A program made the position numbers and the translations under genes. From NCBI GenBank assembly GCA_963729985.1, contig CAVSPJ010000002.1, positions 394,015 to 458,014 of the forward strand: DNA of 64,000 nt, written 5' to 3'. The notes under the pieces are model-generated. The model did not search any database and had not been told where the DNA came from. It was given only the letters and a program-made list of their open reading frames with translations. Below, one piece after another: positions 1 through 64,000 of the stretch (within the stretch, counting starts at the first letter, position 1; each line of letters starts with the position of its first letter). The DNA is from an uncultured Gemmatimonadales bacterium. GTDB taxonomy: Bacteria; Gemmatimonadota; Gemmatimonadetes; Gemmatimonadales; GWC2-71-9.

Positions 1-2119
1 GACCCATTACGGCGCCGCCAACGCCGTGCTGGTGGTCGCGGGCGACGTGAGCCCCGCCGACGTGCGGGCCAGGGTCGAGAAGTACTTCGGTGACATTCCC
101 GCCGGCCCCCCCACCACGCGGCAGCAGCAGTGGGTGGCCAAGCGTACCGGCAGCCAGCGCGGACTGATGTATGACCGGGTGCCGCAGGCACGGGTGTACA
201 AGGCGTGGAACGTGCCCGGCTGGAGCTCGGCCGACGGCGAGCGGCTCAATCTCATCGGCCATCTGCTTTCCGACGGCAAGTCGTCACGGCTCTACAAGCG
301 GCTGGTGTACGACGAGCAAATCGCGACCGGCGTGAACGCGTATGGCAACCTGCACGAGATCGGCGGCCTCTTCGTGGTCGAGGCGACCGCCCGGCCCGGG
401 GTGGAGCTGGCCAAGGTAGAGCGCGCGGTGGACGAGGAGCTGGCCCGGTTCCTCGCCGGCGGTCCTACGCCGGCCGAGCTCCAGCGGGCCAAGACCGGAT
501 TCCGGGCCGAGTTCGTGCGCGGCATCGAGCGAATCGGCGGATTCGGCGGCAAGTCGGACGTGCTGGCCCAGGGCGAGGTGTGGGCCGGCCGGCCGGACTT
601 CTACCAGACGCGTCTCGAGCGCGTGGCGGGAGCCACCGTGGGGCAGATCCGCTCGGCGGCCCAACGCTGGCTCGCCGACGGCGACTACACCCTCGAGGTG
701 CTCCCCTACGGCGAGTACCGGGTCGCCGACTCGGGAGTGGACCGGTCGAAGCTGCCGGAGAGCGGCGCACCGCCCGAGGCCAGATTCCCCCAGTTCGAGC
801 GGGCCACGCTCACCAACGGGCTCCAGATCGTGCTGGCGCGAGCCACCGCCGTCCCGCAGGTGCGCTTCAGTCTGTTGCTCGACGCCGGGTACGCGGCCGA
901 CCAATTCGGGGTCCCCGGCACCGCGAGTCTGACGATGGCGATGCTGGACGAGGGGACCAGCACCCGGAGCGCGATCGGCATCAGCGACGAGCTCGCCTCG
1001 CTCGGGGCGAACCTGTGGACCGGCTCGGGGCTCGACGTTTCGTCGGTGTCGCTGGAAACGCTGAAGGACAAGCTCGACGCGTCGCTCGCGGTCTACGCCG
1101 ACGTGATCCTACACCCTTCCTTTCCCCGGGCCGACTTCGAGCGTCTCAAGCGGCAGCGGCTGGCCCAGATCCAGCAGGAAAAGGCGGATCCGGTAGGGAT
1201 GGCGCTGCGGGTCTTCCCCGGCCTTCTTTACGGGCCGGGGCACGCCTACGCCAATCCCTGGACGGGGTCCGGCACCGAGGAGTCCACCGGCCGGATCTCG
1301 CGCGATGATCTGACGCGATTCCATCGCACCTGGTTCAAGCCCGACAACGCGACGCTGATCGTGGTGGGCGCCACCACCCTGGCCGAGATCCGACCGAGAC
1401 TGGAGCGGGCCTTCGCCGGATGGGAACGAGGGGACGTGCCGGTGAAGAACGTCGGAACGGTCGAGCAGCAGCCCCGCTCGACCGTCTACCTGCTCGATCG
1501 CCCGGACGCGGCTCAGTCCCTGATTCTGGTGGGGAATGTCGCCCCTCCCAAGGCCAATCCCGACGAGCCCGCCATCGAGACGATGAACCTGGTGCTCGGC
1601 GGCTCCCCCTCCGCCCGGATGAATATGAACCTCCGCGAGGACAAGCACTGGTCGTACGGGTCCTTCACCTTCTTCCGCAACGCGCAGGGCCAGCGGCCCT
1701 TCCTGACCTACGCGCCGGTGCAGACCGACAAGACCAGGGAAGCGCTGATCGAGCTGCGAAAGGAGCTCCGCGGCATCGTGACCGACCGGCCACCCACCGC
1801 CGAGGAGCTGGCCCGCGCGAAGTCGGAGCTGACCCTGACCCTTCCCGGCAGCTGGGAAACGATGGGCGCGGTCGCCGGCACCCTGGCGGACATCGTCACC
1901 TTCGGCCTGGACGACCGGTACTACGACAGCTACGGCGACAAGGTGCGGTCGCAGACGGTGGCCACGGTGCAAGCGGCCGCCAAAACGGTGATCCATCCCG
2001 ACAACCTGGTCTGGGTGGTGGTCGGCGATCGGTCCAGGATCGAGGCCGGAATCCGGGAGCTGAATCTGGGCGAGGTCAAGTTCATCGACGCGGACGGGAA
2101 GCCGTTGGGTGGGACTTGA
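1..2119 (+). CDS. M16 family (insulinase/PqqL-like) zinc metallopeptidase, 5' end outside the window
   Basis: The frame is open from nt 2 (THYGAANAVLVVAGD...) and continuous with the 697-aa ORF 26..2119. It shows two-lobed M16 architecture with a typical peptidase_M16_C pattern. Confidence 0.85.
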   Translation, partial: THYGAANAVLVVAGDVSPADVRARVEKYFGDIPAGPPTTRQQQWVAKRTGSQRGLMYDRVPQARVYKAWNVPGWSSADGERLNLIGHLLSDGKSSRLYKRLVYDEQIATGVNAYGNLHEIGGLFVVEATARPGVELAKVERAVDEELARFLAGGPTPAELQRAKTGFRAEFVRGIERIGGFGGKSDVLAQGEVWAGRPDFYQTRLERVAGATVGQIRSAAQRWLADGDYTLEVLPYGEYRVADSGVDRSKLPESGAPPEARFPQFERATLTNGLQIVLARATAVPQVRFSLLLDAGYAADQFGVPGTASLTMAMLDEGTSTRSAIGISDELASLGANLWTGSGLDVSSVSLETLKDKLDASLAVYADVILHPSFPRADFERLKRQRLAQIQQEKADPVGMALRVFPGLLYGPGHAYANPWTGSGTEESTGRISRDDLTRFHRTWFKPDNATLIVVGATTLAEIRPRLERAFAGWERGDVPVKNVGTVEQQPRSTVYLLDRPDAAQSLILVGNVAPPKANPDEPAIETMNLVLGGSPSARMNMNLREDKHWSYGSFTFFRNAQGQRPFLTYAPVQTDKTREALIELRKELRGIVTDRPPTAEELARAKSELTLTLPGSWETMGAVAGTLADIVTFGLDDRYYDSYGDKVRSQTVATVQAAAKTVIHPDNLVWVVVGDRSRIEAGIRELNLGEVKFIDADGKPLGGT

Positions 2120-2595
2120 GCCTCCGCTGGCCGATGCTGCTGCTGGCCGCGGTCTGGCTGGCTCCCGGCACTGCCGAGGCTCAACGGCGCACCAGCCGCC
2201 TGTTCAGCGGACCGCTGCAGGCCGGGCCCAGGGTCGGCCGCGACTTCGAGAACAAGGCGTGGAGTGTCGGGGGCCAGTTCGTCGCCCCGGTGGGGCGCAA
2301 CCTCGAACTCCGGCCCAGCGGCGATCTATTCTTTCCCCGTGACGCCGGGATGGGCTGGCAACTCAACGGCGACGCCTCCTTCCGCCTCGGCGAGGGCGGC
2401 GGCCTCTATGCGGGCGCCGGGGTCGCCTTCGCGCACCCGGATGACTCGGATACCAAAACCGGCTACAATCTCTTCTTCGGTCTGAGCACCGCGCCGCCGG
2501 CCCAACGGACCAAAGGCTTCATCGAATTCCGCTGGACCTTCGTGAACGACACCAGCCCGTTCCGTCTGGCGCTCGGATTCCTGTATCGGCTGTGA
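2116..2595 (+). CDS. Small secreted protein, possibly an outer-membrane beta-barrel (hypothetical)
   Basis: Signal peptide (M)SLRWPMLLLAAVWLAPGTAEA, followed by alternating G/aromatic strands. The TTG at 2116 overlaps the peptidase TGA (TTGA). The alternative start is ATG 2134. Confidence 0.5.
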   Translation: MSLRWPMLLLAAVWLAPGTAEAQRRTSRLFSGPLQAGPRVGRDFENKAWSVGGQFVAPVGRNLELRPSGDLFFPRDAGMGWQLNGDASFRLGEGGGLYAGAGVAFAHPDDSDTKTGYNLFFGLSTAPPAQRTKGFIEFRWTFVNDTSPFRLALGFLYRL

Positions 2596-2608
2596 CCAGG
2601 GAGATGAC

Positions 2609-3037
2609 ATGACCACCAGCACCGCCACTGCCACCTGGGAAGGCGGCCTGCGCAAGGGCCAGGGACAGTTCAGCGCCAAGTCGGGAGCCTTCCAGGGCAG
2701 CTATTCGTTTCCGACCCGGTTCGAAGGAGCGAAGGGCACCAATCCCGAAGAGCTGATCGCCGCCGCACACGCGTCCTGCTTCAGCATGGCCCTGAGCGGG
2801 GAACTGGAGAAGGCCGGCACGCCGTCCACCCGAATCACCACCACGGCATCGGCGACCGTCGACAAGGTGGGGGCCGGGTTCAAGATCACCCGCATCCGGC
2901 TCGAGGTGCGCGGTGAGGTTCCGGGAAGCGATCAGGCGGGGTTCGCCAAGGCCGCGGAGGCGGCGAAGGAGGGCTGCCCCGTGTCCCAGGCGCTGAAGGG
3001 CAACGTGGCCGTCGAGCTGGACGCGAGGCTAGGATAG
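2609..3037 (+). CDS. osmC: OsmC family peroxiredoxin
   Basis: 142 aa. N-terminal ATWEGGLRKGQG motif, with paired Cys in ...AAHASCFSMAL... and ...EGCPVSQAL... typical of OsmC/Ohr. Confidence 0.85.
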   Translation: MTTSTATATWEGGLRKGQGQFSAKSGAFQGSYSFPTRFEGAKGTNPEELIAAAHASCFSMALSGELEKAGTPSTRITTTASATVDKVGAGFKITRIRLEVRGEVPGSDQAGFAKAAEAAKEGCPVSQALKGNVAVELDARLG

Positions 3038-3144
3038 ATCCGATCTGTCATACGCTGGTCGGCGCCGGGCTGGCCCGGAGCGGACTGGCCCGCCGGACCG
3101 CCCTGGGCACGACGGCGCTGCTCATCGGTGCCAATCTTCCCGAC

Positions 3145-4062
3145 GTGGACGTAGTGACATACTTCTGGGACCCGGGCGCGGATCTCGCCTTCCGCCGCGG
3201 CTGGACCCACGGGGTTCTGGCGCTGGCGCTGTGGCCCCTTCTTCTCAGCGGCGCCCTGATTCTGGCCGACCGGGCGCTCCAACGGGTGCGCCGCGCGTCG
3301 CTGCCGTCCGGCCTCGTTCCCGGCCAGCTTCTGCTCCTCTCCTCGGTCGCCGTGCTTTCCCACCCCATTCTGGACACCCTCAACACCTACGGCATGCGAT
3401 GGCTCATGCCGTTCAGCGGGCGGTGGTTCTACGGTGACACGCTGTTCATCGTGGACCCTTGGCTCTGGCTCGCCTTGGGGCTTGGCGTGGCGCTGAGCCG
3501 GCCGCGGCAGGCGCGCGCCTGGCCGGCGCGGATCGGGCTCGTGATATCCCTGGCCTACACCACCGCCATGGGCGCCTCGACGCTGGCGGCTCGAGGCATT
3601 GCCGGCACCGAGATCGCCCGGATCTCGGGCGAGCCGGTACGCCGGCTACTGGTCTCGCCGCGGGCGGTGAACCCCTTCCGGCGGAACGTGGTGGCGGAGC
3701 AGGACGGAGCATACCGGGTCACGGGGTTCAGCTGGCTCTCCACCCGTCACGTGGATCCGGCCTCGCTCAGAATCATCTCCAAGGGACCGACCGATCACCC
3801 GGCCGTGAGGGCGGCGGCCGCGACGACGCTGGGCCGGCGGTTTCTCGGCTGGGCTCGGTTTCCCGCCTTTCTGCTGGAGCCCACGGGGGCCAGTGACTTC
3901 GTAGTTCATATCGTCGATCTGCGCTACGCCGAACGACCGGGCGCGCCATTCGGCGCCGTATCGATCCCGGTGTCGGCCACGCCTCAGTCCGAGGTCACGG
4001 AATACCGGACCAAGACGTCCTCGATGAACTCGGCCGTTACCCGACCATCGGCGACGTGGTAG
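3145..4062 (+). CDS. Membrane-bound metal-dependent hydrolase (YdjM/DUF457-like); the true start is probably upstream (about 3034)
   Basis: Hydrophobic polytopic N-terminal half. A family-like N-terminus (DPICHTLVGAGLA...LIGANLPDVD) is encoded in-frame at 3037-3144 with no canonical start codon. Confidence 0.7.
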   Translation: MDVVTYFWDPGADLAFRRGWTHGVLALALWPLLLSGALILADRALQRVRRASLPSGLVPGQLLLLSSVAVLSHPILDTLNTYGMRWLMPFSGRWFYGDTLFIVDPWLWLALGLGVALSRPRQARAWPARIGLVISLAYTTAMGASTLAARGIAGTEIARISGEPVRRLLVSPRAVNPFRRNVVAEQDGAYRVTGFSWLSTRHVDPASLRIISKGPTDHPAVRAAAATTLGRRFLGWARFPAFLLEPTGASDFVVHIVDLRYAERPGAPFGAVSIPVSATPQSEVTEYRTKTSSMNSAVTRPSATW

Positions 4063-4916
4063 GTGCGGGTGATGACACGCAATGTTCCCTCCCTCCGCTC
4101 CGAGCTTTGCACCGCCTCACCGAGCTGCTCCTCGACTTCCCCGACCGTCATGCCCTTGCGAGGCAATCCGGTCGGCGGGGCCAGGACGGTGCCCGAACCC
4201 TCGCGGTCCACGTTTGGGTCCGAGGCGAACGTGTTGACCGGCAGCGCGGGGAAGGTGACGAACTCGGCCAGGGCCTCCTCCAGCCCCTTCGGGGTGAGCA
4301 CCCCGTCGGGCAGACGGTCCCGGTAGCGGACGTTGAACCGCGAGCCGCCCTCCAGCCGTCGCTGCCTGAGGTTCTGCTTCTTCTGCTCCCCGGCGTCGGC
4401 GACTTCCGCCTGGTTGCGGACATCCTCGCGCTCGCGGGCGTTTCGCAGATCATCCAGCTCTTCCTGCAGGTCCCGGCGCTTGACCGGATCTTTTTCGCGC
4501 CTGAGCTCGCCCTCGAGATTCTTCTCTCGCTTGCTCTTGGGCGTGGACGGCACGCTCACCGAGGTCGAGGTCTCGTCGCTCAGGGTACCGTAGCCGCCGC
4601 CGTCGAGGTGGAACTCGATGTGCTTGGACTTGACCCGGATCTTGGTGATCATGGCGTCGCCCCCCGCCCGGATCGCCGTGCCGTGATCCTTGAGACGGTC
4701 GGCATAGCGGGGATAGTCCAGCGGCCGGTCGGTTCCGGGATAGACGTCCACACCCTCCTCGGTCCCCGGCATCGCAATCTTCAGCGTGACCCGCCTTCCC
4801 TCGAAGTAGCGCTTGAGCTCGGCCTCGGACTGGGCTCGGAGCGGCATGGCCAGGAGCACGAGAGCGAGCAGCGCCAACGGCCAGATGGCGATCATCGCAA
4901 ACCTCCACCAGCCCAC
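3984..4916 (-). CDS. Hypothetical secreted protein with a highly charged central segment
   Basis: 310-aa ORF with signal peptide MGWWRFAMIAIWPLALLALVLLAMPLRAQ and good GC3 bias. I recognise no family. Confidence 0.55.
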   Translation of the reverse strand: MGWWRFAMIAIWPLALLALVLLAMPLRAQSEAELKRYFEGRRVTLKIAMPGTEEGVDVYPGTDRPLDYPRYADRLKDHGTAIRAGGDAMITKIRVKSKHIEFHLDGGGYGTLSDETSTSVSVPSTPKSKREKNLEGELRREKDPVKRRDLQEELDDLRNAREREDVRNQAEVADAGEQKKQNLRQRRLEGGSRFNVRYRDRLPDGVLTPKGLEEALAEFVTFPALPVNTFASDPNVDREGSGTVLAPPTGLPRKGMTVGEVEEQLGEAVQSSERREGTLRVITRTYHVADGRVTAEFIEDVLVRYSVTSD

Positions 4917-5002
4917 GTCTGCTTGTTCGTTTTGGAGACGGCAGGCACTAGTACACTCCTGTCAGGACGATGGTATTGCCTCAACAAGACTAATCGCATA
5001 TC

Positions 5003-5036
5003 GTATTCAGTATTATCAACACTGGATTCAGTATGC
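5003..5036 (+). promoter_or_regulatory. Direct repeat ATTCAGTAT x2 (21-nt register) overlapping the GntR start codon; candidate operator
   Basis: GTATTCAGTAT at 5003-5013 and GGATTCAGTATG at 5025-5036, inside an unusually AT-rich 116-nt divergent intergenic region. Confidence 0.4.
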
Positions 5037-5674
5037 TCAAACCAATTACCAGAACTCCCCTTGGTGAACAGGTCTATCTCCGGATCCTCCAACGCCTTCA
5101 GCAGGGTACGATTGCCCCTGGATCCAAGATCAGTGACGCCGCCATGGCCTCGGAATTGGGCGTCAGCCGGACGCCCGTTCGTGAAGCCTTGCTCCGGCTC
5201 GCGAGGGAAGGCCTGGTGGCGGCGGACGCCGGCAGAGGGTTCCGCCTGGCCCCCCTGGATCCGCACGAGGTGCGGGAGGTCGGATCGATCCTCACGGTAT
5301 TGGAACCGCTGGCTCTCGACCAGTCGCCCGAGCCGAGCGAAGAGCGGCTCGACCGTCTCGCCGCGATCGTCCACCGGTTGGAGCAGACGCGGGGAAACGC
5401 TGTCCGCTGCATCGAGCTCGACGACGAGTTCCACCAGGTCCTGTTGGAGGACTGTCCCAACCGCCGCCTGGTCGGACTGGCCAACACGCTGCGCCGGAGC
5501 CTCCATCGCTATCTCCACCACTATCTCGAGCAAGGCGGGCGGGTGAGTCTTTCCAGCCTTCAACACTTCAAGATCGCGGAAATGCTCCGAAAGGGAGACC
5601 GGCCGGCCGCCCGGCAGATCCTGGAGCGCAAGTGGCGGCGGGGGATCGACGAGATCGCGAGCGCGCTCCGATGA
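5033..5674 (+). CDS. GntR family transcriptional regulator (FadR/FCD-type C-terminal domain)
   Basis: N-terminal wHTH (...ISDAAMASELGVSRTPVREALLRLAREGLV...) followed by a helical FCD-like domain. Confidence 0.85.
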   Translation: MLKPITRTPLGEQVYLRILQRLQQGTIAPGSKISDAAMASELGVSRTPVREALLRLAREGLVAADAGRGFRLAPLDPHEVREVGSILTVLEPLALDQSPEPSEERLDRLAAIVHRLEQTRGNAVRCIELDDEFHQVLLEDCPNRRLVGLANTLRRSLHRYLHHYLEQGGRVSLSSLQHFKIAEMLRKGDRPAARQILERKWRRGIDEIASALR

Positions 5675-6894
5675 GCCGGCCGGGCGATCCCCCCGCTCTC
5701 TCCCGCTGGCGCGCCGACACGCCCGGCTGTGAGCGGCTGGTCCACCTCAACAATGCCGGCGCGGCGTTGACGCCCGGTCCGGTTCGCGAGGCCGTCGCCG
5801 CCCACCTGGCGCTGGAGAGCGAGATCGGAGGCTATGAGGCCGCCGACGCGCGCGCCGAGGCGCTCGGCGGAGCCTATGCCGCGCTCGCTCGACTGCTCGG
5901 CACGGCGCCCGGGAACCTGGCCATGCAGCAGAACTCCACCGTGGCCTTCGCTCAGGCCTTCGCCGCGTTCGATCTCGGGCCCGGTGACGCGATCCTCACC
6001 AGCGCGGCCGACTACGCCTCCAACCAGATCATGTACCTGGCGCTCGCGCGCCGGCGGGGCGTCGAGATCATCCGCGCGCCCGACGCGCCCGAGGGCGGGA
6101 TCGATCCCCAGGCGGTGCGGGAGATCGTGGCCCGACGCCGCCCCACGATCCTGGCGCTGACCTGGATCCCGACCAACTCCGGTCTGGTGCAGCCCGCCGA
6201 GGCCGTCGGCGAGATCTGCCGAGATGCCGGGATCCCGTACATCCTGGATGCCTGCCAGGTGGTGGGCCAGATGCCCATAGACCTGCGCCGGCTGCACTGC
6301 GACTACCTGGCCGGCACCTCGCGAAAGTTTCTTCGCGGACCCCGCGGCGTCGGGTTCCTGTACGTCGCCGATCACGCGCTCGAGGCCGGCGGGTATCCGC
6401 TGACGGTGGACATGCACGGCGCCACCTGGAGTGACCCGAACGAATTTTCGCTCAAGCCCGACGCCAGCCGGTTCGAGAGCTGGGAGATTTCCTATGCGCT
6501 GGTGCTGGGTCTGGGGGCCGCGGCGGCCTATGCCCTGACCGTCGGCATGGAGGCGGCTCGCGACCGGAGCTGGGCACTGGCGCGCTACGCGCGCGAGCGG
6601 CTCGCCGCGATCGACGGGGTGCGGGTGCTCGATCGGGGGCCCGCGCTGTGCGCCATAGCCACGGCCGAGTTGGGCGGCCGGCCCGCCGGGGCGGTGAAGC
6701 TCGCGTTGCGCGCGCGAGGGATCAATACCAGCTCTCCCGGCCGCGAGGACGCGGTGATCGACATGGACCGGAAGGGAGCCGACTCCGCACTGCGGATCTC
6801 GCCGCACTACTACAACAGCGCGACCGAGATCGACGCCGCGGTCGCGGCCCTGGCGGAGGTCATGGCGGCGATCGAGCCTATCGGCCGCGCGTGA
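5671..6894 (+). CDS. Class V aminotransferase / cysteine desulfurase-like PLP enzyme
   Basis: ATG 5671 overlaps the GntR stop (ATGA). Sequence ...LVHLNNAGAALTP...DACQVVGQMPIDL...DYLAGTSRKFLRGPRGVGFLY... is the class-V fold with a PLP-lysine context. Confidence 0.8.
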   Translation: MSRPGDPPALSRWRADTPGCERLVHLNNAGAALTPGPVREAVAAHLALESEIGGYEAADARAEALGGAYAALARLLGTAPGNLAMQQNSTVAFAQAFAAFDLGPGDAILTSAADYASNQIMYLALARRRGVEIIRAPDAPEGGIDPQAVREIVARRRPTILALTWIPTNSGLVQPAEAVGEICRDAGIPYILDACQVVGQMPIDLRRLHCDYLAGTSRKFLRGPRGVGFLYVADHALEAGGYPLTVDMHGATWSDPNEFSLKPDASRFESWEISYALVLGLGAAAAYALTVGMEAARDRSWALARYARERLAAIDGVRVLDRGPALCAIATAELGGRPAGAVKLALRARGINTSSPGREDAVIDMDRKGADSALRISPHYYNSATEIDAAVAALAEVMAAIEPIGRA

Positions 6895-7555
6895 GGACGG
6901 GCTGGAGCACGTCCCAGACGGTCTCGGCGACGCGGTGCTGTCCTTCGGCGTTGGGATGGATCATGTCCGCCTGGTTGAGCGATGGCCGTCCCGCCACGCC
7001 ATCGAGCAGAAAGGGCACCAGAGGCAGGCCGTTCTCGCTGGCCAGCTCGGAGTAGATCCGCCCGAATCGTCTGGAATAATCGGCGCCGAGATTGGGCGGC
7101 GCCCGCATCCCCACCAGCACGATGGCGGGAGGCGGTGACTGGCGTTTGGCCCGGTCGATGATCGCCTGAATGTTCGAGCGGAGCGAGTCCACCTCGAGGC
7201 CGCGAAGGCCGTCATTGGCGCCCGTCTCGATCACCAGCAGCGCCGCCGGCTGCCGCAGGAGCCAGTCGATCCTCCGGCGCGCCCCGGCCGACGTCTCCCC
7301 GCTCACCCCCGCGTTCACCGCCTCGAACCGCAGCCCCTCGGCATCGAGCTTCTGCTGAATCAGCGCCGGATAGGCCCGGTCCGGATCCAGCCCGAGGCCC
7401 GCGGTGAGGCTGGTCCCCAGAAACACGATCCGTCCCCGCTGGCCGGCGGCCGGCGGCGGCGGCAGATCGTCGAAGGCCGGCGGACGCGCCTCGGCCCCAC
7501 ATCCCGCGAGCACCAGTGCAACCAACGGACCCCGCCATCCGTACCTTGATATCAT
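6878..7555 (-). CDS. SGNH/GDSL hydrolase, TesA-like arylesterase/thioesterase lipoprotein
   Basis: Lipobox LVLAGCG. SGNH blocks are FLGTSLTAG, GVSGETS, ETGANDGLR and a C-terminal DMIHPN. Confidence 0.8.
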   Translation of the reverse strand: MISRYGWRGPLVALVLAGCGAEARPPAFDDLPPPPAAGQRGRIVFLGTSLTAGLGLDPDRAYPALIQQKLDAEGLRFEAVNAGVSGETSAGARRRIDWLLRQPAALLVIETGANDGLRGLEVDSLRSNIQAIIDRAKRQSPPPAIVLVGMRAPPNLGADYSRRFGRIYSELASENGLPLVPFLLDGVAGRPSLNQADMIHPNAEGQHRVAETVWDVLQPVLTRGR

Positions 7556-7562
7556 TCAGACC

Positions 7563-8234
7563 ATGCTCCGCTGCGCATCCCTGACCAAGACCTACCACTC
7601 CGGCGGCCGTGAGCTCACGGTGCTGAACGATATCACCTTCTCGGTGGAGTCGGGCGGGTTCGCCGCCATCGTCGGACCCTCCGGGAGCGGCAAGACGACC
7701 CTGCTCGGCCTGCTCGCCGGGCTCGACCGACCCACCGCCGGCACCGTGCATCTCGACGGGCAGGAGCTCGGGGCGCTGAACGAGGACGCCCGTGCCCGGA
7801 TGCGAGGCGAGAAGATCGGGTTCGTCTTCCAGACGTTCCAGCTCATCCCTACACTCACCGCGCGGGAGAACGTCCAGGTCCCGCTCGAGCTCCGGGGCGA
7901 AGACGCCAACGGCCGCGCCGCGGAGCTGCTGGCGCGGGTAGGCCTCAGCGACCGCGGCCATCATTACCCGGCCCAGCTTTCCGGCGGCGAGCAGCAGCGG
8001 GTCGCCCTCGCGCGGGCGTTCAGCACCCGGCCGAAGGTCCTCTTCGCCGACGAGCCGACCGGCAATCTCGACGCCGCCACCGGGGCCGGCATCATCGATC
8101 TCATGGTGGAGCTCAACCGCGACATCGGCACCACCTTCGTCCTGGTCACCCACGACCTCGACCTCGCCGCCCACGCCCGGCGCATCATCCGGCTGGCCGA
8201 CGGGCGGATCGCGGCCGACAGCGCCGCCGCGTGA
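7563..8234 (+). CDS. ABC transporter ATP-binding protein (YbbA/LolD/MacB-type)
   Basis: Walker A GPSGSGKTT, signature LSGGEQQRVALARA, Walker B LFADEPTGNLD. Divergent from the tesA-like gene, as in E. coli tesA/ybbA. Confidence 0.9.
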   Translation: MLRCASLTKTYHSGGRELTVLNDITFSVESGGFAAIVGPSGSGKTTLLGLLAGLDRPTAGTVHLDGQELGALNEDARARMRGEKIGFVFQTFQLIPTLTARENVQVPLELRGEDANGRAAELLARVGLSDRGHHYPAQLSGGEQQRVALARAFSTRPKVLFADEPTGNLDAATGAGIIDLMVELNRDIGTTFVLVTHDLDLAAHARRIIRLADGRIAADSAAA

Positions 8235-10768
8235 CCCCGCTCGGTTTCACCCTGCGGATGGCGGCGCGCGAGGTGCGCGCGTCTCCCCGGCGCTTCCTGC
8301 TCCTCACGGCCTCGGTGGCGGTGGGCGTCGCCGCGCTGGTGGCCATCAATTCCTTTACCGCCAACCTTCGCGACTCGGTGCGGCGGCAGGCCCAGGCCCT
8401 GCTCGGTGCCGATCTCTCGCTGGAGAGCCGTCAGCCGCTCCCCCCGAGCGCCGGCAGGCTGATCGACATGCTGGTGGGCCGCGGCGCGGAGGAGGCGCGA
8501 GTCACCAACTTCTCCGCCATGGCCTACGTGCCCCGTACCGACGGCACCCGGCTGGTTCAGGTCGCGGCGATTCGAGGCGGTTACCCCTTCTATGGGCAGA
8601 TCCGCACCGAGCCGGCCGGCGCCTGGTCCGAGCTGCAGCAGGCCCGGAACGTCGTGGTGGATCCGTCTCTGCTCACCGCTCTCCGGGCCCGGGTGGGCGA
8701 TTCCCTGGCGCTCGGCGAGGCCCGCTTCGTCATCAGCGGGACGGTGGCGAGTGCTCCCGGAAACGTCGGCCTCCGGGCGGCATTCGGGCCCCGGATCTTC
8801 ATCCCCGCTCGATTCCTCGAGGAAACCCGGCTGCTCGGCTTCGGCGCGCGCGCCGAGTACGAGGCCTATCTGCGGCTGCCCTCGGGCATCTCCGCGCAAG
8901 CGATCGCGGCGGAACACCGGAGTCCGCTGCAAGGCGAGCGGGTGCGGCTCCGCACCGTGGCGGACGACCGCGAGCGGCTGAACCAGACGCTTTCTCGCCT
9001 CACCGGGTATCTCGGTCTGGTGGCGCTGGTCGCCCTCCTGCTGGGCGGGATCGGGGTGGCGAGCGCCGTCGTGGTGTTCATCCGTCAGCGGATGGACGCC
9101 ATCGCCGTGCTCCGGTGCCTGGGGGCGACCGGCGGGCGGGTGCTCGCGATCTACGGCGTGGAGACCGCCGGCATGGCACTCGCCGGAAGCCTGGTGGGAG
9201 CGGCGATCGGGGTCGGGTTCCAGCAGGCGCTGCCCGGCCTGCTGGCCGAGCTCCTGCCGGTGGACGTCGAGACCGCGGTCTCCTGGCCCGCCATCGCGCT
9301 CGGAGTGGGGATGGGACTCTGGGTCGCGCTGGTGTTCGCGCTCTTTCCCCTGCTCTCGGTTCGCCGGGTGCCGCCGCTGGCGGCGCTACGACGCGAGTAC
9401 GAGCCGGGGCCCCGGGCGCGCGATCCGTGGCGCTGGATGGTGTCCGCGGCGCTGGCGGCGAGTACCGTCGCCCTCGCGGCAATCCAGGTGGGAAGTCTGC
9501 GCCAGGGCGCCATCTTCGCGGCAGGTCTGGGGCTGGCGTTGCTGGTGCTGTGGGCGGCGTCCTGGGCGCTGGTCCGGGCCGTGCGCCGCTGGCTCCCCTC
9601 GGGCTGGCCCTACCTTTGGCGGCAAGGGCTCTCCAACCTGCATCGCCCGTCGAACCAGACCGTCACCGTCGTCCTGGCGATCGGATTCGGCGCCTTCCTC
9701 CTGGGCACGCTGGTGCTGGTGCAGCTCAACCTGCTCCAGCAGCTCCGACTGACCGGCGGGCCGGCCCGGCCCAACCTGGTGCTCTTCGATATCCAGCCGG
9801 ACCAGCTCGCCGCGGTGCAGCGAGAATTGCGCGATGCCGGGCTCTCCGCCGTCGCACCGGTCCCCGTCGTGCCGATGCGGGTCGCAACGGTGAAGGGACG
9901 GGCGGTCCGGGGGATTCTCTCGGATACCACGGCCACTGGCGCCGGCTCGGGCTCGTGGGCGTTCCGGCGGGAGTACCGGTCCACTTATCGGGACACACTG
10001 GTGGCGTCCGAGCGGCTTGCGGCCGGTTCCTGGTGGGGCAAGGCGGGACCGCTTCCCCGGATTTCCGTCGAGTCGGGATTGGCGCAGGAGCTCGGGGTCG
10101 GGGTTGGCGACGAGATCGTGTGGGACGTGCAGGGCATCCGGATCCCGACCCGCGTAGCCAGCCTCCGCGAGGTGGACTGGGCGCGGTTCGAGCCGAATTT
10201 CTTCGTGGTCTTCGAGCCCGGGTCGCTGGAGGGAGCGCCCCAGACGCTGTTGACGCTGACCCGGATCGAGTCGGCGGCCGCGCGGGGAACCTTCCAGCGC
10301 CGCCTGGCGGAGCGGATCCCCAATGTCACCACGCTCGACCTGTCGGTGGTGCAGGAGGCGCTCGAGCGCCTGGTGGATCGGGTCGTGCTGGCGATCCGCT
10401 TCATGGCCGCGTTCACGCTGGGGACCGGAACCGTGGTCCTGATCGGTGCGCTCGCAACCAGCCGCTTTCAGCGTATCCGGGAGGGCGCGCTGCTGCGAGC
10501 TCTGGGTGCCACCCGCTCGCAGCTCCTCGGGATCGTGTTCGCGGAATACCTCGTCCTCGGCGCGATGGCGGCCGCGGTCGCCGCGGTGCTCTCGGCGGGG
10601 GCAGCGTGGGCCCTGGCGAAATGGGTGTTCGAGGGACGCTTCTCCCCTCAGCCGCTTCCGCTGGCCACCCTCGCGCTCGGCGTGGTGGCGCTGACGGTCG
10701 TGGTGGGGCTGATCAACAGCCGAGAAGTGATTCGCCGGACGCCCCTCGAGGTGCTGCGGGGAGCGTAG
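8231..10768 (+). CDS. FtsX-like ABC transporter permease with duplicated MacB-type halves (YbbP-like)
   Basis: 845 aa. GTG 8231 overlaps the ATPase stop (GTGA). Two FtsX/MacB permease modules with large extracytoplasmic loops. Confidence 0.85.
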
Positions 10769-10790
10769 GCGGGACGCTATACTTCCCCCC

Positions 10791-11687
10791 ATGCTCCCCA
10801 TCGACCTCACGGGCAAGCGCGCCCTCGTCGCCGGCGTGTCGGACGATGCGGGTTTCGGCTTTGCGATCGCCAAGTCGCTCGCCGAGGCCGGCGCGACGAT
10901 CTGCCTCGGCAGTTGGCCCCCCGCGCTCGGCATCTTTACCAAGCTGCTGGAGCGCGGGAAGATCGAAGAATCCCTGAAGCTCGGCGACGGCCGCAAGCTG
11001 GAGTTCGAGCGGATCTACCCGCTCGATGCGGCCTGGGATACCATGGCGGACGTGCCGCTGGACATCCGTGAGAACAAGCGCTACAAGGAGCAGGGCGACT
11101 TCACGACCGGGGGTCTGGCGGGGCGGGTGCGTGAGGATTTCGGGGAGAACGGGTTGGACATCGTGGTGCACAGCCTGGCGAACGGCCCCGAGGTGAAGTC
11201 GCCGCTGGTGGATACCTCCCGCGCAGGCTACCTGGCCGCGGTCAGCGTGAGTGCCTACAGCAACATCGCCCTGGTGCGCAGCCTGTCGCCGCTGATGAGG
11301 CCGAACGGGGCGTTTCTCTCCCTCACCTACCTCGCCGGCGAGCGGGTCATCCCCGGCTACGGCGGCGGGATGTCGTCGGCCAAGGCGGCGCTCGAGGCTG
11401 ACACCCGAACCCTCGCCTTCGAGGCCGGGCGGCGCTGGGGAGTACGGGTCAACGCGATCTCGGCCGGCCCCTGGGCGTCGCGGGCCGCCACCGCGATCGG
11501 CTTCATCCATACGATGATCGAATACACCAGCGCCAACGCGCCCCTACCCCGCCCGATTCAGGCGACCGACGTCGGGCATACCGCCGCCTTTCTCTGCAGT
11601 CCCCTGGCCGCCGCGATCACCGGCAGCGTGGTCTACGTGGACAACGGGTATCATGCGATGGGGATGGCGGTCCCGCCGACGACGTGA
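10791..11687 (+). CDS. fabI: Enoyl-[acyl-carrier-protein] reductase (NADH), long plant/chlamydia-like FabI type
   Basis: Sequence ...[23 protein letters not shown]...[26 protein letters not shown]... has the SDR fold with the FabI Y-x6-K context. Confidence 0.85.
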
Positions 11688-11693
11688 GGAGGA

Positions 11694-14090
11694 CTACCCG
11701 CCTCGCACCTTGGCCACCAGATCACTCAGCGCGCTCAGCTCGAAGGGCTTCTCCAGCACCGGTCTGGGGGTGCGATTGAGAAATGCCCGGACGGGTTGAG
11801 AGGCCACGTCTCCGGTGGCGATCACCAGCCGGGCGAACAGGTCGGGCCGATGCTCGGCCAGCCAATCGTGCACCTCGAAGCCGGATACGATCGGCATCCG
11901 CAGGTCGGTGATCACCAGGTCATATCCGTCCACCGGCGCCTTCTGCAGCAGGCTCAACGCGGCTCCCCCATCCTCCGCTTCGTCCACCGCCCACCCGGTA
12001 CGCCGCAGGTAGCGACCGAGCGCCAGGCGGATCGAGCGCTCGTCGTCCACCACCAGGACGCGGGGGCGGGCCTTGGCTTCGGGCCCGGTCTCGATGGAGG
12101 CCGGTTCCGACGGCTTGACCGTCCTCCCCGCTGCCGCGGCCGACGCGGACGGGAGCGTCACCACGAACCGCGCACCCTTGCCGTCGCCCCCGGCTTCGGC
12201 CCGCAGCGTCCCGCCCTGTCGCTGCACGATGCCTAGCGAGACCGCGAGGCCCAGACCGGTGCCTTGCCCTTCCGGCTTCGTGGTGAAGAATGGCTCGAAG
12301 ATCCGGGGCAGTACTTCCGGCGGAATGCCCGGTCCGCTGTCCTCCACCACAAATTGCCAGCCGCCGCTCACCTGGCTGACCTCCACCCGCACCTGCCCGC
12401 CCTCCCCCGACGCATGGATCGCGTTCACCATCAGGTTGGCCAAAACCCGCTCCAGTCCCGAGGCGTCGGTGAAGAGCGTTGCCATGTCCGGCTGAACCGT
12501 GACGTCGAGCCGCGTCCGGTGCTCGCGCAGCATCGCCTCGGCCGCCGCCCGGGCGCGCGCCAGCACGACCGGCGCCGCAGCTACCTCGGGCCGGCGCTCC
12601 TGCCCTCGCGCGAACGACAGCAGGTCCCGCACGATGGTGCGGCAGCGACGAGCCTGATCCGCGATCGTGTCCAGCGCTTCCCGGTCGAGGCCGGCCACAG
12701 TGGCCTCCGCCCGCAGGTCCTCCGCCAGGTGGAGGACCGCGGACAGGGGGTTGTTGAGCTCGTGGGCGACGCCCGAGGCGACCCGGCCGATCGCGGTGAG
12801 ACGCTCGTGTTGGAGGGCCTGGCTCTGGACCTGCTGGAGACGGTCGTAGGCGGTGCGGAGGTCGGCCTCGTCGGATCGTACCCGGGCGGCCATGCGGTCG
12901 AAGGCGCGGGCCAGGGCGGCCACCTCGTCGCCCCGGAAGAACCCGACCGGCGCGACGTCCAGATCGCCCCGGGCCATCTGCGCCGCGGCGCGGCGCAGCC
13001 GGTCGATGGGAAGTACCAGGCTGTGCGCCAGGCCCGCGGCCAACACCAGCCCGACCACCAGGGCCGCCAGGGCGACCGCGGCCGAGGTGCGCGCCTCCGC
13101 CACCAGTTCCGTAGCGTAGTCCCCGAGCGGGGAGACTGCCACGAAGGCCGCGCCGCCGCCGTCGGGCAGCATCGCGGGGCGGTGCAGGAAGGCGATCACC
13201 TTGTGCTCCCCGTCGCGACTCGCGAACCACCCTTCGTTCTGCTCCTGAACAGCGCCGAAAGCCCCCCATCCCTGACTGGACAGCACCGTGCCCTCGCCCC
13301 GTCCGGCGATGATCAAGTTGTCCGACGACCGGACGATGAATCCGTAGGTGTTCGGCCCCAGTGGCTCGAGCGCCGCTTCCAGGGCAGGTTCGCTGGAGGA
13401 CTCCCGCAATGCCGCGACAAGCGCGTGGGCTCTGGATTCCTCCCAGTGGAGCTGGCTCTGGCTGAGCGCGTGGAGCACGATCGGTACGGCGACCCCCACC
13501 GTGAGGGCCACGGCGATCGAGAAGACCTTCACATAGAGGGACTCCACGACTCGATTTTCCGGGTCCGCTCCGCGCAGCAGTGGTGGCACGGGGAGGTCCT
13601 GGATCGCCCGTTCGGCCAGGAGGTAAGCCACCACCGCGACCAGCCCGCCGAGGGCGGGACCCTGGACCATGATCTTGATGACTTCCAGGGTGGGGAGCGC
13701 CGCGAAGTAGTCCACCTGCAGCGCCCCCAGCACGTAGCCGAGGGTGCTGGTTCCCAGCACCATCCAGAACAGGAACATGGGAAAGCGGGCGAGCTGGCGG
13801 GCGGTATCGGGATGGCCATCGGGCAACCGGCGGATGAGCCGCCGAAGTCGGAGCCAGGGAAACAACACCGCGCCGGTCCACCCGATGGCCGGCACCTCCC
13901 AGGCGTAACAGAACAGGATCCAGCTCAGCTGTTTTTCGTTGACCAGCCACCACAGCCGGGAGAAATGAATCCCAATGACCCACCAGCCGAGAATCGACAC
14001 CAGCAGCAACTGCACGGCGAGCCGACCGGCGACCCCGGTTGGAGGTGGCTTGCTGGTGTCGGGGGGCGGGGGTGCTGCGACAATGGTCAA
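11694..14090 (-). CDS. Hybrid sensor histidine kinase / response regulator (multi-TM N-terminus, HAMP, HisKA, HATPase_c, C-terminal REC)
   Basis: H-box [11 protein letters not shown]-boxes DSGPGIP and GTGLGLAV, receiver RVLVVDDE...ITDLRMP. The start is set at TTG 14090 because a divergent gene starts at 14190. The ORF-track start 14390 is unlikely. Confidence 0.85.
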
Positions 14091-14189
14091 AGAGTGGGCT
14101 TGGGCTCGGAGCCTGGGCTGGGAGATCGTATAATACCTGCTTGCCCGCCCGTCCGGATACCCGAGGGCCAGGCTCCACCAGGGAGCTCC

Positions 14190-14954
14190 ATGTCTCAGGA
14201 GTTGTTGTCGCAGGAGCAGGGTCCGGTCCACCGGCTGACCCTGAACCGTCCAGCACGGCGAAATGCCCTCACGCCTGATCTCGCGGGCGCGCTCGCGGCC
14301 GAGCTGGATCTGATCGAGGAGCGTGGCGCCGCCCACGTGGTGGTGCTGGCAGGCGCCGGCGGCCACTTCTGCGCCGGTCTGGATCTCCACTGGCTCCGGT
14401 CCCTGGGCGACCTTCCCTCCACGGCCGCGCTGCAGCGCGGCCTCAGCGCCTTCCAGGCGGCCGTCCTCGCCATCGTCCGGTGCCCGGTGCCGGTGCTGGC
14501 CGAGATCCGGGGCACGGCGGCGGGGTTCGGTCTCGATCTCGCCCTCGCCTGCGACATGCGCCTGGCGGAATCAGGGGCCACACTCACATCCGCCTTCGCC
14601 CGCATGGGGCTGGTGCCAGACGGCGGCTCGACCTTCACCCTGCCGCGGCTCCTTGGACTGGGCCAGGCGCTCCGCTTCCTCCTGGCCGGCGAGACGCTGA
14701 GTGCCACCCGCGCGTCGGCCCTCGGCCTGGTGGACGAGGTGAAGGACGAGCCCGAGCTCGACGCAGCGGTCGCCGGGGTGGCGAAGTCGATCGCGTCCTC
14801 GTCTCCCGCGAGCGTGCGCGCCATCAAGCGCCTGGTCCGCCGGGACGAGCTGGGCGCGCTGGAGCAGGCCCTCGCCGCCGAGGGGGCGGCACAGATCCAG
14901 GCCCTCCAGAGCCCCGAGTTCCACCGCCGGCTCGAGGCGTTCGTCTCCCGGTGA
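14190..14954 (+). CDS. Enoyl-CoA hydratase/isomerase (crotonase) family protein
   Basis: MSQELLSQEQGPVHRLTLNRPARRNAL...GGHFCAGLDL... matches the crotonase signature. Confidence 0.85.
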   Translation: MSQELLSQEQGPVHRLTLNRPARRNALTPDLAGALAAELDLIEERGAAHVVVLAGAGGHFCAGLDLHWLRSLGDLPSTAALQRGLSAFQAAVLAIVRCPVPVLAEIRGTAAGFGLDLALACDMRLAESGATLTSAFARMGLVPDGGSTFTLPRLLGLGQALRFLLAGETLSATRASALGLVDEVKDEPELDAAVAGVAKSIASSSPASVRAIKRLVRRDELGALEQALAAEGAAQIQALQSPEFHRRLEAFVSR

Positions 14955-15760
14955 GCGCTACGCGGATCTTCCCCCGTGATCTATTGGCCGGGAAGGTCGC
15001 GCTCATCACCGGCGGCGGGACCGGGATCGGCTTCGGCATAGCCTCCTGCCTCGCGCGAACGGGAGCGACGGTCGCCCTCGCGAGCCGGAAGCCGGAGCAC
15101 CTCGCGGCGGCGGCCGACGGGCTCCGGGCCGACGGCGCCACGGTGTCGACCGTGGAGACCAACGTCCGGGAGCGCGACCAGGTCGGCCGGATGGTGGAGC
15201 GCGTGGTCGAGGAGCATGGCCGGATCGATCTCCTGGTCAACAACGCGGCGGGCAACTTCTACGCGCCGTCGGCCACCCTCTCGCACAACGCGTGGCGGGC
15301 GGTGGTGGAGACGGATCTCTACGGCACCTTCTACTGTTCCCAGGCGGTCCACCCCGTGATGAAGGCCCAGGGCGGCGGCCGCATCGTCTCCATCTCGATG
15401 ACCCTGCACTACCGCGGCTGGCCCCTCATGGCCCACGCCACCGCGGCCAAGGCCGGGGTGGACGCCCTCACTCGGACGCTCGCGCTGGAGTGGGCGGAAG
15501 ACGGGATCACCGTCAACGCCATCGCCCCTGGGCCGATTCCGACCGAAGGCGTGAAGCAGGCGTTCACCCCCCCGGGTGGGGCTCCCAACGTGCCCGCCAT
15601 GGACGAATACGCCGCCCGGGCGATACCGTTGGGCCGGTGGGGCACGCCGGAGGACGTCGGCCACCTGGTCGTCTTCCTGGCGAGCCCTGCCGGTGATTGG
15701 ATCACCGGCTCGATCATCGTGGTGGATGGTGGGTCATGGCTCGCCGGCGACCGGCGCTGA
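14951..15760 (+). CDS. SDR family oxidoreductase (2,4-dienoyl-CoA / trans-2-enoyl-CoA reductase-like)
   Basis: GTG 14951 is in a GTGA overlap with the hydratase stop. Rossmann motif ITGGGTGIG, then NNAAGNF and a ...HATAAKAG... catalytic region. Confidence 0.8.
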   Translation: MSATRIFPRDLLAGKVALITGGGTGIGFGIASCLARTGATVALASRKPEHLAAAADGLRADGATVSTVETNVRERDQVGRMVERVVEEHGRIDLLVNNAAGNFYAPSATLSHNAWRAVVETDLYGTFYCSQAVHPVMKAQGGGRIVSISMTLHYRGWPLMAHATAAKAGVDALTRTLALEWAEDGITVNAIAPGPIPTEGVKQAFTPPGGAPNVPAMDEYAARAIPLGRWGTPEDVGHLVVFLASPAGDWITGSIIVVDGGSWLAGDRR

Positions 15761-15770
15761 GGAGACTTCC

Positions 15771-16469
15771 ATGTTTCTCGGACACTTCGGCGTCGCCTTC
15801 GCCCTGAAGCGCGCCGAACCGAAGCTGTCGCTCGGCACGCTCTTCCTGGCGGTTCAGCTGGCGGACCTGCTGTGGGGCGCGTTCCTGCTGCTGGGCTGGG
15901 AGCGGGTCCGGATCGATCCGGGCTACACCGCGGTGACGCCGCTGCAATTCCTCGACTATCCCATTTCCCACGGCCTGGTCGGCATGACGACGTGGGCCCT
16001 GATCGGGGCGGCGGTCTACTATTCCTGGCCCACCCGCGATACCAGCCGGCATTGGCAGGCCGCCGCGATGGTGGGCCTGGCGATCCTCTCGCATTTCCCG
16101 CTCGACGTCGTCGTGCACGTGCCCGACCTGCCGATCTGGGGCCAGGACTCCACCAAGCTCGGCCTGGGCCTCTGGAACCATCGTACCGCGACGCTGCTCC
16201 TGGAGCTGGGGACGCTCACCGCCGGCGTCGCGATCTACGCCGGCTTCCGATCGCACCGCCACCCGGTCCGGCCGGGAGCCCTGTCCGGTCTGGTGCTGAC
16301 CCTCGTCGCGATCTATCTCGTCAGCTTCTTCGGACCGCCGCCGCCGAGCGTCACGGCGATCGCCGTGACCGACATCATCGGGCTGCTGCTGTTGGCCGGA
16401 TTCGCGGCCTGGACCGACCGGCGCACCACGCCGGCGGAGCTGGCCGCCGCCGGGCTCTCGACCCGCTAG
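15771..16469 (+). CDS. Polytopic membrane protein (hypothetical)
   Basis: 232 aa with about 6 predicted TM helices and His-rich loops (ISHG, SHFPLDVVVH). The family assignment is uncertain. Confidence 0.6.
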   Translation: MFLGHFGVAFALKRAEPKLSLGTLFLAVQLADLLWGAFLLLGWERVRIDPGYTAVTPLQFLDYPISHGLVGMTTWALIGAAVYYSWPTRDTSRHWQAAAMVGLAILSHFPLDVVVHVPDLPIWGQDSTKLGLGLWNHRTATLLLELGTLTAGVAIYAGFRSHRHPVRPGALSGLVLTLVAIYLVSFFGPPPPSVTAIAVTDIIGLLLLAGFAAWTDRRTTPAELAAAGLSTR

Positions 16470-16472
16470 CCG

Positions 16473-16838
16473 ATGGAGCGCCTGTTTTTCGCTCTGGGCG
16501 CTGCTTCCGCGCTGATATCGGTCGGCGCGGGCGCCTTTGGTGCGCACGCCCTGCAAGCCAGGCTCTCGCCCGAGCTGCTGGTGGCCTTCGAAACGGGAGT
16601 GCGCTATCAGATGTACCATGCGCTGGGGCTGCTCGCGGTGGCACGGGCGGTGACTCGGTGGAGGGGGCCCTGGGCGCTCCGCGCCGGATGGCTCTTCGTG
16701 GCCGGCACGATCCTCTTTTCCGGCAGCCTCTACGGGCTGGCCCTCTCGGGCGCGACCCGGCTGGGCGCCGTGACGCCGCTTGGCGGCGTCGCCTTCCTCG
16801 CCGGATGGGCCTGCCTGATCCTCGCTGTCCGCCGCTGA
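16473..16838 (+). CDS. DUF423 (YgdD/TMEM256-like) membrane protein
   Basis: 121 aa. GAFGAHAL...YQMYHALGLL...GTILFSGSLY is the characteristic DUF423 pattern. Confidence 0.75.
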   Translation: MERLFFALGAASALISVGAGAFGAHALQARLSPELLVAFETGVRYQMYHALGLLAVARAVTRWRGPWALRAGWLFVAGTILFSGSLYGLALSGATRLGAVTPLGGVAFLAGWACLILAVRR

Positions 16839-16870
16839 AGGCTCTCGCCGGAGGAGCGTGATTGTTCGGC

Positions 16871-16901
16871 AAAAGGGCCCGAGCATGGCTCGGGCCCTTT
16901 T
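16871..16901. terminator. Bidirectional intrinsic terminator hairpin between convergent genes
   Basis: AAAAGGGCCCGAGC-atg-GCTCGGGCCCTTTT: a perfect 14-bp stem including the A/T tracts on both sides. Confidence 0.7.
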
Positions 16902-16933
16902 GCTCACCACCCCCGCGGGGCGCGGCGGAACGG

Positions 16934-17695
16934 TTACTCCGCTTGCGCCGCCACCTCGTCCTCGATCTTGAGGAGCTCGAGCTTCCCGGACGTACCGATC
17001 AGCACGAAGGTATAGCTCTTCCCGGCCTCGAGCTTCGTGTTGGGGAGCGACGCCAGCGTCGCGTCCTTATTGTCGGCCTTCACGACCAGGGTGCCCGAAG
17101 CAGGATCGAACTCCTCCCATCCGGCCTCAGCCTTGAAGTTGACCCCGTCGAAGAGCGGATCCTTCTGCCCGCGCAGGAACAGGTCGACATCGGTGTCGCC
17201 GGCCATGCCATTGATGAAGCGTACTCGCGCCTTGCCGTCGGTCATCGGCTTCAGGTTGTCATCCAGCACCCGGAGGTTCTGATCGTCCGGGTCCTCGGAC
17301 GGGAGGGCGACGATGGTGTAGTGGCCGCCGTCCTGGAGGTTTTCGCGGTTCGACGCCAGAGCATCACCCTTGGGCGCGTCGCCTTGTTTGATCTGGAAGT
17401 TGTAGAGGTGATCGGGAATCTCCTCATAGCCGGTGGCCTGCTTGAAGCCCACGTCCTTGAAGGCGGCACTGTCACCGGCGTAAATCGTCAAGGCGGACTG
17501 CCCGGCAATGCCGTTCACGGCCCGGATCAGCGCGTGGCCGCGCTCCTCGACCGCCTCGGCGGCGGGGGCGCTGGACGTCTCTCCGCCGGACTTGGACGTC
17601 ACCGCACCGGTCTCCCGGGTCTCGTTGCAGGCCGCCGTGAAGCCCACCGTTCCGATCACCAGTATGCCCGCCAGTGTTACCGTCAGATTTCGCAT
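16934..17695 (-). CDS. DUF4397-like lipoprotein
   Basis: Lipobox GFTAAC. Two repeats of the pattern ...RxxNGxAG...xDxxxxG... typical of DUF4397. Confidence 0.6.
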   Translation of the reverse strand: MRNLTVTLAGILVIGTVGFTAACNETRETGAVTSKSGGETSSAPAAEAVEERGHALIRAVNGIAGQSALTIYAGDSAAFKDVGFKQATGYEEIPDHLYNFQIKQGDAPKGDALASNRENLQDGGHYTIVALPSEDPDDQNLRVLDDNLKPMTDGKARVRFINGMAGDTDVDLFLRGQKDPLFDGVNFKAEAGWEEFDPASGTLVVKADNKDATLASLPNTKLEAGKSYTFVLIGTSGKLELLKIEDEVAAQAE

Positions 17696-17795
17696 GAAGT
17701 ATCGAGCTCCTGTTGGGGTCCGCCCACCAGTGTGGGAGCCTAGTCTCGTGTGCCACCGAGTTTAGGCCTTTCGGCCGGCCCCGGCTGTGGCGCAC

Positions 17796-17843
17796 CTCGC
17801 GGGGCCACGAGTGACCGGGATCACTGGGCGTGGCCCCCGCGAG
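17796..17843. other. Long GC-rich nested hairpin in a 316-nt divergent intergenic region
   Basis: CTCGCGGGGCCACG (17796-17809) pairs with CGTGGCCCCCGCGAG (17829-17843) with one bulge. An inner hairpin GTGACCGGGATCAC lies at 17811-17824. Confidence 0.5.
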
Positions 17844-18011
17844 CGATGCCGGCACCGCCAGGGTCGGAATGCACGATCTCTCACGGCAACGTCATCGAGC
17901 CGGCCTGCTCACGCAACAAATAAGTAACCTTCGGTTCAATTCCGCCCCCCGCCCTTGCATTGAGGGGTCAGGCTGGTAACTTAGGCCTCTTGTTGAAGGA
18001 CTAAACAAATA

Positions 18012-18695
18012 GTGAAAAGGAAGAACCGCGTGGTGAAACCGCCCTCCCACTTGTCCGAAGCTCCCGAGGAACGACGCAAATGGAACCGGCGCCCTGAGGC
18101 CCGGCCCGCCGAAATCCTGTCGGCCGCCTTTCAGGTCTTCGCCGAGGCTGGATACGAGCGCACTACGATCGCCGACGTCGGCGAGCGCGCCGGCGTGAGT
18201 CCGGCCCTGGTGGTGCACTACTTCGGGAGCAAGGCCGATCTCTTCGTGGCCGTGATCCAGGACCGCTTCGGGACCTTCGTCGCCGGTGAGGAGGCGCTTC
18301 TCGCCTCGCATCGAGGGACCTACCGGGACCTGCTCCATCAGTTGGTTCGCCGGCTCTGGGAGCACCTCTGGGAGCCCGGCAGTATCGAGCTGGCGCTCGC
18401 CGTAAAGACCAAGCGGAGCGAGTTCCCCGAATGCGCCCGCACGCTCTCCGAGCTCGGGGGACGCTGGCGCCGTCTCATCGAGGGAGTCCTGGAGGCCGGA
18501 CGGCAGCAGGGAGAGTTTCGCATTTCCGGGCCGCACGCGGCCCGGGTCATTGGCGCCATGGTCATGGGAGTCGCCGAGGCGACCAGATGCCTGGGCAGCG
18601 TCGAGCCGCACCCCTCCACCCCGGAAGAGCTGTGGACCGCGCTCGTCGCCTTTCTCGACCACGGCGTGCTCGCCGCGCAAGGAGAATCACAGTGA
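18012..18695 (+). CDS. TetR/AcrR family transcriptional regulator
   Basis: HTH region ...ILSAAFQVFAEAGYERTTIADVGERAGVSPALVVHYFGSK..., immediately upstream of an efflux operon. Confidence 0.85.
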   Translation: MKRKNRVVKPPSHLSEAPEERRKWNRRPEARPAEILSAAFQVFAEAGYERTTIADVGERAGVSPALVVHYFGSKADLFVAVIQDRFGTFVAGEEALLASHRGTYRDLLHQLVRRLWEHLWEPGSIELALAVKTKRSEFPECARTLSELGGRWRRLIEGVLEAGRQQGEFRISGPHAARVIGAMVMGVAEATRCLGSVEPHPSTPEELWTALVAFLDHGVLAAQGESQ

Positions 18696-19816
18696 TGCCG
18701 CAGAGACTTTCCGCCGCGATGCTGGCGCTCGCCGCCGCGGCGTGCAGCAACAGTGACGCGACCCCGCCGGCACCGCCGCCCGCCGAGGTCGGGGTGCACA
18801 CGGTGGAGTACCGCACCCTTCCGCTGCGCTACGAGTTCGTGGGCGAGGTGCAGCCGATCAAGCGGGTGGAGGTGCGCGCCCGGGTCGACGGCGTGATCGA
18901 GGCGCGGCCCTTTACCGAGGGATCGCTGGTGAAGGCCGGCCAGGTGCTCTACCGCCTCGAGCGGGTGCGGTACGACGCGGCCTTCCGGAGCGCGTCCGCA
19001 CGCCTGGCCAACGCCCGGCGGACCCTGGCGCGGCTGGAGCCGCTGCTCCAGCGAAATGCCGTCGCCCAGCAGGACGTAGACGACGCGCGGACCGAGGTCC
19101 AGTCGGCGGAGGCGGTGTACGACGACGCCCGGAAGAACCGGGAGGACGCGGTCGTCCGCGCCGAGATCTCCGGGCGGGTAGGCCGCACCAGGCTCGAGGT
19201 CGGTGCCAGGGTCACCGGGCCGGCGGATCTGCTCACGACGGTCGAACAGGTGGACCCGGTCTACGTGAGCTTTCACCCCTCGAGCCAGGATCAGCAGCAG
19301 TGGCGGCAGGATCCCCCAAGCCGGAAGCTGGTGCAGCCCGGCAGCCCTCTGGTCGTCCGCGTCGTGCTGCCCGACGGCACCGAGCTTCCCCGCGAGGGCA
19401 AGCTGGATTACGTGAGCCCGTCGGTCGACCCCGCCACCGGCACCCAGGAGCTGCGCGCTTCGTTCGCCAATGACGATCTCGCCCTGGTCTCGGGGCAGTT
19501 CGTGCGGGTGCGGCTGCAGGGCTTCGAGCGCGACAGCGCCCTGGCGGTGCCCCGCCGCGCGGTTCAGCAGTCGCTCGACCAGCAGTTCGTCCTGGTGGTG
19601 GGCAAGGGCGACACGGTCACCGCCCAGGACGTCGAGACCGGTACCTGGAGCGGGGACTGGTGGATCATCGAGCGCGGCCTCGCGCCGGGCGATCGGATCG
19701 TGGTGGAGGGCGTGCAGAAGGCGACGCCGGGCCGGCCGGTCAGCCCGGTGGCGCTCGCGGACAGCGCGGTAGTGGACAGCGCGGCGGCGGACACCGCCCG
19801 GGGAGGCTCGCAGTGA
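18695..19816 (+). CDS. Efflux RND transporter periplasmic adaptor (MFP) lipoprotein
   Basis: Lipobox LAAAACS, followed by HlyD/AcrA-like barrel-sandwich and coiled-coil segments. Its ATG shares 1 nt with the TetR stop (TGATG). Confidence 0.85.
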   Translation: MPQRLSAAMLALAAAACSNSDATPPAPPPAEVGVHTVEYRTLPLRYEFVGEVQPIKRVEVRARVDGVIEARPFTEGSLVKAGQVLYRLERVRYDAAFRSASARLANARRTLARLEPLLQRNAVAQQDVDDARTEVQSAEAVYDDARKNREDAVVRAEISGRVGRTRLEVGARVTGPADLLTTVEQVDPVYVSFHPSSQDQQQWRQDPPSRKLVQPGSPLVVRVVLPDGTELPREGKLDYVSPSVDPATGTQELRASFANDDLALVSGQFVRVRLQGFERDSALAVPRRAVQQSLDQQFVLVVGKGDTVTAQDVETGTWSGDWWIIERGLAPGDRIVVEGVQKATPGRPVSPVALADSAVVDSAAADTARGGSQ

Positions 19817-22800
19817 GTGTGAATCCGAGCGACGGCCAGAAGCGGCTCTACTTCTTCGTCCGGCGGCCGGTGCTGGCCGCCGTGATCTCGATCGTGATCG
19901 TGCTGCTGGGGACCTTCGCCCTGCTGGGGCTTCCGGTGGCGCGCTATCCCCAGATCACGCCGCCCTCGGTGCAGGTGACGGCCACCTACCCCGGCGCCAC
20001 CGCGGAAGACGTGGCGCAGGCCGTGGCCGCGCCCATCGAGCAGCAGCTCTCCGGGCTCGACGGCCTGCTCTACTACCGCTCGTCGAACTCCAGCAACGGC
20101 GTCATGAACCTGCAGGTGTTCTTCGACATCGGCCGCGACCAGGATATCGCCGCGGTGGACGTGCAGAACGCCATCAAGGTGGCGGAGCCCCAGCTGCCCG
20201 AGGAGGTGCGCCGCCAGGGCGTGGTGATCAAGAAGGCGCAGACCGACATCCTGCTGGTGGCTTCGGTCACCAGCGCCGACCCCCGCTACGACGCGACCTA
20301 TTTGTCCAACTACGCCAAGCTCTACGTGGTGGACGAGCTCAAGCGGATCAACGGGGTGGGCGATGCCACCATCTTCGGCGGGCTGGACTTCGCCATGACC
20401 ATCCGGCTCGACCCCGATCGGATGGCCCAGCTCGGGATCACGGTCGGTGACGTGCGCGACGCGGTGCAGGAACAGAACGCCACCAATCCGGCGGGGACGC
20501 TCGGCCGCGAGCCCGCGCCGGCGGGCACCCAGCTCACGCTCCCGGTGACGACGCTGGGCCGGCTCAAGACGGCGGACCAGTTCGCCGACATCATCGTGCG
20601 CGCGCGGGAGGACGGCTCCTTCGTGCGGGTGAGCGACCTCGGCACGGTCGAGCTCACCTCCCAGAACCTCGACCTGGTCGGGCGGATGAACGGCCAGCCG
20701 ACCGCGAACATCCTGATCTATCTCCGCCCCGGCGCCAACCAGCTCCAGGTCAAGGAGGCGTTCACCGCCCGGATGGAGGAGCTGGCCCAGGCCTTCCCGT
20801 CCGGCGTTACCTGGACCATTCCCTTCGACACCACGCCGTTCGTGACCGCCTCGATCGAGGAGGTGGTGATCACGCTGCTGGAAGCGATGGCCCTGGTGAC
20901 CCTGGTGGTCTTTCTCTTCCTCCAGAGCTGGCGCGCCACGCTGATTCCGCTCCTGGCGGTCCCGGTGAGCGTGATCGGGACCTTCCTGGGCCTCGCGGCC
21001 CTGGGCTATTCCGTCAATCTGCTCACCCTCTTCGCGCTGGTGCTCGCGATCGGCATCGTGGTGGACGACGCGATCGTGGTGATCGAGAACGTCGAGCGGA
21101 TCATGGACGAGGAGAAGGTCTCGCCCCAGGTGGCCGCCGACAAGGCGATGGGACAGGTGGGCGGGGCGCTGGTCGCCATCGTGCTGGTGCTCTGTTCGGT
21201 GTTCATCCCGGTGGCGTTCCTTGGCGGTATCACCGGGACGATGCTGCGGCAGTTCGCGGTCACCCTGGTGATCGCGGTGGTGCTGTCGGGCATCGTCGCG
21301 CTGACGCTGACGCCGGCGCTCTGCGCCATGCTCCTCAAGGGGACGCCGCACGATTCGACTAACCGGTTCTTCCGCAAGTTCAACGAGTGGTTCGACCGCG
21401 GCACCGGCGGCTACATCCGGCGGGTGGGGGGCATACTGGGGCGGCCGCGCGCCTGGCTCGCCGCCTTCGGCGTGATCCTCGCCCTGGCCTTCGTACTCTA
21501 TCAGCGGGTGCCCAGCGCGTTCATTCCCACCGAGGACAAGGGCTTCTTCGTGATCGCGATCCAGCTTCCCGACGGCGCCTCGCGGCAGCGCACCGACGCG
21601 GTGGTCGAGCGGGTGGAGAAGCTGCTTCGCAAGGAGCCGGGCGTCCGCACCTTCGCCGCCCTGGTGGGCTTCAACCTGCTGGCCCAGGCGAACCAGTCGA
21701 ACGGCGCGACCATGTTCGTCCTGCTCAAACCCTGGGACGAGCGCGACGGGGACAACAGCGTGGACGCGATCGTGGGCCGGGTGAACGGCCAGCTCTTCGG
21801 CATGAAGGACGCGCTCGCCTTCGGATTCAACTTCCCCGAGATCCCCGGCCTCGGCACCACGGCCGGCCTGGAGCTCAATCTCCAGGCCCGGCGGGGCCAG
21901 GACGTCCCGACGTTCGCCCGCCAGGTCCAGGCGGTGCTCGCGGACATGAACCAGCTGCCCGAGACGCCGGCCGCGGCGACGACCTTCCGGGCGAACGTGC
22001 CGCAGGTCTTCGTGCACGTCGACCGGGAGACCGCCAAGGCGCGCGGGGTCGAGCTGGATGACCTCTTCGCCACCCTCCAGGCGATGTTGTCGTCGCTGTA
22101 CATCAACGACTTCAACCTCTTCGGCCGGACCTACCGGGTGCAGGCGGAGGCGCAGTCGCGCTTCCGGCAGAGCCCGGAGGACATCGGCCGGCTGTACGTC
22201 CGGTCGGACAGCTCGGAGATGATCCCGCTCTCCGCGCTCACCCGGGTCGAGTTCCGCGGCGCGCCGAGCGTGCTCAGCCGGTTCAACGGCTTCCCCTCGG
22301 CGCTGGTGACGTCTACCGCGCCGCCCGGCGTCAGCTCGGGCCAGCAGCTCGACGCGGTGGAGCGCTTGCTGACCAGCCAGTACGACGCCCAGGGCGTGGG
22401 CTTCGCGTACAGCGGCCAGTCGTTCCAGGAACGGGCCTCGAGCGGCCAGGCGGGGCTGGTGTTCGCGCTGGGCCTGGTGCTGGTGTTCCTGGTGCTGGCC
22501 GCCCAGTACGAGAGCTGGTCCATTCCCTTCGCGGTGATCCTGGGAATTCCTTTCGGCGTGCTGGGCGCGTTCCTGGGCGTCTGGCTCCGCGGGATTCCGA
22601 GCGACATCTACTTCCAGGTCGGCCTGATCACGGTGGTCGGACTCGCGGCGAAGAACGCGATCCTGATCGTCGAGTTCGCCAACGAGCTCCGGGCCCGGGG
22701 GCTGAGCGTCCGCGACGCGGCCATGCAGGCGGCCCGGGAGCGGTTCCGGCCGATCCTCATGACCTCGTTCGCGTTCATCTTCGGCGTGGCGCCGCTCATG

Positions 22801-22983
22801 TTCGCGACCGGCGCGGGAGCCGCCAGCCGGCACTCGCTCGGTACCGGCGTGTTCGCCGGCATGCTCACGGCGACCACGGTGGGAGTCTTCTTCATCCCGC
22901 TCTTCTTCGCGGTGATTCGGGGCGTGACCGAGCACTGGCGCGGCCGCGCCGGCGCCCCGGCGACGGCCGAGGAGGGAGCGTGA
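19813..22983 (+). CDS. RND multidrug efflux permease (AcrB/MexB family)
   Basis: About 1056 aa, starting FFVRRPVLAAVISIVIVLLG. 12-TM architecture with two large periplasmic loops. GTGA overlap with the MFP stop. Confidence 0.9.
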   Translation: MSVNPSDGQKRLYFFVRRPVLAAVISIVIVLLGTFALLGLPVARYPQITPPSVQVTATYPGATAEDVAQAVAAPIEQQLSGLDGLLYYRSSNSSNGVMNLQVFFDIGRDQDIAAVDVQNAIKVAEPQLPEEVRRQGVVIKKAQTDILLVASVTSADPRYDATYLSNYAKLYVVDELKRINGVGDATIFGGLDFAMTIRLDPDRMAQLGITVGDVRDAVQEQNATNPAGTLGREPAPAGTQLTLPVTTLGRLKTADQFADIIVRAREDGSFVRVSDLGTVELTSQNLDLVGRMNGQPTANILIYLRPGANQLQVKEAFTARMEELAQAFPSGVTWTIPFDTTPFVTASIEEVVITLLEAMALVTLVVFLFLQSWRATLIPLLAVPVSVIGTFLGLAALGYSVNLLTLFALVLAIGIVVDDAIVVIENVERIMDEEKVSPQVAADKAMGQVGGALVAIVLVLCSVFIPVAFLGGITGTMLRQFAVTLVIAVVLSGIVALTLTPALCAMLLKGTPHDSTNRFFRKFNEWFDRGTGGYIRRVGGILGRPRAWLAAFGVILALAFVLYQRVPSAFIPTEDKGFFVIAIQLPDGASRQRTDAVVERVEKLLRKEPGVRTFAALVGFNLLAQANQSNGATMFVLLKPWDERDGDNSVDAIVGRVNGQLFGMKDALAFGFNFPEIPGLGTTAGLELNLQARRGQDVPTFARQVQAVLADMNQLPETPAAATTFRANVPQVFVHVDRETAKARGVELDDLFATLQAMLSSLYINDFNLFGRTYRVQAEAQSRFRQSPEDIGRLYVRSDSSEMIPLSALTRVEFRGAPSVLSRFNGFPSALVTSTAPPGVSSGQQLDAVERLLTSQYDAQGVGFAYSGQSFQERASSGQAGLVFALGLVLVFLVLAAQYESWSIPFAVILGIPFGVLGAFLGVWLRGIPSDIYFQVGLITVVGLAAKNAILIVEFANELRARGLSVRDAAMQAARERFRPILMTSFAFIFGVAPLMFATGAGAASRHSLGTGVFAGMLTATTVGVFFIPLFFAVIRGVTEHWRGRAGAPATAEEGA

Positions 22984-24431
22984 GCCGGCGGCAGTGGGCT
23001 CCGGGCCTGTTTCTGTTCCTGGGCGCGGCCTGTGCCGTCGGGCCATCGTACCAGGAGCCGGCGATCGCGCCGGCAGGCTCCGCGGTGGGGCTGTCGCCCC
23101 GCCCCGACTCGATCCGGGCGTTCTACGACTCGCTGGCCGTCACCGACTCCGCCCCCGCCGCGGCCACGACGCTGCGAGCCGATTCGGCCGACCTCGCCTG
23201 GCTCGCCGTTCTCCGGGATACGACCCTGCTGCGACTGGTGAGTCTCGCGGTGCGGGAGAACCGCGACGTGCAGACGGCGATGGCGCGGATTCGGGAGTTC
23301 CGGGCCCAGGTCGGCGTCGCCCGGTCGGGCCTGTTCCCCCAACTGGACGCCAACGCCGCGGCCAGCACCAATCAGATCGCGCTGGGTGCCTTCGACCCGG
23401 TGTCGTACGATGCCCTGCGGGTCACCGCGGACCTCCAGTGGGAGCTGGACTTCTGGGGCCGCCTCCGGCGCGGAGTCCAGGCGTCGCGCGCCGATCTCGA
23501 GGGCCAGGAAGCGGCCTACCGGGCCACCCTGCTCACCCTGGTGAGCGACGTGTCCACCGCGTATCTCGGGCTGCTCGAGCTGGGACAGGAGGAAGCGATC
23601 GCCGAGCGAACCCTCGCGTCCCGTCGCGCCACGCTGGCGCTCGCCCGCGACCGGTTCGAGAGCGGGGTTATCTCCGAGCTCGACGTGCACCAGTTCGAGA
23701 GCGAGGTGGCGGTGCCCGCCGCGGCCCTCGCCCAGGCCCGGCGGCTTCGGTCCCAGCGGGAGCACGAGCTGGCCGCGCTGGTGGGCCGGCTTCCCTTCGA
23801 CATCCCCTCCGACGCCAGCCTGGCGAGTGCCGTGGAGACGATACAGGTGCCCGACTCGCTGCCGGCGACCCTCCTGGGCCGCCGCCCCGACGTGCGCGAG
23901 GCGGAGCGAGCCTTCGCGGCCTCGGTGGCGAGGGTCGGCGTCGCCCAGGCCTCGCGGCTTCCGCGGATCAGCATCACCGGGAACTACGGCAGCCAATCGA
24001 GTACCGCGGACGACCTCTTCACCAGCAACACCGAGGTGTACCAGCTGCAGGCCGGGGTCTCGATTCCGCTCTTCACCGGTGGCCGGCTGGCCAACGAGGC
24101 CCGCGCGGCCGGCGCGCGCGCCGAGCAGGCCCGGCTCCGGTTCGAGCAGACGGTGCTCCAGGCCTTCCGCGAGGCGAGCGACGCGCTGATCGGGGTCCGG
24201 ACCGCTCGGGACCAGCGCCTGGCCCAGCAGAGCCAGGTGGTGGCCCTCCGCAAGGCGTCGGAGCTGGCCGACATCCGCTACCGCGGTGGAGTGGCGAGCT
24301 ATCTGGAAGTGCTGGACGCGGAGCGGCAGCTGTTTTCGGCGGAGCTGGGATTGAGTCAGACCCAGCTCTTGGAATTGAGCTCGGTGGTCCTGCTGTATCG
24401 GGCGCTGGGCGGGAGCTGGACGGTGGAGTAG
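22980..24431 (+). CDS. Efflux outer-membrane factor lipoprotein (NodT family)
   Basis: 483 aa with lipobox LGAACA and duplicated OEP/TolC repeats. GTGA overlap with the RND stop. Confidence 0.85.
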   Translation: MSRRQWAPGLFLFLGAACAVGPSYQEPAIAPAGSAVGLSPRPDSIRAFYDSLAVTDSAPAAATTLRADSADLAWLAVLRDTTLLRLVSLAVRENRDVQTAMARIREFRAQVGVARSGLFPQLDANAAASTNQIALGAFDPVSYDALRVTADLQWELDFWGRLRRGVQASRADLEGQEAAYRATLLTLVSDVSTAYLGLLELGQEEAIAERTLASRRATLALARDRFESGVISELDVHQFESEVAVPAAALAQARRLRSQREHELAALVGRLPFDIPSDASLASAVETIQVPDSLPATLLGRRPDVREAERAFAASVARVGVAQASRLPRISITGNYGSQSSTADDLFTSNTEVYQLQAGVSIPLFTGGRLANEARAAGARAEQARLRFEQTVLQAFREASDALIGVRTARDQRLAQQSQVVALRKASELADIRYRGGVASYLEVLDAERQLFSAELGLSQTQLLELSSVVLLYRALGGSWTVE

Positions 24432-24443
24432 GCGCGGTGGCGC

Positions 24444-25901
24444 CTAGCGCGCCACCCGCTCGACGATCCGGTAGAAGAACTCCACCCCGAACCGCAGGTT
24501 CTCGACCGTGACCCGCTCGTCGTTCCCATGCACCGTACGGGCGTCTTCCTCGCTCAGCCGGAAGGGGCTGACCCCGTACGCCCCGATGCCGATCGCGCGG
24601 TAATAGTAGCTGTCGGTGTAGCCGGTCAGCATCGGCGTGGTGATGAGTGCCCCCGGCTCCATCGTCTCCACCGTCTCTCGGATCGCCTCCATCAGGGAGC
24701 CGCTCAGGGGCGACGTCGTGGCCTCGCGCTCGGGGCGGAGCGGGGTGATTTCCACCGCGGAGTCGGCAATGACCCGGCGCAGCTCGCGCATGAAGTCGGC
24801 CGGCCGCTCGCCCGGCAGGAGCCGCACGTCGAGCTCGGCGCTGGCCTCGGGCGGGATGACGTTGGTCTTCTCCGAGCCGCGCAGCGCGGTGATGCTGATG
24901 GTGTTTCGAAGAATCGCGTTGTAGTAGAGGTTGGAGGTGAAATACCGGACCGCGGCGGGGTTCCGGATCGCCGCCGCCGGGTTGGCGAACCACCGCCGCC
25001 GGCCGGGATTGTTCTCGCGGGTCGCCAGATCCTTGAAGTACCGCTCGGCGGGCGGCGTCAGCCTGATCGGCGTCTGGTACGCCGCGATCCGGCCGAGCGC
25101 CCGGGAGATCCGGGCGGCGGCGTTGTCGGGACGGGGGATGGACCCGTGGCCCGGAGCCCCCCGCGCCGTGATCCGAACCCAGTACGGCACCTTCTCCGTC
25201 ACCCCCACGCCGTAATACTCGGTCTGCCCCGTGGGCCCCAGCCGGTTATGCCCCCCCTCGTTGAGCAGGAATTCGGCGTCGCGCAGCAGATCCCGCTTTT
25301 CCCGCGCGAACCACTCGGCGCCGGACGAATTGGTCTCCTCGTCGGCGTTGGCGACCAGGATGATGTCACGCGACAGCGGCACCCCCCGCCGCTTGAGGGC
25401 GATCATCGTCATCAGCTCCACGATCGCGGTACCCTTCATGTCCAGCGCGCCGCGGCCCCACACCGCCCCCATGCGGGTCTCTCCCGACCAGGGATTGACC
25501 TGCCAGGCGGAGTCGGTCGCCGGCACTACGTCGATATGGCTCAACAGGACGATGGGCCGCTTGGTCCCGTCGCCCGGCAGCCGGGCGTAGAGGTTGCCCC
25601 GACCGGGAGAGGACTCGAAGATCTCGGCGGCGATGCCCTCGCGGGCGAGCACCTGCTTCAGCCACTTCGCGCCGGCAGTCTCGTGTCCCGGCGGATTCAC
25701 GGTCCGGATGCGGATATACTCCCCGAGCCGCTCGACCGCCTCGACGCCCAGCGTATCGAAGTCGGGGACGGAAGGCTGCTGAGCCGCACCGGCCGACGCC
25801 CGGATGGCAAGGGCCACTGCCACCCCCGTTACCCTGAGGGCGCGCGGCAACCGTGGCCGGCGAGATCCTTCGCTGCGGGTCACTCCGTCTCCTTGGCCCA
25901 T
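24444..25901 (-). CDS. M20 family metallopeptidase (secreted)
   Basis: The C-terminal 485 codons of ORF 24444..26642 carry ...IRIRTVNPPGHE...IVLLSHIDVVPA...GRGALDMKG...NADEETNSSG...NEGG..., which are M20 metal-ligand blocks. A signal peptide follows the ATG at 25901. Confidence 0.8.
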   Translation of the reverse strand: MGQGDGVTRSEGSRRPRLPRALRVTGVAVALAIRASAGAAQQPSVPDFDTLGVEAVERLGEYIRIRTVNPPGHETAGAKWLKQVLAREGIAAEIFESSPGRGNLYARLPGDGTKRPIVLLSHIDVVPATDSAWQVNPWSGETRMGAVWGRGALDMKGTAIVELMTMIALKRRGVPLSRDIILVANADEETNSSGAEWFAREKRDLLRDAEFLLNEGGHNRLGPTGQTEYYGVGVTEKVPYWVRITARGAPGHGSIPRPDNAAARISRALGRIAAYQTPIRLTPPAERYFKDLATRENNPGRRRWFANPAAAIRNPAAVRYFTSNLYYNAILRNTISITALRGSEKTNVIPPEASAELDVRLLPGERPADFMRELRRVIADSAVEITPLRPEREATTSPLSGSLMEAIRETVETMEPGALITTPMLTGYTDSYYYRAIGIGAYGVSPFRLSEEDARTVHGNDERVTVENLRFGVEFFYRIVERVAR

Positions 25902-26587
25902 TGCAGAAACAGCACGCCGATCGCCAGAAACATCCACAGGTTGCCGGGCACCCACATCAGCAGGCCGCCGAACTGCTGATCTTCCAGTGGCGACAGGCCC
26001 CAGGTCCTCGCCGCGACGGAATACCACGGATAGAGCACCCCGTCGGAGAGCGTGATCAGCGCGGCCACGATCTGCATCGGGATCCCCGCCAGGAAGAGAT
26101 AGAGCATGCCCATTCCGTAGGGCAGCCGGGGGAGCTCGGGAACGGGGCTCATGACCGGCCACCAGAAGATGGTCGCCGCCACGATGAACATGAGATGGGT
26201 CGCGATGTGCACGTCGTGGTTCCGCATCATCAGTTCGTAGAACGGCGTCAAATGCCAGACCGCGATCGTGACCAGGTAGAGCGTCGCCGCCACCACCGGA
26301 TGGGTGAGGATCCGGGCGCCGGTCAGGACCGCCGGTCGCCGGAGCAGCGGCTGGAGGAGCCACCCCGGGGTCCCCGCGATCAGCAGCGGCGGCAGCACCA
26401 GGGTGAGCAGCAGGTGCTGGGCCATGTGGACGGAAAAGAGGTAATAGTCGCTGAGGTCGTGCATCGGGCCGTTCAGCGCGAGCAGGAGCACCAGCAGCCC
26501 CCCGCAGAACGACGCGACCCGCCACGCCGGGGGTGGCGGCCCGAGGCCCCGGCGGCGGCGCAGCGGGCCGATGCCCCAAAAGTACAC
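25880..26587 (-). CDS. ctaG: Cytochrome c oxidase assembly factor CtaG (caa3-type membrane protein); the start is probably upstream (CTG 26704)
   Basis: ...FSVHMAQHLLLTLVLPPLLIAGTP... matches the caa3_CtaG pattern, and the gene sits directly downstream of cox subunit IV. The in-frame upstream sequence PYEWAWSLHPSVLIGTGLLGA looks like the family N-terminus. Confidence 0.75.
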   Translation of the reverse strand: MYFWGIGPLRRRRGLGPPPPAWRVASFCGGLLVLLLALNGPMHDLSDYYLFSVHMAQHLLLTLVLPPLLIAGTPGWLLQPLLRRPAVLTGARILTHPVVAATLYLVTIAVWHLTPFYELMMRNHDVHIATHLMFIVAATIFWWPVMSPVPELPRLPYGMGMLYLFLAGIPMQIVAALITLSDGVLYPWYSVAARTWGLSPLEDQQFGGLLMWVPGNLWMFLAIGVLFLQWAKETE

Positions 26588-26700
26588 GGCACCGAGGAGC
26601 CCGGTGCCGATGAGAACGCTGGGGTGCAGCGACCACGCCCACTCATACGGTCCCGCGGGCCGAGATCGCTCGTCGAGCAGCAGGGCGAGCGGCAGCCGCG

Positions 26701-27057
26701 TCAGCCCGATCGCGAGAACGCCCAGTGGTACGCCATCAGGGCGATCATCGCCACGATGACGATGGCCGCGATGAGGAGCGGAAAGACGAACACCCCCGTG
26801 AAGAGCTTGCTGTCGTTCTTCAGGTGCATGTAGTACATCGCCACCAGGGCGAACTTGACCGCCGAGAGCAGCAACAGCAGCGGGATGAAGAACGGCTCGA
26901 TCTGGTGACCCAGCGGGCCGGCACGCTCGCCGAAGGTGAACTCGTAGAGGCCGACCTCGAGCGCGGTGAGGACGAACAGGACCAGCCCGATCTTGGCGTA
27001 GGTGCCCGGGGTCGGGTGGTCGTGGGCGATCTCCTGCGCGGGCGCGTGGGCAGTCAT
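26701..27057 (-). CDS. Cytochrome c oxidase subunit IV (bacterial aa3/caa3 small subunit)
   Basis: 118 aa with 3 TM helices. HPTPGTYAKIGLVLFVLTALEV... is typical of CoxIV-type subunits. Positioned after subunit III. Confidence 0.8.
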   Translation of the reverse strand: MTAHAPAQEIAHDHPTPGTYAKIGLVLFVLTALEVGLYEFTFGERAGPLGHQIEPFFIPLLLLLSAVKFALVAMYYMHLKNDSKLFTGVFVFPLLIAAIVIVAMIALMAYHWAFSRSG

Positions 27058-27067
27058 CGGCCGGTCC

Positions 27068-27691
27068 TCACCTGATCAGATAGACGACGGGGAAGATCAC
27101 GATCCATACCACGTCCACGAAGTGCCAGTAGAGCGCCGCCATCTCCAGGTTGATCGACCGCTCGGGCGGCAGCTTCCGCCGCAGCGCCAGGTAGAACATC
27201 GTGACCAGCCAGATCACGCCGATCGTCACGTGGGTGCCGTGAAACCCGGTCAGCACGAAGAAGCTCGCCCCGAACATGTTGCGCTGGAGCGTCAGCCCCT
27301 TGTGCACGAAGTGGGTGAACTCGTAGACCTGCATGCCCACGAAGAACAGACCGCAGATGATCGTGGCGCCCAGCCAGGTCAGCAGCATCCGGCGATTGCC
27401 CTTCTGCGCGCCATAGAGCGCCAGCACCACGAACAGCGAGCTGAACAGCAGGAGCGCGGTGCCGACCGTCACCAGCGGAATCTCGATGATCGGCTCCAGG
27501 ACCTTGCCCGTGGCGGGATCGGTCCAGGCCTCGTGGGCGAACGGCCCCACCAGGCTCTTGCCCTTGTGCACCAGGTAGTTCGAGATCAGCGTGGCGAAGA
27601 ACATGCATTCGGACCCGATGAAGGTCCAAATCGCCAGCTTGCGGCTGTCGAGCCCGGTGGAGGTCTCCAGGGCGTGGGCGTGATCCGACAC
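27068..27691 (-). CDS. ctaE: Cytochrome c oxidase subunit III
   Basis: 207 aa. ...FFATLISNYL...FFVLTGFHGTHVTIGVIWL...YWHFVDVVWI... are conserved subunit III blocks. Confidence 0.9.
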   Translation of the reverse strand: MSDHAHALETSTGLDSRKLAIWTFIGSECMFFATLISNYLVHKGKSLVGPFAHEAWTDPATGKVLEPIIEIPLVTVGTALLLFSSLFVVLALYGAQKGNRRMLLTWLGATIICGLFFVGMQVYEFTHFVHKGLTLQRNMFGASFFVLTGFHGTHVTIGVIWLVTMFYLALRRKLPPERSINLEMAALYWHFVDVVWIVIFPVVYLIR

Positions 27692-29563
27692 TCAGTGGCC
27701 TCCGTGCGACGGCGTGCGGAACTCGGAGTATCCCTTCTCGAACAGCCAGTTGTAGAGCCCGAAGAACAGCAGCGCGACCGCGACGACGATGCCCCAGGGA
27801 CCCCACTTGGGCGACATCATGATGGCCACGAAGATCGAGGTCACCCCGATCGCCGAGATCAGGGGCCAGTACGACGGGTTGGGCAGATGGATTCCGGCGC
27901 CGCTGGTGAGCGGCGGCTCCGGCAGGCGTCCCCCGCTCTGCCGCTTCAGGTCCCACAGCGGGTCGCGGCCGTGCACCGAGGGAATCTGGTCGAAGTTCCA
28001 TTCCTGGGGCGGCGAGGGAATCGCCCATTCCAGCGTGGCGCCGTTCCACGGATCGGCCGGCGCGTTCCGCGGTTTCCGCCAGGTCTTGAAGATGTTGATC
28101 AGGAACACGAGGAACGACAGGCCCAGGATCAGGGATCCGATCGTCTCGAGCTGGTTCAGCGCCTCGAAGCCGAGCTCCTTCGGGTAGGTGTAGGTCCGGC
28201 GCGGCATGCCGTTGAGCCCGACGAAGTGCATCGGGAAGAACGTCAGGTTGAAGCCGATCAGCATCAGCCAGAAATGCAGCTTGCCGAGCCGCTCGTCGAG
28301 CATCCGGCCGAACATCTTGGGCCACCAGTAGTAGCCGCCGGCGACCAGGGCGAAGATGCTGCCGCCGAACATCACGTAGTGGAAGTGCGCCACGATGAAG
28401 TAGGTGTCGTTCTGCTGCATGTCGGCCGGTGGCGGGGCGTGCATTACGCCCGACAGGCCGCCGATGATGAACATCGCGATGAACCCGACCGCGAAGTACA
28501 TCGGCGTCTTGAACTGGAGCGAGCCGAACCACATCGTGCCCAGCCAGTTGAAGATCTTCACCCCGGTCGGGATGGCGATCAGCATGGTGGTGAGCGAGAA
28601 GAAGGTGTCCGCGATCGGGCCCATCCCGGTGGTGAACATGTGGTGGCTCCACACGCCGAACCCGAGAAAGGCGATGAACACTCCCGAGAAGACCATCGCC
28701 GCGTAGCCGAACAGCGGCTTGCGGGAGAAGACGGGCAGCACCTCGGAGACGATGCCGAAGGCGGGCATGATCAGGATGTAGACCTCGGGATGGCCGAAGA
28801 TCCAGAAGAAGTGCTGCCAGAGCAGCGGGTCGCCGCCGCCGGCCGGGACGAAGAAATGGGTGCCCCAGAACCGGTCGAACATCAGCAGGATGAGGGCGAC
28901 GGCGATGACCGGGAACGCGAGCAGCAGCAGGACCTGGGTGATGAAGCTCATCCAGACGAACATCGGCATCCGCATCATCGTCATCCCGGGGGCCCGCAGG
29001 TTGACGATGGTCACGAAGAAGTTGACCGCCGCCGCCAGCGACGCGACGCCCAGGATCTGGAGCCCCATGTTCCAGAAGTCCACGTTGGGCCCCGGCGAGA
29101 ACTGGCGCGAGGTCAGGTTGGCGTAGCCGTACCAGCCGGTATCCGGCGCCGCGCCGAAGAGAAAGCTCGCGTTGAGAAACAGCCCGCCCAGCAGAAAGAC
29201 CCAGTAGCTGAATGCGTTGAGCCGGGGGAACGCCACGTCCCTCGCGCCGATCAGGAGCGGGATCATGAAGTTGAAGAACATCGAGCTCAGCGGCATGATC
29301 GCGAGGAAGATCATGGTCGTGCCGTGCATCGTGAACAGCTGGTTGTACGTCTCCGGATCGAGGAAGGTGTTGTCGGCCCGGGACAGCTGGATCCGGATCA
29401 GGAGCGCCTCGAGTCCGCCCAGCAGGAAGAAGAAGAACGCGGTCGCGCCGTACAGGATCCCGATCCGCTTGTGGTCGACGGTGGTGATCCAACTCCACAG
29501 GCCGTACTTCTCGCCGTGGGCCGCCGCGTGCGCGGGATGCTGGTCTAGGGCAGTCGTCGCCAT
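27692..29563 (-). CDS. ctaD: Cytochrome c oxidase subunit I
   Basis: 623 aa. ...WITTVDHKRIGILY...FWIFGHPEVYILI...HHMFTTGM...VAHFHYVMFGG... carry the heme/CuB ligand motifs. Confidence 0.95.
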   Translation of the reverse strand: MATTALDQHPAHAAAHGEKYGLWSWITTVDHKRIGILYGATAFFFFLLGGLEALLIRIQLSRADNTFLDPETYNQLFTMHGTTMIFLAIMPLSSMFFNFMIPLLIGARDVAFPRLNAFSYWVFLLGGLFLNASFLFGAAPDTGWYGYANLTSRQFSPGPNVDFWNMGLQILGVASLAAAVNFFVTIVNLRAPGMTMMRMPMFVWMSFITQVLLLLAFPVIAVALILLMFDRFWGTHFFVPAGGGDPLLWQHFFWIFGHPEVYILIMPAFGIVSEVLPVFSRKPLFGYAAMVFSGVFIAFLGFGVWSHHMFTTGMGPIADTFFSLTTMLIAIPTGVKIFNWLGTMWFGSLQFKTPMYFAVGFIAMFIIGGLSGVMHAPPPADMQQNDTYFIVAHFHYVMFGGSIFALVAGGYYWWPKMFGRMLDERLGKLHFWLMLIGFNLTFFPMHFVGLNGMPRRTYTYPKELGFEALNQLETIGSLILGLSFLVFLINIFKTWRKPRNAPADPWNGATLEWAIPSPPQEWNFDQIPSVHGRDPLWDLKRQSGGRLPEPPLTSGAGIHLPNPSYWPLISAIGVTSIFVAIMMSPKWGPWGIVVAVALLFFGLYNWLFEKGYSEFRTPSHGGH

Positions 29564-29575
29564 GTCCTGATCCGG

Positions 29576-30706
29576 TTATTTGTGAGCGCGGAGGTAGGCC
29601 GTGAGCGCCCGGGACTCGTCCACCGTGACGCCGAGGTTCGGCATCAGGACGCCCTTCTTCACCGTCTGGGGCTCGCGGATCCAGCGCTCGAGGTTCTCAT
29701 CCGTGTTCTTGAGCCAGCCCGCGGCGATGTACGACCGGGACCCCACGTTGGCCAGATTGGGCCCGATCATCCCCTTGGGCGCCTGCACCGCCTGGAGCGA
29801 ATGGCAGCCCACGCAGCCCTTGGCCAGGAACAGCTTCTCGCCCTGGGCATACTCGGCGCCCTGCGCCCCCCCGGTGGCGGTGGTGTCCTTCGCCGGGCCC
29901 TGGACCTTGGCCCCGGCGCTGGCGGTCTTCAGCGAGTCGCCCGCGGGCGCGGCTGCCGGTGCCGGGACGGCCTTCGGCCCCAGCGACCGCATGTGGGCGA
30001 TCCAGTCGTCGAACGCCGCCGGCTCCACTGACCGGATGTGGAACGCCATCCGGGCGTGCTGAATCCCGCAGTACTCCGCACACTGCCCGGGGAACAGTCC
30101 GGTCGAGTCGGCCTTCCACCACAGCCGCGTCTGCCGGCCGGGAAAGACGTCGCGCTTCCCCGCGAAGCGCGGGGGCCAGAAGCTGTGCACCACGTCGGCC
30201 GAGTTGTTGATGATCTCCACCGTGCGCCCTTGCGGGATGTACATCTCGTTCGCGGTCGTGACCCCGGTTTCCGGATAGTGGAACTCCCACCACCACTGGT
30301 GGCCGGTCACCTCGATCTTCAGGGCGCCGGGGGGGGTCCGGCTGGTGTCGAAGATTCCCTTGACCGTGGGCACGGCGATCGCGGCCAGAATCAGGGCCGG
30401 AATCAGGGTCCAGATGATCTCGACGGTCGTGTTGCCGTGGATCTGGGACGGTTCAGGGTCGTCCGGCTTGCCGCGGAAGCGGAAGATGGAGTAGAGCAGC
30501 GCCCCTTCCACCAGGATGAACACGCCGAGGGCCCAGTAGAAGGTCTGGTCCTGCACGTGGTCGCCGATGCGGGCGAAATCGGAGAGCGGCAGCAGCGCCG
30601 TCTGGGGATACTGATCCCGGCTGCACCCCGCGAGGGCCAGCACCAGCACGCAGAGCGAGGGCAGCGGGCCGGCGTGGCGCCTGGCGGCGGCGGTCCTAAG
30701 GTGCAT
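29576..30706 (-). CDS. ctaC: Cytochrome c oxidase subunit II with fused C-terminal cytochrome c domain (caa3 type)
   Basis: CuA site HSFWPP...CAEYCGIQHARM plus a C-terminal heme-c motif CVGCHS. Lipoprotein-like signal LALAGCS. Confidence 0.9.
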   Translation of the reverse strand: MHLRTAAARRHAGPLPSLCVLVLALAGCSRDQYPQTALLPLSDFARIGDHVQDQTFYWALGVFILVEGALLYSIFRFRGKPDDPEPSQIHGNTTVEIIWTLIPALILAAIAVPTVKGIFDTSRTPPGALKIEVTGHQWWWEFHYPETGVTTANEMYIPQGRTVEIINNSADVVHSFWPPRFAGKRDVFPGRQTRLWWKADSTGLFPGQCAEYCGIQHARMAFHIRSVEPAAFDDWIAHMRSLGPKAVPAPAAAPAGDSLKTASAGAKVQGPAKDTTATGGAQGAEYAQGEKLFLAKGCVGCHSLQAVQAPKGMIGPNLANVGSRSYIAAGWLKNTDENLERWIREPQTVKKGVLMPNLGVTVDESRALTAYLRAHK

Positions 30707-30759
30707 TACTCACGCGTCCTTTGAGCAAGGAACCACGCAAACCAGGGAATGAGAGGGGC

Positions 30760-30788
30760 AGCTTATCATTTTCCTGGTCCTAGGTCAA
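30760..30788 (-). promoter_or_regulatory. Candidate sigma70-type promoter of the cox operon
   Basis: Minus strand reads TTGACC-17 nt-TAAGCT, about 55 nt upstream of the ctaC ATG (30706). Confidence 0.35.
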
Positions 30789-30816
30789 GGAAACGCTTGC
30801 AGAATTGTCCCTTATC

Positions 30817-32159
30817 TCATCGCGACGCCATCGCCTGCTCCACCTCCCGGACGGTACGGGGGATCCCCGAGGACAGGACCTCCGCCCCTCCGGCGGTCAC
30901 CAGGATGTCGTCCTCGATCCGGATACCCAGGCTCTCGGTCGGGATGTAGATCCCCGGCTCCAGGGTAAACACCATCCCGGGCTCGAGCCGCCGTGAGTAG
31001 GCGCCCACATCATGGACGTCCATGCCCAACCAGTGCGAGAGTCCGTGGATGAAGTATCGCTCGCAACCGGACTCCCCGCACAGCTTCGCCGAATGCCGCC
31101 GCATGTGGTCCCGGGCAATGCGGTCGAGCGCCGCGAGGCTGGTCCCCGGGCGCACCGAGTCCAGGGCGGCCTGCTGGGCGCCCAGCACCAGCTCGTAGAG
31201 CCGACGTTGGCGGCTGTCGAACCGCCCGGAGATAGGTATGGTCCGGGTGACGTCCGCCGAGTAGTACCCGAATTCGGCACCGACATCCAGCACCACCAGC
31301 TCGCCCGGCTGGGTTTGGCGCCGATTCTCGTCGTAGTGCAGGGTGGTGCCGTTGGGCCCGGAGCCTACGATCGAGGGGAACCCCAATCGCTCCGCCCCCC
31401 GTCTCCGGAATCCGTACTCGAGCCGGCCCTCCAGCTCGTACTCGTACATCCCGGGGCGCGCCTCTCGCATCGTCTCCCGAATCGCCTCCCCGGTGATCTC
31501 GACCGCGCGGCGAAGGCGCCGGACCTCGTCGTCGTCCTTGACCTGTCGGAGCACGGCCAGCTCGGTGTCCAAATCCAGGATCGGGACCGACCCGAAGCCG
31601 CCGGCCCCCGGGACCAGCCGCCGGGTGATCCGGGAGGTTGCCTGCCTGGAGGCCCGCTTGAGCAGGAGCGCGCCCGCTCTCGCGGCCGAGCCGGGCTCCA
31701 GCACGGTCCGTTCGATCTCCGATTCCGCCTGAGACGAGGGACGGACGTCCTCGATACCGGTCAGACGGCGCGCCTCCGGGCCGGGGCTCAGGGCGGGACT
31801 GTTCCAGCGCGCGGAGCCGGGGTCCCGCTCCGGGAGATAGAGCACCTCCAGGTCGGGGCCGTTCTCCCGGGCGATCAGCACCAGCCACCCGCCGGGCGCC
31901 TCCAGCCCGGTCAGGTAGAAGAAGTCGTTGTCTTCGCGGTAATCGCTGTCCTGGGGGTAGTCGCGGTCGAGGCTGCGGAGAGTTCGCCGATCGCAGGACC
32001 GCGATGCCGGTTCCGATCTGGTCCAGCAGCACCGCCCGCCGGGCGGCGAGCCGCTCGACGGGGACCGGGCCCGGCCGGAGACCCGGCCTGGGCGGATGAC
32101 GTCCGGGGCAGCAGCGCCACGCAGGCGCCGAGCGCCACACCCACGCCACACAGCCTCAC
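30817..32159 (-). pseudogene. pepP: Xaa-Pro aminopeptidase (M24B, PepP-like) interrupted by two +1 frame disruptions near the 5' end
   Basis: The catalytic domain is intact in frame A (30817..about 31980: ...HYDENRRQ...LDVGAEFGYYSADVTRT...HGLSHWLGMDVHD...EPGIYIP...GIRIEDD). The N-domain ERLAARRAVLLDQIGTGIAVLRSANS is in a second frame. The signal peptide (V)RLCGVGVALGACVALLPRTSSAQ is in a third frame, starting at GTG 32159 in a GTGA overlap with the upstream gene. Confidence 0.75.
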
Positions 32160-32833
32160 CGAATCACCTGGTCGAAGGCCACCGCCCCTTCGACCGGATA
32201 GCTGAAGTGCCACCACTCCTTCTCGTAGTTCTGAAACCCCTCCGACTCCATGACTCGCACCAGGATCTCCCGGTACCGCCGGACCCGTCCCTCGGCGGTC
32301 GCGGTGTGTGCCTCGGGTGCAAAAGTGTCGAACGGCGTCCCCATCGGCACCTCCGTCCCGCTCGCCGGATCCACCAGCGTGAGGTCCACCGCGACACCCA
32401 GGTTGTGCCGGCTGCGCCGCGCGATGTAGCCGCTGTCCACCAGCTCTCGCCGCCCGGTGCGCTCGGCCCATTCCACCATCGCGAGGGTCGCCCGGACCGG
32501 GCGATAGCCGTCGAAGACCCGGAGGCCGAGCCCGCCCGAGCGGAGCCTCGCCTGTACCCGGCCGAGGGCCGCGGCCACCTCGCGGCGGAGCAGCGCCCGC
32601 GGGGCCTCGTAACCCGGCAGCGGGGCACCGGTGAAGTTGTCGGAGGAGGCGTAGCGCGCGTCCACCTGAATGGTGCTGTCCACCGACCGGACGTCCACCA
32701 GCAGGCTGTCGGCGGCGGCGGCGGACCCGGTGGGCACGGGTGGCGCCTCGGGCGAGGAGACGGCGGCGGGGCGGCCTCCGCACGCCAGCAGCAGGAGGGT
32801 CGCCGCCGCCGCGGCGCCGGAAAGGGGCTTCAT
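32156..32833 (-). CDS. ddpX: D-alanyl-D-alanine dipeptidase (VanX/DdpX, peptidase M15D) lipoprotein
   Basis: Start MKPLSGAAAAATLLLLACGG. ...YASSDNFTG...FDGYRP...SRHNLGVAVDLTL...EWWHFSY are VanX zinc-ligand and catalytic blocks. Confidence 0.85.
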   Translation of the reverse strand: MKPLSGAAAAATLLLLACGGRPAAVSSPEAPPVPTGSAAAADSLLVDVRSVDSTIQVDARYASSDNFTGAPLPGYEAPRALLRREVAAALGRVQARLRSGGLGLRVFDGYRPVRATLAMVEWAERTGRRELVDSGYIARRSRHNLGVAVDLTLVDPASGTEVPMGTPFDTFAPEAHTATAEGRVRRYREILVRVMESEGFQNYEKEWWHFSYPVEGAVAFDQVIR

Positions 32834-32957
32834 CGTGGCAAGATACATCGAAATCTGGCTCCTGGATCGTAAGCGGCTACAAATCAAACACTTCTGCGCC
32901 CGGGACCTTCCGCATGGCCGACCGGGGGGTATCTTTCCGGGTCGGATTCTCATTCAG

Positions 32958-32981
32958 GCCTGGCGACACCCATCGCCAGGC
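32958..32981 (+). other. 9-bp perfect hairpin in the greA leader, 24 nt before the start codon
   Basis: GCCTGGCGA-caccca-TCGCCAGGC followed by gcTTcT. A second imperfect hairpin (CCGACCGG...CCGGGTCGG) lies about 30 nt upstream. Confidence 0.4.
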
Positions 32982-33004
32982 GCTTCTACCTCCTCTGGTT
33001 CCAT

Positions 33005-33517
33005 ATGATTCGTGAAATGCGCGAGAAGCTGAGCCGTGAAGTCGACCAGCTCAGCCATGAACTCAATGTCCTCCTTCCCCAGGCCATCGCCCAGGCGGTC
33101 GAGCTGGGCGATCTGCGGGAGAACTCGGAATACAAGGCCGCGCTCGAGCGCCAGCAGTTCGTGCAGGCGCGGTTGGGCCAGCTGCACCACCGGCTGAGCC
33201 AGCTGGGCCAGTTGGCCAACCACGAGGCGCCGACCGATCGTGTCGGGCTCGGCTCCACGGTCACGGTGCTCGACCTCGAGACCAGCGAGACCGACACCTA
33301 CATCGTCGTGCTCGCGGAGATGATGGACATCGACGCCGGGCACATCTCGCTCGCGTCCCCGCTGGGACGAGCACTCTCCGACAAGCGCGTGGGCGACGAG
33401 CTCAGCCTGCGCCTGCCGACCACCACCCGCCAGTTCCGGATCACCAAGCTGGTGACGGTCCATCAGGCCGAGGGCAACGGGAATGGCACGCGGAGGAAGA
33501 AAGAGCGTGAAGGGTGA
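33005..33517 (+). CDS. greA: GreA/GreB family transcription elongation factor
   Basis: N-terminal coiled coil with ...GDLRENSEYKAALERQ..., and a C-terminal FKBP-like domain ...VGLGSTVTVLDLETSE...ISLASPLGRAL.... Confidence 0.8.
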   Translation: MIREMREKLSREVDQLSHELNVLLPQAIAQAVELGDLRENSEYKAALERQQFVQARLGQLHHRLSQLGQLANHEAPTDRVGLGSTVTVLDLETSETDTYIVVLAEMMDIDAGHISLASPLGRALSDKRVGDELSLRLPTTTRQFRITKLVTVHQAEGNGNGTRRKKEREG

Positions 33518-33906
33518 CGGGCGCGGAATCTCCCGACATGGACTTTCCCAAGAAGCAGCTGCTGGTGGTAGGCGACCGGGTCCTGATCGCCGCCGAGGAT
33601 GGCGACGAGAGGACCCGTGTGGGACTCTACCTCCCCGCCACGGCGATCGACTCGCAGCAGGTGCAGACCGGGCTCATCGTGGCCACCGGACCCGGCGATC
33701 CGGTCGCCGACATCAGCAGCCTGGATGACGAGCCCTGGAAGGTGGACCGCCGGGAAGGCAAGAGCCGCGGCATGCAGGCGCGGGTCGGCGATCACGCCAT
33801 CTTCTTCCGCAAGGCCGCGGTGGAGATCTCGTTCGAGGAAAAGAAGTACCTCGTGGTGCCCCAGGCCGCGATTCTGGTGCTGATCCGCGACGATCTGCCC
33901 ATCTGA
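33514..33906 (+). CDS. GroES (Cpn10)-like co-chaperonin family protein with an internal insertion
   Basis: ...LLVVGDRVLI...RVGLYLPATA...QTGLIVATGPG...ARVGDHAIFFRKAAVEISFEEKKYLVVPQAAILVLI follows the GroES pattern. GTG 33514 is in a GTGA overlap with the greA stop. The alternative start is ATG 33538. Confidence 0.7.
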   Translation: MTGAESPDMDFPKKQLLVVGDRVLIAAEDGDERTRVGLYLPATAIDSQQVQTGLIVATGPGDPVADISSLDDEPWKVDRREGKSRGMQARVGDHAIFFRKAAVEISFEEKKYLVVPQAAILVLIRDDLPI

Positions 33907-33930
33907 GGTCCTCGGCCGGGACCACCCACC

Positions 33931-34445
33931 GTGTGCTACTACCTCCGCATCGCCAGCCCGCTCACCTTGAGCGAGGTTCGCTCGATGCTGCCGGCGGGAA
34001 TCGTCGCCGACGCGCTTCCGGCCGAGGAGCTCGGGCGGTTCCGCGCGATGCTCCCGGCCGCGCAGACCGTCGCGCACCTGAAGGTCGGACCCTGCTCCTG
34101 CGACCTGGTGCGTGCCCGACAGGCCGATGCGCGCGACGACGAGCGTCATCTGCGACAGCGGTACGCCCGGCTCGGCCTGTCGCGCGACCGGATCATCCGC
34201 GAGCTGGAGCGGCACCGGGCCGACGTCGGCCGTGCTCGAGCCGCAGGGCGGATGGCGAAGCGCGCTCGCCGGGTTCGTCGCCGAGCACGCGCGGAACGCG
34301 GGACCCACGCTCTATGAGCTCCGCTTCCTGCCCGGGGGCCGCGACGCCGCGCGACGCGCGGGCCGCCAGACGCACGGTCGCGGAGGTGCGGGCCGATCCC
34401 GAGGGCTGGCTGACGGAAGGGCAACCGTTGCTCGTCGTGCGGTGA
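33931..34445 (+). pseudogene. Hypothetical protein whose coding signal passes through three frames (two +1 disruptions)
   Basis: Frame 1 (33931-about 34225) reads MCYYLRIASPLTLSEVRSMLPAG...IIRELERHRA. Frame 2 (about 34230-34335) reads ...LEPQGGWRSALAGFVAEHARNAGPTLYELRFLPG. Frame 3 (about 34338-34445) reads ...RRTVAEVRADPEGWLTEGQPLLVVR*. GC3 bias follows this path. The second junction lies at a G5 run (34334-34338). Confidence 0.5.
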
Positions 34446-34492
34446 CGTGATGCGGGACGTGTCTCAACGCCATACGCTCGAGAGGGTGCACC

Positions 34493-34675
34493 ATGCGACG
34501 TGCGTTGCCGCTCGGGATGCCGACCTGTCTTCTCAGTCTCCTGCTGTTCGCCGGGTGCGGCGACGACGGCGCCAAGGGCGACGCGCCTGACGGAATGTCC
34601 CGCGCGGAGACGGCCGAAGGCACGTTCGACGCCGCTAGCCAGCCCGGCGACCCCGTCTCCGCTCCGTGTCGGTGA
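34493..34675 (+). CDS. Small lipoprotein (60 aa), or the N-terminal part of a split lipoprotein gene
   Basis: Lipobox LLLFAGCGDDG. The stop TGA at 34673-34675 overlaps GTG 34672 of the next ORF. Confidence 0.5.
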   Translation: MRRALPLGMPTCLLSLLLFAGCGDDGAKGDAPDGMSRAETAEGTFDAASQPGDPVSAPCR

Positions 34676-34785
34676 ATGACATCGAGCGCTGGGAGAAGGG
34701 CATGGCCGCCGAGCTGGCCGCCGTCCGGGCATCCGGGGCCAAGCTCGAGCATGCCAGGAGCGGCGAGGACACGCTCTCGGCGTAA
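34672..34785 (+). CDS. 37-codon ORF (VNDIERWEKGMAAELAAVRASGAKLEHARSGEDTLSA), coupled on both sides
   Basis: High GC3. GTGA overlap upstream and TAATG overlap downstream. It is not in the ORF track because it is under 60 aa. Confidence 0.35.
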   Translation: MNDIERWEKGMAAELAAVRASGAKLEHARSGEDTLSA

Positions 34786-35099
34786 TGGGGGTCCAGGAGA
34801 TGACCACCACGCCGGTCGGCGCCCGGGCGGCCGGCCTGGATCCGGAGCGCTACAACATGGTGCGGAGCAACCTGGGGGCAGCGGTCGGCTACCTGACGCC
34901 GCACCTGGGCGGCGTCGACACCACCCTCCTCTCCGCGGCTCAGCGCGAGGAAATGCGACGGATGAACGCGGCCCAGCTCAAGCAGCTCGAGAGCACGGTG
35001 CCGGCGGAAGTGATCGAGGCGCTGAAGCCGAAGGCGGAGGCGCTGCGAAAGCAGGAGCTCGAGCTGGCCGGCGCCCGCCTGAAGGGCGCCGGCATGTGA
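34785..35099 (+). CDS. Hypothetical helical protein (104 aa), or the C-terminal part of the split lipoprotein gene
   Basis: ORF-track entry 34785..35099 with non-shadow-like composition (MGVQEMTTTPVGARAAGLDPERYNMVRSNL...). Confidence 0.5.
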   Translation: MGVQEMTTTPVGARAAGLDPERYNMVRSNLGAAVGYLTPHLGGVDTTLLSAAQREEMRRMNAAQLKQLESTVPAEVIEALKPKAEALRKQELELAGARLKGAGM

Positions 35100-35108
35100 G
35101 CCGCCGCG

Positions 35109-36410
35109 CTACTTCTTGACCAGCTCGACCCGGCGGTTCTGCTGGCGGCCTTCGGCCGTGTCGTTGGCGCCGGCCGGCTTGGTCTGACCCAGCCCCGCCG
35201 CTTCCAGGCGGGCGCCGTCGATCTGGTAGGTGTCGATGAGGTACCGGCGAACCGCGGCGGCCCGCTTCTCGCTCAGCGCCTGGTTGGACTCCGGCTTGCC
35301 GACGTTGTCGGTGTGCCCCTCGATGGTGAGCTTGAGATCGGCGTGCTCCTTCAGCATGGTCCCGATCTCCTTCAGCGTCGGCGCCGACTCCTGCCGGATC
35401 ACGTCGCTGCCGGTGTCGAAGTAGATCCCCTGCGTCGCCACCCGCCCCTTCTCCGAGAGCGCGTCGTACAGCTTCTTGCCGCCGGCGGCGACACGGATGG
35501 GGCCCACGAGCGTGGCCTGGGCGCCGGTCTGGTCGTAGCCGGGGACCCAGAACTGCACCTTGTTGGAGCGGCCCAGGTCGGCGTTGGGCGCATTGCCCAC
35601 CCGCACGCCGTTGATGTAAACCTTGGTGTACTTACCGTCGGTCATGATGCGGGCGCGGTTCACCTTGTTCTGAAAATCCCCGCCTGCCGGTCCGGCCGTC
35701 TCGATCTTGCCGACGTAGGCGCCGCCTTCATCGGTGTTGAAGCGGACCTGAGGATTGGAGCCGCCCTGACTTTCCCAGTTACCCTCCGCGTTGCTCACGT
35801 TGAGCATGATGGGCCACCTGCTGCTGGCCTTGTCGTTCGTCACGTAGTCGAACTCCAGGGTGAACCGATCCGGCAAGGTCTCGGGCAGCACCACCGCGAA
35901 CTTGGCCGACTTGTTGACCCGGAGCCACTTCCCCCCTTCCCAGTCGGCGATCTCCGCGTTGCCCTCCTGGAACTCCAGCCGCCGGGGAAAATCGCCCACG
36001 TTGTCGGAGGTGTAGTCGTCGTAAAAGAGCACCCGATCGCCGGGGACGAAATCGAAGTTCACGAAGGCGCCCTCGCCCGCGGCCCGGGGCGCCGGGGCCG
36101 CGCCCGATGCGGTCTCGGCCGTGCTTCCCGCGACGGGCGCCTCGCTGCCCGCTTCCGACCCGGCCGGTTGGGCGGCGGCGGCACCGGGCGCCGCACCGGA
36201 GTCGGCGCCGCCACCTCCCTCGAGGGCACCGTCGATCGTCTTGCTCTCCTCGTCGGTCGTCTTCTGGATCGCCTTGTCCTCGGCGGTGCGCTTCACCGCG
36301 TCCTTCAGCCGCTTGCCGAACTGCGCCTCGGCCGTGTGAGGCAGGGTCACCAACGTCAGGGCGGCGAGGGCGATCGCCGGCAACAGTGTCAGACGGGCGT
36401 GCATGGACAT
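35109..36410 (-). CDS. OmpA family protein (N-terminal Ala/Gly-rich linker, lectin-like middle, C-terminal OmpA peptidoglycan-binding domain)
   Basis: The C-terminus ...IYFDTGSDVIRQES...LTIEGHTDNVG...NQALSEKRAAAVRRYL...NRRVELV is canonical OmpA_C. ATG 36410 is preceded by GAGGA. Confidence 0.85.
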   Translation of the reverse strand: MSMHARLTLLPAIALAALTLVTLPHTAEAQFGKRLKDAVKRTAEDKAIQKTTDEESKTIDGALEGGGGADSGAAPGAAAAQPAGSEAGSEAPVAGSTAETASGAAPAPRAAGEGAFVNFDFVPGDRVLFYDDYTSDNVGDFPRRLEFQEGNAEIADWEGGKWLRVNKSAKFAVVLPETLPDRFTLEFDYVTNDKASSRWPIMLNVSNAEGNWESQGGSNPQVRFNTDEGGAYVGKIETAGPAGGDFQNKVNRARIMTDGKYTKVYINGVRVGNAPNADLGRSNKVQFWVPGYDQTGAQATLVGPIRVAAGGKKLYDALSEKGRVATQGIYFDTGSDVIRQESAPTLKEIGTMLKEHADLKLTIEGHTDNVGKPESNQALSEKRAAAVRRYLIDTYQIDGARLEAAGLGQTKPAGANDTAEGRQQNRRVELVKK

Positions 36411-36472
36411 AGAATCCTCGGACGGAAGCACCGCTGTGGAGCGGAGGATTTCGCGATGGTCATAATCGAGCG

Positions 36473-37370
36473 ATGGTCATAGAGAACGGCGGGGTGCCGC
36501 AAAGCGCAAGTGAAGATGCGAGCCAGTCCACCGTCGCGCAAGCACATCGGCAAGGATGGTTCGAAGGCGCAGGTGGGCTGTCACTGTTTCGCCAGACATG
36601 GCGGCCGGCGGGGCATCCCAGGGCCGTTCTGATCAACGTCCACGGCCTGGGCGATCACTCCGGGCTCTACCCGGCGCTGGCTGAGCATTTCACTGCGCGG
36701 GGCATCGCGGTGTACGCTCCCGACCTGCGGGGTAACGGGCGCTCACCGGGCCAGCGGGGCTACGTCGAGCGCTGGGAGGAGTATCGCGAGGACCTCGAGC
36801 GCTTCATCGCCGTGGTCCGCCAGGAGGAGCCCGGCCGGCCGATGTTTCTGCTGGGCAACAGCCTCGGCGGTCTCATCGTCCTGGATTACGTGCTGCACCG
36901 GCCGGAGGGCATCCGGGGCGTGATCGCCGCGTCGCCGGCGGTGGGCCGGCTCGGTGTGCCGGCGCTGCTCATGGCGCTCGGCCGGGTCCTTTCCCGGGTC
37001 TGGCCCCGCTTCTCCCTCCGCACCGGCATGGATCTCTCCGGACTCGCGCGCGATCCCGCTGGTGACGGAGACCCTGCTGGCCGATCCGCTGTTCCACCGG
37101 CTGGGAACGGCGCGGCTCTCGACCGAGATCACGGCGGCCATCGCGTGGGTCCAGGCCGCGGCGCCGCGGTTCCCGCTGCCACTGCTGGTGCTCCACGGCT
37201 CGGCCGACCGGATGGTTCCGCCGGAGGGGAGCCGCGCCTTCGTCGCGCGCGTCGGCCACCCGGATTGCGAGCTCCGCGAATACCCCGGCGCCTACCATGC
37301 CCTCTTCGCCGACCTGGACCGTGAGCGCGTCCTGACGGACGTGGAACAATGGATCTCGGCCCGGCTCTGA
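36473..37370 (+). pseudogene. Alpha/beta hydrolase (lysophospholipase / monoacylglycerol lipase-like) with one +1 frame disruption near 37055
   Basis: The N-terminal part (frame of 36473) carries ...VLINVHGLGDHSGLY...FLLGNSLGGLIV (nucleophile elbow GNSLG)...GMDLSGLARDP. The C-terminal part (frame of 36954) carries LVTETLLADPLFHRLGTARLSTE...LLVLHGSADRMV...YPGAYHALF (catalytic Asp and His). Confidence 0.75.
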
Positions 37371-37765
37371 CGCCGCTCTCCCGCGCCTTGCGGCTGCGCT
37401 GCCCTCACTGCGGGGGAGGACCGATCTTCGTGACCTGGACGCGGCTGGTACCCAATTGCCCGGTGTGCGGGCTCGGACTGGAGCGGGGCGAGCAGGGCTA
37501 CTGGCTCGGCGCCTACTTCTTCAACCTGATGGCGGTGGAGACGCTCTTCGTCGTCTGGGTGGTGGGCCTGCTCTGGTGGACCTGGCCGTCCCCGCCGTGG
37601 AGGTTCTTCCAGATCGGCACCATCGTCCTCATGACGGTGTCGCCGTTCGCGTTCTTTCCGTTCTCCAAGACGCTCTTCCTGGCGTTCGATCTCTGGGTGC
37701 GACCGCCGGCGGAGGAGGACTTCATCCTTCCGCACGAAGTGGCTCGCCGGCACAGGCCGGCGTAA
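37349..37765 (+). CDS. DUF983 family zinc-ribbon membrane protein
   Basis: ...LRCPHCGGGPIF...CPVCGL...ERGEQGYWLGAYFFN... followed by 2 TM helices. Confidence 0.75.
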   Translation: MDLGPALTPLSRALRLRCPHCGGGPIFVTWTRLVPNCPVCGLGLERGEQGYWLGAYFFNLMAVETLFVVWVVGLLWWTWPSPPWRFFQIGTIVLMTVSPFAFFPFSKTLFLAFDLWVRPPAEEDFILPHEVARRHRPA

Positions 37766-37798
37766 CTTCCCCGTACCCCAACCTTCACCCCACCACGC

Positions 37799-39059
37799 AT
37801 GTGGATCCTTCTGAGCCTCGCCGCCGGGGCGCTGATCGTCCTGGCCATCGCCAATCTGTCGTCCAGCGCGAAGAAGGTCGAGCACCAGATCGACCATCTC
37901 TACTCGGCGGGCGATCCGCAGTTCGTCCGCTCGGTGGGCTCGCTCCTGGGTCCCGGAATCGTGGCCGGCAACACGGTGCGAGCCCTCTGCAACGGCGACG
38001 AGATCTTTCCCGCGATGCTGGACGCGATCCGGGGCGCGACCCGTACCATCTGCTTCGAGACCTTCATCTACTGGTCGGGCGCGATCGGCCGCGAGTTCGC
38101 CGAGGCACTGATCGAGCGGGCCGGCGCCGGCGTGAAGATTCACGTCGTGCTCGACTGGGTCGGCTCGGGGAAGATGGATCAGGCCCTGATCGAGCAGATG
38201 ACGGGTGCCGGCGTCGAGGTCGTGCGAGTACCATCCGCTACGCTGGTACAGCGTGGGCCGCCTCAACAACCGGACCCACCGCAAGCTGCTGATCGTGGAT
38301 GGAACGGTGGGATTCACCGGTGGAGTCGGCATCGCGGACCAGTGGCTGGGGCACGCCCAGGATCCGGAGCACTGGCGCGACTCGCATTTTCGCCTGGAAG
38401 GGCCGGCGGTGGCTCAGATGCAGGCCGCGTTCATGGACAACTGGATGGAGACCTGCTCCGAGGTCCTGCACGGGGAGGAGTACTTCCCTCCACTCGAGAC
38501 GGTGGGGCCGCACATCGCGCAGCTCTTCAAGAGCTCGGCCGACGACGCGAGCGAGAGCGTGCGCCTGATGTACCTGCTCTCGATCGCCTCGGCGACCAAG
38601 AGCGTGCGCATCGCCAACGCCTACTTCGTACCCGACGCGCTCGCCGTCTCCAGTCTGGTGGCCGCGCAGCGCCGCGGGGTGCGGGTGGAGATCATCGTGC
38701 CCAGCAGCCGCACCGACGCGAAGGTGGTTCGGCGGGCGTCACGTTCGCTGTGGGGACCGCTGCTGGAGGCCGGCATCGCCATCCACGAGTACCAGCCCAC
38801 CATGTATCACGTGAAGGTCGTGGTGGTGGACGACGTCTGGACCTCGGTGGGCTCCACCAACTTCGACAATCGGTCGTTCCGGCTGAACGACGAGGCCAAC
38901 CTCAACGTCCTCGACGCCGAGTTCGCTGCCGGCCAGGCGGCCCAGTTCGAGGCCGACAAGGCCAGGGCCCGCCGGATCACCCTGGAAGAGTGGCGCGGGC
39001 GACCCTGGCGCGAGCGGGCCGTCGAGCGGCTCGCGAGCCTGCTGCGCCTTCAGTTATAA
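37799..39059 (+). pseudogene. cls: Cardiolipin synthase (PLD superfamily, two HKD motifs) with one +1 frame disruption near 38222
   Basis: The N-terminal part (37799 frame) reads MWILLSLAAGALIVLA...CNGDEIFPAMLDAIRGA...IHVVLDWVGS...GAGVEV. The rest (38205 frame) reads EYHPLRWYSVGRLNNRTHRKLLIVDG (HKD-1) ... YHVKVVVVDDVWTSVGSTNFDNRS (HKD-2). Confidence 0.8.
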
Positions 39060-39072
39060 GGAGCATGGCCCC

Positions 39073-40395
39073 ATGGGGTTTCTGCGTCTGTGGTGGATCG
39101 AGATCTGGTCGAGCCTGTGGTTCATCCCCGGGCTCATGGTGGTGGGAGCCGTTGCCGCGGCCGTGTTGCTGGTCGACCTGACCTTCCCCCTCGGCGAGGA
39201 GGCGGTACAGCGATGGCCCCGACTGCTCGGGGCCGGGGCGGAGGGATCCAGGGCGATGCTGACGGCGGTCGCCACCTCGATGATCACCGTCGCCGGCGTG
39301 GTCTTCTCCATCACCATCGTAGTCCTCTCACAGGCCTCCAGCCAGTACACTTCCCGGGTTCTCCGAAATTTCATGCGCGACCGGATGAATCAGACGGTGC
39401 TGGGCGTGTTCGTCGGGATCTTCGCCTATTGCCTCGTCGTCCTGCGCACCATTCGGAGCGGTGACGAAGGGGCATTCGTCCCTTCGGTCGCGGTCCTTGG
39501 AGGAGTGGTGCTGGCCTTCGTGGGCATCGGCTTCCTGGTGTACTTCATCCATCATATCGCGACCGCGATCCAGGCCTCGTCCATCCTGGCGGCGGCGGCG
39601 GCGGAGACGCTCCGGGCGGTGGACCGGCTGTTTCCCGAGCCGATGGGTGACGAGGGGGACGAGGAGTCGGCTTCGGTCGGGGAGGAAGACGGGCCGGCGC
39701 GTCGTTGGCGGCCGGTCCCCGCCGGCCGATCGGGCTACATCCAGCTGCTGGATGACCAGGCGCTGCTCGAGGCCGCCTACCGGGGTGACACCGTCGTTCG
39801 GATGGAACGGAGTATCGGCGAGTTCGTGATCCAGGGAACCGCGTTGGCGGAGGTCGAGGTGAGGCAGGCCGGCACGGGGGACATGGATATCGAGGGTCTC
39901 GCCGACGCTTTCACCATCGGCCGCCAGAGAACCGTGGACCAGGATGCGGGCTATGGAATCCGCCAGATCGTGGATGTGGCGCTCAAGGCGTTATCGCCCG
40001 GCATCAACGACAGCACCACCGCGGTCATGTGCGTGGACTATCTGACGGCCATCCTCTCGCGGGTGGCGAGCCGCCGCTTCCCGTCGCCCCTGCGCACCAG
40101 GGATGGCGTGCTTCGAGTAATCGCGCGGGGTCCGTCGTTCCGCAAGTTGATGGACGAAGCTTTCGATCAGATCCGCCAGCATAGCGACGGCAACGTGGCG
40201 GTGCTCGGCCGCCTGCTGTGGGCCCTTCGATCGCTTTCCGAACTGCCCACCGGACTTGGCCGGCGCCGGGTCCTGCGCGACCACGCGGCCGCGCTGCACG
40301 AGACGATCCTGGGAACCGTCCCCTCTCCGACCGAGCGTCGCGGGCTCGACGCCGCGTACGAGGACCTGATCCGGCAGCTCGGCACCGCCGCCTGA
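39073..40395 (+). CDS. DUF2254 domain membrane protein
   Basis: 440 aa. ...SRAMLTAVATSMITVAGVVFSITIVVLSQASSQYTSRVLRNF... and ...DQDAGYGIRQIVDVALKALSPGINDSTTA... are typical DUF2254 blocks. Confidence 0.8.
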   Translation: MGFLRLWWIEIWSSLWFIPGLMVVGAVAAAVLLVDLTFPLGEEAVQRWPRLLGAGAEGSRAMLTAVATSMITVAGVVFSITIVVLSQASSQYTSRVLRNFMRDRMNQTVLGVFVGIFAYCLVVLRTIRSGDEGAFVPSVAVLGGVVLAFVGIGFLVYFIHHIATAIQASSILAAAAAETLRAVDRLFPEPMGDEGDEESASVGEEDGPARRWRPVPAGRSGYIQLLDDQALLEAAYRGDTVVRMERSIGEFVIQGTALAEVEVRQAGTGDMDIEGLADAFTIGRQRTVDQDAGYGIRQIVDVALKALSPGINDSTTAVMCVDYLTAILSRVASRRFPSPLRTRDGVLRVIARGPSFRKLMDEAFDQIRQHSDGNVAVLGRLLWALRSLSELPTGLGRRRVLRDHAAALHETILGTVPSPTERRGLDAAYEDLIRQLGTAA

Positions 40396-40428
40396 GCTCC
40401 GGCCAGCTCGGTGCGGCGGTCGAACCCT

Positions 40429-41742
40429 CTACCGCGAGGACGTCTGGCCCTGAGGAGCTCCGGATGCCGTGGCCCGCGCGCAGGCGGCGGCTCGCCCAAG
40501 GAGGACGTCGCGTTCTCGCGCATTGCGGGTGAGCGACGCCGCGCGCTCGAACTCGACCCGGGCCTCGTCGAAGCGGCCGAGCTGGTCGAGCAGGTCGCCG
40601 CGCACGGCTGGGAGGAGGTGATAGGACTTGAGCAGGGGCTCCGCTCCCAGCGACTCGACCAGCTCGAGTCCCGCGGCCGGTCCGTGGGCCCGGGAGACCG
40701 CGACCGCCCGGTTCAATTCCACCACGGGAGAAGGCGCGACCCGGGCGAGCTGATCGTAGAGCGCGGCGATGCGGGCCCAGTCCGTCTCGTCCGGTGCGTG
40801 GGCCCGCGCGTGGCACCCGGCAATCGCGGCCTGCAGCGCATAGGGACCGGCGGCCCCACCCAACTCCTCGGCCCGGCGAAGCCCGTCCAGACCTCGCCGG
40901 ATGAGCAGCTGGTCCCAGCGCGCGCGGCTCTGATCGAGTAGCAGAATCGGCTCTCCCGACGGCCCCAGCCGCGCCTTGGATCGCGACGCCTGGATCTCCA
41001 TCAACGCCACCAGCCCATGCACCTCCGGCTCCTCGGGCGCGAGCCCAGCCAGAATGCGGCCGAGCCGCATCGCATCCTCGCACAGTGCCGGCCGCATCCA
41101 GTCATCGCCGGCGGTGGCCGAATAGCCCTCGTTGAACACGAGATAAAGGACCTCGAGCACCGACGAGAGCCGGGCGGTAAGGTCCTGGCCGCGGGGCACC
41201 TCGAACGGCACCTTGGCCTCGGCGAGGGTCCGCTTGGCCCGCACGATGCGCTGGGCGATCGTCGCGGTCGGGACCAGGAAGGCCCGGGCGATCTCCTCGG
41301 TGGTGAGCCCGCCGAGGACGCGGAGGGTGAGCGCGACCCGCGCTTCGGTGGAGAGCACCGGATGGCAGGCGGTGAACATGAGGCGCAGCAGGTCGTCGCC
41401 GACGTGATCGTCGATCGCGGCGTCGAGATCCGGCACGGCCATCTCCTGGCGGGCCTCGAGCTCGTGCCCCAGCTGCTGGTGCTTGCGGTCGAGCAGCGAC
41501 CTCCGGCGCAGGAGGTCGATCGCACGGTGCTTCGCGGTGGCCATGAGCCAGGCGCCCGGATTGTCCGGGACGCCCGATTCCGGCCACCGCTCCAGCGCGG
41601 CGACGAGGGCGTCCTGCGCCAGGTCCTCGGCCGCGCCCACGTCGCCCACCATCCGCGTCAGGCTGGCGATGAGCCTGGCCGACTCGATCCTCCAGACCGC
41701 GTCGATCGCTCGATGAGTATCGGGAACCGTCACGGCTCCCAA
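40429..41742 (-). CDS. Sigma-70 family (ECF-like) RNA polymerase sigma factor with a long C-terminal TPR-like extension
   Basis: Sigma region 2 (...DLAQDALVAALERWPESGVPDNPGAWLMATAKHRAIDLLRR...) and region 4 (...LGGLTTEEIARAFLVPTATIAQRIVRAKRTL...), plus a C-terminal domain of about 200 aa. The usual genomic partner is a YCII-family gene upstream. Confidence 0.85.
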   Translation of the reverse strand: MGAVTVPDTHRAIDAVWRIESARLIASLTRMVGDVGAAEDLAQDALVAALERWPESGVPDNPGAWLMATAKHRAIDLLRRRSLLDRKHQQLGHELEARQEMAVPDLDAAIDDHVGDDLLRLMFTACHPVLSTEARVALTLRVLGGLTTEEIARAFLVPTATIAQRIVRAKRTLAEAKVPFEVPRGQDLTARLSSVLEVLYLVFNEGYSATAGDDWMRPALCEDAMRLGRILAGLAPEEPEVHGLVALMEIQASRSKARLGPSGEPILLLDQSRARWDQLLIRRGLDGLRRAEELGGAAGPYALQAAIAGCHARAHAPDETDWARIAALYDQLARVAPSPVVELNRAVAVSRAHGPAAGLELVESLGAEPLLKSYHLLPAVRGDLLDQLGRFDEARVEFERAASLTRNARERDVLLGRAAACARATASGAPQGQTSSR

Positions 41743-41779
41743 TCAGGCCACCTTTATTCTCCGGTGCAAGCCTGCCCAT

Positions 41780-42037
41780 CTACTTCCTGATCGCGGTTCC
41801 CATCTCGCGAAAGCGCTCGACCGCCTCGCCGGGGGGCGACGGGAAACGCTTGGCCCACTCCATTCCCTCTTCCCACGACTTGACTTGGATGAGGGGTATA
41901 GCCGGCGATGAGCTCCTTCGATTCGGCGAATGGGCAAATCGACACGACCGGCGAACCCGAACTCGAGCGATGGGGGCGTCGCTGGTGTAACGCGGTCCAC
42001 CCTTACAGATTGGCCCTATCTCCTTCCGCGGTGACAC
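41780..42037 (-). pseudogene. YCII/DGPF-family gene remnant: N-terminally truncated, with three closely spaced +1 shifts
   Basis: Family-like peptide pieces occur in three frames: ...TSDAPIARVRVR / AGRVD / CPFAESKELIAGYT / LIQVKSWEEGMEWAKRFP.... The expected roughly 60 N-terminal codons would overlap the oppositely oriented kinase gene. Confidence 0.55.
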
Positions 42038-44437
42038 CTGACCGCTCCTCCCCCGCCGCTCTCAGACGCCCTGCGCGACCGCTACGTCCTGGAGCGCGAA
42101 GTAGGACGCGGCGGCATGGCCACGGTCTGGCTGGCGCGCGACCTCAGACACGAGCGGCCGGTGGCACTCAAGGTGTTGCGGCTCGAGCTGGGAGCCGTTC
42201 TGGGCGCCGAGCGCTTCCTGCGCGAGATCCGGCTCACCGCCAACCTCCAGCACCCCCACATCCTCCCGCTGCTCGACTCCGGCGAGGCGGCGGGCCAGTT
42301 GTTCTACGTCATGCCCTACGTGGAGGGGGAGTCACTGCGCCAGCGGCTCACGCTCGAGGGCCAGCTGCCGGTGCCGGAGGCGCTCCGGCTGACGGGTGAG
42401 GTGGCCGAGGCGCTCGACTATGCCCACCAGTTGGGAATCATCCACCGCGACATCAAGCCGGAGAACATCCTGCTCTCCAGGGGGCACGCCCTGGTCGCGG
42501 ACTTCGGCATCGCGCTCGCCGTGAGCCAGGCCGGGGCTGGCCGGCTGACCGAGACGGGGCTCTCACTCGGGACCCCGGCCTACATGAGCCCGGAACAGGC
42601 CATGGCCGACCGCCGGCTGGACGGGCGGAGCGATCAGTACAGCCTGGCGTGCGTGCTCTACGAGATGCTGGCGGGCGAGCCGCCCTTCACGGGGACCACC
42701 GCGCAGGCGATCCTGGCCCGGCACGCACTGGACGCGGTGCCCAGCATGCGCACCGTCCGAAGCTCGGTGCCCGAGCCGGTGGAGCGGGTGGTTCTCCGGG
42801 CCCTGGGGAAAGTGCCCGCCGACCGCTATGCCACCGCCCGGGAATTCGCCGACTCGCTCGCCCGGGCGGTGTCACCGCAGGCGGTCACGCCCGAGCCCCA
42901 CCGCGCCCGGGCGCGATTCGTGGGGCTTTTCGGCGTCGCCTCGGTCGTTGCGGTGACCCTGTGGTGGACCGCCGGTGGCACGGACCGCCTGACTGGAGCC
43001 GGACGCGCCGCGGGGGGGCCGGTGCGGCGGGTGGCCATTCTCTCCTTTGCCAACCTCTCACCCGACACCGCGGATGCATACCTCGCCCGGGGCATCGGCG
43101 AGGAGATCGGCTCCAGACTGGGCGACTTCCCGGATCTCGTGGTGGCCAGCCGCAGCTCGGTCGAGCGCCTCGAGCGGACCGGTGCCGTCGAGTTGCTCGA
43201 CCGGGCCCGCGCGCTGGGTTTCGGCTACGTCGTGGAGGGGAGCGTGCGCCGGGCCGGCGAGCGGGTGCGGGTGTCGGTTCGGCTGGTCGAGGCCGACCAG
43301 GGCGTGCGGCGCTGGGCCCGGAGTTACGATCGCGCCACAACCGACCTTCTGGCGCTGCAGGACGAGATCGCGATCGAGGTGGCGAAGGCGGTGGCGGGCC
43401 ATCTCGGGTCCACGGACGGCGGCCGGCGCACCGGAACGGGTCCAACCCCCGCGGCTCATGACCAGCTCCTGCGGGGTAACTACTACGTGGCGCAGCGCAA
43501 TCCCCGCGGGCTCGCCCGGGGCCTCGAGGCCTATGCGGAGGCCACCCGGCTCGACTCGACCTTCGCTCCGGGATTCGCCAGGCTGGCCCACGCATATCTG
43601 CTCTTCCTCGATTGGGGCTGGAGCTACGAGGGGCTCCCGCCGGAGAGCCTGTTCGCCCGCGGGAGGCGGGCGGCCGAGCGCGCCGTGGGACTGGACTCCA
43701 CGCTCGCGGAGGGGTGGCTGGCGCGAGGGAGCCTCCTCCGGTTCGGCGATGAGCGCCGCTTCACAGGCGTCAGGGAAGCGCTCCAGCGTGCGGTGGACCT
43801 GGATCCGGGAAACGCCGAGGCGCACCACGAGTTCGGCATGGTCTTGCGGCTGCTGGGCGATGATTCCGCCGCGGCGGAGCAGTTCCGCCAGGCGCTCGCA
43901 ATCGAGCCCGATCGCCCGATGAGCCTGGTCCACCTCGGCTGGATCGACATGGCGGGGCGGCGGTACGGCGAGGCGCGCCGCTGGCTCGACAGCGCGGCCG
44001 CGGTGAACCCAGGGTTCTTCCAGGCGCACATGGAGCGGGCCCAGCTTCGCCTGGCGATGGGAGACACCGCGGGCGCCCGCGGCGACGCGGAGACCGCGAT
44101 TCAGTTACGTCCGCAGAGCGATCCACTGGCGGCCGAGGAAGTGCTGCTCGCTCTCGAGCTCCGGAGCCGCGACACGACGGCCGCGCGGACGCGGCTCGCC
44201 CGGCTTCGGCCGGCCGCGCCGGGGCCCGGCGAGGCGGGCGTGCATCAGGCGACCGCTTGGGCGGCCCTGCTGGTCGCCGCGGGCGAGTACCCTGAGGCGA
44301 TCGCCTTCCTGGAGCGGGCGCGGGTCGCCCCCGCGCACCTCCGGATCCACCTCGAGGAGCCCAAGTTCGACCCCCTCCGGGGCGACCCGCGCTTCGAGCA
44401 ACTGATGAAGGCGTTGCGGGTGCAGGGAACGGAGTGA
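42031..44437 (+). CDS. Serine/threonine protein kinase with TM segment and C-terminal TPR repeats; the 5' end is ambiguous (first in-frame ATG is at 42116)
   Basis: Kinase motifs: G-loop GRGGMATVW, VALKVL, HRDIKPENILL, DFGIA, SPEQ. The G-loop and DRYVLEREV lie upstream of ATG 42116, in a frame closed by TGA 42032-42034. Confidence 0.85.
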
Positions 44438-44484
44438 CCGGCATGGGCAATCCGTGCTTGGACGGACTAGTTCCCCCTCCCAGC

Positions 44485-44540
44485 TTGACGATCAGGTACT
44501 TCGGCATATATTCGGTGAGCGATACCGAACGAAACCCGAA
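44485..44540 (+). promoter_or_regulatory. Promoter + operator, site A (SOS-like box) upstream of the zinc-ribbon ORF / radical SAM operon
   Basis: TTGACG (44485-44490), 16 nt, TATATT (44507-44512), 10 nt, then TACCGAACGAAACCCGAA (44523-44540). Confidence 0.65.
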
Positions 44541-44554
44541 GCAACGGACGCCTC

Positions 44555-44734
44555 ATGCTCTTCCTCGACCCTCTCCGCAAACTCGGCCAGCGCCGCACGC
44601 CAGCCCTCAAACCGACGACCTACTACGTCCCCGTCGTTCATTCGGTCAGAGTCTGCCCCGAATGCGCCGGGCCCCTGACCAACGCGTCCGGCTGTATCGG
44701 CTGCGTGTACTGCGGATGGGGGCGGTGCGGGTGA
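44555..44734 (+). CDS. Small zinc-ribbon protein (59 aa, unlisted ORF)
   Basis: MLFLDPLRKLGQRRTPALKPTTYYVPVVHSVRVCPECAGPLTNASGCIGCVYCGWGRCG*. Very high GC3, with CxxC...CxxCxxC...C motifs. Its TGA is in a GTGA overlap with the radical SAM start. Confidence 0.6.
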   Translation: MLFLDPLRKLGQRRTPALKPTTYYVPVVHSVRVCPECAGPLTNASGCIGCVYCGWGRCG

Positions 44735-45804
44735 GCCAATCGGCGCAGTTTACGCTGGCGGTCGGGCCGAGCGCCGAACGCCCGCAAGAGCTCACCGTGC
44801 TCGACGAGCGGGAGCGCGGTACCCAGTTCCTCTCGCTCGGGGTCCGGTCCGTCCTCAACTCGCCGGCCAGTACCGGCATGGGCTTCTGGTCGATCAATCC
44901 CTACGTCGGCTGCGAATTCGGCTGCACGTATTGCTACGCGCGCGATACTCATCGGTACGCCACCGAGCGGGCACAAGGCCGGACGGGCCGACGGGCGGAC
45001 GGCGATCACGAGCTGCCGCCCTGGCTCGCCTTCGAGAAGCGGATCCTGGTCAAGACCGATATCGCCGAGCGGCTCGCGCGGACGCTGGACGCCGCGAAGA
45101 TGGGTGACGACACGCTCGTCATCGGCACCGCCACCGATCCCTATCAGCCGGCGGAGCGCCGCTATCGCCTCACCCGGAGCATCCTCGAGGTCCTCACCCG
45201 CTTTCGGGGGCTGCGCATCGGGATCATCTCCAAGTCGCCGCTGGTCACCCGCGACATCGACCTGCTGCAGGGGCTCGGCGCCCGGCACGAGGTCACGGTC
45301 AACGTCTCGCTCTCCACGCTGGACTCCCGCCTCGCCCGCAGGCTGGAGCTTCGCTCTCCGGTTCCCTCCGCCAGAATCCGGGCCCTGGCCCGGCTCAGCG
45401 CGGCCGGGATTCACGCCGGGCTCCTGATCGCCCCGATCGTTCCCGGGGTCACCGACGATCGCGAGGGATTGAGTCGGCTGATGGCGGCGGCGAAGGAAGC
45501 CGGTGCCCGCTACGTGGTCGGGTCGGCGCTCCGGCTCGGCCCCGCGGCGCGGCATCGCTTCCTTCCCCACCTCGCCACCGAGTTTCCCGACCTCGCCGAG
45601 CGGTACCGGCGCCACTACGGTGGCCGGGAGGGGGTCAGCCCGGAGTATCAGGCGGCGCTCACCCGGCGTCTCGAGCAACTGCAGCGCGAACACGGATTCC
45701 CGGCCGACGAAGAGCGGCGCCGGCGAGCGCAGCTGGAGGGCCGCCGCACCGCCGGCGCCGGTGCGACGGGACAGCCTGCTCTTCCACAGCCTGCTCTTCT
45801 ATAG
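44731..45804 (+). CDS. Radical SAM protein, SplB / 'DNA repair photolyase'-like (PA0069 family)
   Basis: ...FWSINPYVGCEFGCTYCYAR... (CxxxCxxC). Overall length is about 357 aa. The N-terminal 99 codons of ORF 44434..45804 were rejected. Confidence 0.85.
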   Translation: MSQSAQFTLAVGPSAERPQELTVLDERERGTQFLSLGVRSVLNSPASTGMGFWSINPYVGCEFGCTYCYARDTHRYATERAQGRTGRRADGDHELPPWLAFEKRILVKTDIAERLARTLDAAKMGDDTLVIGTATDPYQPAERRYRLTRSILEVLTRFRGLRIGIISKSPLVTRDIDLLQGLGARHEVTVNVSLSTLDSRLARRLELRSPVPSARIRALARLSAAGIHAGLLIAPIVPGVTDDREGLSRLMAAAKEAGARYVVGSALRLGPAARHRFLPHLATEFPDLAERYRRHYGGREGVSPEYQAALTRRLEQLQREHGFPADEERRRRAQLEGRRTAGAGATGQPALPQPALL

Positions 45805-45833
45805 AAAAGATCGAAGGCGACGAGCTCGGGGCA

Positions 45834-46871
45834 TCAGCCGGCTCGGCGTGCAGGAAGACTAGGCCGCAAGACCGCCCCGAACATCGCCGCCGGAAGCCCG
45901 CCGCGGCGCTGCCTTGCCAGCGCCGGAATGGCGCGCTCCAGGGTCGAGCCATCCAGGATCGTCTCGTCGTCCTCACCGCTTTTCCCGCCTGGCTGCCTGC
46001 TCTCGCGGGTGAAGATCACGGCCGCCACCACCAGCATCGCCGCCACCCCGGCGCGGGCCGACAGCGCTCCGTCGCCCACGGCCCACGCCAGTCCGAGCGC
46101 GACCACCGGATTGACGAAGGCATAGCTGCTCACCGCGGCGGCGGAGGTCACCCGCAGCAGCCAGGTGTACGCCCCGAATCCGAGTACCGTCCCGCCGAGA
46201 ATCAGGAAGACCATCGCCAGTGACGCGCGCACGGTGACCTCCGCGGGCCTCCAGCCCGCCGGCTCGCCGAAGGCGATGCTCGCGACGAGCAGCGCCAGCG
46301 CACCGGCACCCAACTGCATGGCGGTGGACTGCGCCGCGGGCAGCGGGCTGCCCGCCCGCCGCACCACCAGCGTACCCACCGCCCAGAAGAGGGCGCTCAG
46401 GATGAGCACCGCCCGCGCGACGAGCCCGCCCGACACTCCCTCACCCCCGGTGAGCACCGCGACCCCCGCGACGCCGAGCAGTAGGCTCAGCACCACACGG
46501 CGGGAGGGCGGACGACGGAGCAGGATGGAGTCCAGGGTGACGAGCCAGAGCGGAATCGCGGTCATGAACAGCGCCGCCTCCCCCGACGACACCCGCTGCT
46601 CGGCCCAGGCGAGCAGACCGTGGCAACCCAGGAAGAGAAGGGCGCCGGCCACGCCGGCGGTGAGCCATTGCGCGCGGGTGGGGCGCACCAGCGTTCCCCG
46701 CCAGGCGAGCCAGGCGAAGAGCAGCGCGGCTCCGCCCGCGCAGCGCAGCACCATCGTCATCAGCGGTGGGATGTCCACCACCGCGTAGCGGATGGCGAGG
46801 AAGGTCCCGCCCCACATCAGGTAGATGGCGGCGAACGCGCCGACCAGCCGGGCGCGGAAGGAAGCGGTCAC
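45834..46871 (-). CDS. EamA/DMT family transporter
   Basis: 10-TM pattern with two EamA repeats. GTG 46871 is in a GTGA overlap with the upstream gene's stop. Confidence 0.8.
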   Translation of the reverse strand: MTASFRARLVGAFAAIYLMWGGTFLAIRYAVVDIPPLMTMVLRCAGGAALLFAWLAWRGTLVRPTRAQWLTAGVAGALLFLGCHGLLAWAEQRVSSGEAALFMTAIPLWLVTLDSILLRRPPSRRVVLSLLLGVAGVAVLTGGEGVSGGLVARAVLILSALFWAVGTLVVRRAGSPLPAAQSTAMQLGAGALALLVASIAFGEPAGWRPAEVTVRASLAMVFLILGGTVLGFGAYTWLLRVTSAAAVSSYAFVNPVVALGLAWAVGDGALSARAGVAAMLVVAAVIFTRESRQPGGKSGEDDETILDGSTLERAIPALARQRRGGLPAAMFGAVLRPSLPARRAG

Positions 46872-47203
46872 GGGGTGGGCGCCTCCGCGCTGGATGCGAC
46901 CTCGCTGAACACGACCTCGTAGTGGTTGACGTGGTGGTCCCGCGCGACCAGGAAGCGCTCGTCCTCGGGAAAGAAGACCGCGCGGCCGATGTCGTCGCCG
47001 GCGAAGCGCCGGATCGCGTCCTCGGAATCCCACAGGCTGAGCATGAGGAACTCCGCCCGGTCGCCCTCGATCCGCCGGAGCGTCAGGGCGCCGCGGTTTC
47101 CCGGTGTCGCGCGGAAGGCGGCGTGACCGGTGGCGTGGAGGTAGTCGAGATAGGCGTCGGCGTCCGCGGCTCGGGTGGCTCCAGCCCAGGTACGAGCAAT
47201 CAT
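46868..47203 (-). CDS. ABM (antibiotic biosynthesis monooxygenase)-like small alpha+beta barrel protein
   Basis: 111 aa. The pattern ...GNRGALTLRR...EFLMLSLWDSEDAIRRFAG... is typical of ABM/Dabb-fold proteins. The assignment is tentative. Confidence 0.6.
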   Translation of the reverse strand: MIARTWAGATRAADADAYLDYLHATGHAAFRATPGNRGALTLRRIEGDRAEFLMLSLWDSEDAIRRFAGDDIGRAVFFPEDERFLVARDHHVNHYEVVFSEVASSAEAPTP

Positions 47204-47260
47204 GGTGTTTCCTCCTCTAGCGTGGATCGATCGGCCAATCGCACCGGTATATGACGCTTT

Positions 47261-47295
47261 ACAGGTGCAAACTTGTCATTCAGGTCTGCACCTGT
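47261..47295. promoter_or_regulatory. Perfect 9-bp inverted repeat ACAGGTGCA-N17-TGCACCTGT in the divergent ABM / CGNR intergenic region
   Basis: Read directly from the sequence. A third CAGGT copy lies at 47281-47285. The region is AT-richer than its flanks. Confidence 0.45.
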
Positions 47296-47327
47296 CAAGA
47301 GCCGAATACTGGTGTTATCTTTCCGGC

Positions 47328-47957
47328 ATGACTCACGCCGCCCTCATTGCCGAGCCCGCCGTCCTCTACGTCGGCGGCGATCCAGCCCTTGACCTGGTCA
47401 ATACCGTGGACTGGACCGCGTGGGGCCCGGTGGAGGAGCGGATCCCCGACTACGAGCGGCTGACCCGCTGGGCAGAAGGCGCCGGCGTGCTCGACGCGGC
47501 CGCCGGGCGGCGGCTCCGGCGGCTGGCCGCGGAGCGGCCGAGAGCGGCGGCTGCCGCGGTGGAGTACGCCCGGCGCGCGCGGAAGACGCTCCGTGATCTC
47601 TTCGGCGGGATCGCGCGCGGCGAGTTGCCGAGCGATGCCCTGCCCCGGTTCAACCAGCTGCTGGCCGAGGCCGCGGAGCGGATTGAGATGGCGCCGGAGG
47701 CGGGGGGTCGCCGGCCTGCCGGGTACGACTGGCGTTGGCGGGGCCAGGACTCGGACCCCCGCGCCGTCGTGTGGCCGGTCATCTGGTCGGCCGCGAATCT
47801 GCTCCGGTCGGACGAGCTCGGGAAGCTGCGGGTGTGTGACGGCGACAACTGCGGCTGGATGTATGTCGACCGGAGCCGCAACGGGTTCCGCCGTTGGTGC
47901 CAGATGAAAACCTGCGGTACCCGGGAGAAGACCCGCCGGCGGCGCGGGTCGCCTTGA
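47328..47957 (+). CDS. CGNR zinc-finger (ABATE-domain) protein
   Basis: The C-terminus ...LRVCDGDNCGWMYVDRSRNGFRRWCQMKTCGTREKTRRRR matches the CGNR zinc-finger signature. Confidence 0.8.
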   Translation: MTHAALIAEPAVLYVGGDPALDLVNTVDWTAWGPVEERIPDYERLTRWAEGAGVLDAAAGRRLRRLAAERPRAAAAAVEYARRARKTLRDLFGGIARGELPSDALPRFNQLLAEAAERIEMAPEAGGRRPAGYDWRWRGQDSDPRAVVWPVIWSAANLLRSDELGKLRVCDGDNCGWMYVDRSRNGFRRWCQMKTCGTREKTRRRRGSP

Positions 47958-48009
47958 CCGTCCCTCCGGCCGGGGGCATTATTCGAGCGAATACCGAATA
48001 AATCCCGAA
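47954..48009 (+). promoter_or_regulatory. Promoter + operator, site B (SOS-like box) upstream of the Y-family polymerase gene
   Basis: TTGACC (47954-47959), 17 nt, CATTAT (47977-47982), 9 nt, then TACCGAATAAATCCCGAA (47992-48009). The GTG start is at 48030. Confidence 0.65.
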
Positions 48010-48029
48010 AGCCGGAGATCCTCCAGTCC

Positions 48030-49250
48030 GTGTCTCGCACCATCCTCTTCATCGATCCCCCAGCCTTCTGCACTACCGTCGAAGCCCTGGTGGCCCCCGG
48101 GCTCCGGACCCGTCCGGTAGCGGTGGCCCCGCCCGGTGCCGAGCGCGCCGTGGTGCTCGCGCTGTCGACCGAGGCGAGGCGGGCGGGGATCGAGCGGGGC
48201 ATGGCGGTGCGCCAGGCGCGGAAGCTCTGCCCCGACCTGGTGCTCATCCCGCCCAATCCCCGGCTGTATGCCCGGGCCTCGAGCGCGCTGCACGAGATCC
48301 TGCGCGCCTACGCGCCGGTCATCGAGCCACGGGGCTACGGGCACGCGTTCCTCGATCTCACCGGCACCGGCCGGCTCCTCGGTGCTCCGGCCGATGTCGC
48401 CGCGCGGGTGCGGCGCGAGGTGCGCGAGCGGCTGCGATTCCCGCTCTCGGTGGGCGTCGCCGCCAACAAGCTGGTGAGCCAGGCGGTGGTCCGGGCGGAC
48501 CGCTGGTCGGACGGGGGCGACGGCGACGAGCTGATCGTTCCCTTCGGCGTCGAGGCGGGATTCCTCGCGCCCCACCCGCTGGTCGTCCTCCCCGACCTGC
48601 ATCCCAAGATGCGAAGCCGGCTCGACGACTATCAGCTCGATCTGATCGGCGAGGTGGCGGCGATTCCCGAGAGCGCGCTCTGCGCGGTCTTCGGCGGCAC
48701 CGGGCGCGCGCTGCGCGCGCGCGCGATGGGCATCGATCCCCGCCCCGTGCTCCCGCCCGAGCGGCTGGCCGAGCTCAGCGCCGCGCACATCCTCACCACC
48801 GACACCAACGATCTCGGCGTGCTGCATCCGCTGCTCCGGATGCTGACCGCGCGGCTCGGCCGGCGGCTTCGCCGTGCCGGTCTGGTCGCCCGGCGGCTCC
48901 GGCTCGAGATCGGCTATGCGGATCATACCGACTCCGCCCGAGCGGCCCGGCTCGGCTCGTCCCCGCTCGACGCAGACCTGTGGGATGCCGCTCGCCAGGC
49001 GTTCGCCCTGGCCAACAACAAGCGCATCGCGGTGCGCGGCATGACGGTGAGCCTGGAGCGGGTGGAGGAAGCGAGCGCGCAGCTGGGGTTGTGGGATGGG
49101 CTGGAGGGTGGAACGGATAGCGCCGTCCGTCCCGCCCTCCAAAGCGCCCTCGACCGCATTTACTCCCGCTACGGCACGAGAGGCCTGACGCGAGGGAGCC
49201 AGCTCGGCAATGGATCCACGCCTGAATCTTTTCCGGTGGGCATTGGGTAG
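48030..49250 (+). CDS. Y-family DNA polymerase paralogue lacking two of the three catalytic carboxylates (ImuB-like)
   Basis: The fold matches DinB (ILFIDPPAFCTTVE...IEPRGYGHAFLDLTG...SVGVAANKLVSQ). Where E. coli DinB has DMDCFF and SLDEAYLDVT, this protein has DPPAFC and GYGHAFLDLT. Confidence 0.8.
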   Translation: MSRTILFIDPPAFCTTVEALVAPGLRTRPVAVAPPGAERAVVLALSTEARRAGIERGMAVRQARKLCPDLVLIPPNPRLYARASSALHEILRAYAPVIEPRGYGHAFLDLTGTGRLLGAPADVAARVRREVRERLRFPLSVGVAANKLVSQAVVRADRWSDGGDGDELIVPFGVEAGFLAPHPLVVLPDLHPKMRSRLDDYQLDLIGEVAAIPESALCAVFGGTGRALRARAMGIDPRPVLPPERLAELSAAHILTTDTNDLGVLHPLLRMLTARLGRRLRRAGLVARRLRLEIGYADHTDSARAARLGSSPLDADLWDAARQAFALANNKRIAVRGMTVSLERVEEASAQLGLWDGLEGGTDSAVRPALQSALDRIYSRYGTRGLTRGSQLGNGSTPESFPVGIG

Positions 49251-49281
49251 AGGATAGAGGTCCACCTTCCAGGAGATCCTC

Positions 49282-50757
49282 ATGTCCCATCCCACCGCCC
49301 GGGCGCCGCGTCTCTCTTCGCTCGCGATCGCCGCGCTGATCGCGTCCGCGCCATCCGCGGCCGCCCAGACGGCGCATTCAGCCGGGAAGGTTCCAATCAG
49401 CACCACGTCCACCGAGGCCAAGGCCGATTTCGTCAAAGGGCGCACACTCGCGGAGAACCTGCGGGCCCACGACTCACGCGAATTCATGCTCCGCGCCATC
49501 GCCAAGGACCCCGACTTTGCGCTGGCTCACCTGAGCCTGGCCAACAGCGCCCCGACAGCGAAGGAGTTCTTCAGCCACCTCGGCCACGCCGTCGCCCTCG
49601 CCGGCAAGGCGTCCGCTGGCGAGCGTCTCATGATTCTCGGCGCCGAGGCCGGCGCCAATGCCGATCCGGCCAAACAGGTGGAGCTCTATCAGAAGCTGGC
49701 GGCCGAGTTCCCCGAAGACGAGCGGGCGCACTTCCTCCTCGGTACCACCTATTTCGGACAGCAGGAGTACGGCAAGGCGATCGAGCAGTACCAGCGGTCC
49801 ACCGCGATCGCGCCCGATTTCGCTCCTGCCTACAACATCCTGGGCTACGCCTACCGCACCGAAGGACGCTTTGACGACGCGGAAAAGGCGTTCAAGAAGT
49901 ACATCGCACTGATCCCGGACGATCCCAATCCCTACGACTCCTACGCCGAGTTGCTGCTGAAGACGGGGCGGTTCGACGAGTCCATCGCCCAGTACCGGAA
50001 GGCGCTCGACGTGGATCCCCATTTCGCGGCGTCGTTCATCGGCATTGCCAGCAATCTCATGTTCCAGGGCAAGTACGACGCCTCCCGCGCCGAGGCTCAG
50101 AAGCTCTACGCCGCCGCGAGGAACGACGGCGAGAAGCGGGCGGCGATGTTCCAGGTGACGACGACCTACGTCGAGGAGGGGAAGCTCGACCTCGCGCTCG
50201 CCGAGCTGGACAAGCAGTACGCTCTGGGCGACAAGATCGGCGACGCCGCCGCGATGTCGGGCGACGCGACGCTCATGGGCAACATCCTCCTCGAGGCCGG
50301 GAAGCCGGCGGAGGCGCTGAAGCGGTTCGAGCAGGCGGTGCGGGTCGTGGAGGCCTCGCGGCTTTCCGCCGAGGTCAAGGAAAACACCAAGCGGATCCAC
50401 CGCTACAACGTGGCCCGGGTCGCGCTCGCCACGGGGGACCTCGTGAGGGCGAAGCGCGAAAGCGACGCCTTCATGAAGGAGAGTCAGGCCCGGAAGAACA
50501 GCTTTCAGATCCGGCTGGGCCACCAGTTGGCCGGTATGATCGCGCTGAAAGAGAGCAAATACGACGCCGCGCTGGCCCAGCTGGAACAGGCTAACCAGCA
50601 GGATCCCTACAACCTCTACCGGATGGGCCTGGCCTACGAAGGCAAAGGCGACGGCGCCAAGGCCAAGGAGATGTTCCACAGCGCGGCGAACTTCAACCAG
50701 CTCCCGAATCTCAACTCGGCGTTCGCGCGGGAAAAGACCCGGAAGCTCGAGGCCTAG
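49282..50757 (+). CDS. Secreted TPR-repeat protein
   Basis: Signal peptide ...AALIASAPSAAAQ, followed by many 34-aa TPR units (e.g. AHFLLGTTYFGQQEYGKAIEQYQRSTAIAPDFAPAYNILGYAY). Confidence 0.8.
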   Translation: MSHPTARAPRLSSLAIAALIASAPSAAAQTAHSAGKVPISTTSTEAKADFVKGRTLAENLRAHDSREFMLRAIAKDPDFALAHLSLANSAPTAKEFFSHLGHAVALAGKASAGERLMILGAEAGANADPAKQVELYQKLAAEFPEDERAHFLLGTTYFGQQEYGKAIEQYQRSTAIAPDFAPAYNILGYAYRTEGRFDDAEKAFKKYIALIPDDPNPYDSYAELLLKTGRFDESIAQYRKALDVDPHFAASFIGIASNLMFQGKYDASRAEAQKLYAAARNDGEKRAAMFQVTTTYVEEGKLDLALAELDKQYALGDKIGDAAAMSGDATLMGNILLEAGKPAEALKRFEQAVRVVEASRLSAEVKENTKRIHRYNVARVALATGDLVRAKRESDAFMKESQARKNSFQIRLGHQLAGMIALKESKYDAALAQLEQANQQDPYNLYRMGLAYEGKGDGAKAKEMFHSAANFNQLPNLNSAFAREKTRKLEA

Positions 50758-50766
50758 CCGCGGCGG

Positions 50767-51744
50767 TCACCACTCCACTACCAGCTTCCCGAAGGTCTCG
50801 TTCGACTCCATGACCCGGTGGGCCTCGGCCAACCGGGTCATCGGGTAGGTGGCCTGCAGGACGGGCCGGAGCGGCGCCGCCTGCTCGATCCGCCGGTCGA
50901 AGAGCGGGAGCATCCGCTGGGCGAACTCCTCGATCAGCGCCTTCCGCTCCTCCAGGCTCCGCACCCGCATGGCGGTGCCGATCACTTCCAGCCGCTTCCG
51001 CACCATCGGACCGAGGTCTGCCGTGGTGCGGCTTCCGGCCAGGAACCCGAGCAGGACCAGGCGCCCTCCCGGCGCGAGCACCGCCAGGTTGTCGCCGAAC
51101 GCCGGGCCACCGATCGCGTCGAGCACGACGTGCACCGGCTCGCCCACGGCGTCGCGGAACGGCGTTTTGCTGGTATCGATGCCGGTGTCGAGTCCGAAGA
51201 CCAGCGCGCGGACCAGCTTGTCGGCGCTGCGGGAGGTGCCGATCACCGTGGCACCGAGGTGCTTGGCGATCTGTGAGGCCGCCGTGCCGACGCCGCTCCC
51301 GACCGCATGGATCAGCACTCGCTCGCCCGGGCGGAGCCGTCCCCGGGTGACCAGCGCGTCATACGCGGTGAGGAACACCTCGGGGATCGCCGCCGCCTCC
51401 GCGAAGGAGAGGCCGTCGGGGATCGCGAGCGCCTCGTCCGCGTGGACCGTGAGCAGCTCGGCCTGCGCGCCGCCGCCCACCAGGCCCATCACCCGGTCGC
51501 CCACCTTCCAGCGCGCCGTGTCTCGCACTGCCTCGACCTCGCCGGCGTACTCCAGGCCCGGAATATCGGCCGGCCATCCCGCAGGCGCCGGGTAGCGCCC
51601 GAGGCGCTGGAGCAGATCGGCGCGGTTGAGTCCGGCGGCGCGCACCCGGACGCGGATGTAACCGGGCTTTACTTCCGGGTTGGGGACCTCCCCGATCGAG
51701 ATTACCTCCGGCCCGCCGGCGCCGGTCAGGACCACCGCTCGCAT
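50767..51744 (-). CDS. NADPH:quinone oxidoreductase (zinc-independent MDR family, Qor-like)
   Basis: MRAVVLTGAGGPEV...GLNRADLLQRLGRYP...PGLEYAGEV...VLIHAVGSGVGTAA.... The start is at ATG 51744, not the ORF-track start 52014. Confidence 0.85.
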   Translation of the reverse strand: MRAVVLTGAGGPEVISIGEVPNPEVKPGYIRVRVRAAGLNRADLLQRLGRYPAPAGWPADIPGLEYAGEVEAVRDTARWKVGDRVMGLVGGGAQAELLTVHADEALAIPDGLSFAEAAAIPEVFLTAYDALVTRGRLRPGERVLIHAVGSGVGTAASQIAKHLGATVIGTSRSADKLVRALVFGLDTGIDTSKTPFRDAVGEPVHVVLDAIGGPAFGDNLAVLAPGGRLVLLGFLAGSRTTADLGPMVRKRLEVIGTAMRVRSLEERKALIEEFAQRMLPLFDRRIEQAAPLRPVLQATYPMTRLAEAHRVMESNETFGKLVVEW

Positions 51745-51751
51745 CGCAGGG

Positions 51752-52255
51752 CTATTCCAGGCCCAGCGGGGCCGGCTCCTCCGCCCGTGGCCGCAGGCGG
51801 TCGTTGCGCGCCAGGAGCCGGACACAGGTGTTCCACCGCAGGATGGCCTCGTCGTTCCCGGGCGGACGCCGGGACTCCGCCTTCTGGTACCAGTCCATCG
51901 CCTCTCGCAGCCAGTGGTAGGCGGTCTCCTCCGACCCCGGCGTGTCCGGCCGGATCTGCGCCTTGGCGCAGCGCTCGCAGATGATCCCCGCGTAATACGC
52001 CTGCTTGTACTCATCCTCCAGCCGGGGGAGCACTTCCCTCGCCCGCCGGGCGCCTTCGGTGGGCCCGGTCGCGAACTGGTCGGTGATGGCCAGCAGCAGC
52101 GTCACCAGCGCCTCCTGGTTTGCCGGGTCCACCGCCAGTACGTCGAGACAGATGCTTTCCGCCGAGGTGGGGTCGTTGATGATCCGGTACCGCTCCGCTT
52201 TCTGGAGCGCCAGCGGCACCGCGGCGGCGGAGATGGGCCTGAGTTCGAACGTCAC
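51752..52255 (-). CDS. Hypothetical helical protein translationally coupled to sdhB
   Basis: GTG 52255 is in a GTGA overlap with the sdhB stop, with GGAGG 9 nt upstream. 167 aa of non-shadow composition (..AERYRIINDPTSAESICLDVLAVDPANQEALVTLLLAITDQF..). Confidence 0.6.
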   Translation of the reverse strand: MTFELRPISAAAVPLALQKAERYRIINDPTSAESICLDVLAVDPANQEALVTLLLAITDQFATGPTEGARRAREVLPRLEDEYKQAYYAGIICERCAKAQIRPDTPGSEETAYHWLREAMDWYQKAESRRPPGNDEAILRWNTCVRLLARNDRLRPRAEEPAPLGLE

Positions 52256-53088
52256 GATGGAGCCTCCCTCCTGCTGAACACCTTGAGCACCTTCCCCAAG
52301 GGATCGAAGTACTGGTCCACCACCCGCTCCTTGAGCGGGATGATCGCGTTGTCGGTGATGGTGATGTGCTCCGGGCACACCGTGGTGCAGCACTTGGTGA
52401 TGTTGCAGTAGCCGATCCCGTGGGCGCGGCGAAGGTCCTCGACCCGGTCTTCCACGTCGAGCGGATGCATCTCCAGGGCCGCCACGTACACCAGATGGCG
52501 CGGCCCGATGAAGTCCTCGTGCAGCTGATGGTCGCGCAGCACGTGGCAGACGTCCTGGCACAGGAAGCACTCGATGCACTTGCGGAACTCCTGCACCCGG
52601 TCCACGTCCGACTGCGCCATCCGCCAGGTGCCGTCCGGAGCGTCGGGCGACCGGGGCTTGAACCGCTTGACGCGCCGCTTGGCGGCGAAGTTCCAGGAGA
52701 CGTCGGTCACCAGGTCCTTGAGCGGCGGGAACGCTCGCATCGGCTCCACGCTCACCGGCTTCTCCAGCGGCAGCTCGCTGAGCCGGGTCATGCACATGAG
52801 CTTGGGCATCCCGTTCACTTCGGCGGAGCAGGAGCCGCACTTGCCCGCCTTGCAGTTCCAGCGCACCGCCAGATCGTTGGCCTGGTCGGCCTGGATCTGG
52901 TGGACGGCGTCGAGCACCACCATGCCCGGGGTTACGCCGGTCGTGTAGTCCACCAGACGCCCACCGTGCGCGTCGCCCCGCCAGATCCGGAAGGTCGCAC
53001 TGCCGGCCGGCTCGGGGTGGGGGCGGGGCGCGTCGTCGGCCGCGGCGGCGCCGGTGTCTTTCAGGTCGGGTTTGAGCGCGTCAGTCAC
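52252..53088 (-). CDS. sdhB: Succinate dehydrogenase / fumarate reductase iron-sulfur subunit
   Basis: 2Fe-2S motif CKAGKCGSCSAEVNG...C, then CIECFLCQDVC and CNITKCCTTVCP clusters. GTGA overlap with the sdhA stop. Confidence 0.9.
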   Translation of the reverse strand: MTDALKPDLKDTGAAAADDAPRPHPEPAGSATFRIWRGDAHGGRLVDYTTGVTPGMVVLDAVHQIQADQANDLAVRWNCKAGKCGSCSAEVNGMPKLMCMTRLSELPLEKPVSVEPMRAFPPLKDLVTDVSWNFAAKRRVKRFKPRSPDAPDGTWRMAQSDVDRVQEFRKCIECFLCQDVCHVLRDHQLHEDFIGPRHLVYVAALEMHPLDVEDRVEDLRRAHGIGYCNITKCCTTVCPEHITITDNAIIPLKERVVDQYFDPLGKVLKVFSRREAPS

Positions 53089-54905
53089 TTCTGCTCCTCG
53101 ATGATCGCCTTCAGCTCCGCGGGCATCTCCCGGATCGGCTCCCGCGCCAGCCGCATCTCGCCGTCCGGCCCCTTCCGGATCACGATGTTGAACTTCGCCG
53201 CCGCGGGGTCCTTCTCCGGATAGTCCTCGCGGAAGTGCCCTCCGCGGCTCTCCTTCCGTTCGATCGCCGCCCGAGCGATCGCCTCGGACACCGTGAGCAG
53301 GTTGTCGAGGTCGAGCGCGGTGTGCCATCCCGGATTGTACTCCCGGTTCCCGGCGACACCCACGGTCCGCGCCCGTTCCCGGAGCCGGTCGATGGTCTCC
53401 AGCGCGCGCCGCATCTCCACCTCGGTCCGGACGATGCCGACCAGCTCCTGCATCATGGTCTGAAGATCCTGCTGCACCTGATACGGTCCCAGGCCGTCGT
53501 GCCCGGCTCCCCGGTCGAACGGCGCCAGCGCGCCGCGGGCCCCCGCATCGACCTGGGCGTCGTCGACCGCCGCCGCCGCGTGCTCCCGGGCGAATGCCGC
53601 CGCGAACTCCCCCGCCCGTTTCCCGAACACCAGGAGGTCCGACAGCGAGTTGCCGCCCAGCCGGTTGGCGCCGTGCAATCCGGCGGCGCATTCGCCGGCC
53701 GCGAAGAGCCCGGGGAGCGTGGAGCTCTGCGTGTCGCCATTCACCCGGATCCCGCCCATGATGTAATGGGTCGTCGGGCCCACCTCCATCGGGGTCGCCG
53801 TGATGTCGATGTCGGCCAGCTGCTTGAACTGGTGGTACATGCTGGGAAGCTTCCGGATGATGTGCGTCCGGGCATCGGGCAGCCGCTGCTTGATCCAGGA
53901 GATGTCCAGGAACACCCCGCCGTGGGGACTGCCCCGCCCCTCGCGCACCTCGCGGAGAATGCAGCGGGCGACATGGTCGCGGGTGAGCAGCTCCGGCGGC
54001 CGCCGCGCGCTCTTGTCGCCCTGGGTGTAGCGCCAGCCTTCCTCCTCGCTGTCGGCGGTCTGGCTCCGGTAGTTCTCGGGGATGTCGTCGAACATGAAGC
54101 GGCGGCCAAGGCGGTTGACCAGAATCCCGCCCTCGCCCCGAACCCCCTCCGTCACCAGAATGCCCCGCACGCTCGGCGGCCAGATCATGCCGGTGGGATG
54201 GAACTGCACGAACTCCATGTCCTGGAGCGCGGCCCCCGCGTGGTAGGCGAGAGCGTGCCCGTCGCCGGTGTATTCCCAGCTGTTGCTGGTGATGGAGTAT
54301 GCCCGGCCGATTCCGCCGGTCGCGAGCACCACCGCCCTGGCTCGGAACACCCGGAACCGGCCGCGCTCGCGGTCGTATCCCAGCGCGCCGGCCACTCGGC
54401 CGCCATCGGTCAGGAGCCGAAGCACCGTGCACTCCATGTGCACGTCGATGCCCTGGTGGATGCTGTGGTCCTGGAGCGTCCGGATCATCTCCAGCCCGGT
54501 CCGGTCACCGACGTGCGCCAGCCGGGGGTACTTGTGCCCCCCGAAATTCCGCTGGAGGATCCGGCCGTCGGGCGTGCGGTCGAAGAGCGCGCCCCAGGCC
54601 TCCAGCTCACGGACCCGGTCGGGCGCTTCCCGGGCATGCAGCTCGGCCATGCGCCAGTTGTTGACGTACTGCCCGCCCCGCATCGTGTCCGCGAAGTGCA
54701 CCTGCCAGCCGTCCCGGCCGTCCACGTTCGCCAGAGCGGCGGCCACCCCGCCCTCGGCCATCACGGTGTGCGCCTTGCCGAGCAGCGACTTGCAGACCAG
54801 GCCGACAGACACGCCCGCGGCGGAGGCGGCGATGGCGGCCCTGAGGCCGGCGCCGCCGGCGCCGATCACCAGCACATCGTGGTCGAAGGTCTGATAGTCG
54901 GTCAT
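53085..54905 (-). CDS. sdhA: Succinate dehydrogenase / fumarate reductase flavoprotein subunit
   Basis: MTDYQTFDHDVLVIGAGGAGLRAA...HTVMAEGG...FVQFHPTG...GLFAAGECA...HGANRLGGNSL.... Confidence 0.95.
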   Translation of the reverse strand: MTDYQTFDHDVLVIGAGGAGLRAAIAASAAGVSVGLVCKSLLGKAHTVMAEGGVAAALANVDGRDGWQVHFADTMRGGQYVNNWRMAELHAREAPDRVRELEAWGALFDRTPDGRILQRNFGGHKYPRLAHVGDRTGLEMIRTLQDHSIHQGIDVHMECTVLRLLTDGGRVAGALGYDRERGRFRVFRARAVVLATGGIGRAYSITSNSWEYTGDGHALAYHAGAALQDMEFVQFHPTGMIWPPSVRGILVTEGVRGEGGILVNRLGRRFMFDDIPENYRSQTADSEEEGWRYTQGDKSARRPPELLTRDHVARCILREVREGRGSPHGGVFLDISWIKQRLPDARTHIIRKLPSMYHQFKQLADIDITATPMEVGPTTHYIMGGIRVNGDTQSSTLPGLFAAGECAAGLHGANRLGGNSLSDLLVFGKRAGEFAAAFAREHAAAAVDDAQVDAGARGALAPFDRGAGHDGLGPYQVQQDLQTMMQELVGIVRTEVEMRRALETIDRLRERARTVGVAGNREYNPGWHTALDLDNLLTVSEAIARAAIERKESRGGHFREDYPEKDPAAAKFNIVIRKGPDGEMRLAREPIREMPAELKAIIEEQK

Positions 54906-54927
54906 GGATGGACGACCGGGGCTAGGC

Positions 54928-55731
54928 TCAGAATATCCTCCAGTCGGTCCAGACGCCCGTCGAGCAGAGCCGGATGTACAGATCGGCGAAGGCCACGGAC
55001 AAAAGGCTGGTCCAGGCCCATCGCATGTGCGCCCGGTTGAGACAGCTCGAGCAATCGTAGGCCCGCCGGCGTACCGGTGAGCCGGAGAGGCGGTCGAGGT
55101 AGCCGCCCACGACGTGCCGCATGGAATGGCAGCCCAGGGTGTATCCGGCAAGCAGCGCCAGGTTGGCGGCCAGCACCAGCGTCCCGACGCCGATCCCGAA
55201 TTCGGTCCGGCCGGTGGCAGGATCGGTGAACCAGAGAGCCTGGTACACGTCGTAGGTGAGCACGACCAGGAAGAGGAGCGCGATGTAAAGCAGGTAGCGG
55301 TGGATGTTCTGCACGATGAGCGGAAACGACGCCTCACCGCGATACCGGGTTCGCGGCTCGCCCACTGCGCACGCGGGCGGATCCGCCCAGAACGCCTTGT
55401 AGTAAGCGCCGCGGTAGTAGTAGCAGGTCACTCGAAAGAGGCCCGGGAACGGCAGGATCAGCAGGGCCGGCGAGAACACCAGCCACGCCGGCCACCAGGT
55501 CGGCTTGGGGCCGAGCCAGGCATGAGGCGAGTCGCCGAACAGCTCCGGAGAGTAGAAAGGAGAGAGATAGGGGCCCGAGGTGTAATGCGCGCCCTGGAAC
55601 GCGGCCCACGTGGCATAGATGATGAAGGTCGAGAGGATCACCAGCACGATCGCCGGCTGAAGCCACCACAGGTCTTGGCGGGCGGTCTCGCCGAACCGAC
55701 GCCGGATCACGGGGAGTTGGGCATGCGCCAT
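54928..55731 (-). CDS. sdhC: Succinate dehydrogenase membrane anchor / cytochrome b subunit (large single-subunit, actinobacterial Sdh1-like type)
   Basis: 267 aa, polytopic, His-containing helices, located directly upstream of sdhA. The type is assigned from size and synteny. Confidence 0.7.
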   Translation of the reverse strand: MAHAQLPVIRRRFGETARQDLWWLQPAIVLVILSTFIIYATWAAFQGAHYTSGPYLSPFYSPELFGDSPHAWLGPKPTWWPAWLVFSPALLILPFPGLFRVTCYYYRGAYYKAFWADPPACAVGEPRTRYRGEASFPLIVQNIHRYLLYIALLFLVVLTYDVYQALWFTDPATGRTEFGIGVGTLVLAANLALLAGYTLGCHSMRHVVGGYLDRLSGSPVRRRAYDCSSCLNRAHMRWAWTSLLSVAFADLYIRLCSTGVWTDWRIF

Positions 55732-55848
55732 GCTGAGACCCTCTCCTCGGAGTACAAATCGAGATCCTGTGCGTCGTTGCCGAACGGGGGGCGGAAAGCC
55801 AGCAGGGATATTCGGGCGGCCACCGGGGGCCTGTCAACCAAGCCCCGC

Positions 55849-55877
55849 TTGACACGAGTTAGGTAGTTCGATAACTA
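55849..55877 (+). promoter_or_regulatory. Candidate promoter (TTGACA-17-TAACTA) with an embedded palindrome TAGTT-N4-AACTA upstream of the ArsR-family gene
   Basis: TTGACA at 55849-55854, TAACTA at 55872-55877, palindrome at 55864-55877. The GTG start is at 55885. Confidence 0.4.
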
Positions 55878-55884
55878 TCATATT

Positions 55885-56217
55885 GTGAGCACTAGAATGG
55901 GAACCCGAGTCGGGCTCACGCCCGGGCAGTTCGACCTCATCGCCAAGGCCTTGGCCGACCCGCGGCGGGTGGCCGTGCTCCAGGCCATCGCCGACGAGGA
56001 GTCCTGTCCCTGCCAGCACCTGACGGACCAGTTTCCCGTGTCCAAGGCGACGATTTCGCATCACATCAAGGAGTTGGTCCGCGCCGGCCTGGTCGAGGCT
56101 CGGCGAGACGGCCAGTACCTGAACTGCCAGGTGCGCCGGGAAGTGCTCGAGGCCTACACGGCGGAGTTGCTGCAGCGGGTGGGCGGCGAGCCGAAAAACC
56201 TCAGCCCGAAATCGTAG
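55885..56217 (+). CDS. ArsR/SmtB family transcriptional regulator
   Basis: ...LADPRRVAVLQAIADEESCPCQHLTDQFPVSKATISHHIKELVRAGLV... is a wHTH containing a CxC pair. Confidence 0.85.
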   Translation: MSTRMGTRVGLTPGQFDLIAKALADPRRVAVLQAIADEESCPCQHLTDQFPVSKATISHHIKELVRAGLVEARRDGQYLNCQVRREVLEAYTAELLQRVGGEPKNLSPKS

Positions 56218-56340
56218 ATGGCCGACCGGCTCGGAATCCCGGGGCTTCTTTCGGCAAATAGTATGGCAGTTGTACAACCCTCGAATCCAAGAACACGCCC
56301 CTTCCAACCGAGCGAGACCGCCCAAGAGCGGTGAGGACTC

Positions 56341-57795
56341 ATGCGTAAGGCAACGATCTGGCTCGTGCTTCTCCTGAACGCCTGCGCCTCGGCAGCGGCG
56401 TATCGTAACCCGCAGGTAGAGATCCCCGTCGCATTCAGAGAGCGGCTCGACAGCCTCGCTTCACCCGCGGTGCCGGCGGCGCCCGCGGAGGCGGAGGTGC
56501 CGGATGCCGTTCCAATCGTGGCGGGAGATACCGTCACTCCGGTAGGCGAGTATTGGCGCGCACTGAACGACACCACCCTCATTCGGCTGCTCGCCCAGGC
56601 GCTCAACGGCAACCTCGATGTCGAGGTCGCGCGCGCGCGGATCAGCGGAGCCCGGGCCGCCAGACTCGACGCGACGCTCGACTTCGTGCCGACCGTGACC
56701 GCCGTGGGCGGCTACACCAGGCAGCGACTCGCCGGGGCCACCTTCCCTATAGGCGGCGGAAGTTTCCCCGACCAGAACATCTGGGACGCAGGGTTCGACG
56801 CCTCGTGGGAGCTGGACCTCTTCGGCCGGATCCGCCGCGGGGTGCAGGCGCGGGGCGCGCTGCTGGGCGCCGCGGAGGAGGACCTGCGAAACGTGCGGGT
56901 GTCGCTCGCCGCCGAGCTGGCTCGGGTCTACTTCGAGCTGCGCGGAGCGCAGGAGCAGCTGGCGGTGTCGCAGCGCAACGGCGAGAACCAGCGCCGCACG
57001 CTGGAGCTCACCCGGCAGCGACTCGACGCGGGTCGCGGCACCGCCTTCGATACCGAGCGGGCGCTGGCGCAGCTGAGCATCACCCTGGCGTCCATTCCGG
57101 CTCTCGAGGCCCAGGTCGCCGCCGCGCAGTACCGCATCGGCGTCCTGGTCGGCCGGCCGCCGGCGGCGGTCGCGGGCGAGCTGGACTCGATCACCCCCAT
57201 GCCGGCCCTCCCGGCCACGGTCACGATCGCCGCACCGGATTCGCTCATCCGCCGGCGCCCCGACGTGGCCGCCGCGGAGCGCAGGGTCGCGGCCGAGCAC
57301 GCCTTCGTGGGTGCCGCCAAGGCGGATTACCTCCCCCGGCTGAATCTGGGCGGCAGCGCGGGCTTCTCATCGGCGGAGCTCGGTGACTTCGGCGGCGATG
57401 GCACGTTCCGCTACGCGGTCGGGCCCGTCATAACCTGGCCGGCGCTCAATCTCGGACGGGTGAAGGCGAGAGTGGACGCATCCCGGGCGCTCGAAGCGGA
57501 GGCGAGAGCGCAGTACAATCAGGCGGTGCTGAGCGCCCTGGAGGAAGTCGAGACCACGCTGGTACGCTACCGGAGCTCGCTGAACCGCGTGGATCGCTTC
57601 GAGGAGGCCGCGCTGGCCAGCGCGCGCGCGGCGGACCTCGCCCGCCTCCGGTTCACCGGGGGCGTGGCGGACTTCCTTCAGGTGCTCGACGCGGAGCGGA
57701 CCCAACTCGAGTCCGAGGATCAGCTCGCGCGGGCCCGTACCGAGGCGTCGACCAGCTATGCCGCGTTGTACAAGGCGCTGGGCGGAGAGACCTGA
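56341..57795 (+). CDS. Efflux outer-membrane factor lipoprotein (NodT family); second paralogue, with no adjacent pump
   Basis: Lipobox LLLNACAS. OEP repeats are collinear with the OMF at 22980..24431. Confidence 0.85.
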   Translation: MRKATIWLVLLLNACASAAAYRNPQVEIPVAFRERLDSLASPAVPAAPAEAEVPDAVPIVAGDTVTPVGEYWRALNDTTLIRLLAQALNGNLDVEVARARISGARAARLDATLDFVPTVTAVGGYTRQRLAGATFPIGGGSFPDQNIWDAGFDASWELDLFGRIRRGVQARGALLGAAEEDLRNVRVSLAAELARVYFELRGAQEQLAVSQRNGENQRRTLELTRQRLDAGRGTAFDTERALAQLSITLASIPALEAQVAAAQYRIGVLVGRPPAAVAGELDSITPMPALPATVTIAAPDSLIRRRPDVAAAERRVAAEHAFVGAAKADYLPRLNLGGSAGFSSAELGDFGGDGTFRYAVGPVITWPALNLGRVKARVDASRALEAEARAQYNQAVLSALEEVETTLVRYRSSLNRVDRFEEAALASARAADLARLRFTGGVADFLQVLDAERTQLESEDQLARARTEASTSYAALYKALGGET

Positions 57796-57796
57796 T

Positions 57797-58729
57797 TCAA
57801 CGCCTGGTCCACGCCCGCTCCTGCCAGAGGTGCAGGGCGGCGTAGCTGCGCCAGGGTCGCCAGGCCTCCGCGATTTCTTCGGCCCGCGTCGCGGTAACCC
57901 CGCCGAGACTGTTCCGCACGGCGAGATCGCCATGGGGAAACGCGTCCGGCCACCGAAGCGCGCGCATCGCGATGTACTCCGCGGTCCATCGGCCGATGCC
58001 GGGCAACGCGACCAGCTGGTGCATCACGTCCTCGGGCTGCGCGCAGGGCGCCAGGGTCAGCCTGCCGGACGCCATCTCCCGTGCCAGGGCGATGATGCTC
58101 TCGGCGCGCGGTCGCATGATGCCTAGCGCCGTCAGTTGCTCCACCTGGGCCTGCGCGATCTGCTCGGCGGTGGGCGAGAGCCGCGTCAGCCCCGGATGCG
58201 CCGTCTCGATCGGCTCGCCGAACGCCTCGACGAAGCGCCCGGCCAGCGTCGTGGCGCCTTTCACCGTGATCTGCTGGCCCAGAATGGCCCGCACGGCCAG
58301 CTCGAACCCGTCGAATGCGCCCGGCACGCGGAGGCCCGGATTTCTCGCCACCGTCTCGGCCAACACTCCCCGCATCAGCCGCTCGGCGATGACATTGGGC
58401 TTGGCGCTCAGGTCGAAGAGCTGCCCCAGTCGGGGAAGCAAGGCGGGAACCGCCGGGGCCAGGGACTGACTCAGCTCGATCACCAGGGCCCGCTGCCCAG
58501 GCGAGTTGTGAACGTGGAGCCACCCGGAAAACTCGCCGACCCGGGCGGTCCGGAGGTATTCCGCTCCCCGAACCCATTCCACCCCCCTGAGCATGCGCGC
58601 GCCGAGGAACCGCAGCATTCCCGGCCAGTCGAACGGCGGGCGATAGGTCAGCTGCCAGCGGAACAGCTTGGGCTGAGTTGGGGGAAGGGACCGTGCGGGG
58701 AGCGTCATCGTTCCAGGCAATGCCTCCAT
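57797..58729 (-). CDS. alkA: DNA-3-methyladenine glycosylase II (AlkA-like: AlkA_N + HhH-GPD)
   Basis: ...LTYRPPFDW...LRFLGARMLRGVE... (AlkA_N) and ...AILGQQITVKGA...LVALPGIGRWTAEYIAMRAL...PHGDLAV... (HhH-GPD with catalytic Asp). The start is placed at ATG 58729; ATG 58708 is the alternative. Confidence 0.8.
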   Translation of the reverse strand: MEALPGTMTLPARSLPPTQPKLFRWQLTYRPPFDWPGMLRFLGARMLRGVEWVRGAEYLRTARVGEFSGWLHVHNSPGQRALVIELSQSLAPAVPALLPRLGQLFDLSAKPNVIAERLMRGVLAETVARNPGLRVPGAFDGFELAVRAILGQQITVKGATTLAGRFVEAFGEPIETAHPGLTRLSPTAEQIAQAQVEQLTALGIMRPRAESIIALAREMASGRLTLAPCAQPEDVMHQLVALPGIGRWTAEYIAMRALRWPDAFPHGDLAVRNSLGGVTATRAEEIAEAWRPWRSYAALHLWQERAWTRR

Positions 58730-58881
58730 CCCCGCCGATTGCCGCTCGATGTCCCCAAGCGCATCCGACGCGGCCGAGAGTGAATCGGGCGGCGAGCTTG
58801 AATGATCGGGAATCCCGCTGACGTCGCCATCGCCAATTGGCATGGTCCTGCCATGACCACTGCTCGTTCTGACCATGCTCC

Positions 58882-58934
58882 TTGACGCGGATCCGAGAAT
58901 ACCCGACATTAGCGAGTACCGAATATAACCCGAA
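58882..58934 (+). promoter_or_regulatory. Promoter + operator, site C (SOS-like box) upstream of the tag / hydrolase operon
   Basis: TTGACG (58882-58887), 17 nt, GACATT (58905-58910), 6 nt, then TACCGAATATAACCCGAA (58917-58934). Confidence 0.6.
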
Positions 58935-59002
58935 GATTGCTATCGGCTCTTCGGGCGGCGACACCGCTGACGGCACCGACAATCCAGAGCACCGGAGCCC
59001 GG

Positions 59003-59563
59003 ATGGGCACATCCTATTGCGACATCGCTTCCAGCCACGAATGGCACGGACCGTATCACGACCACGAGTACGGCTTCCCTCTCGATGCAGACGCCGCGCT
59101 GTTCGAGCGCCTGATGCTGGAGATCAACCAGGCCGGCCTCTCCTGGCTCACCATCCTCAAGAAGCGCGACGCGTTTCGCCGGGCCTACGACGGCTTCGAT
59201 CCGGAGCGCGTTGCGGCGTACACCGCGCGCGACCGTCGGCGCTTGCTGGCCGACGCGGGCATCGTGCGCAACCGGCTCAAGGTCGAGGCGGCCATCACCA
59301 ACGCGGCGCGCATCCTCGAGCTGCGCCAGAGCCATGGGTCGTTCGCCGGCTGGCTGGCGGCGCACCATCCTCGATCGAAGGAGGAGTGGGTCAAGCTCTT
59401 CAAGCGCACCTTCCGCTTCACCGGTGGCGAGATCGTGGGCGAGTTCCTGATGAGCATCGGCTATCTGCCGGGCGCCCATACGGAAACCTGTCCGGTGCAC
59501 CGCCGGATCATGAAACAGCGGCCGCCCTGGTCCCGGCTGGCGCGCGCGGGTGGAGCGCGATGA
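59003..59563 (+). CDS. tag: DNA-3-methyladenine glycosylase I
   Basis: ...YHDHEYGFP...LFERLMLEINQAGLSWLTILKKRDAFRRAYDGFDP...GIVRNRLKVEA... is collinear with E. coli Tag. Confidence 0.85.
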   Translation: MGTSYCDIASSHEWHGPYHDHEYGFPLDADAALFERLMLEINQAGLSWLTILKKRDAFRRAYDGFDPERVAAYTARDRRRLLADAGIVRNRLKVEAAITNAARILELRQSHGSFAGWLAAHHPRSKEEWVKLFKRTFRFTGGEIVGEFLMSIGYLPGAHTETCPVHRRIMKQRPPWSRLARAGGAR

Positions 59564-60321
59564 GGCGCGTCGTGGGTCCGGCGGGCAAGCTCACGGTGGA
59601 CGACGGCGGCACCGGCGATCCGATCGTCCTGGTCCACTCCCTGGCCGGCAACACTGGTCACTGGTCCGGACAGCTCAAGCATCTGCGGCAAACGCGGCGG
59701 GCGGTGGCGCTCGATCTTCGCGGGCATCGCCGGTCGGACGGGCCGGCCGACAACGACTACTCGATGGAGGCACAGGCGGGAGATGTGGGCGCCGTGGCCG
59801 ATGCGCTGGGCCTCGCGCGCTTCGCGCTCGTGGGGCACAGCATGGGAGCGGGGGTGGCGCTGGCGTACGCGGGGGCGCATCCCGAGCGCGTCAGCCATCT
59901 TCTCGTCGCCGACCCCATCGGCGACGGCACCCAGACTCCCGAGGCGGAAGTCCGCCCCTTTCTCGATGCGCTCGAGTCGCCGACCTACACCGACACCATC
60001 GAGGGCTACTGGAGCAGCATCGCCGGCTCCGACGGCACCGTGCTCGAGCGGCTGCTGAACGACCTGCGGGAAACGCCGCGGGAAACGGTGGTGCGCGGGC
60101 TCCACGCGGTGATGGCGTTCGATCCCAAGCCCGCGCTCGCACAGTTCCACGGTCCCACGCTCGCGGTGATCACGCCCGCGAACGATTTTCCCTACAGCAT
60201 GCACAAGCTCGGCGCGGGCCTACCCCACCGCGTCGTCACGGGCACCGGCCACTGGCTCCAGTTCGACCGGCCGGCGGAGTTCAATCGGATTCTGGAGCGG
60301 TTCCTGGAGGGAGAGACGTAA
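59560..60321 (+). CDS. Alpha/beta hydrolase
   Basis: ATG 59560 is in an ATGA overlap with the tag stop. ...IVLVHSLAGNTGHW...LVGHSMGAGVA... (GHSMG elbow)...GTGHWLQFDRP. Confidence 0.85.
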   Translation: MRRVVGPAGKLTVDDGGTGDPIVLVHSLAGNTGHWSGQLKHLRQTRRAVALDLRGHRRSDGPADNDYSMEAQAGDVGAVADALGLARFALVGHSMGAGVALAYAGAHPERVSHLLVADPIGDGTQTPEAEVRPFLDALESPTYTDTIEGYWSSIAGSDGTVLERLLNDLRETPRETVVRGLHAVMAFDPKPALAQFHGPTLAVITPANDFPYSMHKLGAGLPHRVVTGTGHWLQFDRPAEFNRILERFLEGET

Positions 60322-60667
60322 CGGCTTGACGCGTAAGAGACGGAGAGGGTGGGCTGGTTCACTTCTCCCACTGGGCAGAAGGTTGTAGCTAGGTCTCAAT
60401 TTTTTCCGTCTATGGTCGACACCTGCCGAAGCGTGGCGGGAGCGGTTGGCCCGCTGTCCGTGCTGGCTTGACAGCCCCCGCACTGCGCCGTATGTCAGCC
60501 TCTATCTTCCCTGCGACCAGAGTCAACCGGCGAAAACCCGCACCGCAAAGCCAAGTGTCCTCGGGTTGCTCCGCGACCGGCGCAGGCCGCTTCTGACGCC
60601 ACGAAGACCCCAAGAGCGCCCAGCTACCGAAAGCTTAGCCCGTAGTTTGCTTTGGCCGGAGGTCGCG

Positions 60668-62017
60668 ATGACGCGGATCGGTTCCATTCCATTCCCGGCT
60701 GCTTTCCCTTTGCCGAGAGGCAGGCGACTGCGCTGGTTCACCCACCGACTCGCTTCCGTGCTCGCCCCGGCCTTGGTGGTGGCCGCCCTGGGCTGCCGAG
60801 AGGACCCCGAGCCGCCCACGGCGCCGGAGTCGGCGCTCGCTGTGACGCCGGCCCTTACGCTCCGCTTCCGCCAGGTGACTGCGGGCGAGGAGCACACCTG
60901 CGGCGTCACCACCGGTAACGTGACCTACTGCTGGGGGTGGAATACCGTCGGCGAGTTGGGGATCGGCACCGACACGGGGCCAGAGACCTGCTCCGACCTT
61001 CCCTGCAGCACCAGGCCAGTGCGGGTCGTTGGCGGGCTCGCCTTCCGCCAGGTGAGCGCGGAGGGCGGCAGCCACACCTGTGGCGTGACCACGGACCACC
61101 GGCTGTACTGCTGGGGCCTCAACCACCTCGGCCAGCTCGGTGACGGCACGGGTACGGACAGCCCACGGCCAGTGTGGGTTGCCCCCAGGCTCGCCTTCCG
61201 CCAGGTGAGCGCGGGCAGCATCCACACCTGCGGCGTAACGACGAACAATGTGGCCTACTGCTGGGGCCACAACCAGGCCGGCGCGCTCGGCAACGGCACG
61301 ACCATTTCGACCCTGCGGCCAGTCCGGGTCGCCCGCAGGCTCGCCTTCCGCGAGGTGAGTGCAGGCACGCAATTCACTTGCGGCGTGACGACGGACAATG
61401 TCGCCTACTGCTGGGGCCTCAACTTCGGGCAGCTGGGCAACGGTACCGCCACCGGGCCGGAGTCATGCTTCACAGGCGATGGATTCAATGCCTGCAGCAC
61501 CAAGCCGATCCGGGTGGCCCGTCGACTGGCCTTCGGCCACGTGGATGCGGGTGCCGACCACACCTGCGGTGTGACGACGGATGATGTCGCCTATTGCTGG
61601 GGCGCCAACTCTGCCGGTCAGCTGGGCGACGGCACGACCAACGGCCGCTTGAAGCCGGTCCGGGTCGCCCGCCGGCTCGCCTTCCGCCAGGTGAGCGCGG
61701 GCGAGCAGCACACCTGCGGGGTGACGGTCGAAGATGTCGTCTACTGCTGGGGCCTCAACCTTCTCGGGGAGCTGGGCATCGGCACCGACACGGGGCCGGA
61801 GATATGCCCCTTCTTCGACGCACCCTGCAGCACCAGGCCAGTGCGGGTCGGCGGCGGACTCGCCTTCCGCGAGGTGAGCGCGGAAGGCAGCGTCCACATA
61901 TGTGGCGTGACCACGACCAAGCTCGCTTACTGCTGGGGCATCAATTCCGTGGGCCAGCTCGGGGACGGCACCACCCAGACGCGCCTGAGGCCGCGCCGGG
62001 TTGCCGGCAGCACTTGA
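60668..62017 (+). CDS. RCC1-repeat (seven-bladed beta-propeller) lipoprotein
   Basis: Lipobox VVAALGC. Seven units of about 50 aa: F(R/G)xVSAGxxHTCGVTTxxxxYCWGxNxxGQLG(D/N)GT...PVRV. Confidence 0.85.
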   Translation: MTRIGSIPFPAAFPLPRGRRLRWFTHRLASVLAPALVVAALGCREDPEPPTAPESALAVTPALTLRFRQVTAGEEHTCGVTTGNVTYCWGWNTVGELGIGTDTGPETCSDLPCSTRPVRVVGGLAFRQVSAEGGSHTCGVTTDHRLYCWGLNHLGQLGDGTGTDSPRPVWVAPRLAFRQVSAGSIHTCGVTTNNVAYCWGHNQAGALGNGTTISTLRPVRVARRLAFREVSAGTQFTCGVTTDNVAYCWGLNFGQLGNGTATGPESCFTGDGFNACSTKPIRVARRLAFGHVDAGADHTCGVTTDDVAYCWGANSAGQLGDGTTNGRLKPVRVARRLAFRQVSAGEQHTCGVTVEDVVYCWGLNLLGELGIGTDTGPEICPFFDAPCSTRPVRVGGGLAFREVSAEGSVHICGVTTTKLAYCWGINSVGQLGDGTTQTRLRPRRVAGST

Positions 62018-62142
62018 TACCTGCGGCGACAAGGGACCCAGGAGCGGATCGCAATCGAGGCAGCATCCAACTCGGAGCTGCCGCCGGCACTCGGGATGGG
62101 GGGTGAAGCTGTTTTCGGGCATCCCTATATACCCGTAGCCGC

Positions 62143-62198
62143 TTGACGCTTCCCGCCCGGGCGGTACATTCGGTGGAGATACCGAACAAAAACCGAAC
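62143..62198 (+). promoter_or_regulatory. Promoter + operator, site D (SOS-like box) upstream of dnaE2
   Basis: TTGACG (62143-62148), 16 nt, TACATT (62165-62170), 9 nt, then TACCGAACAAAAACCGAAC (62180-62198). The GTG start is at 62213. Confidence 0.65.
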
Positions 62199-62212
62199 CA
62201 CGGCGCCGCGGC

Positions 62213-64000
62213 GTGACCCACCTGCATCTCCACACCCACTTCTCTTTCGGCCTCGGCGTGTCGAGCCCGGACGCCCTCGCCATCGCCGCCGCGGAGCGGG
62301 GGCAGCAGGCCCTCGCCTGCACCGACACCAACGGCGTCTATGGCGCCATCGAGTTCCAGCGCGCCTGCGATGCCGCCGGCGTGCGCCCGATCCTCGGCGC
62401 GCATCTGGTCACCGAGGACGAAGAGACCGTCGCGCTGGCGAAAGACGAACAGGGGTGGGGAGCGCTGTGCCGGGCGATCTCGGCGGTTCATTGGAGCCAC
62501 GGCGGGACGGCGGAACGGCGGAACGGCGGAACGGCGGAACGCTCCGACCCCCGGCGACTCTCCGCCCATATGGCCGCCGATCGCGCCGGACTCATCCTCC
62601 TCTCCCGCGACGTCGTCTTTCTCGAGCGGGTAGCTGTCGCGAGCGGGACGGAGGACCTCTACGCCGAGCTGATCACCGGCAAGGAGCGCCATGCCGTCCT
62701 CGCCGCCGCGCGGCGCCTCGGCCTCCCTGCCGCCGTGACCAACGCGGCGGTGATGGCGCATCCCGAGGATTGGGCGCGGCACCGTCTGGTCCGAGCGATC
62801 CACTTGAACACCACGTTCTCCCAGTTGGAGGATGGAACGCCAGACGGGCGGACGGGCGGACGGACGGAACATTCCGCCCGCCCGCCCGTCCGCCCGTCCG
62901 CCCCCCGCGACGCATGGCTCCGCCCCTCCGCCGACCTCGTCCGTCTCTTCCCCGACTGCCCCGAGGCGGTGCACCAGACCGAGGCGATCGCGGAGCGCTG
63001 CACCTACCGGATTCCCGACGGCCGGGTGGTGGCACCGCGGCTCGCCGAGCCCGACGAGTCCTTCCGCCGCCTTCGGGCCTACGCCTACGCCGGCGCCGAG
63101 CGGCGCTACGGCATCGTCGCGCCGGTCACCCGCGACCGGCTGGAGCACGAGCTTTGCATCATCGGCCAGAAGGGATTCGCCGACTACTTCCTGGTGGTGA
63201 AGGACATCGTGGAGCACGGCCCCACCCACTGCGGACGCGGCTCGGTGGCCAACTCCATCGTGAGCTACTGCCTCGGCATCACCCACGTCGAGCCGCTCGG
63301 CGCCGGGCTCCTCTTCGAGCGCTTCCTCAACCCCGAGCGGAAGGATCCGCCCGACATCGATCTCGATTTTCCCTGGGACGAGCGGGACAACGTCCTGGCC
63401 TACGTCTTCCGGACCTATCCCCGCCCTCAGGCGGCGATGGTCGCCAACCACAACTGCTTCCGGCTCCGGGGCGCGCTGCGCGAGGTGGCCAAGGTGTATG
63501 GGCGCCCCGCGGGCGAGATCCGCGAGGTCACCCGCCGCATCCCCGGGTACGAAGACCAGCCGCTGGAGGAGGTGCTCGCCTCCCACCCCAACTTCCGCGA
63601 GCTCGAGCTCCCGCCGAGCTGGGGCGAGTTCGCCCGCATGGCGGCGCCGCTGGTGGGGATGCCGCGCCATCTCTCGGTCCATCCCGGCGGCGTCGTCATC
63701 GTTCCGACCGCGCTCACCGACTACGTGCCGATCGAGCCGGCGGTGAAAGCGCTGGCGGACCATCCGGATCTCACCGTCCCCGTGATCCAGTTCGAGAAGG
63801 ACGGGGCCGAGGACGCTGGCCTGGTGAAGATCGACCTCCTCGGCAACCGCTCGCTCGCGGTGATCCGGGACGCGATCGCCGCGGTGCACGGCCACACCGG
63901 CCGCCTGATCGATTACACCTCGTCCGACGCCGGCGAGGACCCGGCCACCCGGGCGCTCTTCCGCACCGGCCGCACGATGGGCGTGTTCTACACCGAGTCA
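62213..64000 (+). CDS. dnaE2: Error-prone DNA polymerase III alpha-like subunit DnaE2, 3' end outside the window
   Basis: (V)THLHLHTHFSFGLGVSSPDAL... is the PHP domain. ...GFADYFLVVKDIVEHGPTHCGRGSVANSIVSYCLGIT...FERFLNPERKDPPDIDLDF...HPGGVVI... are Pol III alpha blocks. The frame is open to nt 64000. Confidence 0.9.
   Translation, partial: MTHLHLHTHFSFGLGVSSPDALAIAAAERGQQALACTDTNGVYGAIEFQRACDAAGVRPILGAHLVTEDEETVALAKDEQGWGALCRAISAVHWSHGGTAERRNGGTAERSDPRRLSAHMAADRAGLILLSRDVVFLERVAVASGTEDLYAELITGKERHAVLAAARRLGLPAAVTNAAVMAHPEDWARHRLVRAIHLNTTFSQLEDGTPDGRTGGRTEHSARPPVRPSAPRDAWLRPSADLVRLFPDCPEAVHQTEAIAERCTYRIPDGRVVAPRLAEPDESFRRLRAYAYAGAERRYGIVAPVTRDRLEHELCIIGQKGFADYFLVVKDIVEHGPTHCGRGSVANSIVSYCLGITHVEPLGAGLLFERFLNPERKDPPDIDLDFPWDERDNVLAYVFRTYPRPQAAMVANHNCFRLRGALREVAKVYGRPAGEIREVTRRIPGYEDQPLEEVLASHPNFRELELPPSWGEFARMAAPLVGMPRHLSVHPGGVVIVPTALTDYVPIEPAVKALADHPDLTVPVIQFEKDGAEDAGLVKIDLLGNRSLAVIRDAIAAVHGHTGRLIDYTSSDAGEDPATRALFRTGRTMGVFYTES
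62499..62538 (+). repeat. Tandem octamer repeat (ACGGCGGR)x5 inside dnaE2
   Basis: ACGGCGGG ACGGCGGA ACGGCGGA ACGGCGGA ACGGCGGA, read directly from the sequence. It encodes ...HGGTAERRNGGTAER.... Confidence 0.9.
62843..62898. repeat. GC-rich imperfect palindrome built from GGAC/GGGC tetramers inside dnaE2
   Basis: GACGGGCGGACGGGCGGACGGACGGAA-ca-TTCCGCCCGCCCGTCCGCCCGTCCGCC. About 27 paired positions with periodic A:C mismatches. Confidence 0.85.

Follow-up and report, generated by a model that had tools for sequence, protein, structure and literature searches.

Direct-repeat LexA boxes have already been described (PMC8565304, PMC7739468). GTTC-N7-GTTC is the LexA box of the Alphaproteobacteria Caulobacter, Rhodobacter and Sinorhizobium and, by lateral transfer, of Acidobacterium capsulatum (PMC8565304, PMC9578287, PMC7739468 ref. 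53). The LexA of Patescibacteria has been cited as another case of direct-repeat recognition (Sanchez-Osuna, Barbe, Erill 2017, Environ Microbiol 19:3465, via PMC7739468). In Balneolaeota, the box is the direct repeat TTACACATATTTTWTACATA, inferred by comparative genomics and validated by EMSA, and among the members of the regulon are a radical SAM protein and polymerases for translesion synthesis (PMC7739468). At the level of target genes, imuA-imuB-dnaE2 is a LexA-regulated mutagenesis cassette (PMC3919608), and an SOS link is established for the genes of both SplB-like radical SAM enzymes and ImuB/DnaE2 (PMC3765255, PMC3919608). We found no published description of a CCGAA-N6-CCGAA box for Gemmatimonadota in the literature. 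Here we report such a repeat in a 64,000-nt stretch of DNA from a Gemmatimonadota bacterium (the window). Sequence comparisons make it very probable that this repeat is the LexA operator (SOS box) of the organism, with LexA binding and damage induction as predicted properties.

The initial annotation had placed four copies of a shared promoter-operator module, sites A to D, in front of four DNA-damage operons, and re-reading of the sequence bore out these coordinates (Table 1). The pattern TACCGAA-N6-CCGAA has exactly four matches in the window, all on the + strand, versus 0.00 expected from 100 shuffles, and no other strong copy was found in the whole window, as had been noted. The looser CGAA-N7-CGAA has six matches versus 1.8 expected, five of them inside the four sites. 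The consensus box, TACCGAAYAAAWNCCGAA, repeats CCGAA in the same orientation at an 11-bp period; TACCGAAYAWAWNCCGAA was used as the search word. A consensus scan of positions 44300–62400 called three sigma-70-like promoters only, those of sites A, B and D; a promoter had been proposed at each site, but that of site C, with GACATT as -10, is too weak to be called. Four exact matches against none expected, together with the coincidence with three of three called promoters in 18 kb, show that the sites did not arise by chance. The four sites can be aligned over about 55 nt, as remnants of a dispersed repeat or of a recent promoter duplication without shared regulation might be. However, only the -35, the -10 and the box are similar among them, the spacers being wholly different, and the same arrangement precedes orthologues in dozens of genomes at just 75–85% nucleotide identity, so that such an origin is hardly credible.

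Table 1. Promoters, boxes and genes at the four sites (window coordinates; scores in bits from the lexA-box matrix).
Feature	Position	Strand	Description
Promoter A	44485–44512	+	-35 TTGACG 44485–90, 16-nt spacer, -10 TATATT 44507–12; 10/12 consensus matches
Box A1	44500–44517	-	CACCGAATATATGCCGAA; second, inverted LexA-type box; 1 mismatch; covers -10 of promoter A
Box A2	44523–44540	+	TACCGAACGAAACCCGAA; 14.3 bits; about +3 to +21 of predicted transcript
Small Zn-ribbon ORF	44555–44734	+	59 aa, ...RVCPECAGP...GC..C..CGW..CG; first gene of operon A
Radical SAM gene	44716–45804	+	Rv2578c / PA0069 / SplB-like 'DNA repair photolyase' type; Radical_SAM 3e-17; SPL weak
Putative stress regulator	47175–47957		ABATE + zf-CGNR; ends right at promoter B
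Promoter B	47954–47982	+	-35 TTGACC, 17-nt spacer, -10 CATTAT 47977–82
Box B	47992–48009	+	TACCGAATAAATCCCGAA; 21.3 bits, best score in window
Y-family polymerase homologue, ImuB-like	48030–49250	+	IMS 1e-38, IMS_C; Pol IV models all below cut-off
Promoter C	58882–58910	+	-35 TTGACG, 17-nt spacer, weak -10 GACATT 58905–10; missed by consensus scan
Box C	58917–58934	+	TACCGAATATAACCCGAA; 17.8 bits
tag	59003–59563	+	DNA-3-methyladenine glycosylase I; Adenine_glyco 2e-40; TIGR00624; probable start ATG 59003
259-aa ORF after tag	59550–60329	+	no family match
Promoter D	62143–62170	+	-35 TTGACG, 16-nt spacer, -10 TACATT 62165–70
Box D	62180–62197	+	TACCGAACAAAAACCGAA; 17.0 bits
dnaE2	62213–64000	+	error-prone DnaE-type polymerase; GTG start 62213; PHP, DNA_pol3_alpha; runs past window end

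At site A, the order Zn-ribbon ORF then radical SAM gene is conserved at 32 Gemmatimonadota-type loci. The Zn-ribbon ORF weakly matches the C-terminal Zn ribbon of B12-dependent ribonucleotide reductase (E=1.5e-5), its 3' end is overlapped by the ATG of the radical SAM gene, and the latter matches rSAM_Rv2578c at 1.9e-63, under the curated cut-off. The inverted TTCGGT half-site noted earlier at this promoter does exist, but as part of a complete second box, Box A1 (11.5 bits, rank 6 in the window); of 75 Gemmatimonadota sites, 20 have such an inverted copy, almost always at a Zn-ribbon promoter. The site B polymerase homologue keeps the residue aligned to DinB D8 and has G and H where DinB has D103 and E104, which justifies the label ImuB-like; lacking the catalytic D-E pair, the protein is predicted to be catalytically dead. 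About 17 related genomes instead have the ImuB-like gene joined into an operon, behind the Zn-ribbon and radical SAM genes. Family-profile matches revealed no ImuA beside the ImuB-like gene or dnaE2 at either locus in the window. At site C, tag is a variable member of the regulon: five orthologues have boxes, and 8 of the 14 examined have none. The ORF that follows tag had been called a hydrolase, a label not borne out by any Pfam or NCBIfam family; it is possibly co-transcribed with tag, and its nucleotide sequence is conserved along with tag in two relatives (L010 and L051). The best model for dnaE2 is NF004225, 'error-prone DNA polymerase', and 13 orthologous dnaE2 promoters retain the -10 of promoter D together with the CGG after it.

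As first reported and confirmed by tblastn, the window contains neither lexA nor recA, and the presence of the motif upstream of lexA had been set beforehand as a test. lexA loci were recovered from related genomes via protein homology alone, without use of the motif. TTGACT-TTCGGnnTTTGTTCGG stands 70–115 nt before the ATG at each of the 12 Gemmatimonadota-type lexA loci whose upstream DNA could be read, and here the -35 and the -10 enclose the repeat as its reverse complement. This establishes the presence of the motif in the lexA promoters of relatives, where the refuting outcome, a lexA promoter lacking the motif, did not occur. The same box is found in the NCBI-labelled Gemmatimonadota MAGs GCA_035550715.1 and GCA_035633635.1, and in L022. 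As the box overlaps the annotated 5' end of a divergent trpC in many loci, part of its conservation there could be a coding constraint; however, it is also kept in L022, L100 and L097, which have a different upstream context. An independent weight matrix trained on lexA boxes only ranks window sites B, C, D and A first to fourth among 128,000 positions (background mean -31, sd 9). Autoregulation is a hallmark of LexA, and the occurrence of the repeat in the lexA promoters of relatives points to a LexA site; taken together with the four top ranks, it argues that the module is an SOS box. The Gemmatimonadota LexA combines the domains LexA_DNA_bind and Peptidase_S24, and its VAAG, GDSM and K158 are invariant; with the cleavage-site and catalytic residues kept, it is predicted to be cleavable. 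In a LexA clade that covers several phyla, TTCG-N7-TTCG stands on the lexA strand of 62 of 76 lexA promoters, versus a background of 0.07 per kb, and thus the motif goes with the LexA protein and not with any gene beside it.

LexA is the predicted binder of the box. Other phyla have damage regulons that do not depend on LexA (PMC8072749, PMC12288472, PMC10693628), and the putative ABATE and zf-CGNR stress-regulator gene ends at promoter B. The box might then be bound by another damage-responsive regulator that also controls lexA: an XRE/DdrO-type repressor, a WYL/PafBC-type factor or this neighbouring protein. We consider this improbable, as the box is present in every Gemmatimonadota-type lexA promoter examined, the same word stands at the lexA of Patescibacteria, whose LexA has a similar DNA-binding segment, the motif follows LexA across phyla, and the architecture agrees with known direct-repeat LexA boxes (PMC8565304).

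A scan for the promoter plus repeat in 185,579 species genomes gave 87 matches, 70 of which are labelled Gemmatimonadota; six more stand at lexA in Patescibacteria. These 70 and a Gemmatimonadota-type contig labelled Acidimicrobiia (L045) were classified; the 70 being selected by the pattern, the conservation of box and -35 among them is by construction. The genes beside the box at the 71 sites are the Zn-ribbon and radical SAM pair (32), dnaE2 (13), the gyrB leader (7), the ImuB-like Y-family polymerase (5), radical SAM alone in Palauibacter (3), a small HGWYCEHG protein (3), and tag, nrdJ, DinB_2 and the lexA-divergent gene (1 each); four sites have no assigned gene, two of them being cut by a contig end. 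Within this set of species genomes, promoter and box are nearly confined to Gemmatimonadota and SOS-type genes, which establishes the specificity of the motif. Its conservation before orthologues is further seen in variant boxes kept at nine orthologous promoters that were chosen without the pattern. Almost all additional matches to the lexA-box matrix in 590 kb of Gemmatimonadota DNA fall into three groups: boxes of lexA, second copies at Zn-ribbon promoters, and variant boxes that precede orthologues of these genes. The refuting case foreseen initially, a motif at many unrelated promoters, did not occur. Taxon and gene specificity and the lexA-promoter boxes of relatives support the SOS/LexA-type regulon proposed for these operons, with LexA as the presumed binder.

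The placement of the box relative to the consensus promoter elements bears on its nature. A strong -35/-10 pair always accompanies the element, and in the window it lies at a near-fixed 6–10 nt from the -10 at all four sites, which could suit a part of the promoter itself, such as a discriminator or an initially transcribed sequence, or else a target of an activator or of an alternative sigma factor. Position and orientation nevertheless differ by gene: at the window promoters the element is on the coding strand, past the -10; at lexA and at one related dnaE2 (L081) it is inverted and lies between -35 and -10; at Zn-ribbon promoters it is inverted over the -10; and in gyrB leaders it sits at about +17. 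As the -35-to-box distance also varies by 3 nt within the window and the element is absent from other promoters in the 590 kb, a promoter part is a quite unlikely alternative to a repressor operator. At the four window sites the predicted 5' UTR contains the box in sense orientation, which would also suit an RNA element, either a protein-recognised leader motif or a regulatory fold. This is very hard to reconcile with a consensus structure of the four leaders of 0 pairs and 0 kcal/mol, with the lack of Rfam matches in the window, and with the opposite-strand or upstream placement at lexA and Box A1, which fits a DNA site.

We infer the following: LexA as the binder, the transcription starts, repression and induction, and a putative membership of recA or uvrA. 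At the four window promoters, the predicted transcription start and the first base of the box are no more than about 3 nt apart, so that LexA, once bound, would keep RNA polymerase from binding or from escaping the promoter; promoter A, with its second inverted box over the -10, is probably under tighter repression. Upon DNA damage, RecA filaments would trigger LexA self-cleavage, which would de-repress the Zn-ribbon and SplB-like radical SAM genes, the ImuB-like protein gene, tag and dnaE2.

Like the alphaproteobacterial box, the Gemmatimonadota box is a direct, not palindromic, repeat with an 11-bp period and a TTC/GAA core; it would likewise control dnaE2/imuB-type mutagenesis genes, and window site D matches GAAC-N7-GAAC exactly, as initially noted. 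However, the Gemmatimonadota unit is CCGAA (TTCGG), not GTTC. The base after the first repeat is C or T and that after the second is mostly A or G, and hence GAAC-N7-GAAC is met in site D only. The recognition helix of alphaproteobacterial LexA, SKSGIHRLI..., probably differs from the Gemmatimonadota SSVATVHEH. The LexA box of Gram-positive bacteria and Actinobacteria is CGAAC-N4-GTTCG. Its first half-site, CGAAC, is identical in window sites A and D, and the sets of regulated genes overlap in dnaE2, imuB and the Rv2578c-type radical SAM family, which is named after a mycobacterial gene; but the window boxes are without an inverted partner at 4 nt, their second half-site being a direct copy 11 bp downstream, and GAAC-N4-GTTC is present in 0 of 76 related lexA promoters. 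As in Balneolaeota, a direct-repeat LexA motif emerges from comparative genomics of a little-studied phylum, although the Balneolaeota motif is unrelated in sequence and backed by EMSA. As in the imuA-imuB-dnaE2 cassette, the inactive Y-family homologue and DnaE2 each stand behind a LexA-type box; in the window, however, the cassette is split, the ImuB-like gene and dnaE2 being 14 kb apart. Patescibacteria are another phylum with another regulon, and their boxes read GTTCGG in both repeats. Yet the search word lies immediately upstream of lexA in six Patescibacteria matches, two of which (L030 and L034) have the layout TTGACA-TCTTCGGTTTTTGTTCGG-TAATGT, that of the Gemmatimonadota lexA; this identity of the boxes comes from the genomes compared here, not from a published motif. 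The DNA-binding segment GYAPS.EEI..HF.LSSVATV.EH is common to the LexA proteins of Patescibacteria and Gemmatimonadota.

The four promoters have a common layout, in which a TTGAC(G/C) -35 element is followed by a 16-17-nt spacer, a -10-like hexamer and, 6-10 nt past the latter, the direct repeat TACCGAA-N6-CCGAA (hereafter, the box). This arrangement, proposed by the initial annotation for the promoters of the zinc-ribbon/radical SAM (site A), ImuB-like (site B), tag (site C) and dnaE2 (site D) genes, was found again in the sequence at the same coordinates. A distance of exactly 11 nt between the CGAA tetramers was confirmed for each of the four sites; the lexA boxes described below show it too. 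The GAAC-N7-GAAC form ascribed to site D is correct, for that site alone: the tetranucleotide pairs are GAAC/GAAG at A, GAAT/GAAA at B and GAAT/GAAG at C. The exact box pattern matches the window four times, always on the plus strand, and gave no match in any of 100 dinucleotide-preserving shuffles. The statement that the motif occurs nowhere else in the window holds for strong copies; with up to two mismatches allowed, a single further match appears within the site promoters, an inverted, one-mismatch copy in promoter A. As the window is 69% G+C, the A/T-rich boxes stand out. A consensus promoter scan of positions 44300-62400 returned three sigma-70-like promoters only, those of sites A, B and D. 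When the transcription start is assumed to lie ~7 nt past the -10, it falls within ~3 nt of the box start at all four promoters; the box therefore overlaps the core promoter or predicted start. Two other descriptions of the repeat were discarded. A third repeat in site B, suggested by a matrix match, is a shifted partial match and contains no 11-bp-phased unit. A fixed-spacing palindrome, formed by a TTCGG just past the -10 and the first CCGAA, would have to tolerate start-to-start distances between TTCGG and TACCGAA that are mostly 12-13 nt and range from 6 to 14, and the inverted partner is missing at the lexA boxes; the unit that all sites have in common is therefore the direct repeat.

Features of the window bearing on the box and the genes behind it
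Feature	Coordinates	Strand	-10	Remark
Site A, repeat	44523-44540	+	TATATT	
Inverted box of promoter A	44500-44517	-		one mismatch; covers the -10
Zn-ribbon ORF, 59 aa	44555-44734			behind site A
Radical SAM gene, Rv2578c/PA0069/SplB-like type	44716-45804			behind site A; overlaps the end of the Zn-ribbon ORF
ABATE + zf-CGNR gene	47175-47957			putative stress regulator; end coincides with the -35 of promoter B
Shifted matrix match in site B	47980-48001			rejected as a third repeat
Site B, repeat	47992-48009	+	CATTAT	
Y-family polymerase homologue, ImuB-like	48030-49250			behind site B
Site C, repeat	58917-58934	+	GACATT	
tag	59003-59563			behind site C; an unassigned 259-aa ORF is also downstream of site C
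RCC1-repeat (beta-propeller) gene, 523 aa	60446-62017			between tag operon and dnaE2; no evident DNA-repair link
Site D, repeat	62180-62197	+	TACATT	
dnaE2	from 62213			behind site D; runs off the window end

The window boxes precede canonical SOS genes, namely dnaE2, an ImuB-like gene, an SplB-like radical SAM gene and tag. The Y-family homologue is called ImuB-like because it is predicted to be catalytically dead: in an alignment with E. coli DinB the residue matching D8 is kept and D103/E104 are replaced by Gly/His. The best NCBIfam model for the dnaE2 product, a protein truncated by the window end, is 'error-prone DNA polymerase', with a score below the cut-off. With these replacements and this model, the ImuB-like and DnaE2 members of an imuA-imuB-dnaE2 cassette are both represented. 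Neighbouring ORFs gave no family match to ImuA or to ImuA', the latter being thinly covered by profile libraries. Neither lexA nor recA was found in the window (tblastn), in agreement with the initial annotation. The 59-aa protein is similar to the Zn ribbon at the C terminus of B12-dependent ribonucleotide reductase (NCBIfam, E=1.5e-5), and a box also precedes the gene for a full-length NrdJ that ends in such a ribbon, in L041 (L numbers designate DNA loci collected from other genomes or metagenomes by pattern or protein searches). The ABATE + zf-CGNR gene ends at the same position in L012, L078, L008 and L033. The gene order tag, orf259, RCC1-repeat gene, dnaE2 is common to the window, L010 and L051. 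Several Gemmatimonadales MAGs have the predicted LexA-controlled operons in a loose cluster of 16-28 kb on one contig (contig pairs L012/L035, L019/L033, L060/L073 and L055/L069), as does the window between 44485 and 64000.

A LexA operator is expected to recur in the promoter of lexA itself, autoregulation being typical of LexA. The LexA of L022 served as seed; Gemmatimonadota homologues were collected, 30 of them were aligned, and lexA loci were fetched from metagenomes with this alignment, by protein similarity only and with the motif unused. A LexA with 69% identity or more to the query is encoded in 13 loci; one of these (L099) ends at a contig edge and has no upstream DNA. All of the 12 readable Gemmatimonadota-type loci have TTGACT-TTCGGnnTTTGTTCGG, followed by a -10-like hexamer, 70-115 nt upstream of the ATG. 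Read on the opposite strand, it gives the window box (ACCGAACAAAnnCCGAA-AGTCAA); the box occupies the -35/-10 spacer, and its second repeat is always CCGAAA. The same box is found in two NCBI-labelled Gemmatimonadota assemblies and in L022. The initial annotation had named absence of the motif at lexA as grounds for giving up the SOS reading; the motif is instead present at every Gemmatimonadota-type lexA promoter that could be read. The autoregulation expected of LexA is thus matched in relatives, the lexA gene of the window's own genome lying outside the window. A matrix built from the lexA boxes only and run over both strands of the window placed sites B, C, D and A at ranks 1-4 (21.3, 17.8, 17.0 and 14.3 bits; background mean -31, sd 9) and the inverted box of promoter A at rank 6. 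At many loci the lexA box shares nucleotides with the 5' end annotated for the divergent trpC, a caveat on its conservation; beside other upstream neighbours (L022, L100, L097) the box is the same. The divergent arrangement of lexA and the trp operon is seen in L169 (9920-9961), L172 (2204-2228) and L089-L098, where the first trpC codons, as annotated (..SEQNPKVK..), coincide with the lexA -35 and box: either the true trpC starts lie further 3' than annotated or the operator forms part of the coding sequence.

The Gemmatimonadota LexA proteins have the LexA DNA-binding domain (PF01726) and the S24 peptidase domain (PF00717). The VAAG motif with the Ala-Gly site, the GDSM serine and K158, needed for RecA-stimulated self-cleavage, are invariant in the alignment, and the LexA of this lineage therefore combines a winged helix-turn-helix, an Ala-Gly cleavage site and a Ser/Lys dyad. 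Among the fetched loci, recA was found (tblastn, E. coli RecA) in L087, L127 and L139 only, all non-Gemmatimonadota.

The module was then searched across one genome per species (185,579 species) with the pattern TTGAC-N28-35-TACCGAAYNWAWNCCGAA, which combines the -35 and the box and is biased towards the promoter layout of the window; because of this bias, lexA was caught only once among the Gemmatimonadota matches. The scan yielded 87 stretches, 70 of them from MAGs labelled Gemmatimonadales or Gemmatimonadota. Nucleotide identity between the window and several of these MAGs is 75-86% and gene order is common too, which places the window in Gemmatimonadota. With L045, labelled Acidimicrobiia and carrying the same Zn-ribbon and radical SAM genes, 71 Gemmatimonadota-type sites were classified. 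The Zn-ribbon + radical SAM pair accounts for 32 sites, followed by dnaE2 (13), the gyrB leader (7), the ImuB-like Y-family gene (5), the radical SAM gene alone (3, in Palauibacter) and a small conserved HGWYCEHG protein (3); tag, the class II ribonucleotide reductase gene nrdJ, a DinB_2-family protein and a gene divergent from lexA have one site each, and four sites, two of them at contig ends, have no gene assigned. Sixty sites are thus at lexA-divergent, translesion synthesis, radical SAM, tag, nrdJ, DinB_2 or HGWYCEHG genes, and gyrB adds seven more. Outside the phylum there were 17 matches, including seven in Patescibacteria, six of which are directly at lexA; by our own estimate, the others are about what chance would give for the information content of the pattern. 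The single match in viral contigs, L001, has low GC and was taken as chance.

Orthologues outside the exact pattern carry variant boxes, before the Zn-ribbon gene (L078, L012), the Y-family gene (L008, L033, L006) and tag (L049, L050, L051, L026), and dnaE2 of L081 has a box in the lexA-type layout, that is, reverse-complemented within the -35/-10 spacer. tag is a variable member of the regulon, 8 of the 14 orthologues examined being without a box. When 590 kb of Gemmatimonadota DNA were scanned more broadly with a matrix, 56 extra matches appeared, nearly all of them at lexA, at Zn-ribbon promoters (as the second, inverted box) or as variant boxes of the same gene families. The box is therefore no general promoter feature, and the occurrence at many unrelated promoters that would have spoken against the SOS reading is not seen. 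For phylogenetic footprinting, also suggested at the outset, promoters of dnaE2 and Y-family orthologues were aligned. In this set, which was pre-selected for the -35 and the box and not for the -10, only the -35, the -10 with the CGG that follows, the box and the coding start are conserved, and conservation ends immediately 5' of the -35. The gyrB leader box (TTCGGTATTTATTCGG), in lexA orientation, is found in seven MAGs, three of them labelled Gemmatimonadaceae (L023, L038, L042, L062, L064, L082 at 3712-3727, and L088); it lies 3' of a TTGCCA-N17-TATATT promoter and ~30 nt before the gyrB ATG, in a recF-DUF721-gyrB region. gyrB would be an unusual SOS target. The small protein behind the box in L016, L031 and L084, with a conserved C-terminal sequence (...HLVFFDRHGWYCEHGR.CPAV..AKKH), has no family match and is a candidate new SOS protein.

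Taken together, these data indicate that the box is very probably a LexA operator, and they support the SOS/LexA-type regulon initially proposed, since the lexA promoters of relatives carry it and the gene set is typical of SOS. The position of the box varies: it lies between -35 and -10 at lexA, and at Zn-ribbon promoters one copy is over the -10 and a second just downstream. Occurrence in either orientation and at several core-promoter positions fits a DNA-bound repressor, unlike an RNA element or a sigma-factor contact; for the RNA reading, Rfam covariance models gave no match in the window, and the four leaders share no fold, their consensus structure having no consensus pairs. A classical SOS circuit is the likeliest working: LexA on the boxes would block initiation, and its cleavage upon DNA damage would allow expression of genes for lesion repair (SplB-like radical SAM, Tag) and mutagenic bypass (ImuB-like, DnaE2). 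LexA binding to the box and damage induction of the operons are inferred from the promoters and genes described. Paired opposite boxes, over the -10 and just downstream, occur at 20 of 75 Gemmatimonadota sites, and this suggests two LexA dimers at such promoters and the tightest repression for the Zn-ribbon/radical SAM operon. Paired-box promoters of this operon were observed in the window and in L003, L018, L021, L033, L036, L047, L048, L053, L061, L069, L072, L077, L081, L085, L086 and others.

In ~17 related genomes the ImuB-like gene is directly 3' of the radical SAM gene (L007, L021, L032, L036, L048, L050, L054, L058, L059, L067, L069, L073, L074, L077, L080, L081, L085), giving a single predicted LexA-controlled Zn-ribbon/radical SAM/ImuB-like operon; no ImuA was recognised in these genomes. 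The frequent presence of the three genes in one operon suggests a functional link, and the radical SAM pair may act together with mutagenesis proteins. In L003, L018 and L061, GTTCAC-type heptamer arrays (e.g., TTCACTGTTCACAGTTCACTGTTCACG) take the place of the LexA box ~20-100 nt 5' of the Y-family gene, with inverted blocks in L003 and L018.

We wondered how far the 11-bp phasing extends among related LexA proteins. In a multi-phylum set of lexA upstream regions (L102-L168, e.g., L119, L121, L132, L134, L141, L161), 62 of the 76 loci of the LexA clade have TTCG-N7-TTCG on the strand of lexA, no more than 160 nt from the start, against a background of 0.07 per kb counted in both orientations; named members include Vicinamibacteria, 'Deltaproteobacteria' MAGs and Gemmatimonadaceae. 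Some loci have three or four in-phase units with 11-bp spacing across the -35 (TTCG..TTGACTTTCG..TATATTCG). The TTCG(G) units are seen in pairs, in two pairs of opposite orientation (promoter A) or, across the lexA promoter, in arrays of 3-4. It is tempting, if doubtful, to see here a wider recognition mode, in which LexA proteins with S(S/L)(V/L)ATVH(E/K)H would read 11-bp-phased TTCG(G) units, the Gemmatimonadota box being one face of this mode and controlling a mutagenesis module without recognisable ImuA. The clade in this joint and equally tentative reading would comprise Gemmatimonadota, Vicinamibacteria (Acidobacteriota), 'Deltaproteobacteria' MAGs and Patescibacteria. If true, it would imply head-to-tail, possibly cooperative LexA binding along one helix face, and a module of Zn-ribbon protein, SplB-like radical SAM enzyme, ImuB-like protein and DnaE2 that may reach gyrB. 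No description of such a mode was found in the literature searched.

Gemmatimonadota are abundant in soil and little studied. The literature searched describes no DNA-damage regulon for them, and searches for LexA or SOS with Gemmatimonadota found no description of the box, which would be the LexA operator of a phylum where one was previously undefined. A defined SOS box makes damage-inducible genes of any Gemmatimonadota genome or MAG predictable by a simple matrix scan, can be used directly to design EMSA and reporter assays in cultured species, and provides a data point on the change of LexA from palindromic to direct-repeat recognition; it also singles out a conserved small Zn-ribbon protein together with a radical SAM enzyme, which would be the commonest SOS target of the phylum. 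The finding is sound, useful for annotation and no surprise to a specialist, and further work would best start from the phased repeats of the wider LexA clade and from the operon that joins the Zn-ribbon, radical SAM and ImuB-like genes.

The genes behind the boxes are those of an ordinary SOS regulon; a link to SOS is established both for SplB-like radical SAM enzymes and for ImuB/DnaE2 (PMC3765255, PMC3919608). LexA motifs vary among phyla, direct-repeat ones being GTTC-N7-GTTC in Alphaproteobacteria and others in Patescibacteria and Balneolaeota (PMC8565304, PMC7739468, PMC9578287). The Gemmatimonadota box would work like the alphaproteobacterial one and is a different motif: the direct-repeat form, the 11-bp period and the TTC/GAA core are common to both, whereas the repeated unit is CCGAA and GAAC-N7-GAAC is met by site D alone. 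The Gram-positive inverted repeat CGAAC-N4-GTTCG is absent at the four sites, and GAAC-N4-GTTC occurs in 0 of 76 related lexA promoters; the first half-site equals its CGAAC at sites A and D, whereas the second repeats the first in the same orientation after one turn of the helix. In three distant Patescibacteria (L011, L046, L087) a consensus DnaA box (TTATCCACA) lies ~20 nt 5' of the lexA operator and promoter. The closest sites to the Gemmatimonadota box are those of Patescibacteria lexA (TTGACA-TCTTCGGTTTTTGTTCGG-TAATGT and CATGTTCGGTTTATGTTCGG-TATAAT), a likeness seen in the lexA sequences analysed here, and the LexA proteins of the two groups share the segment GYAPS.EEI..HF.LSSVATV.EH.
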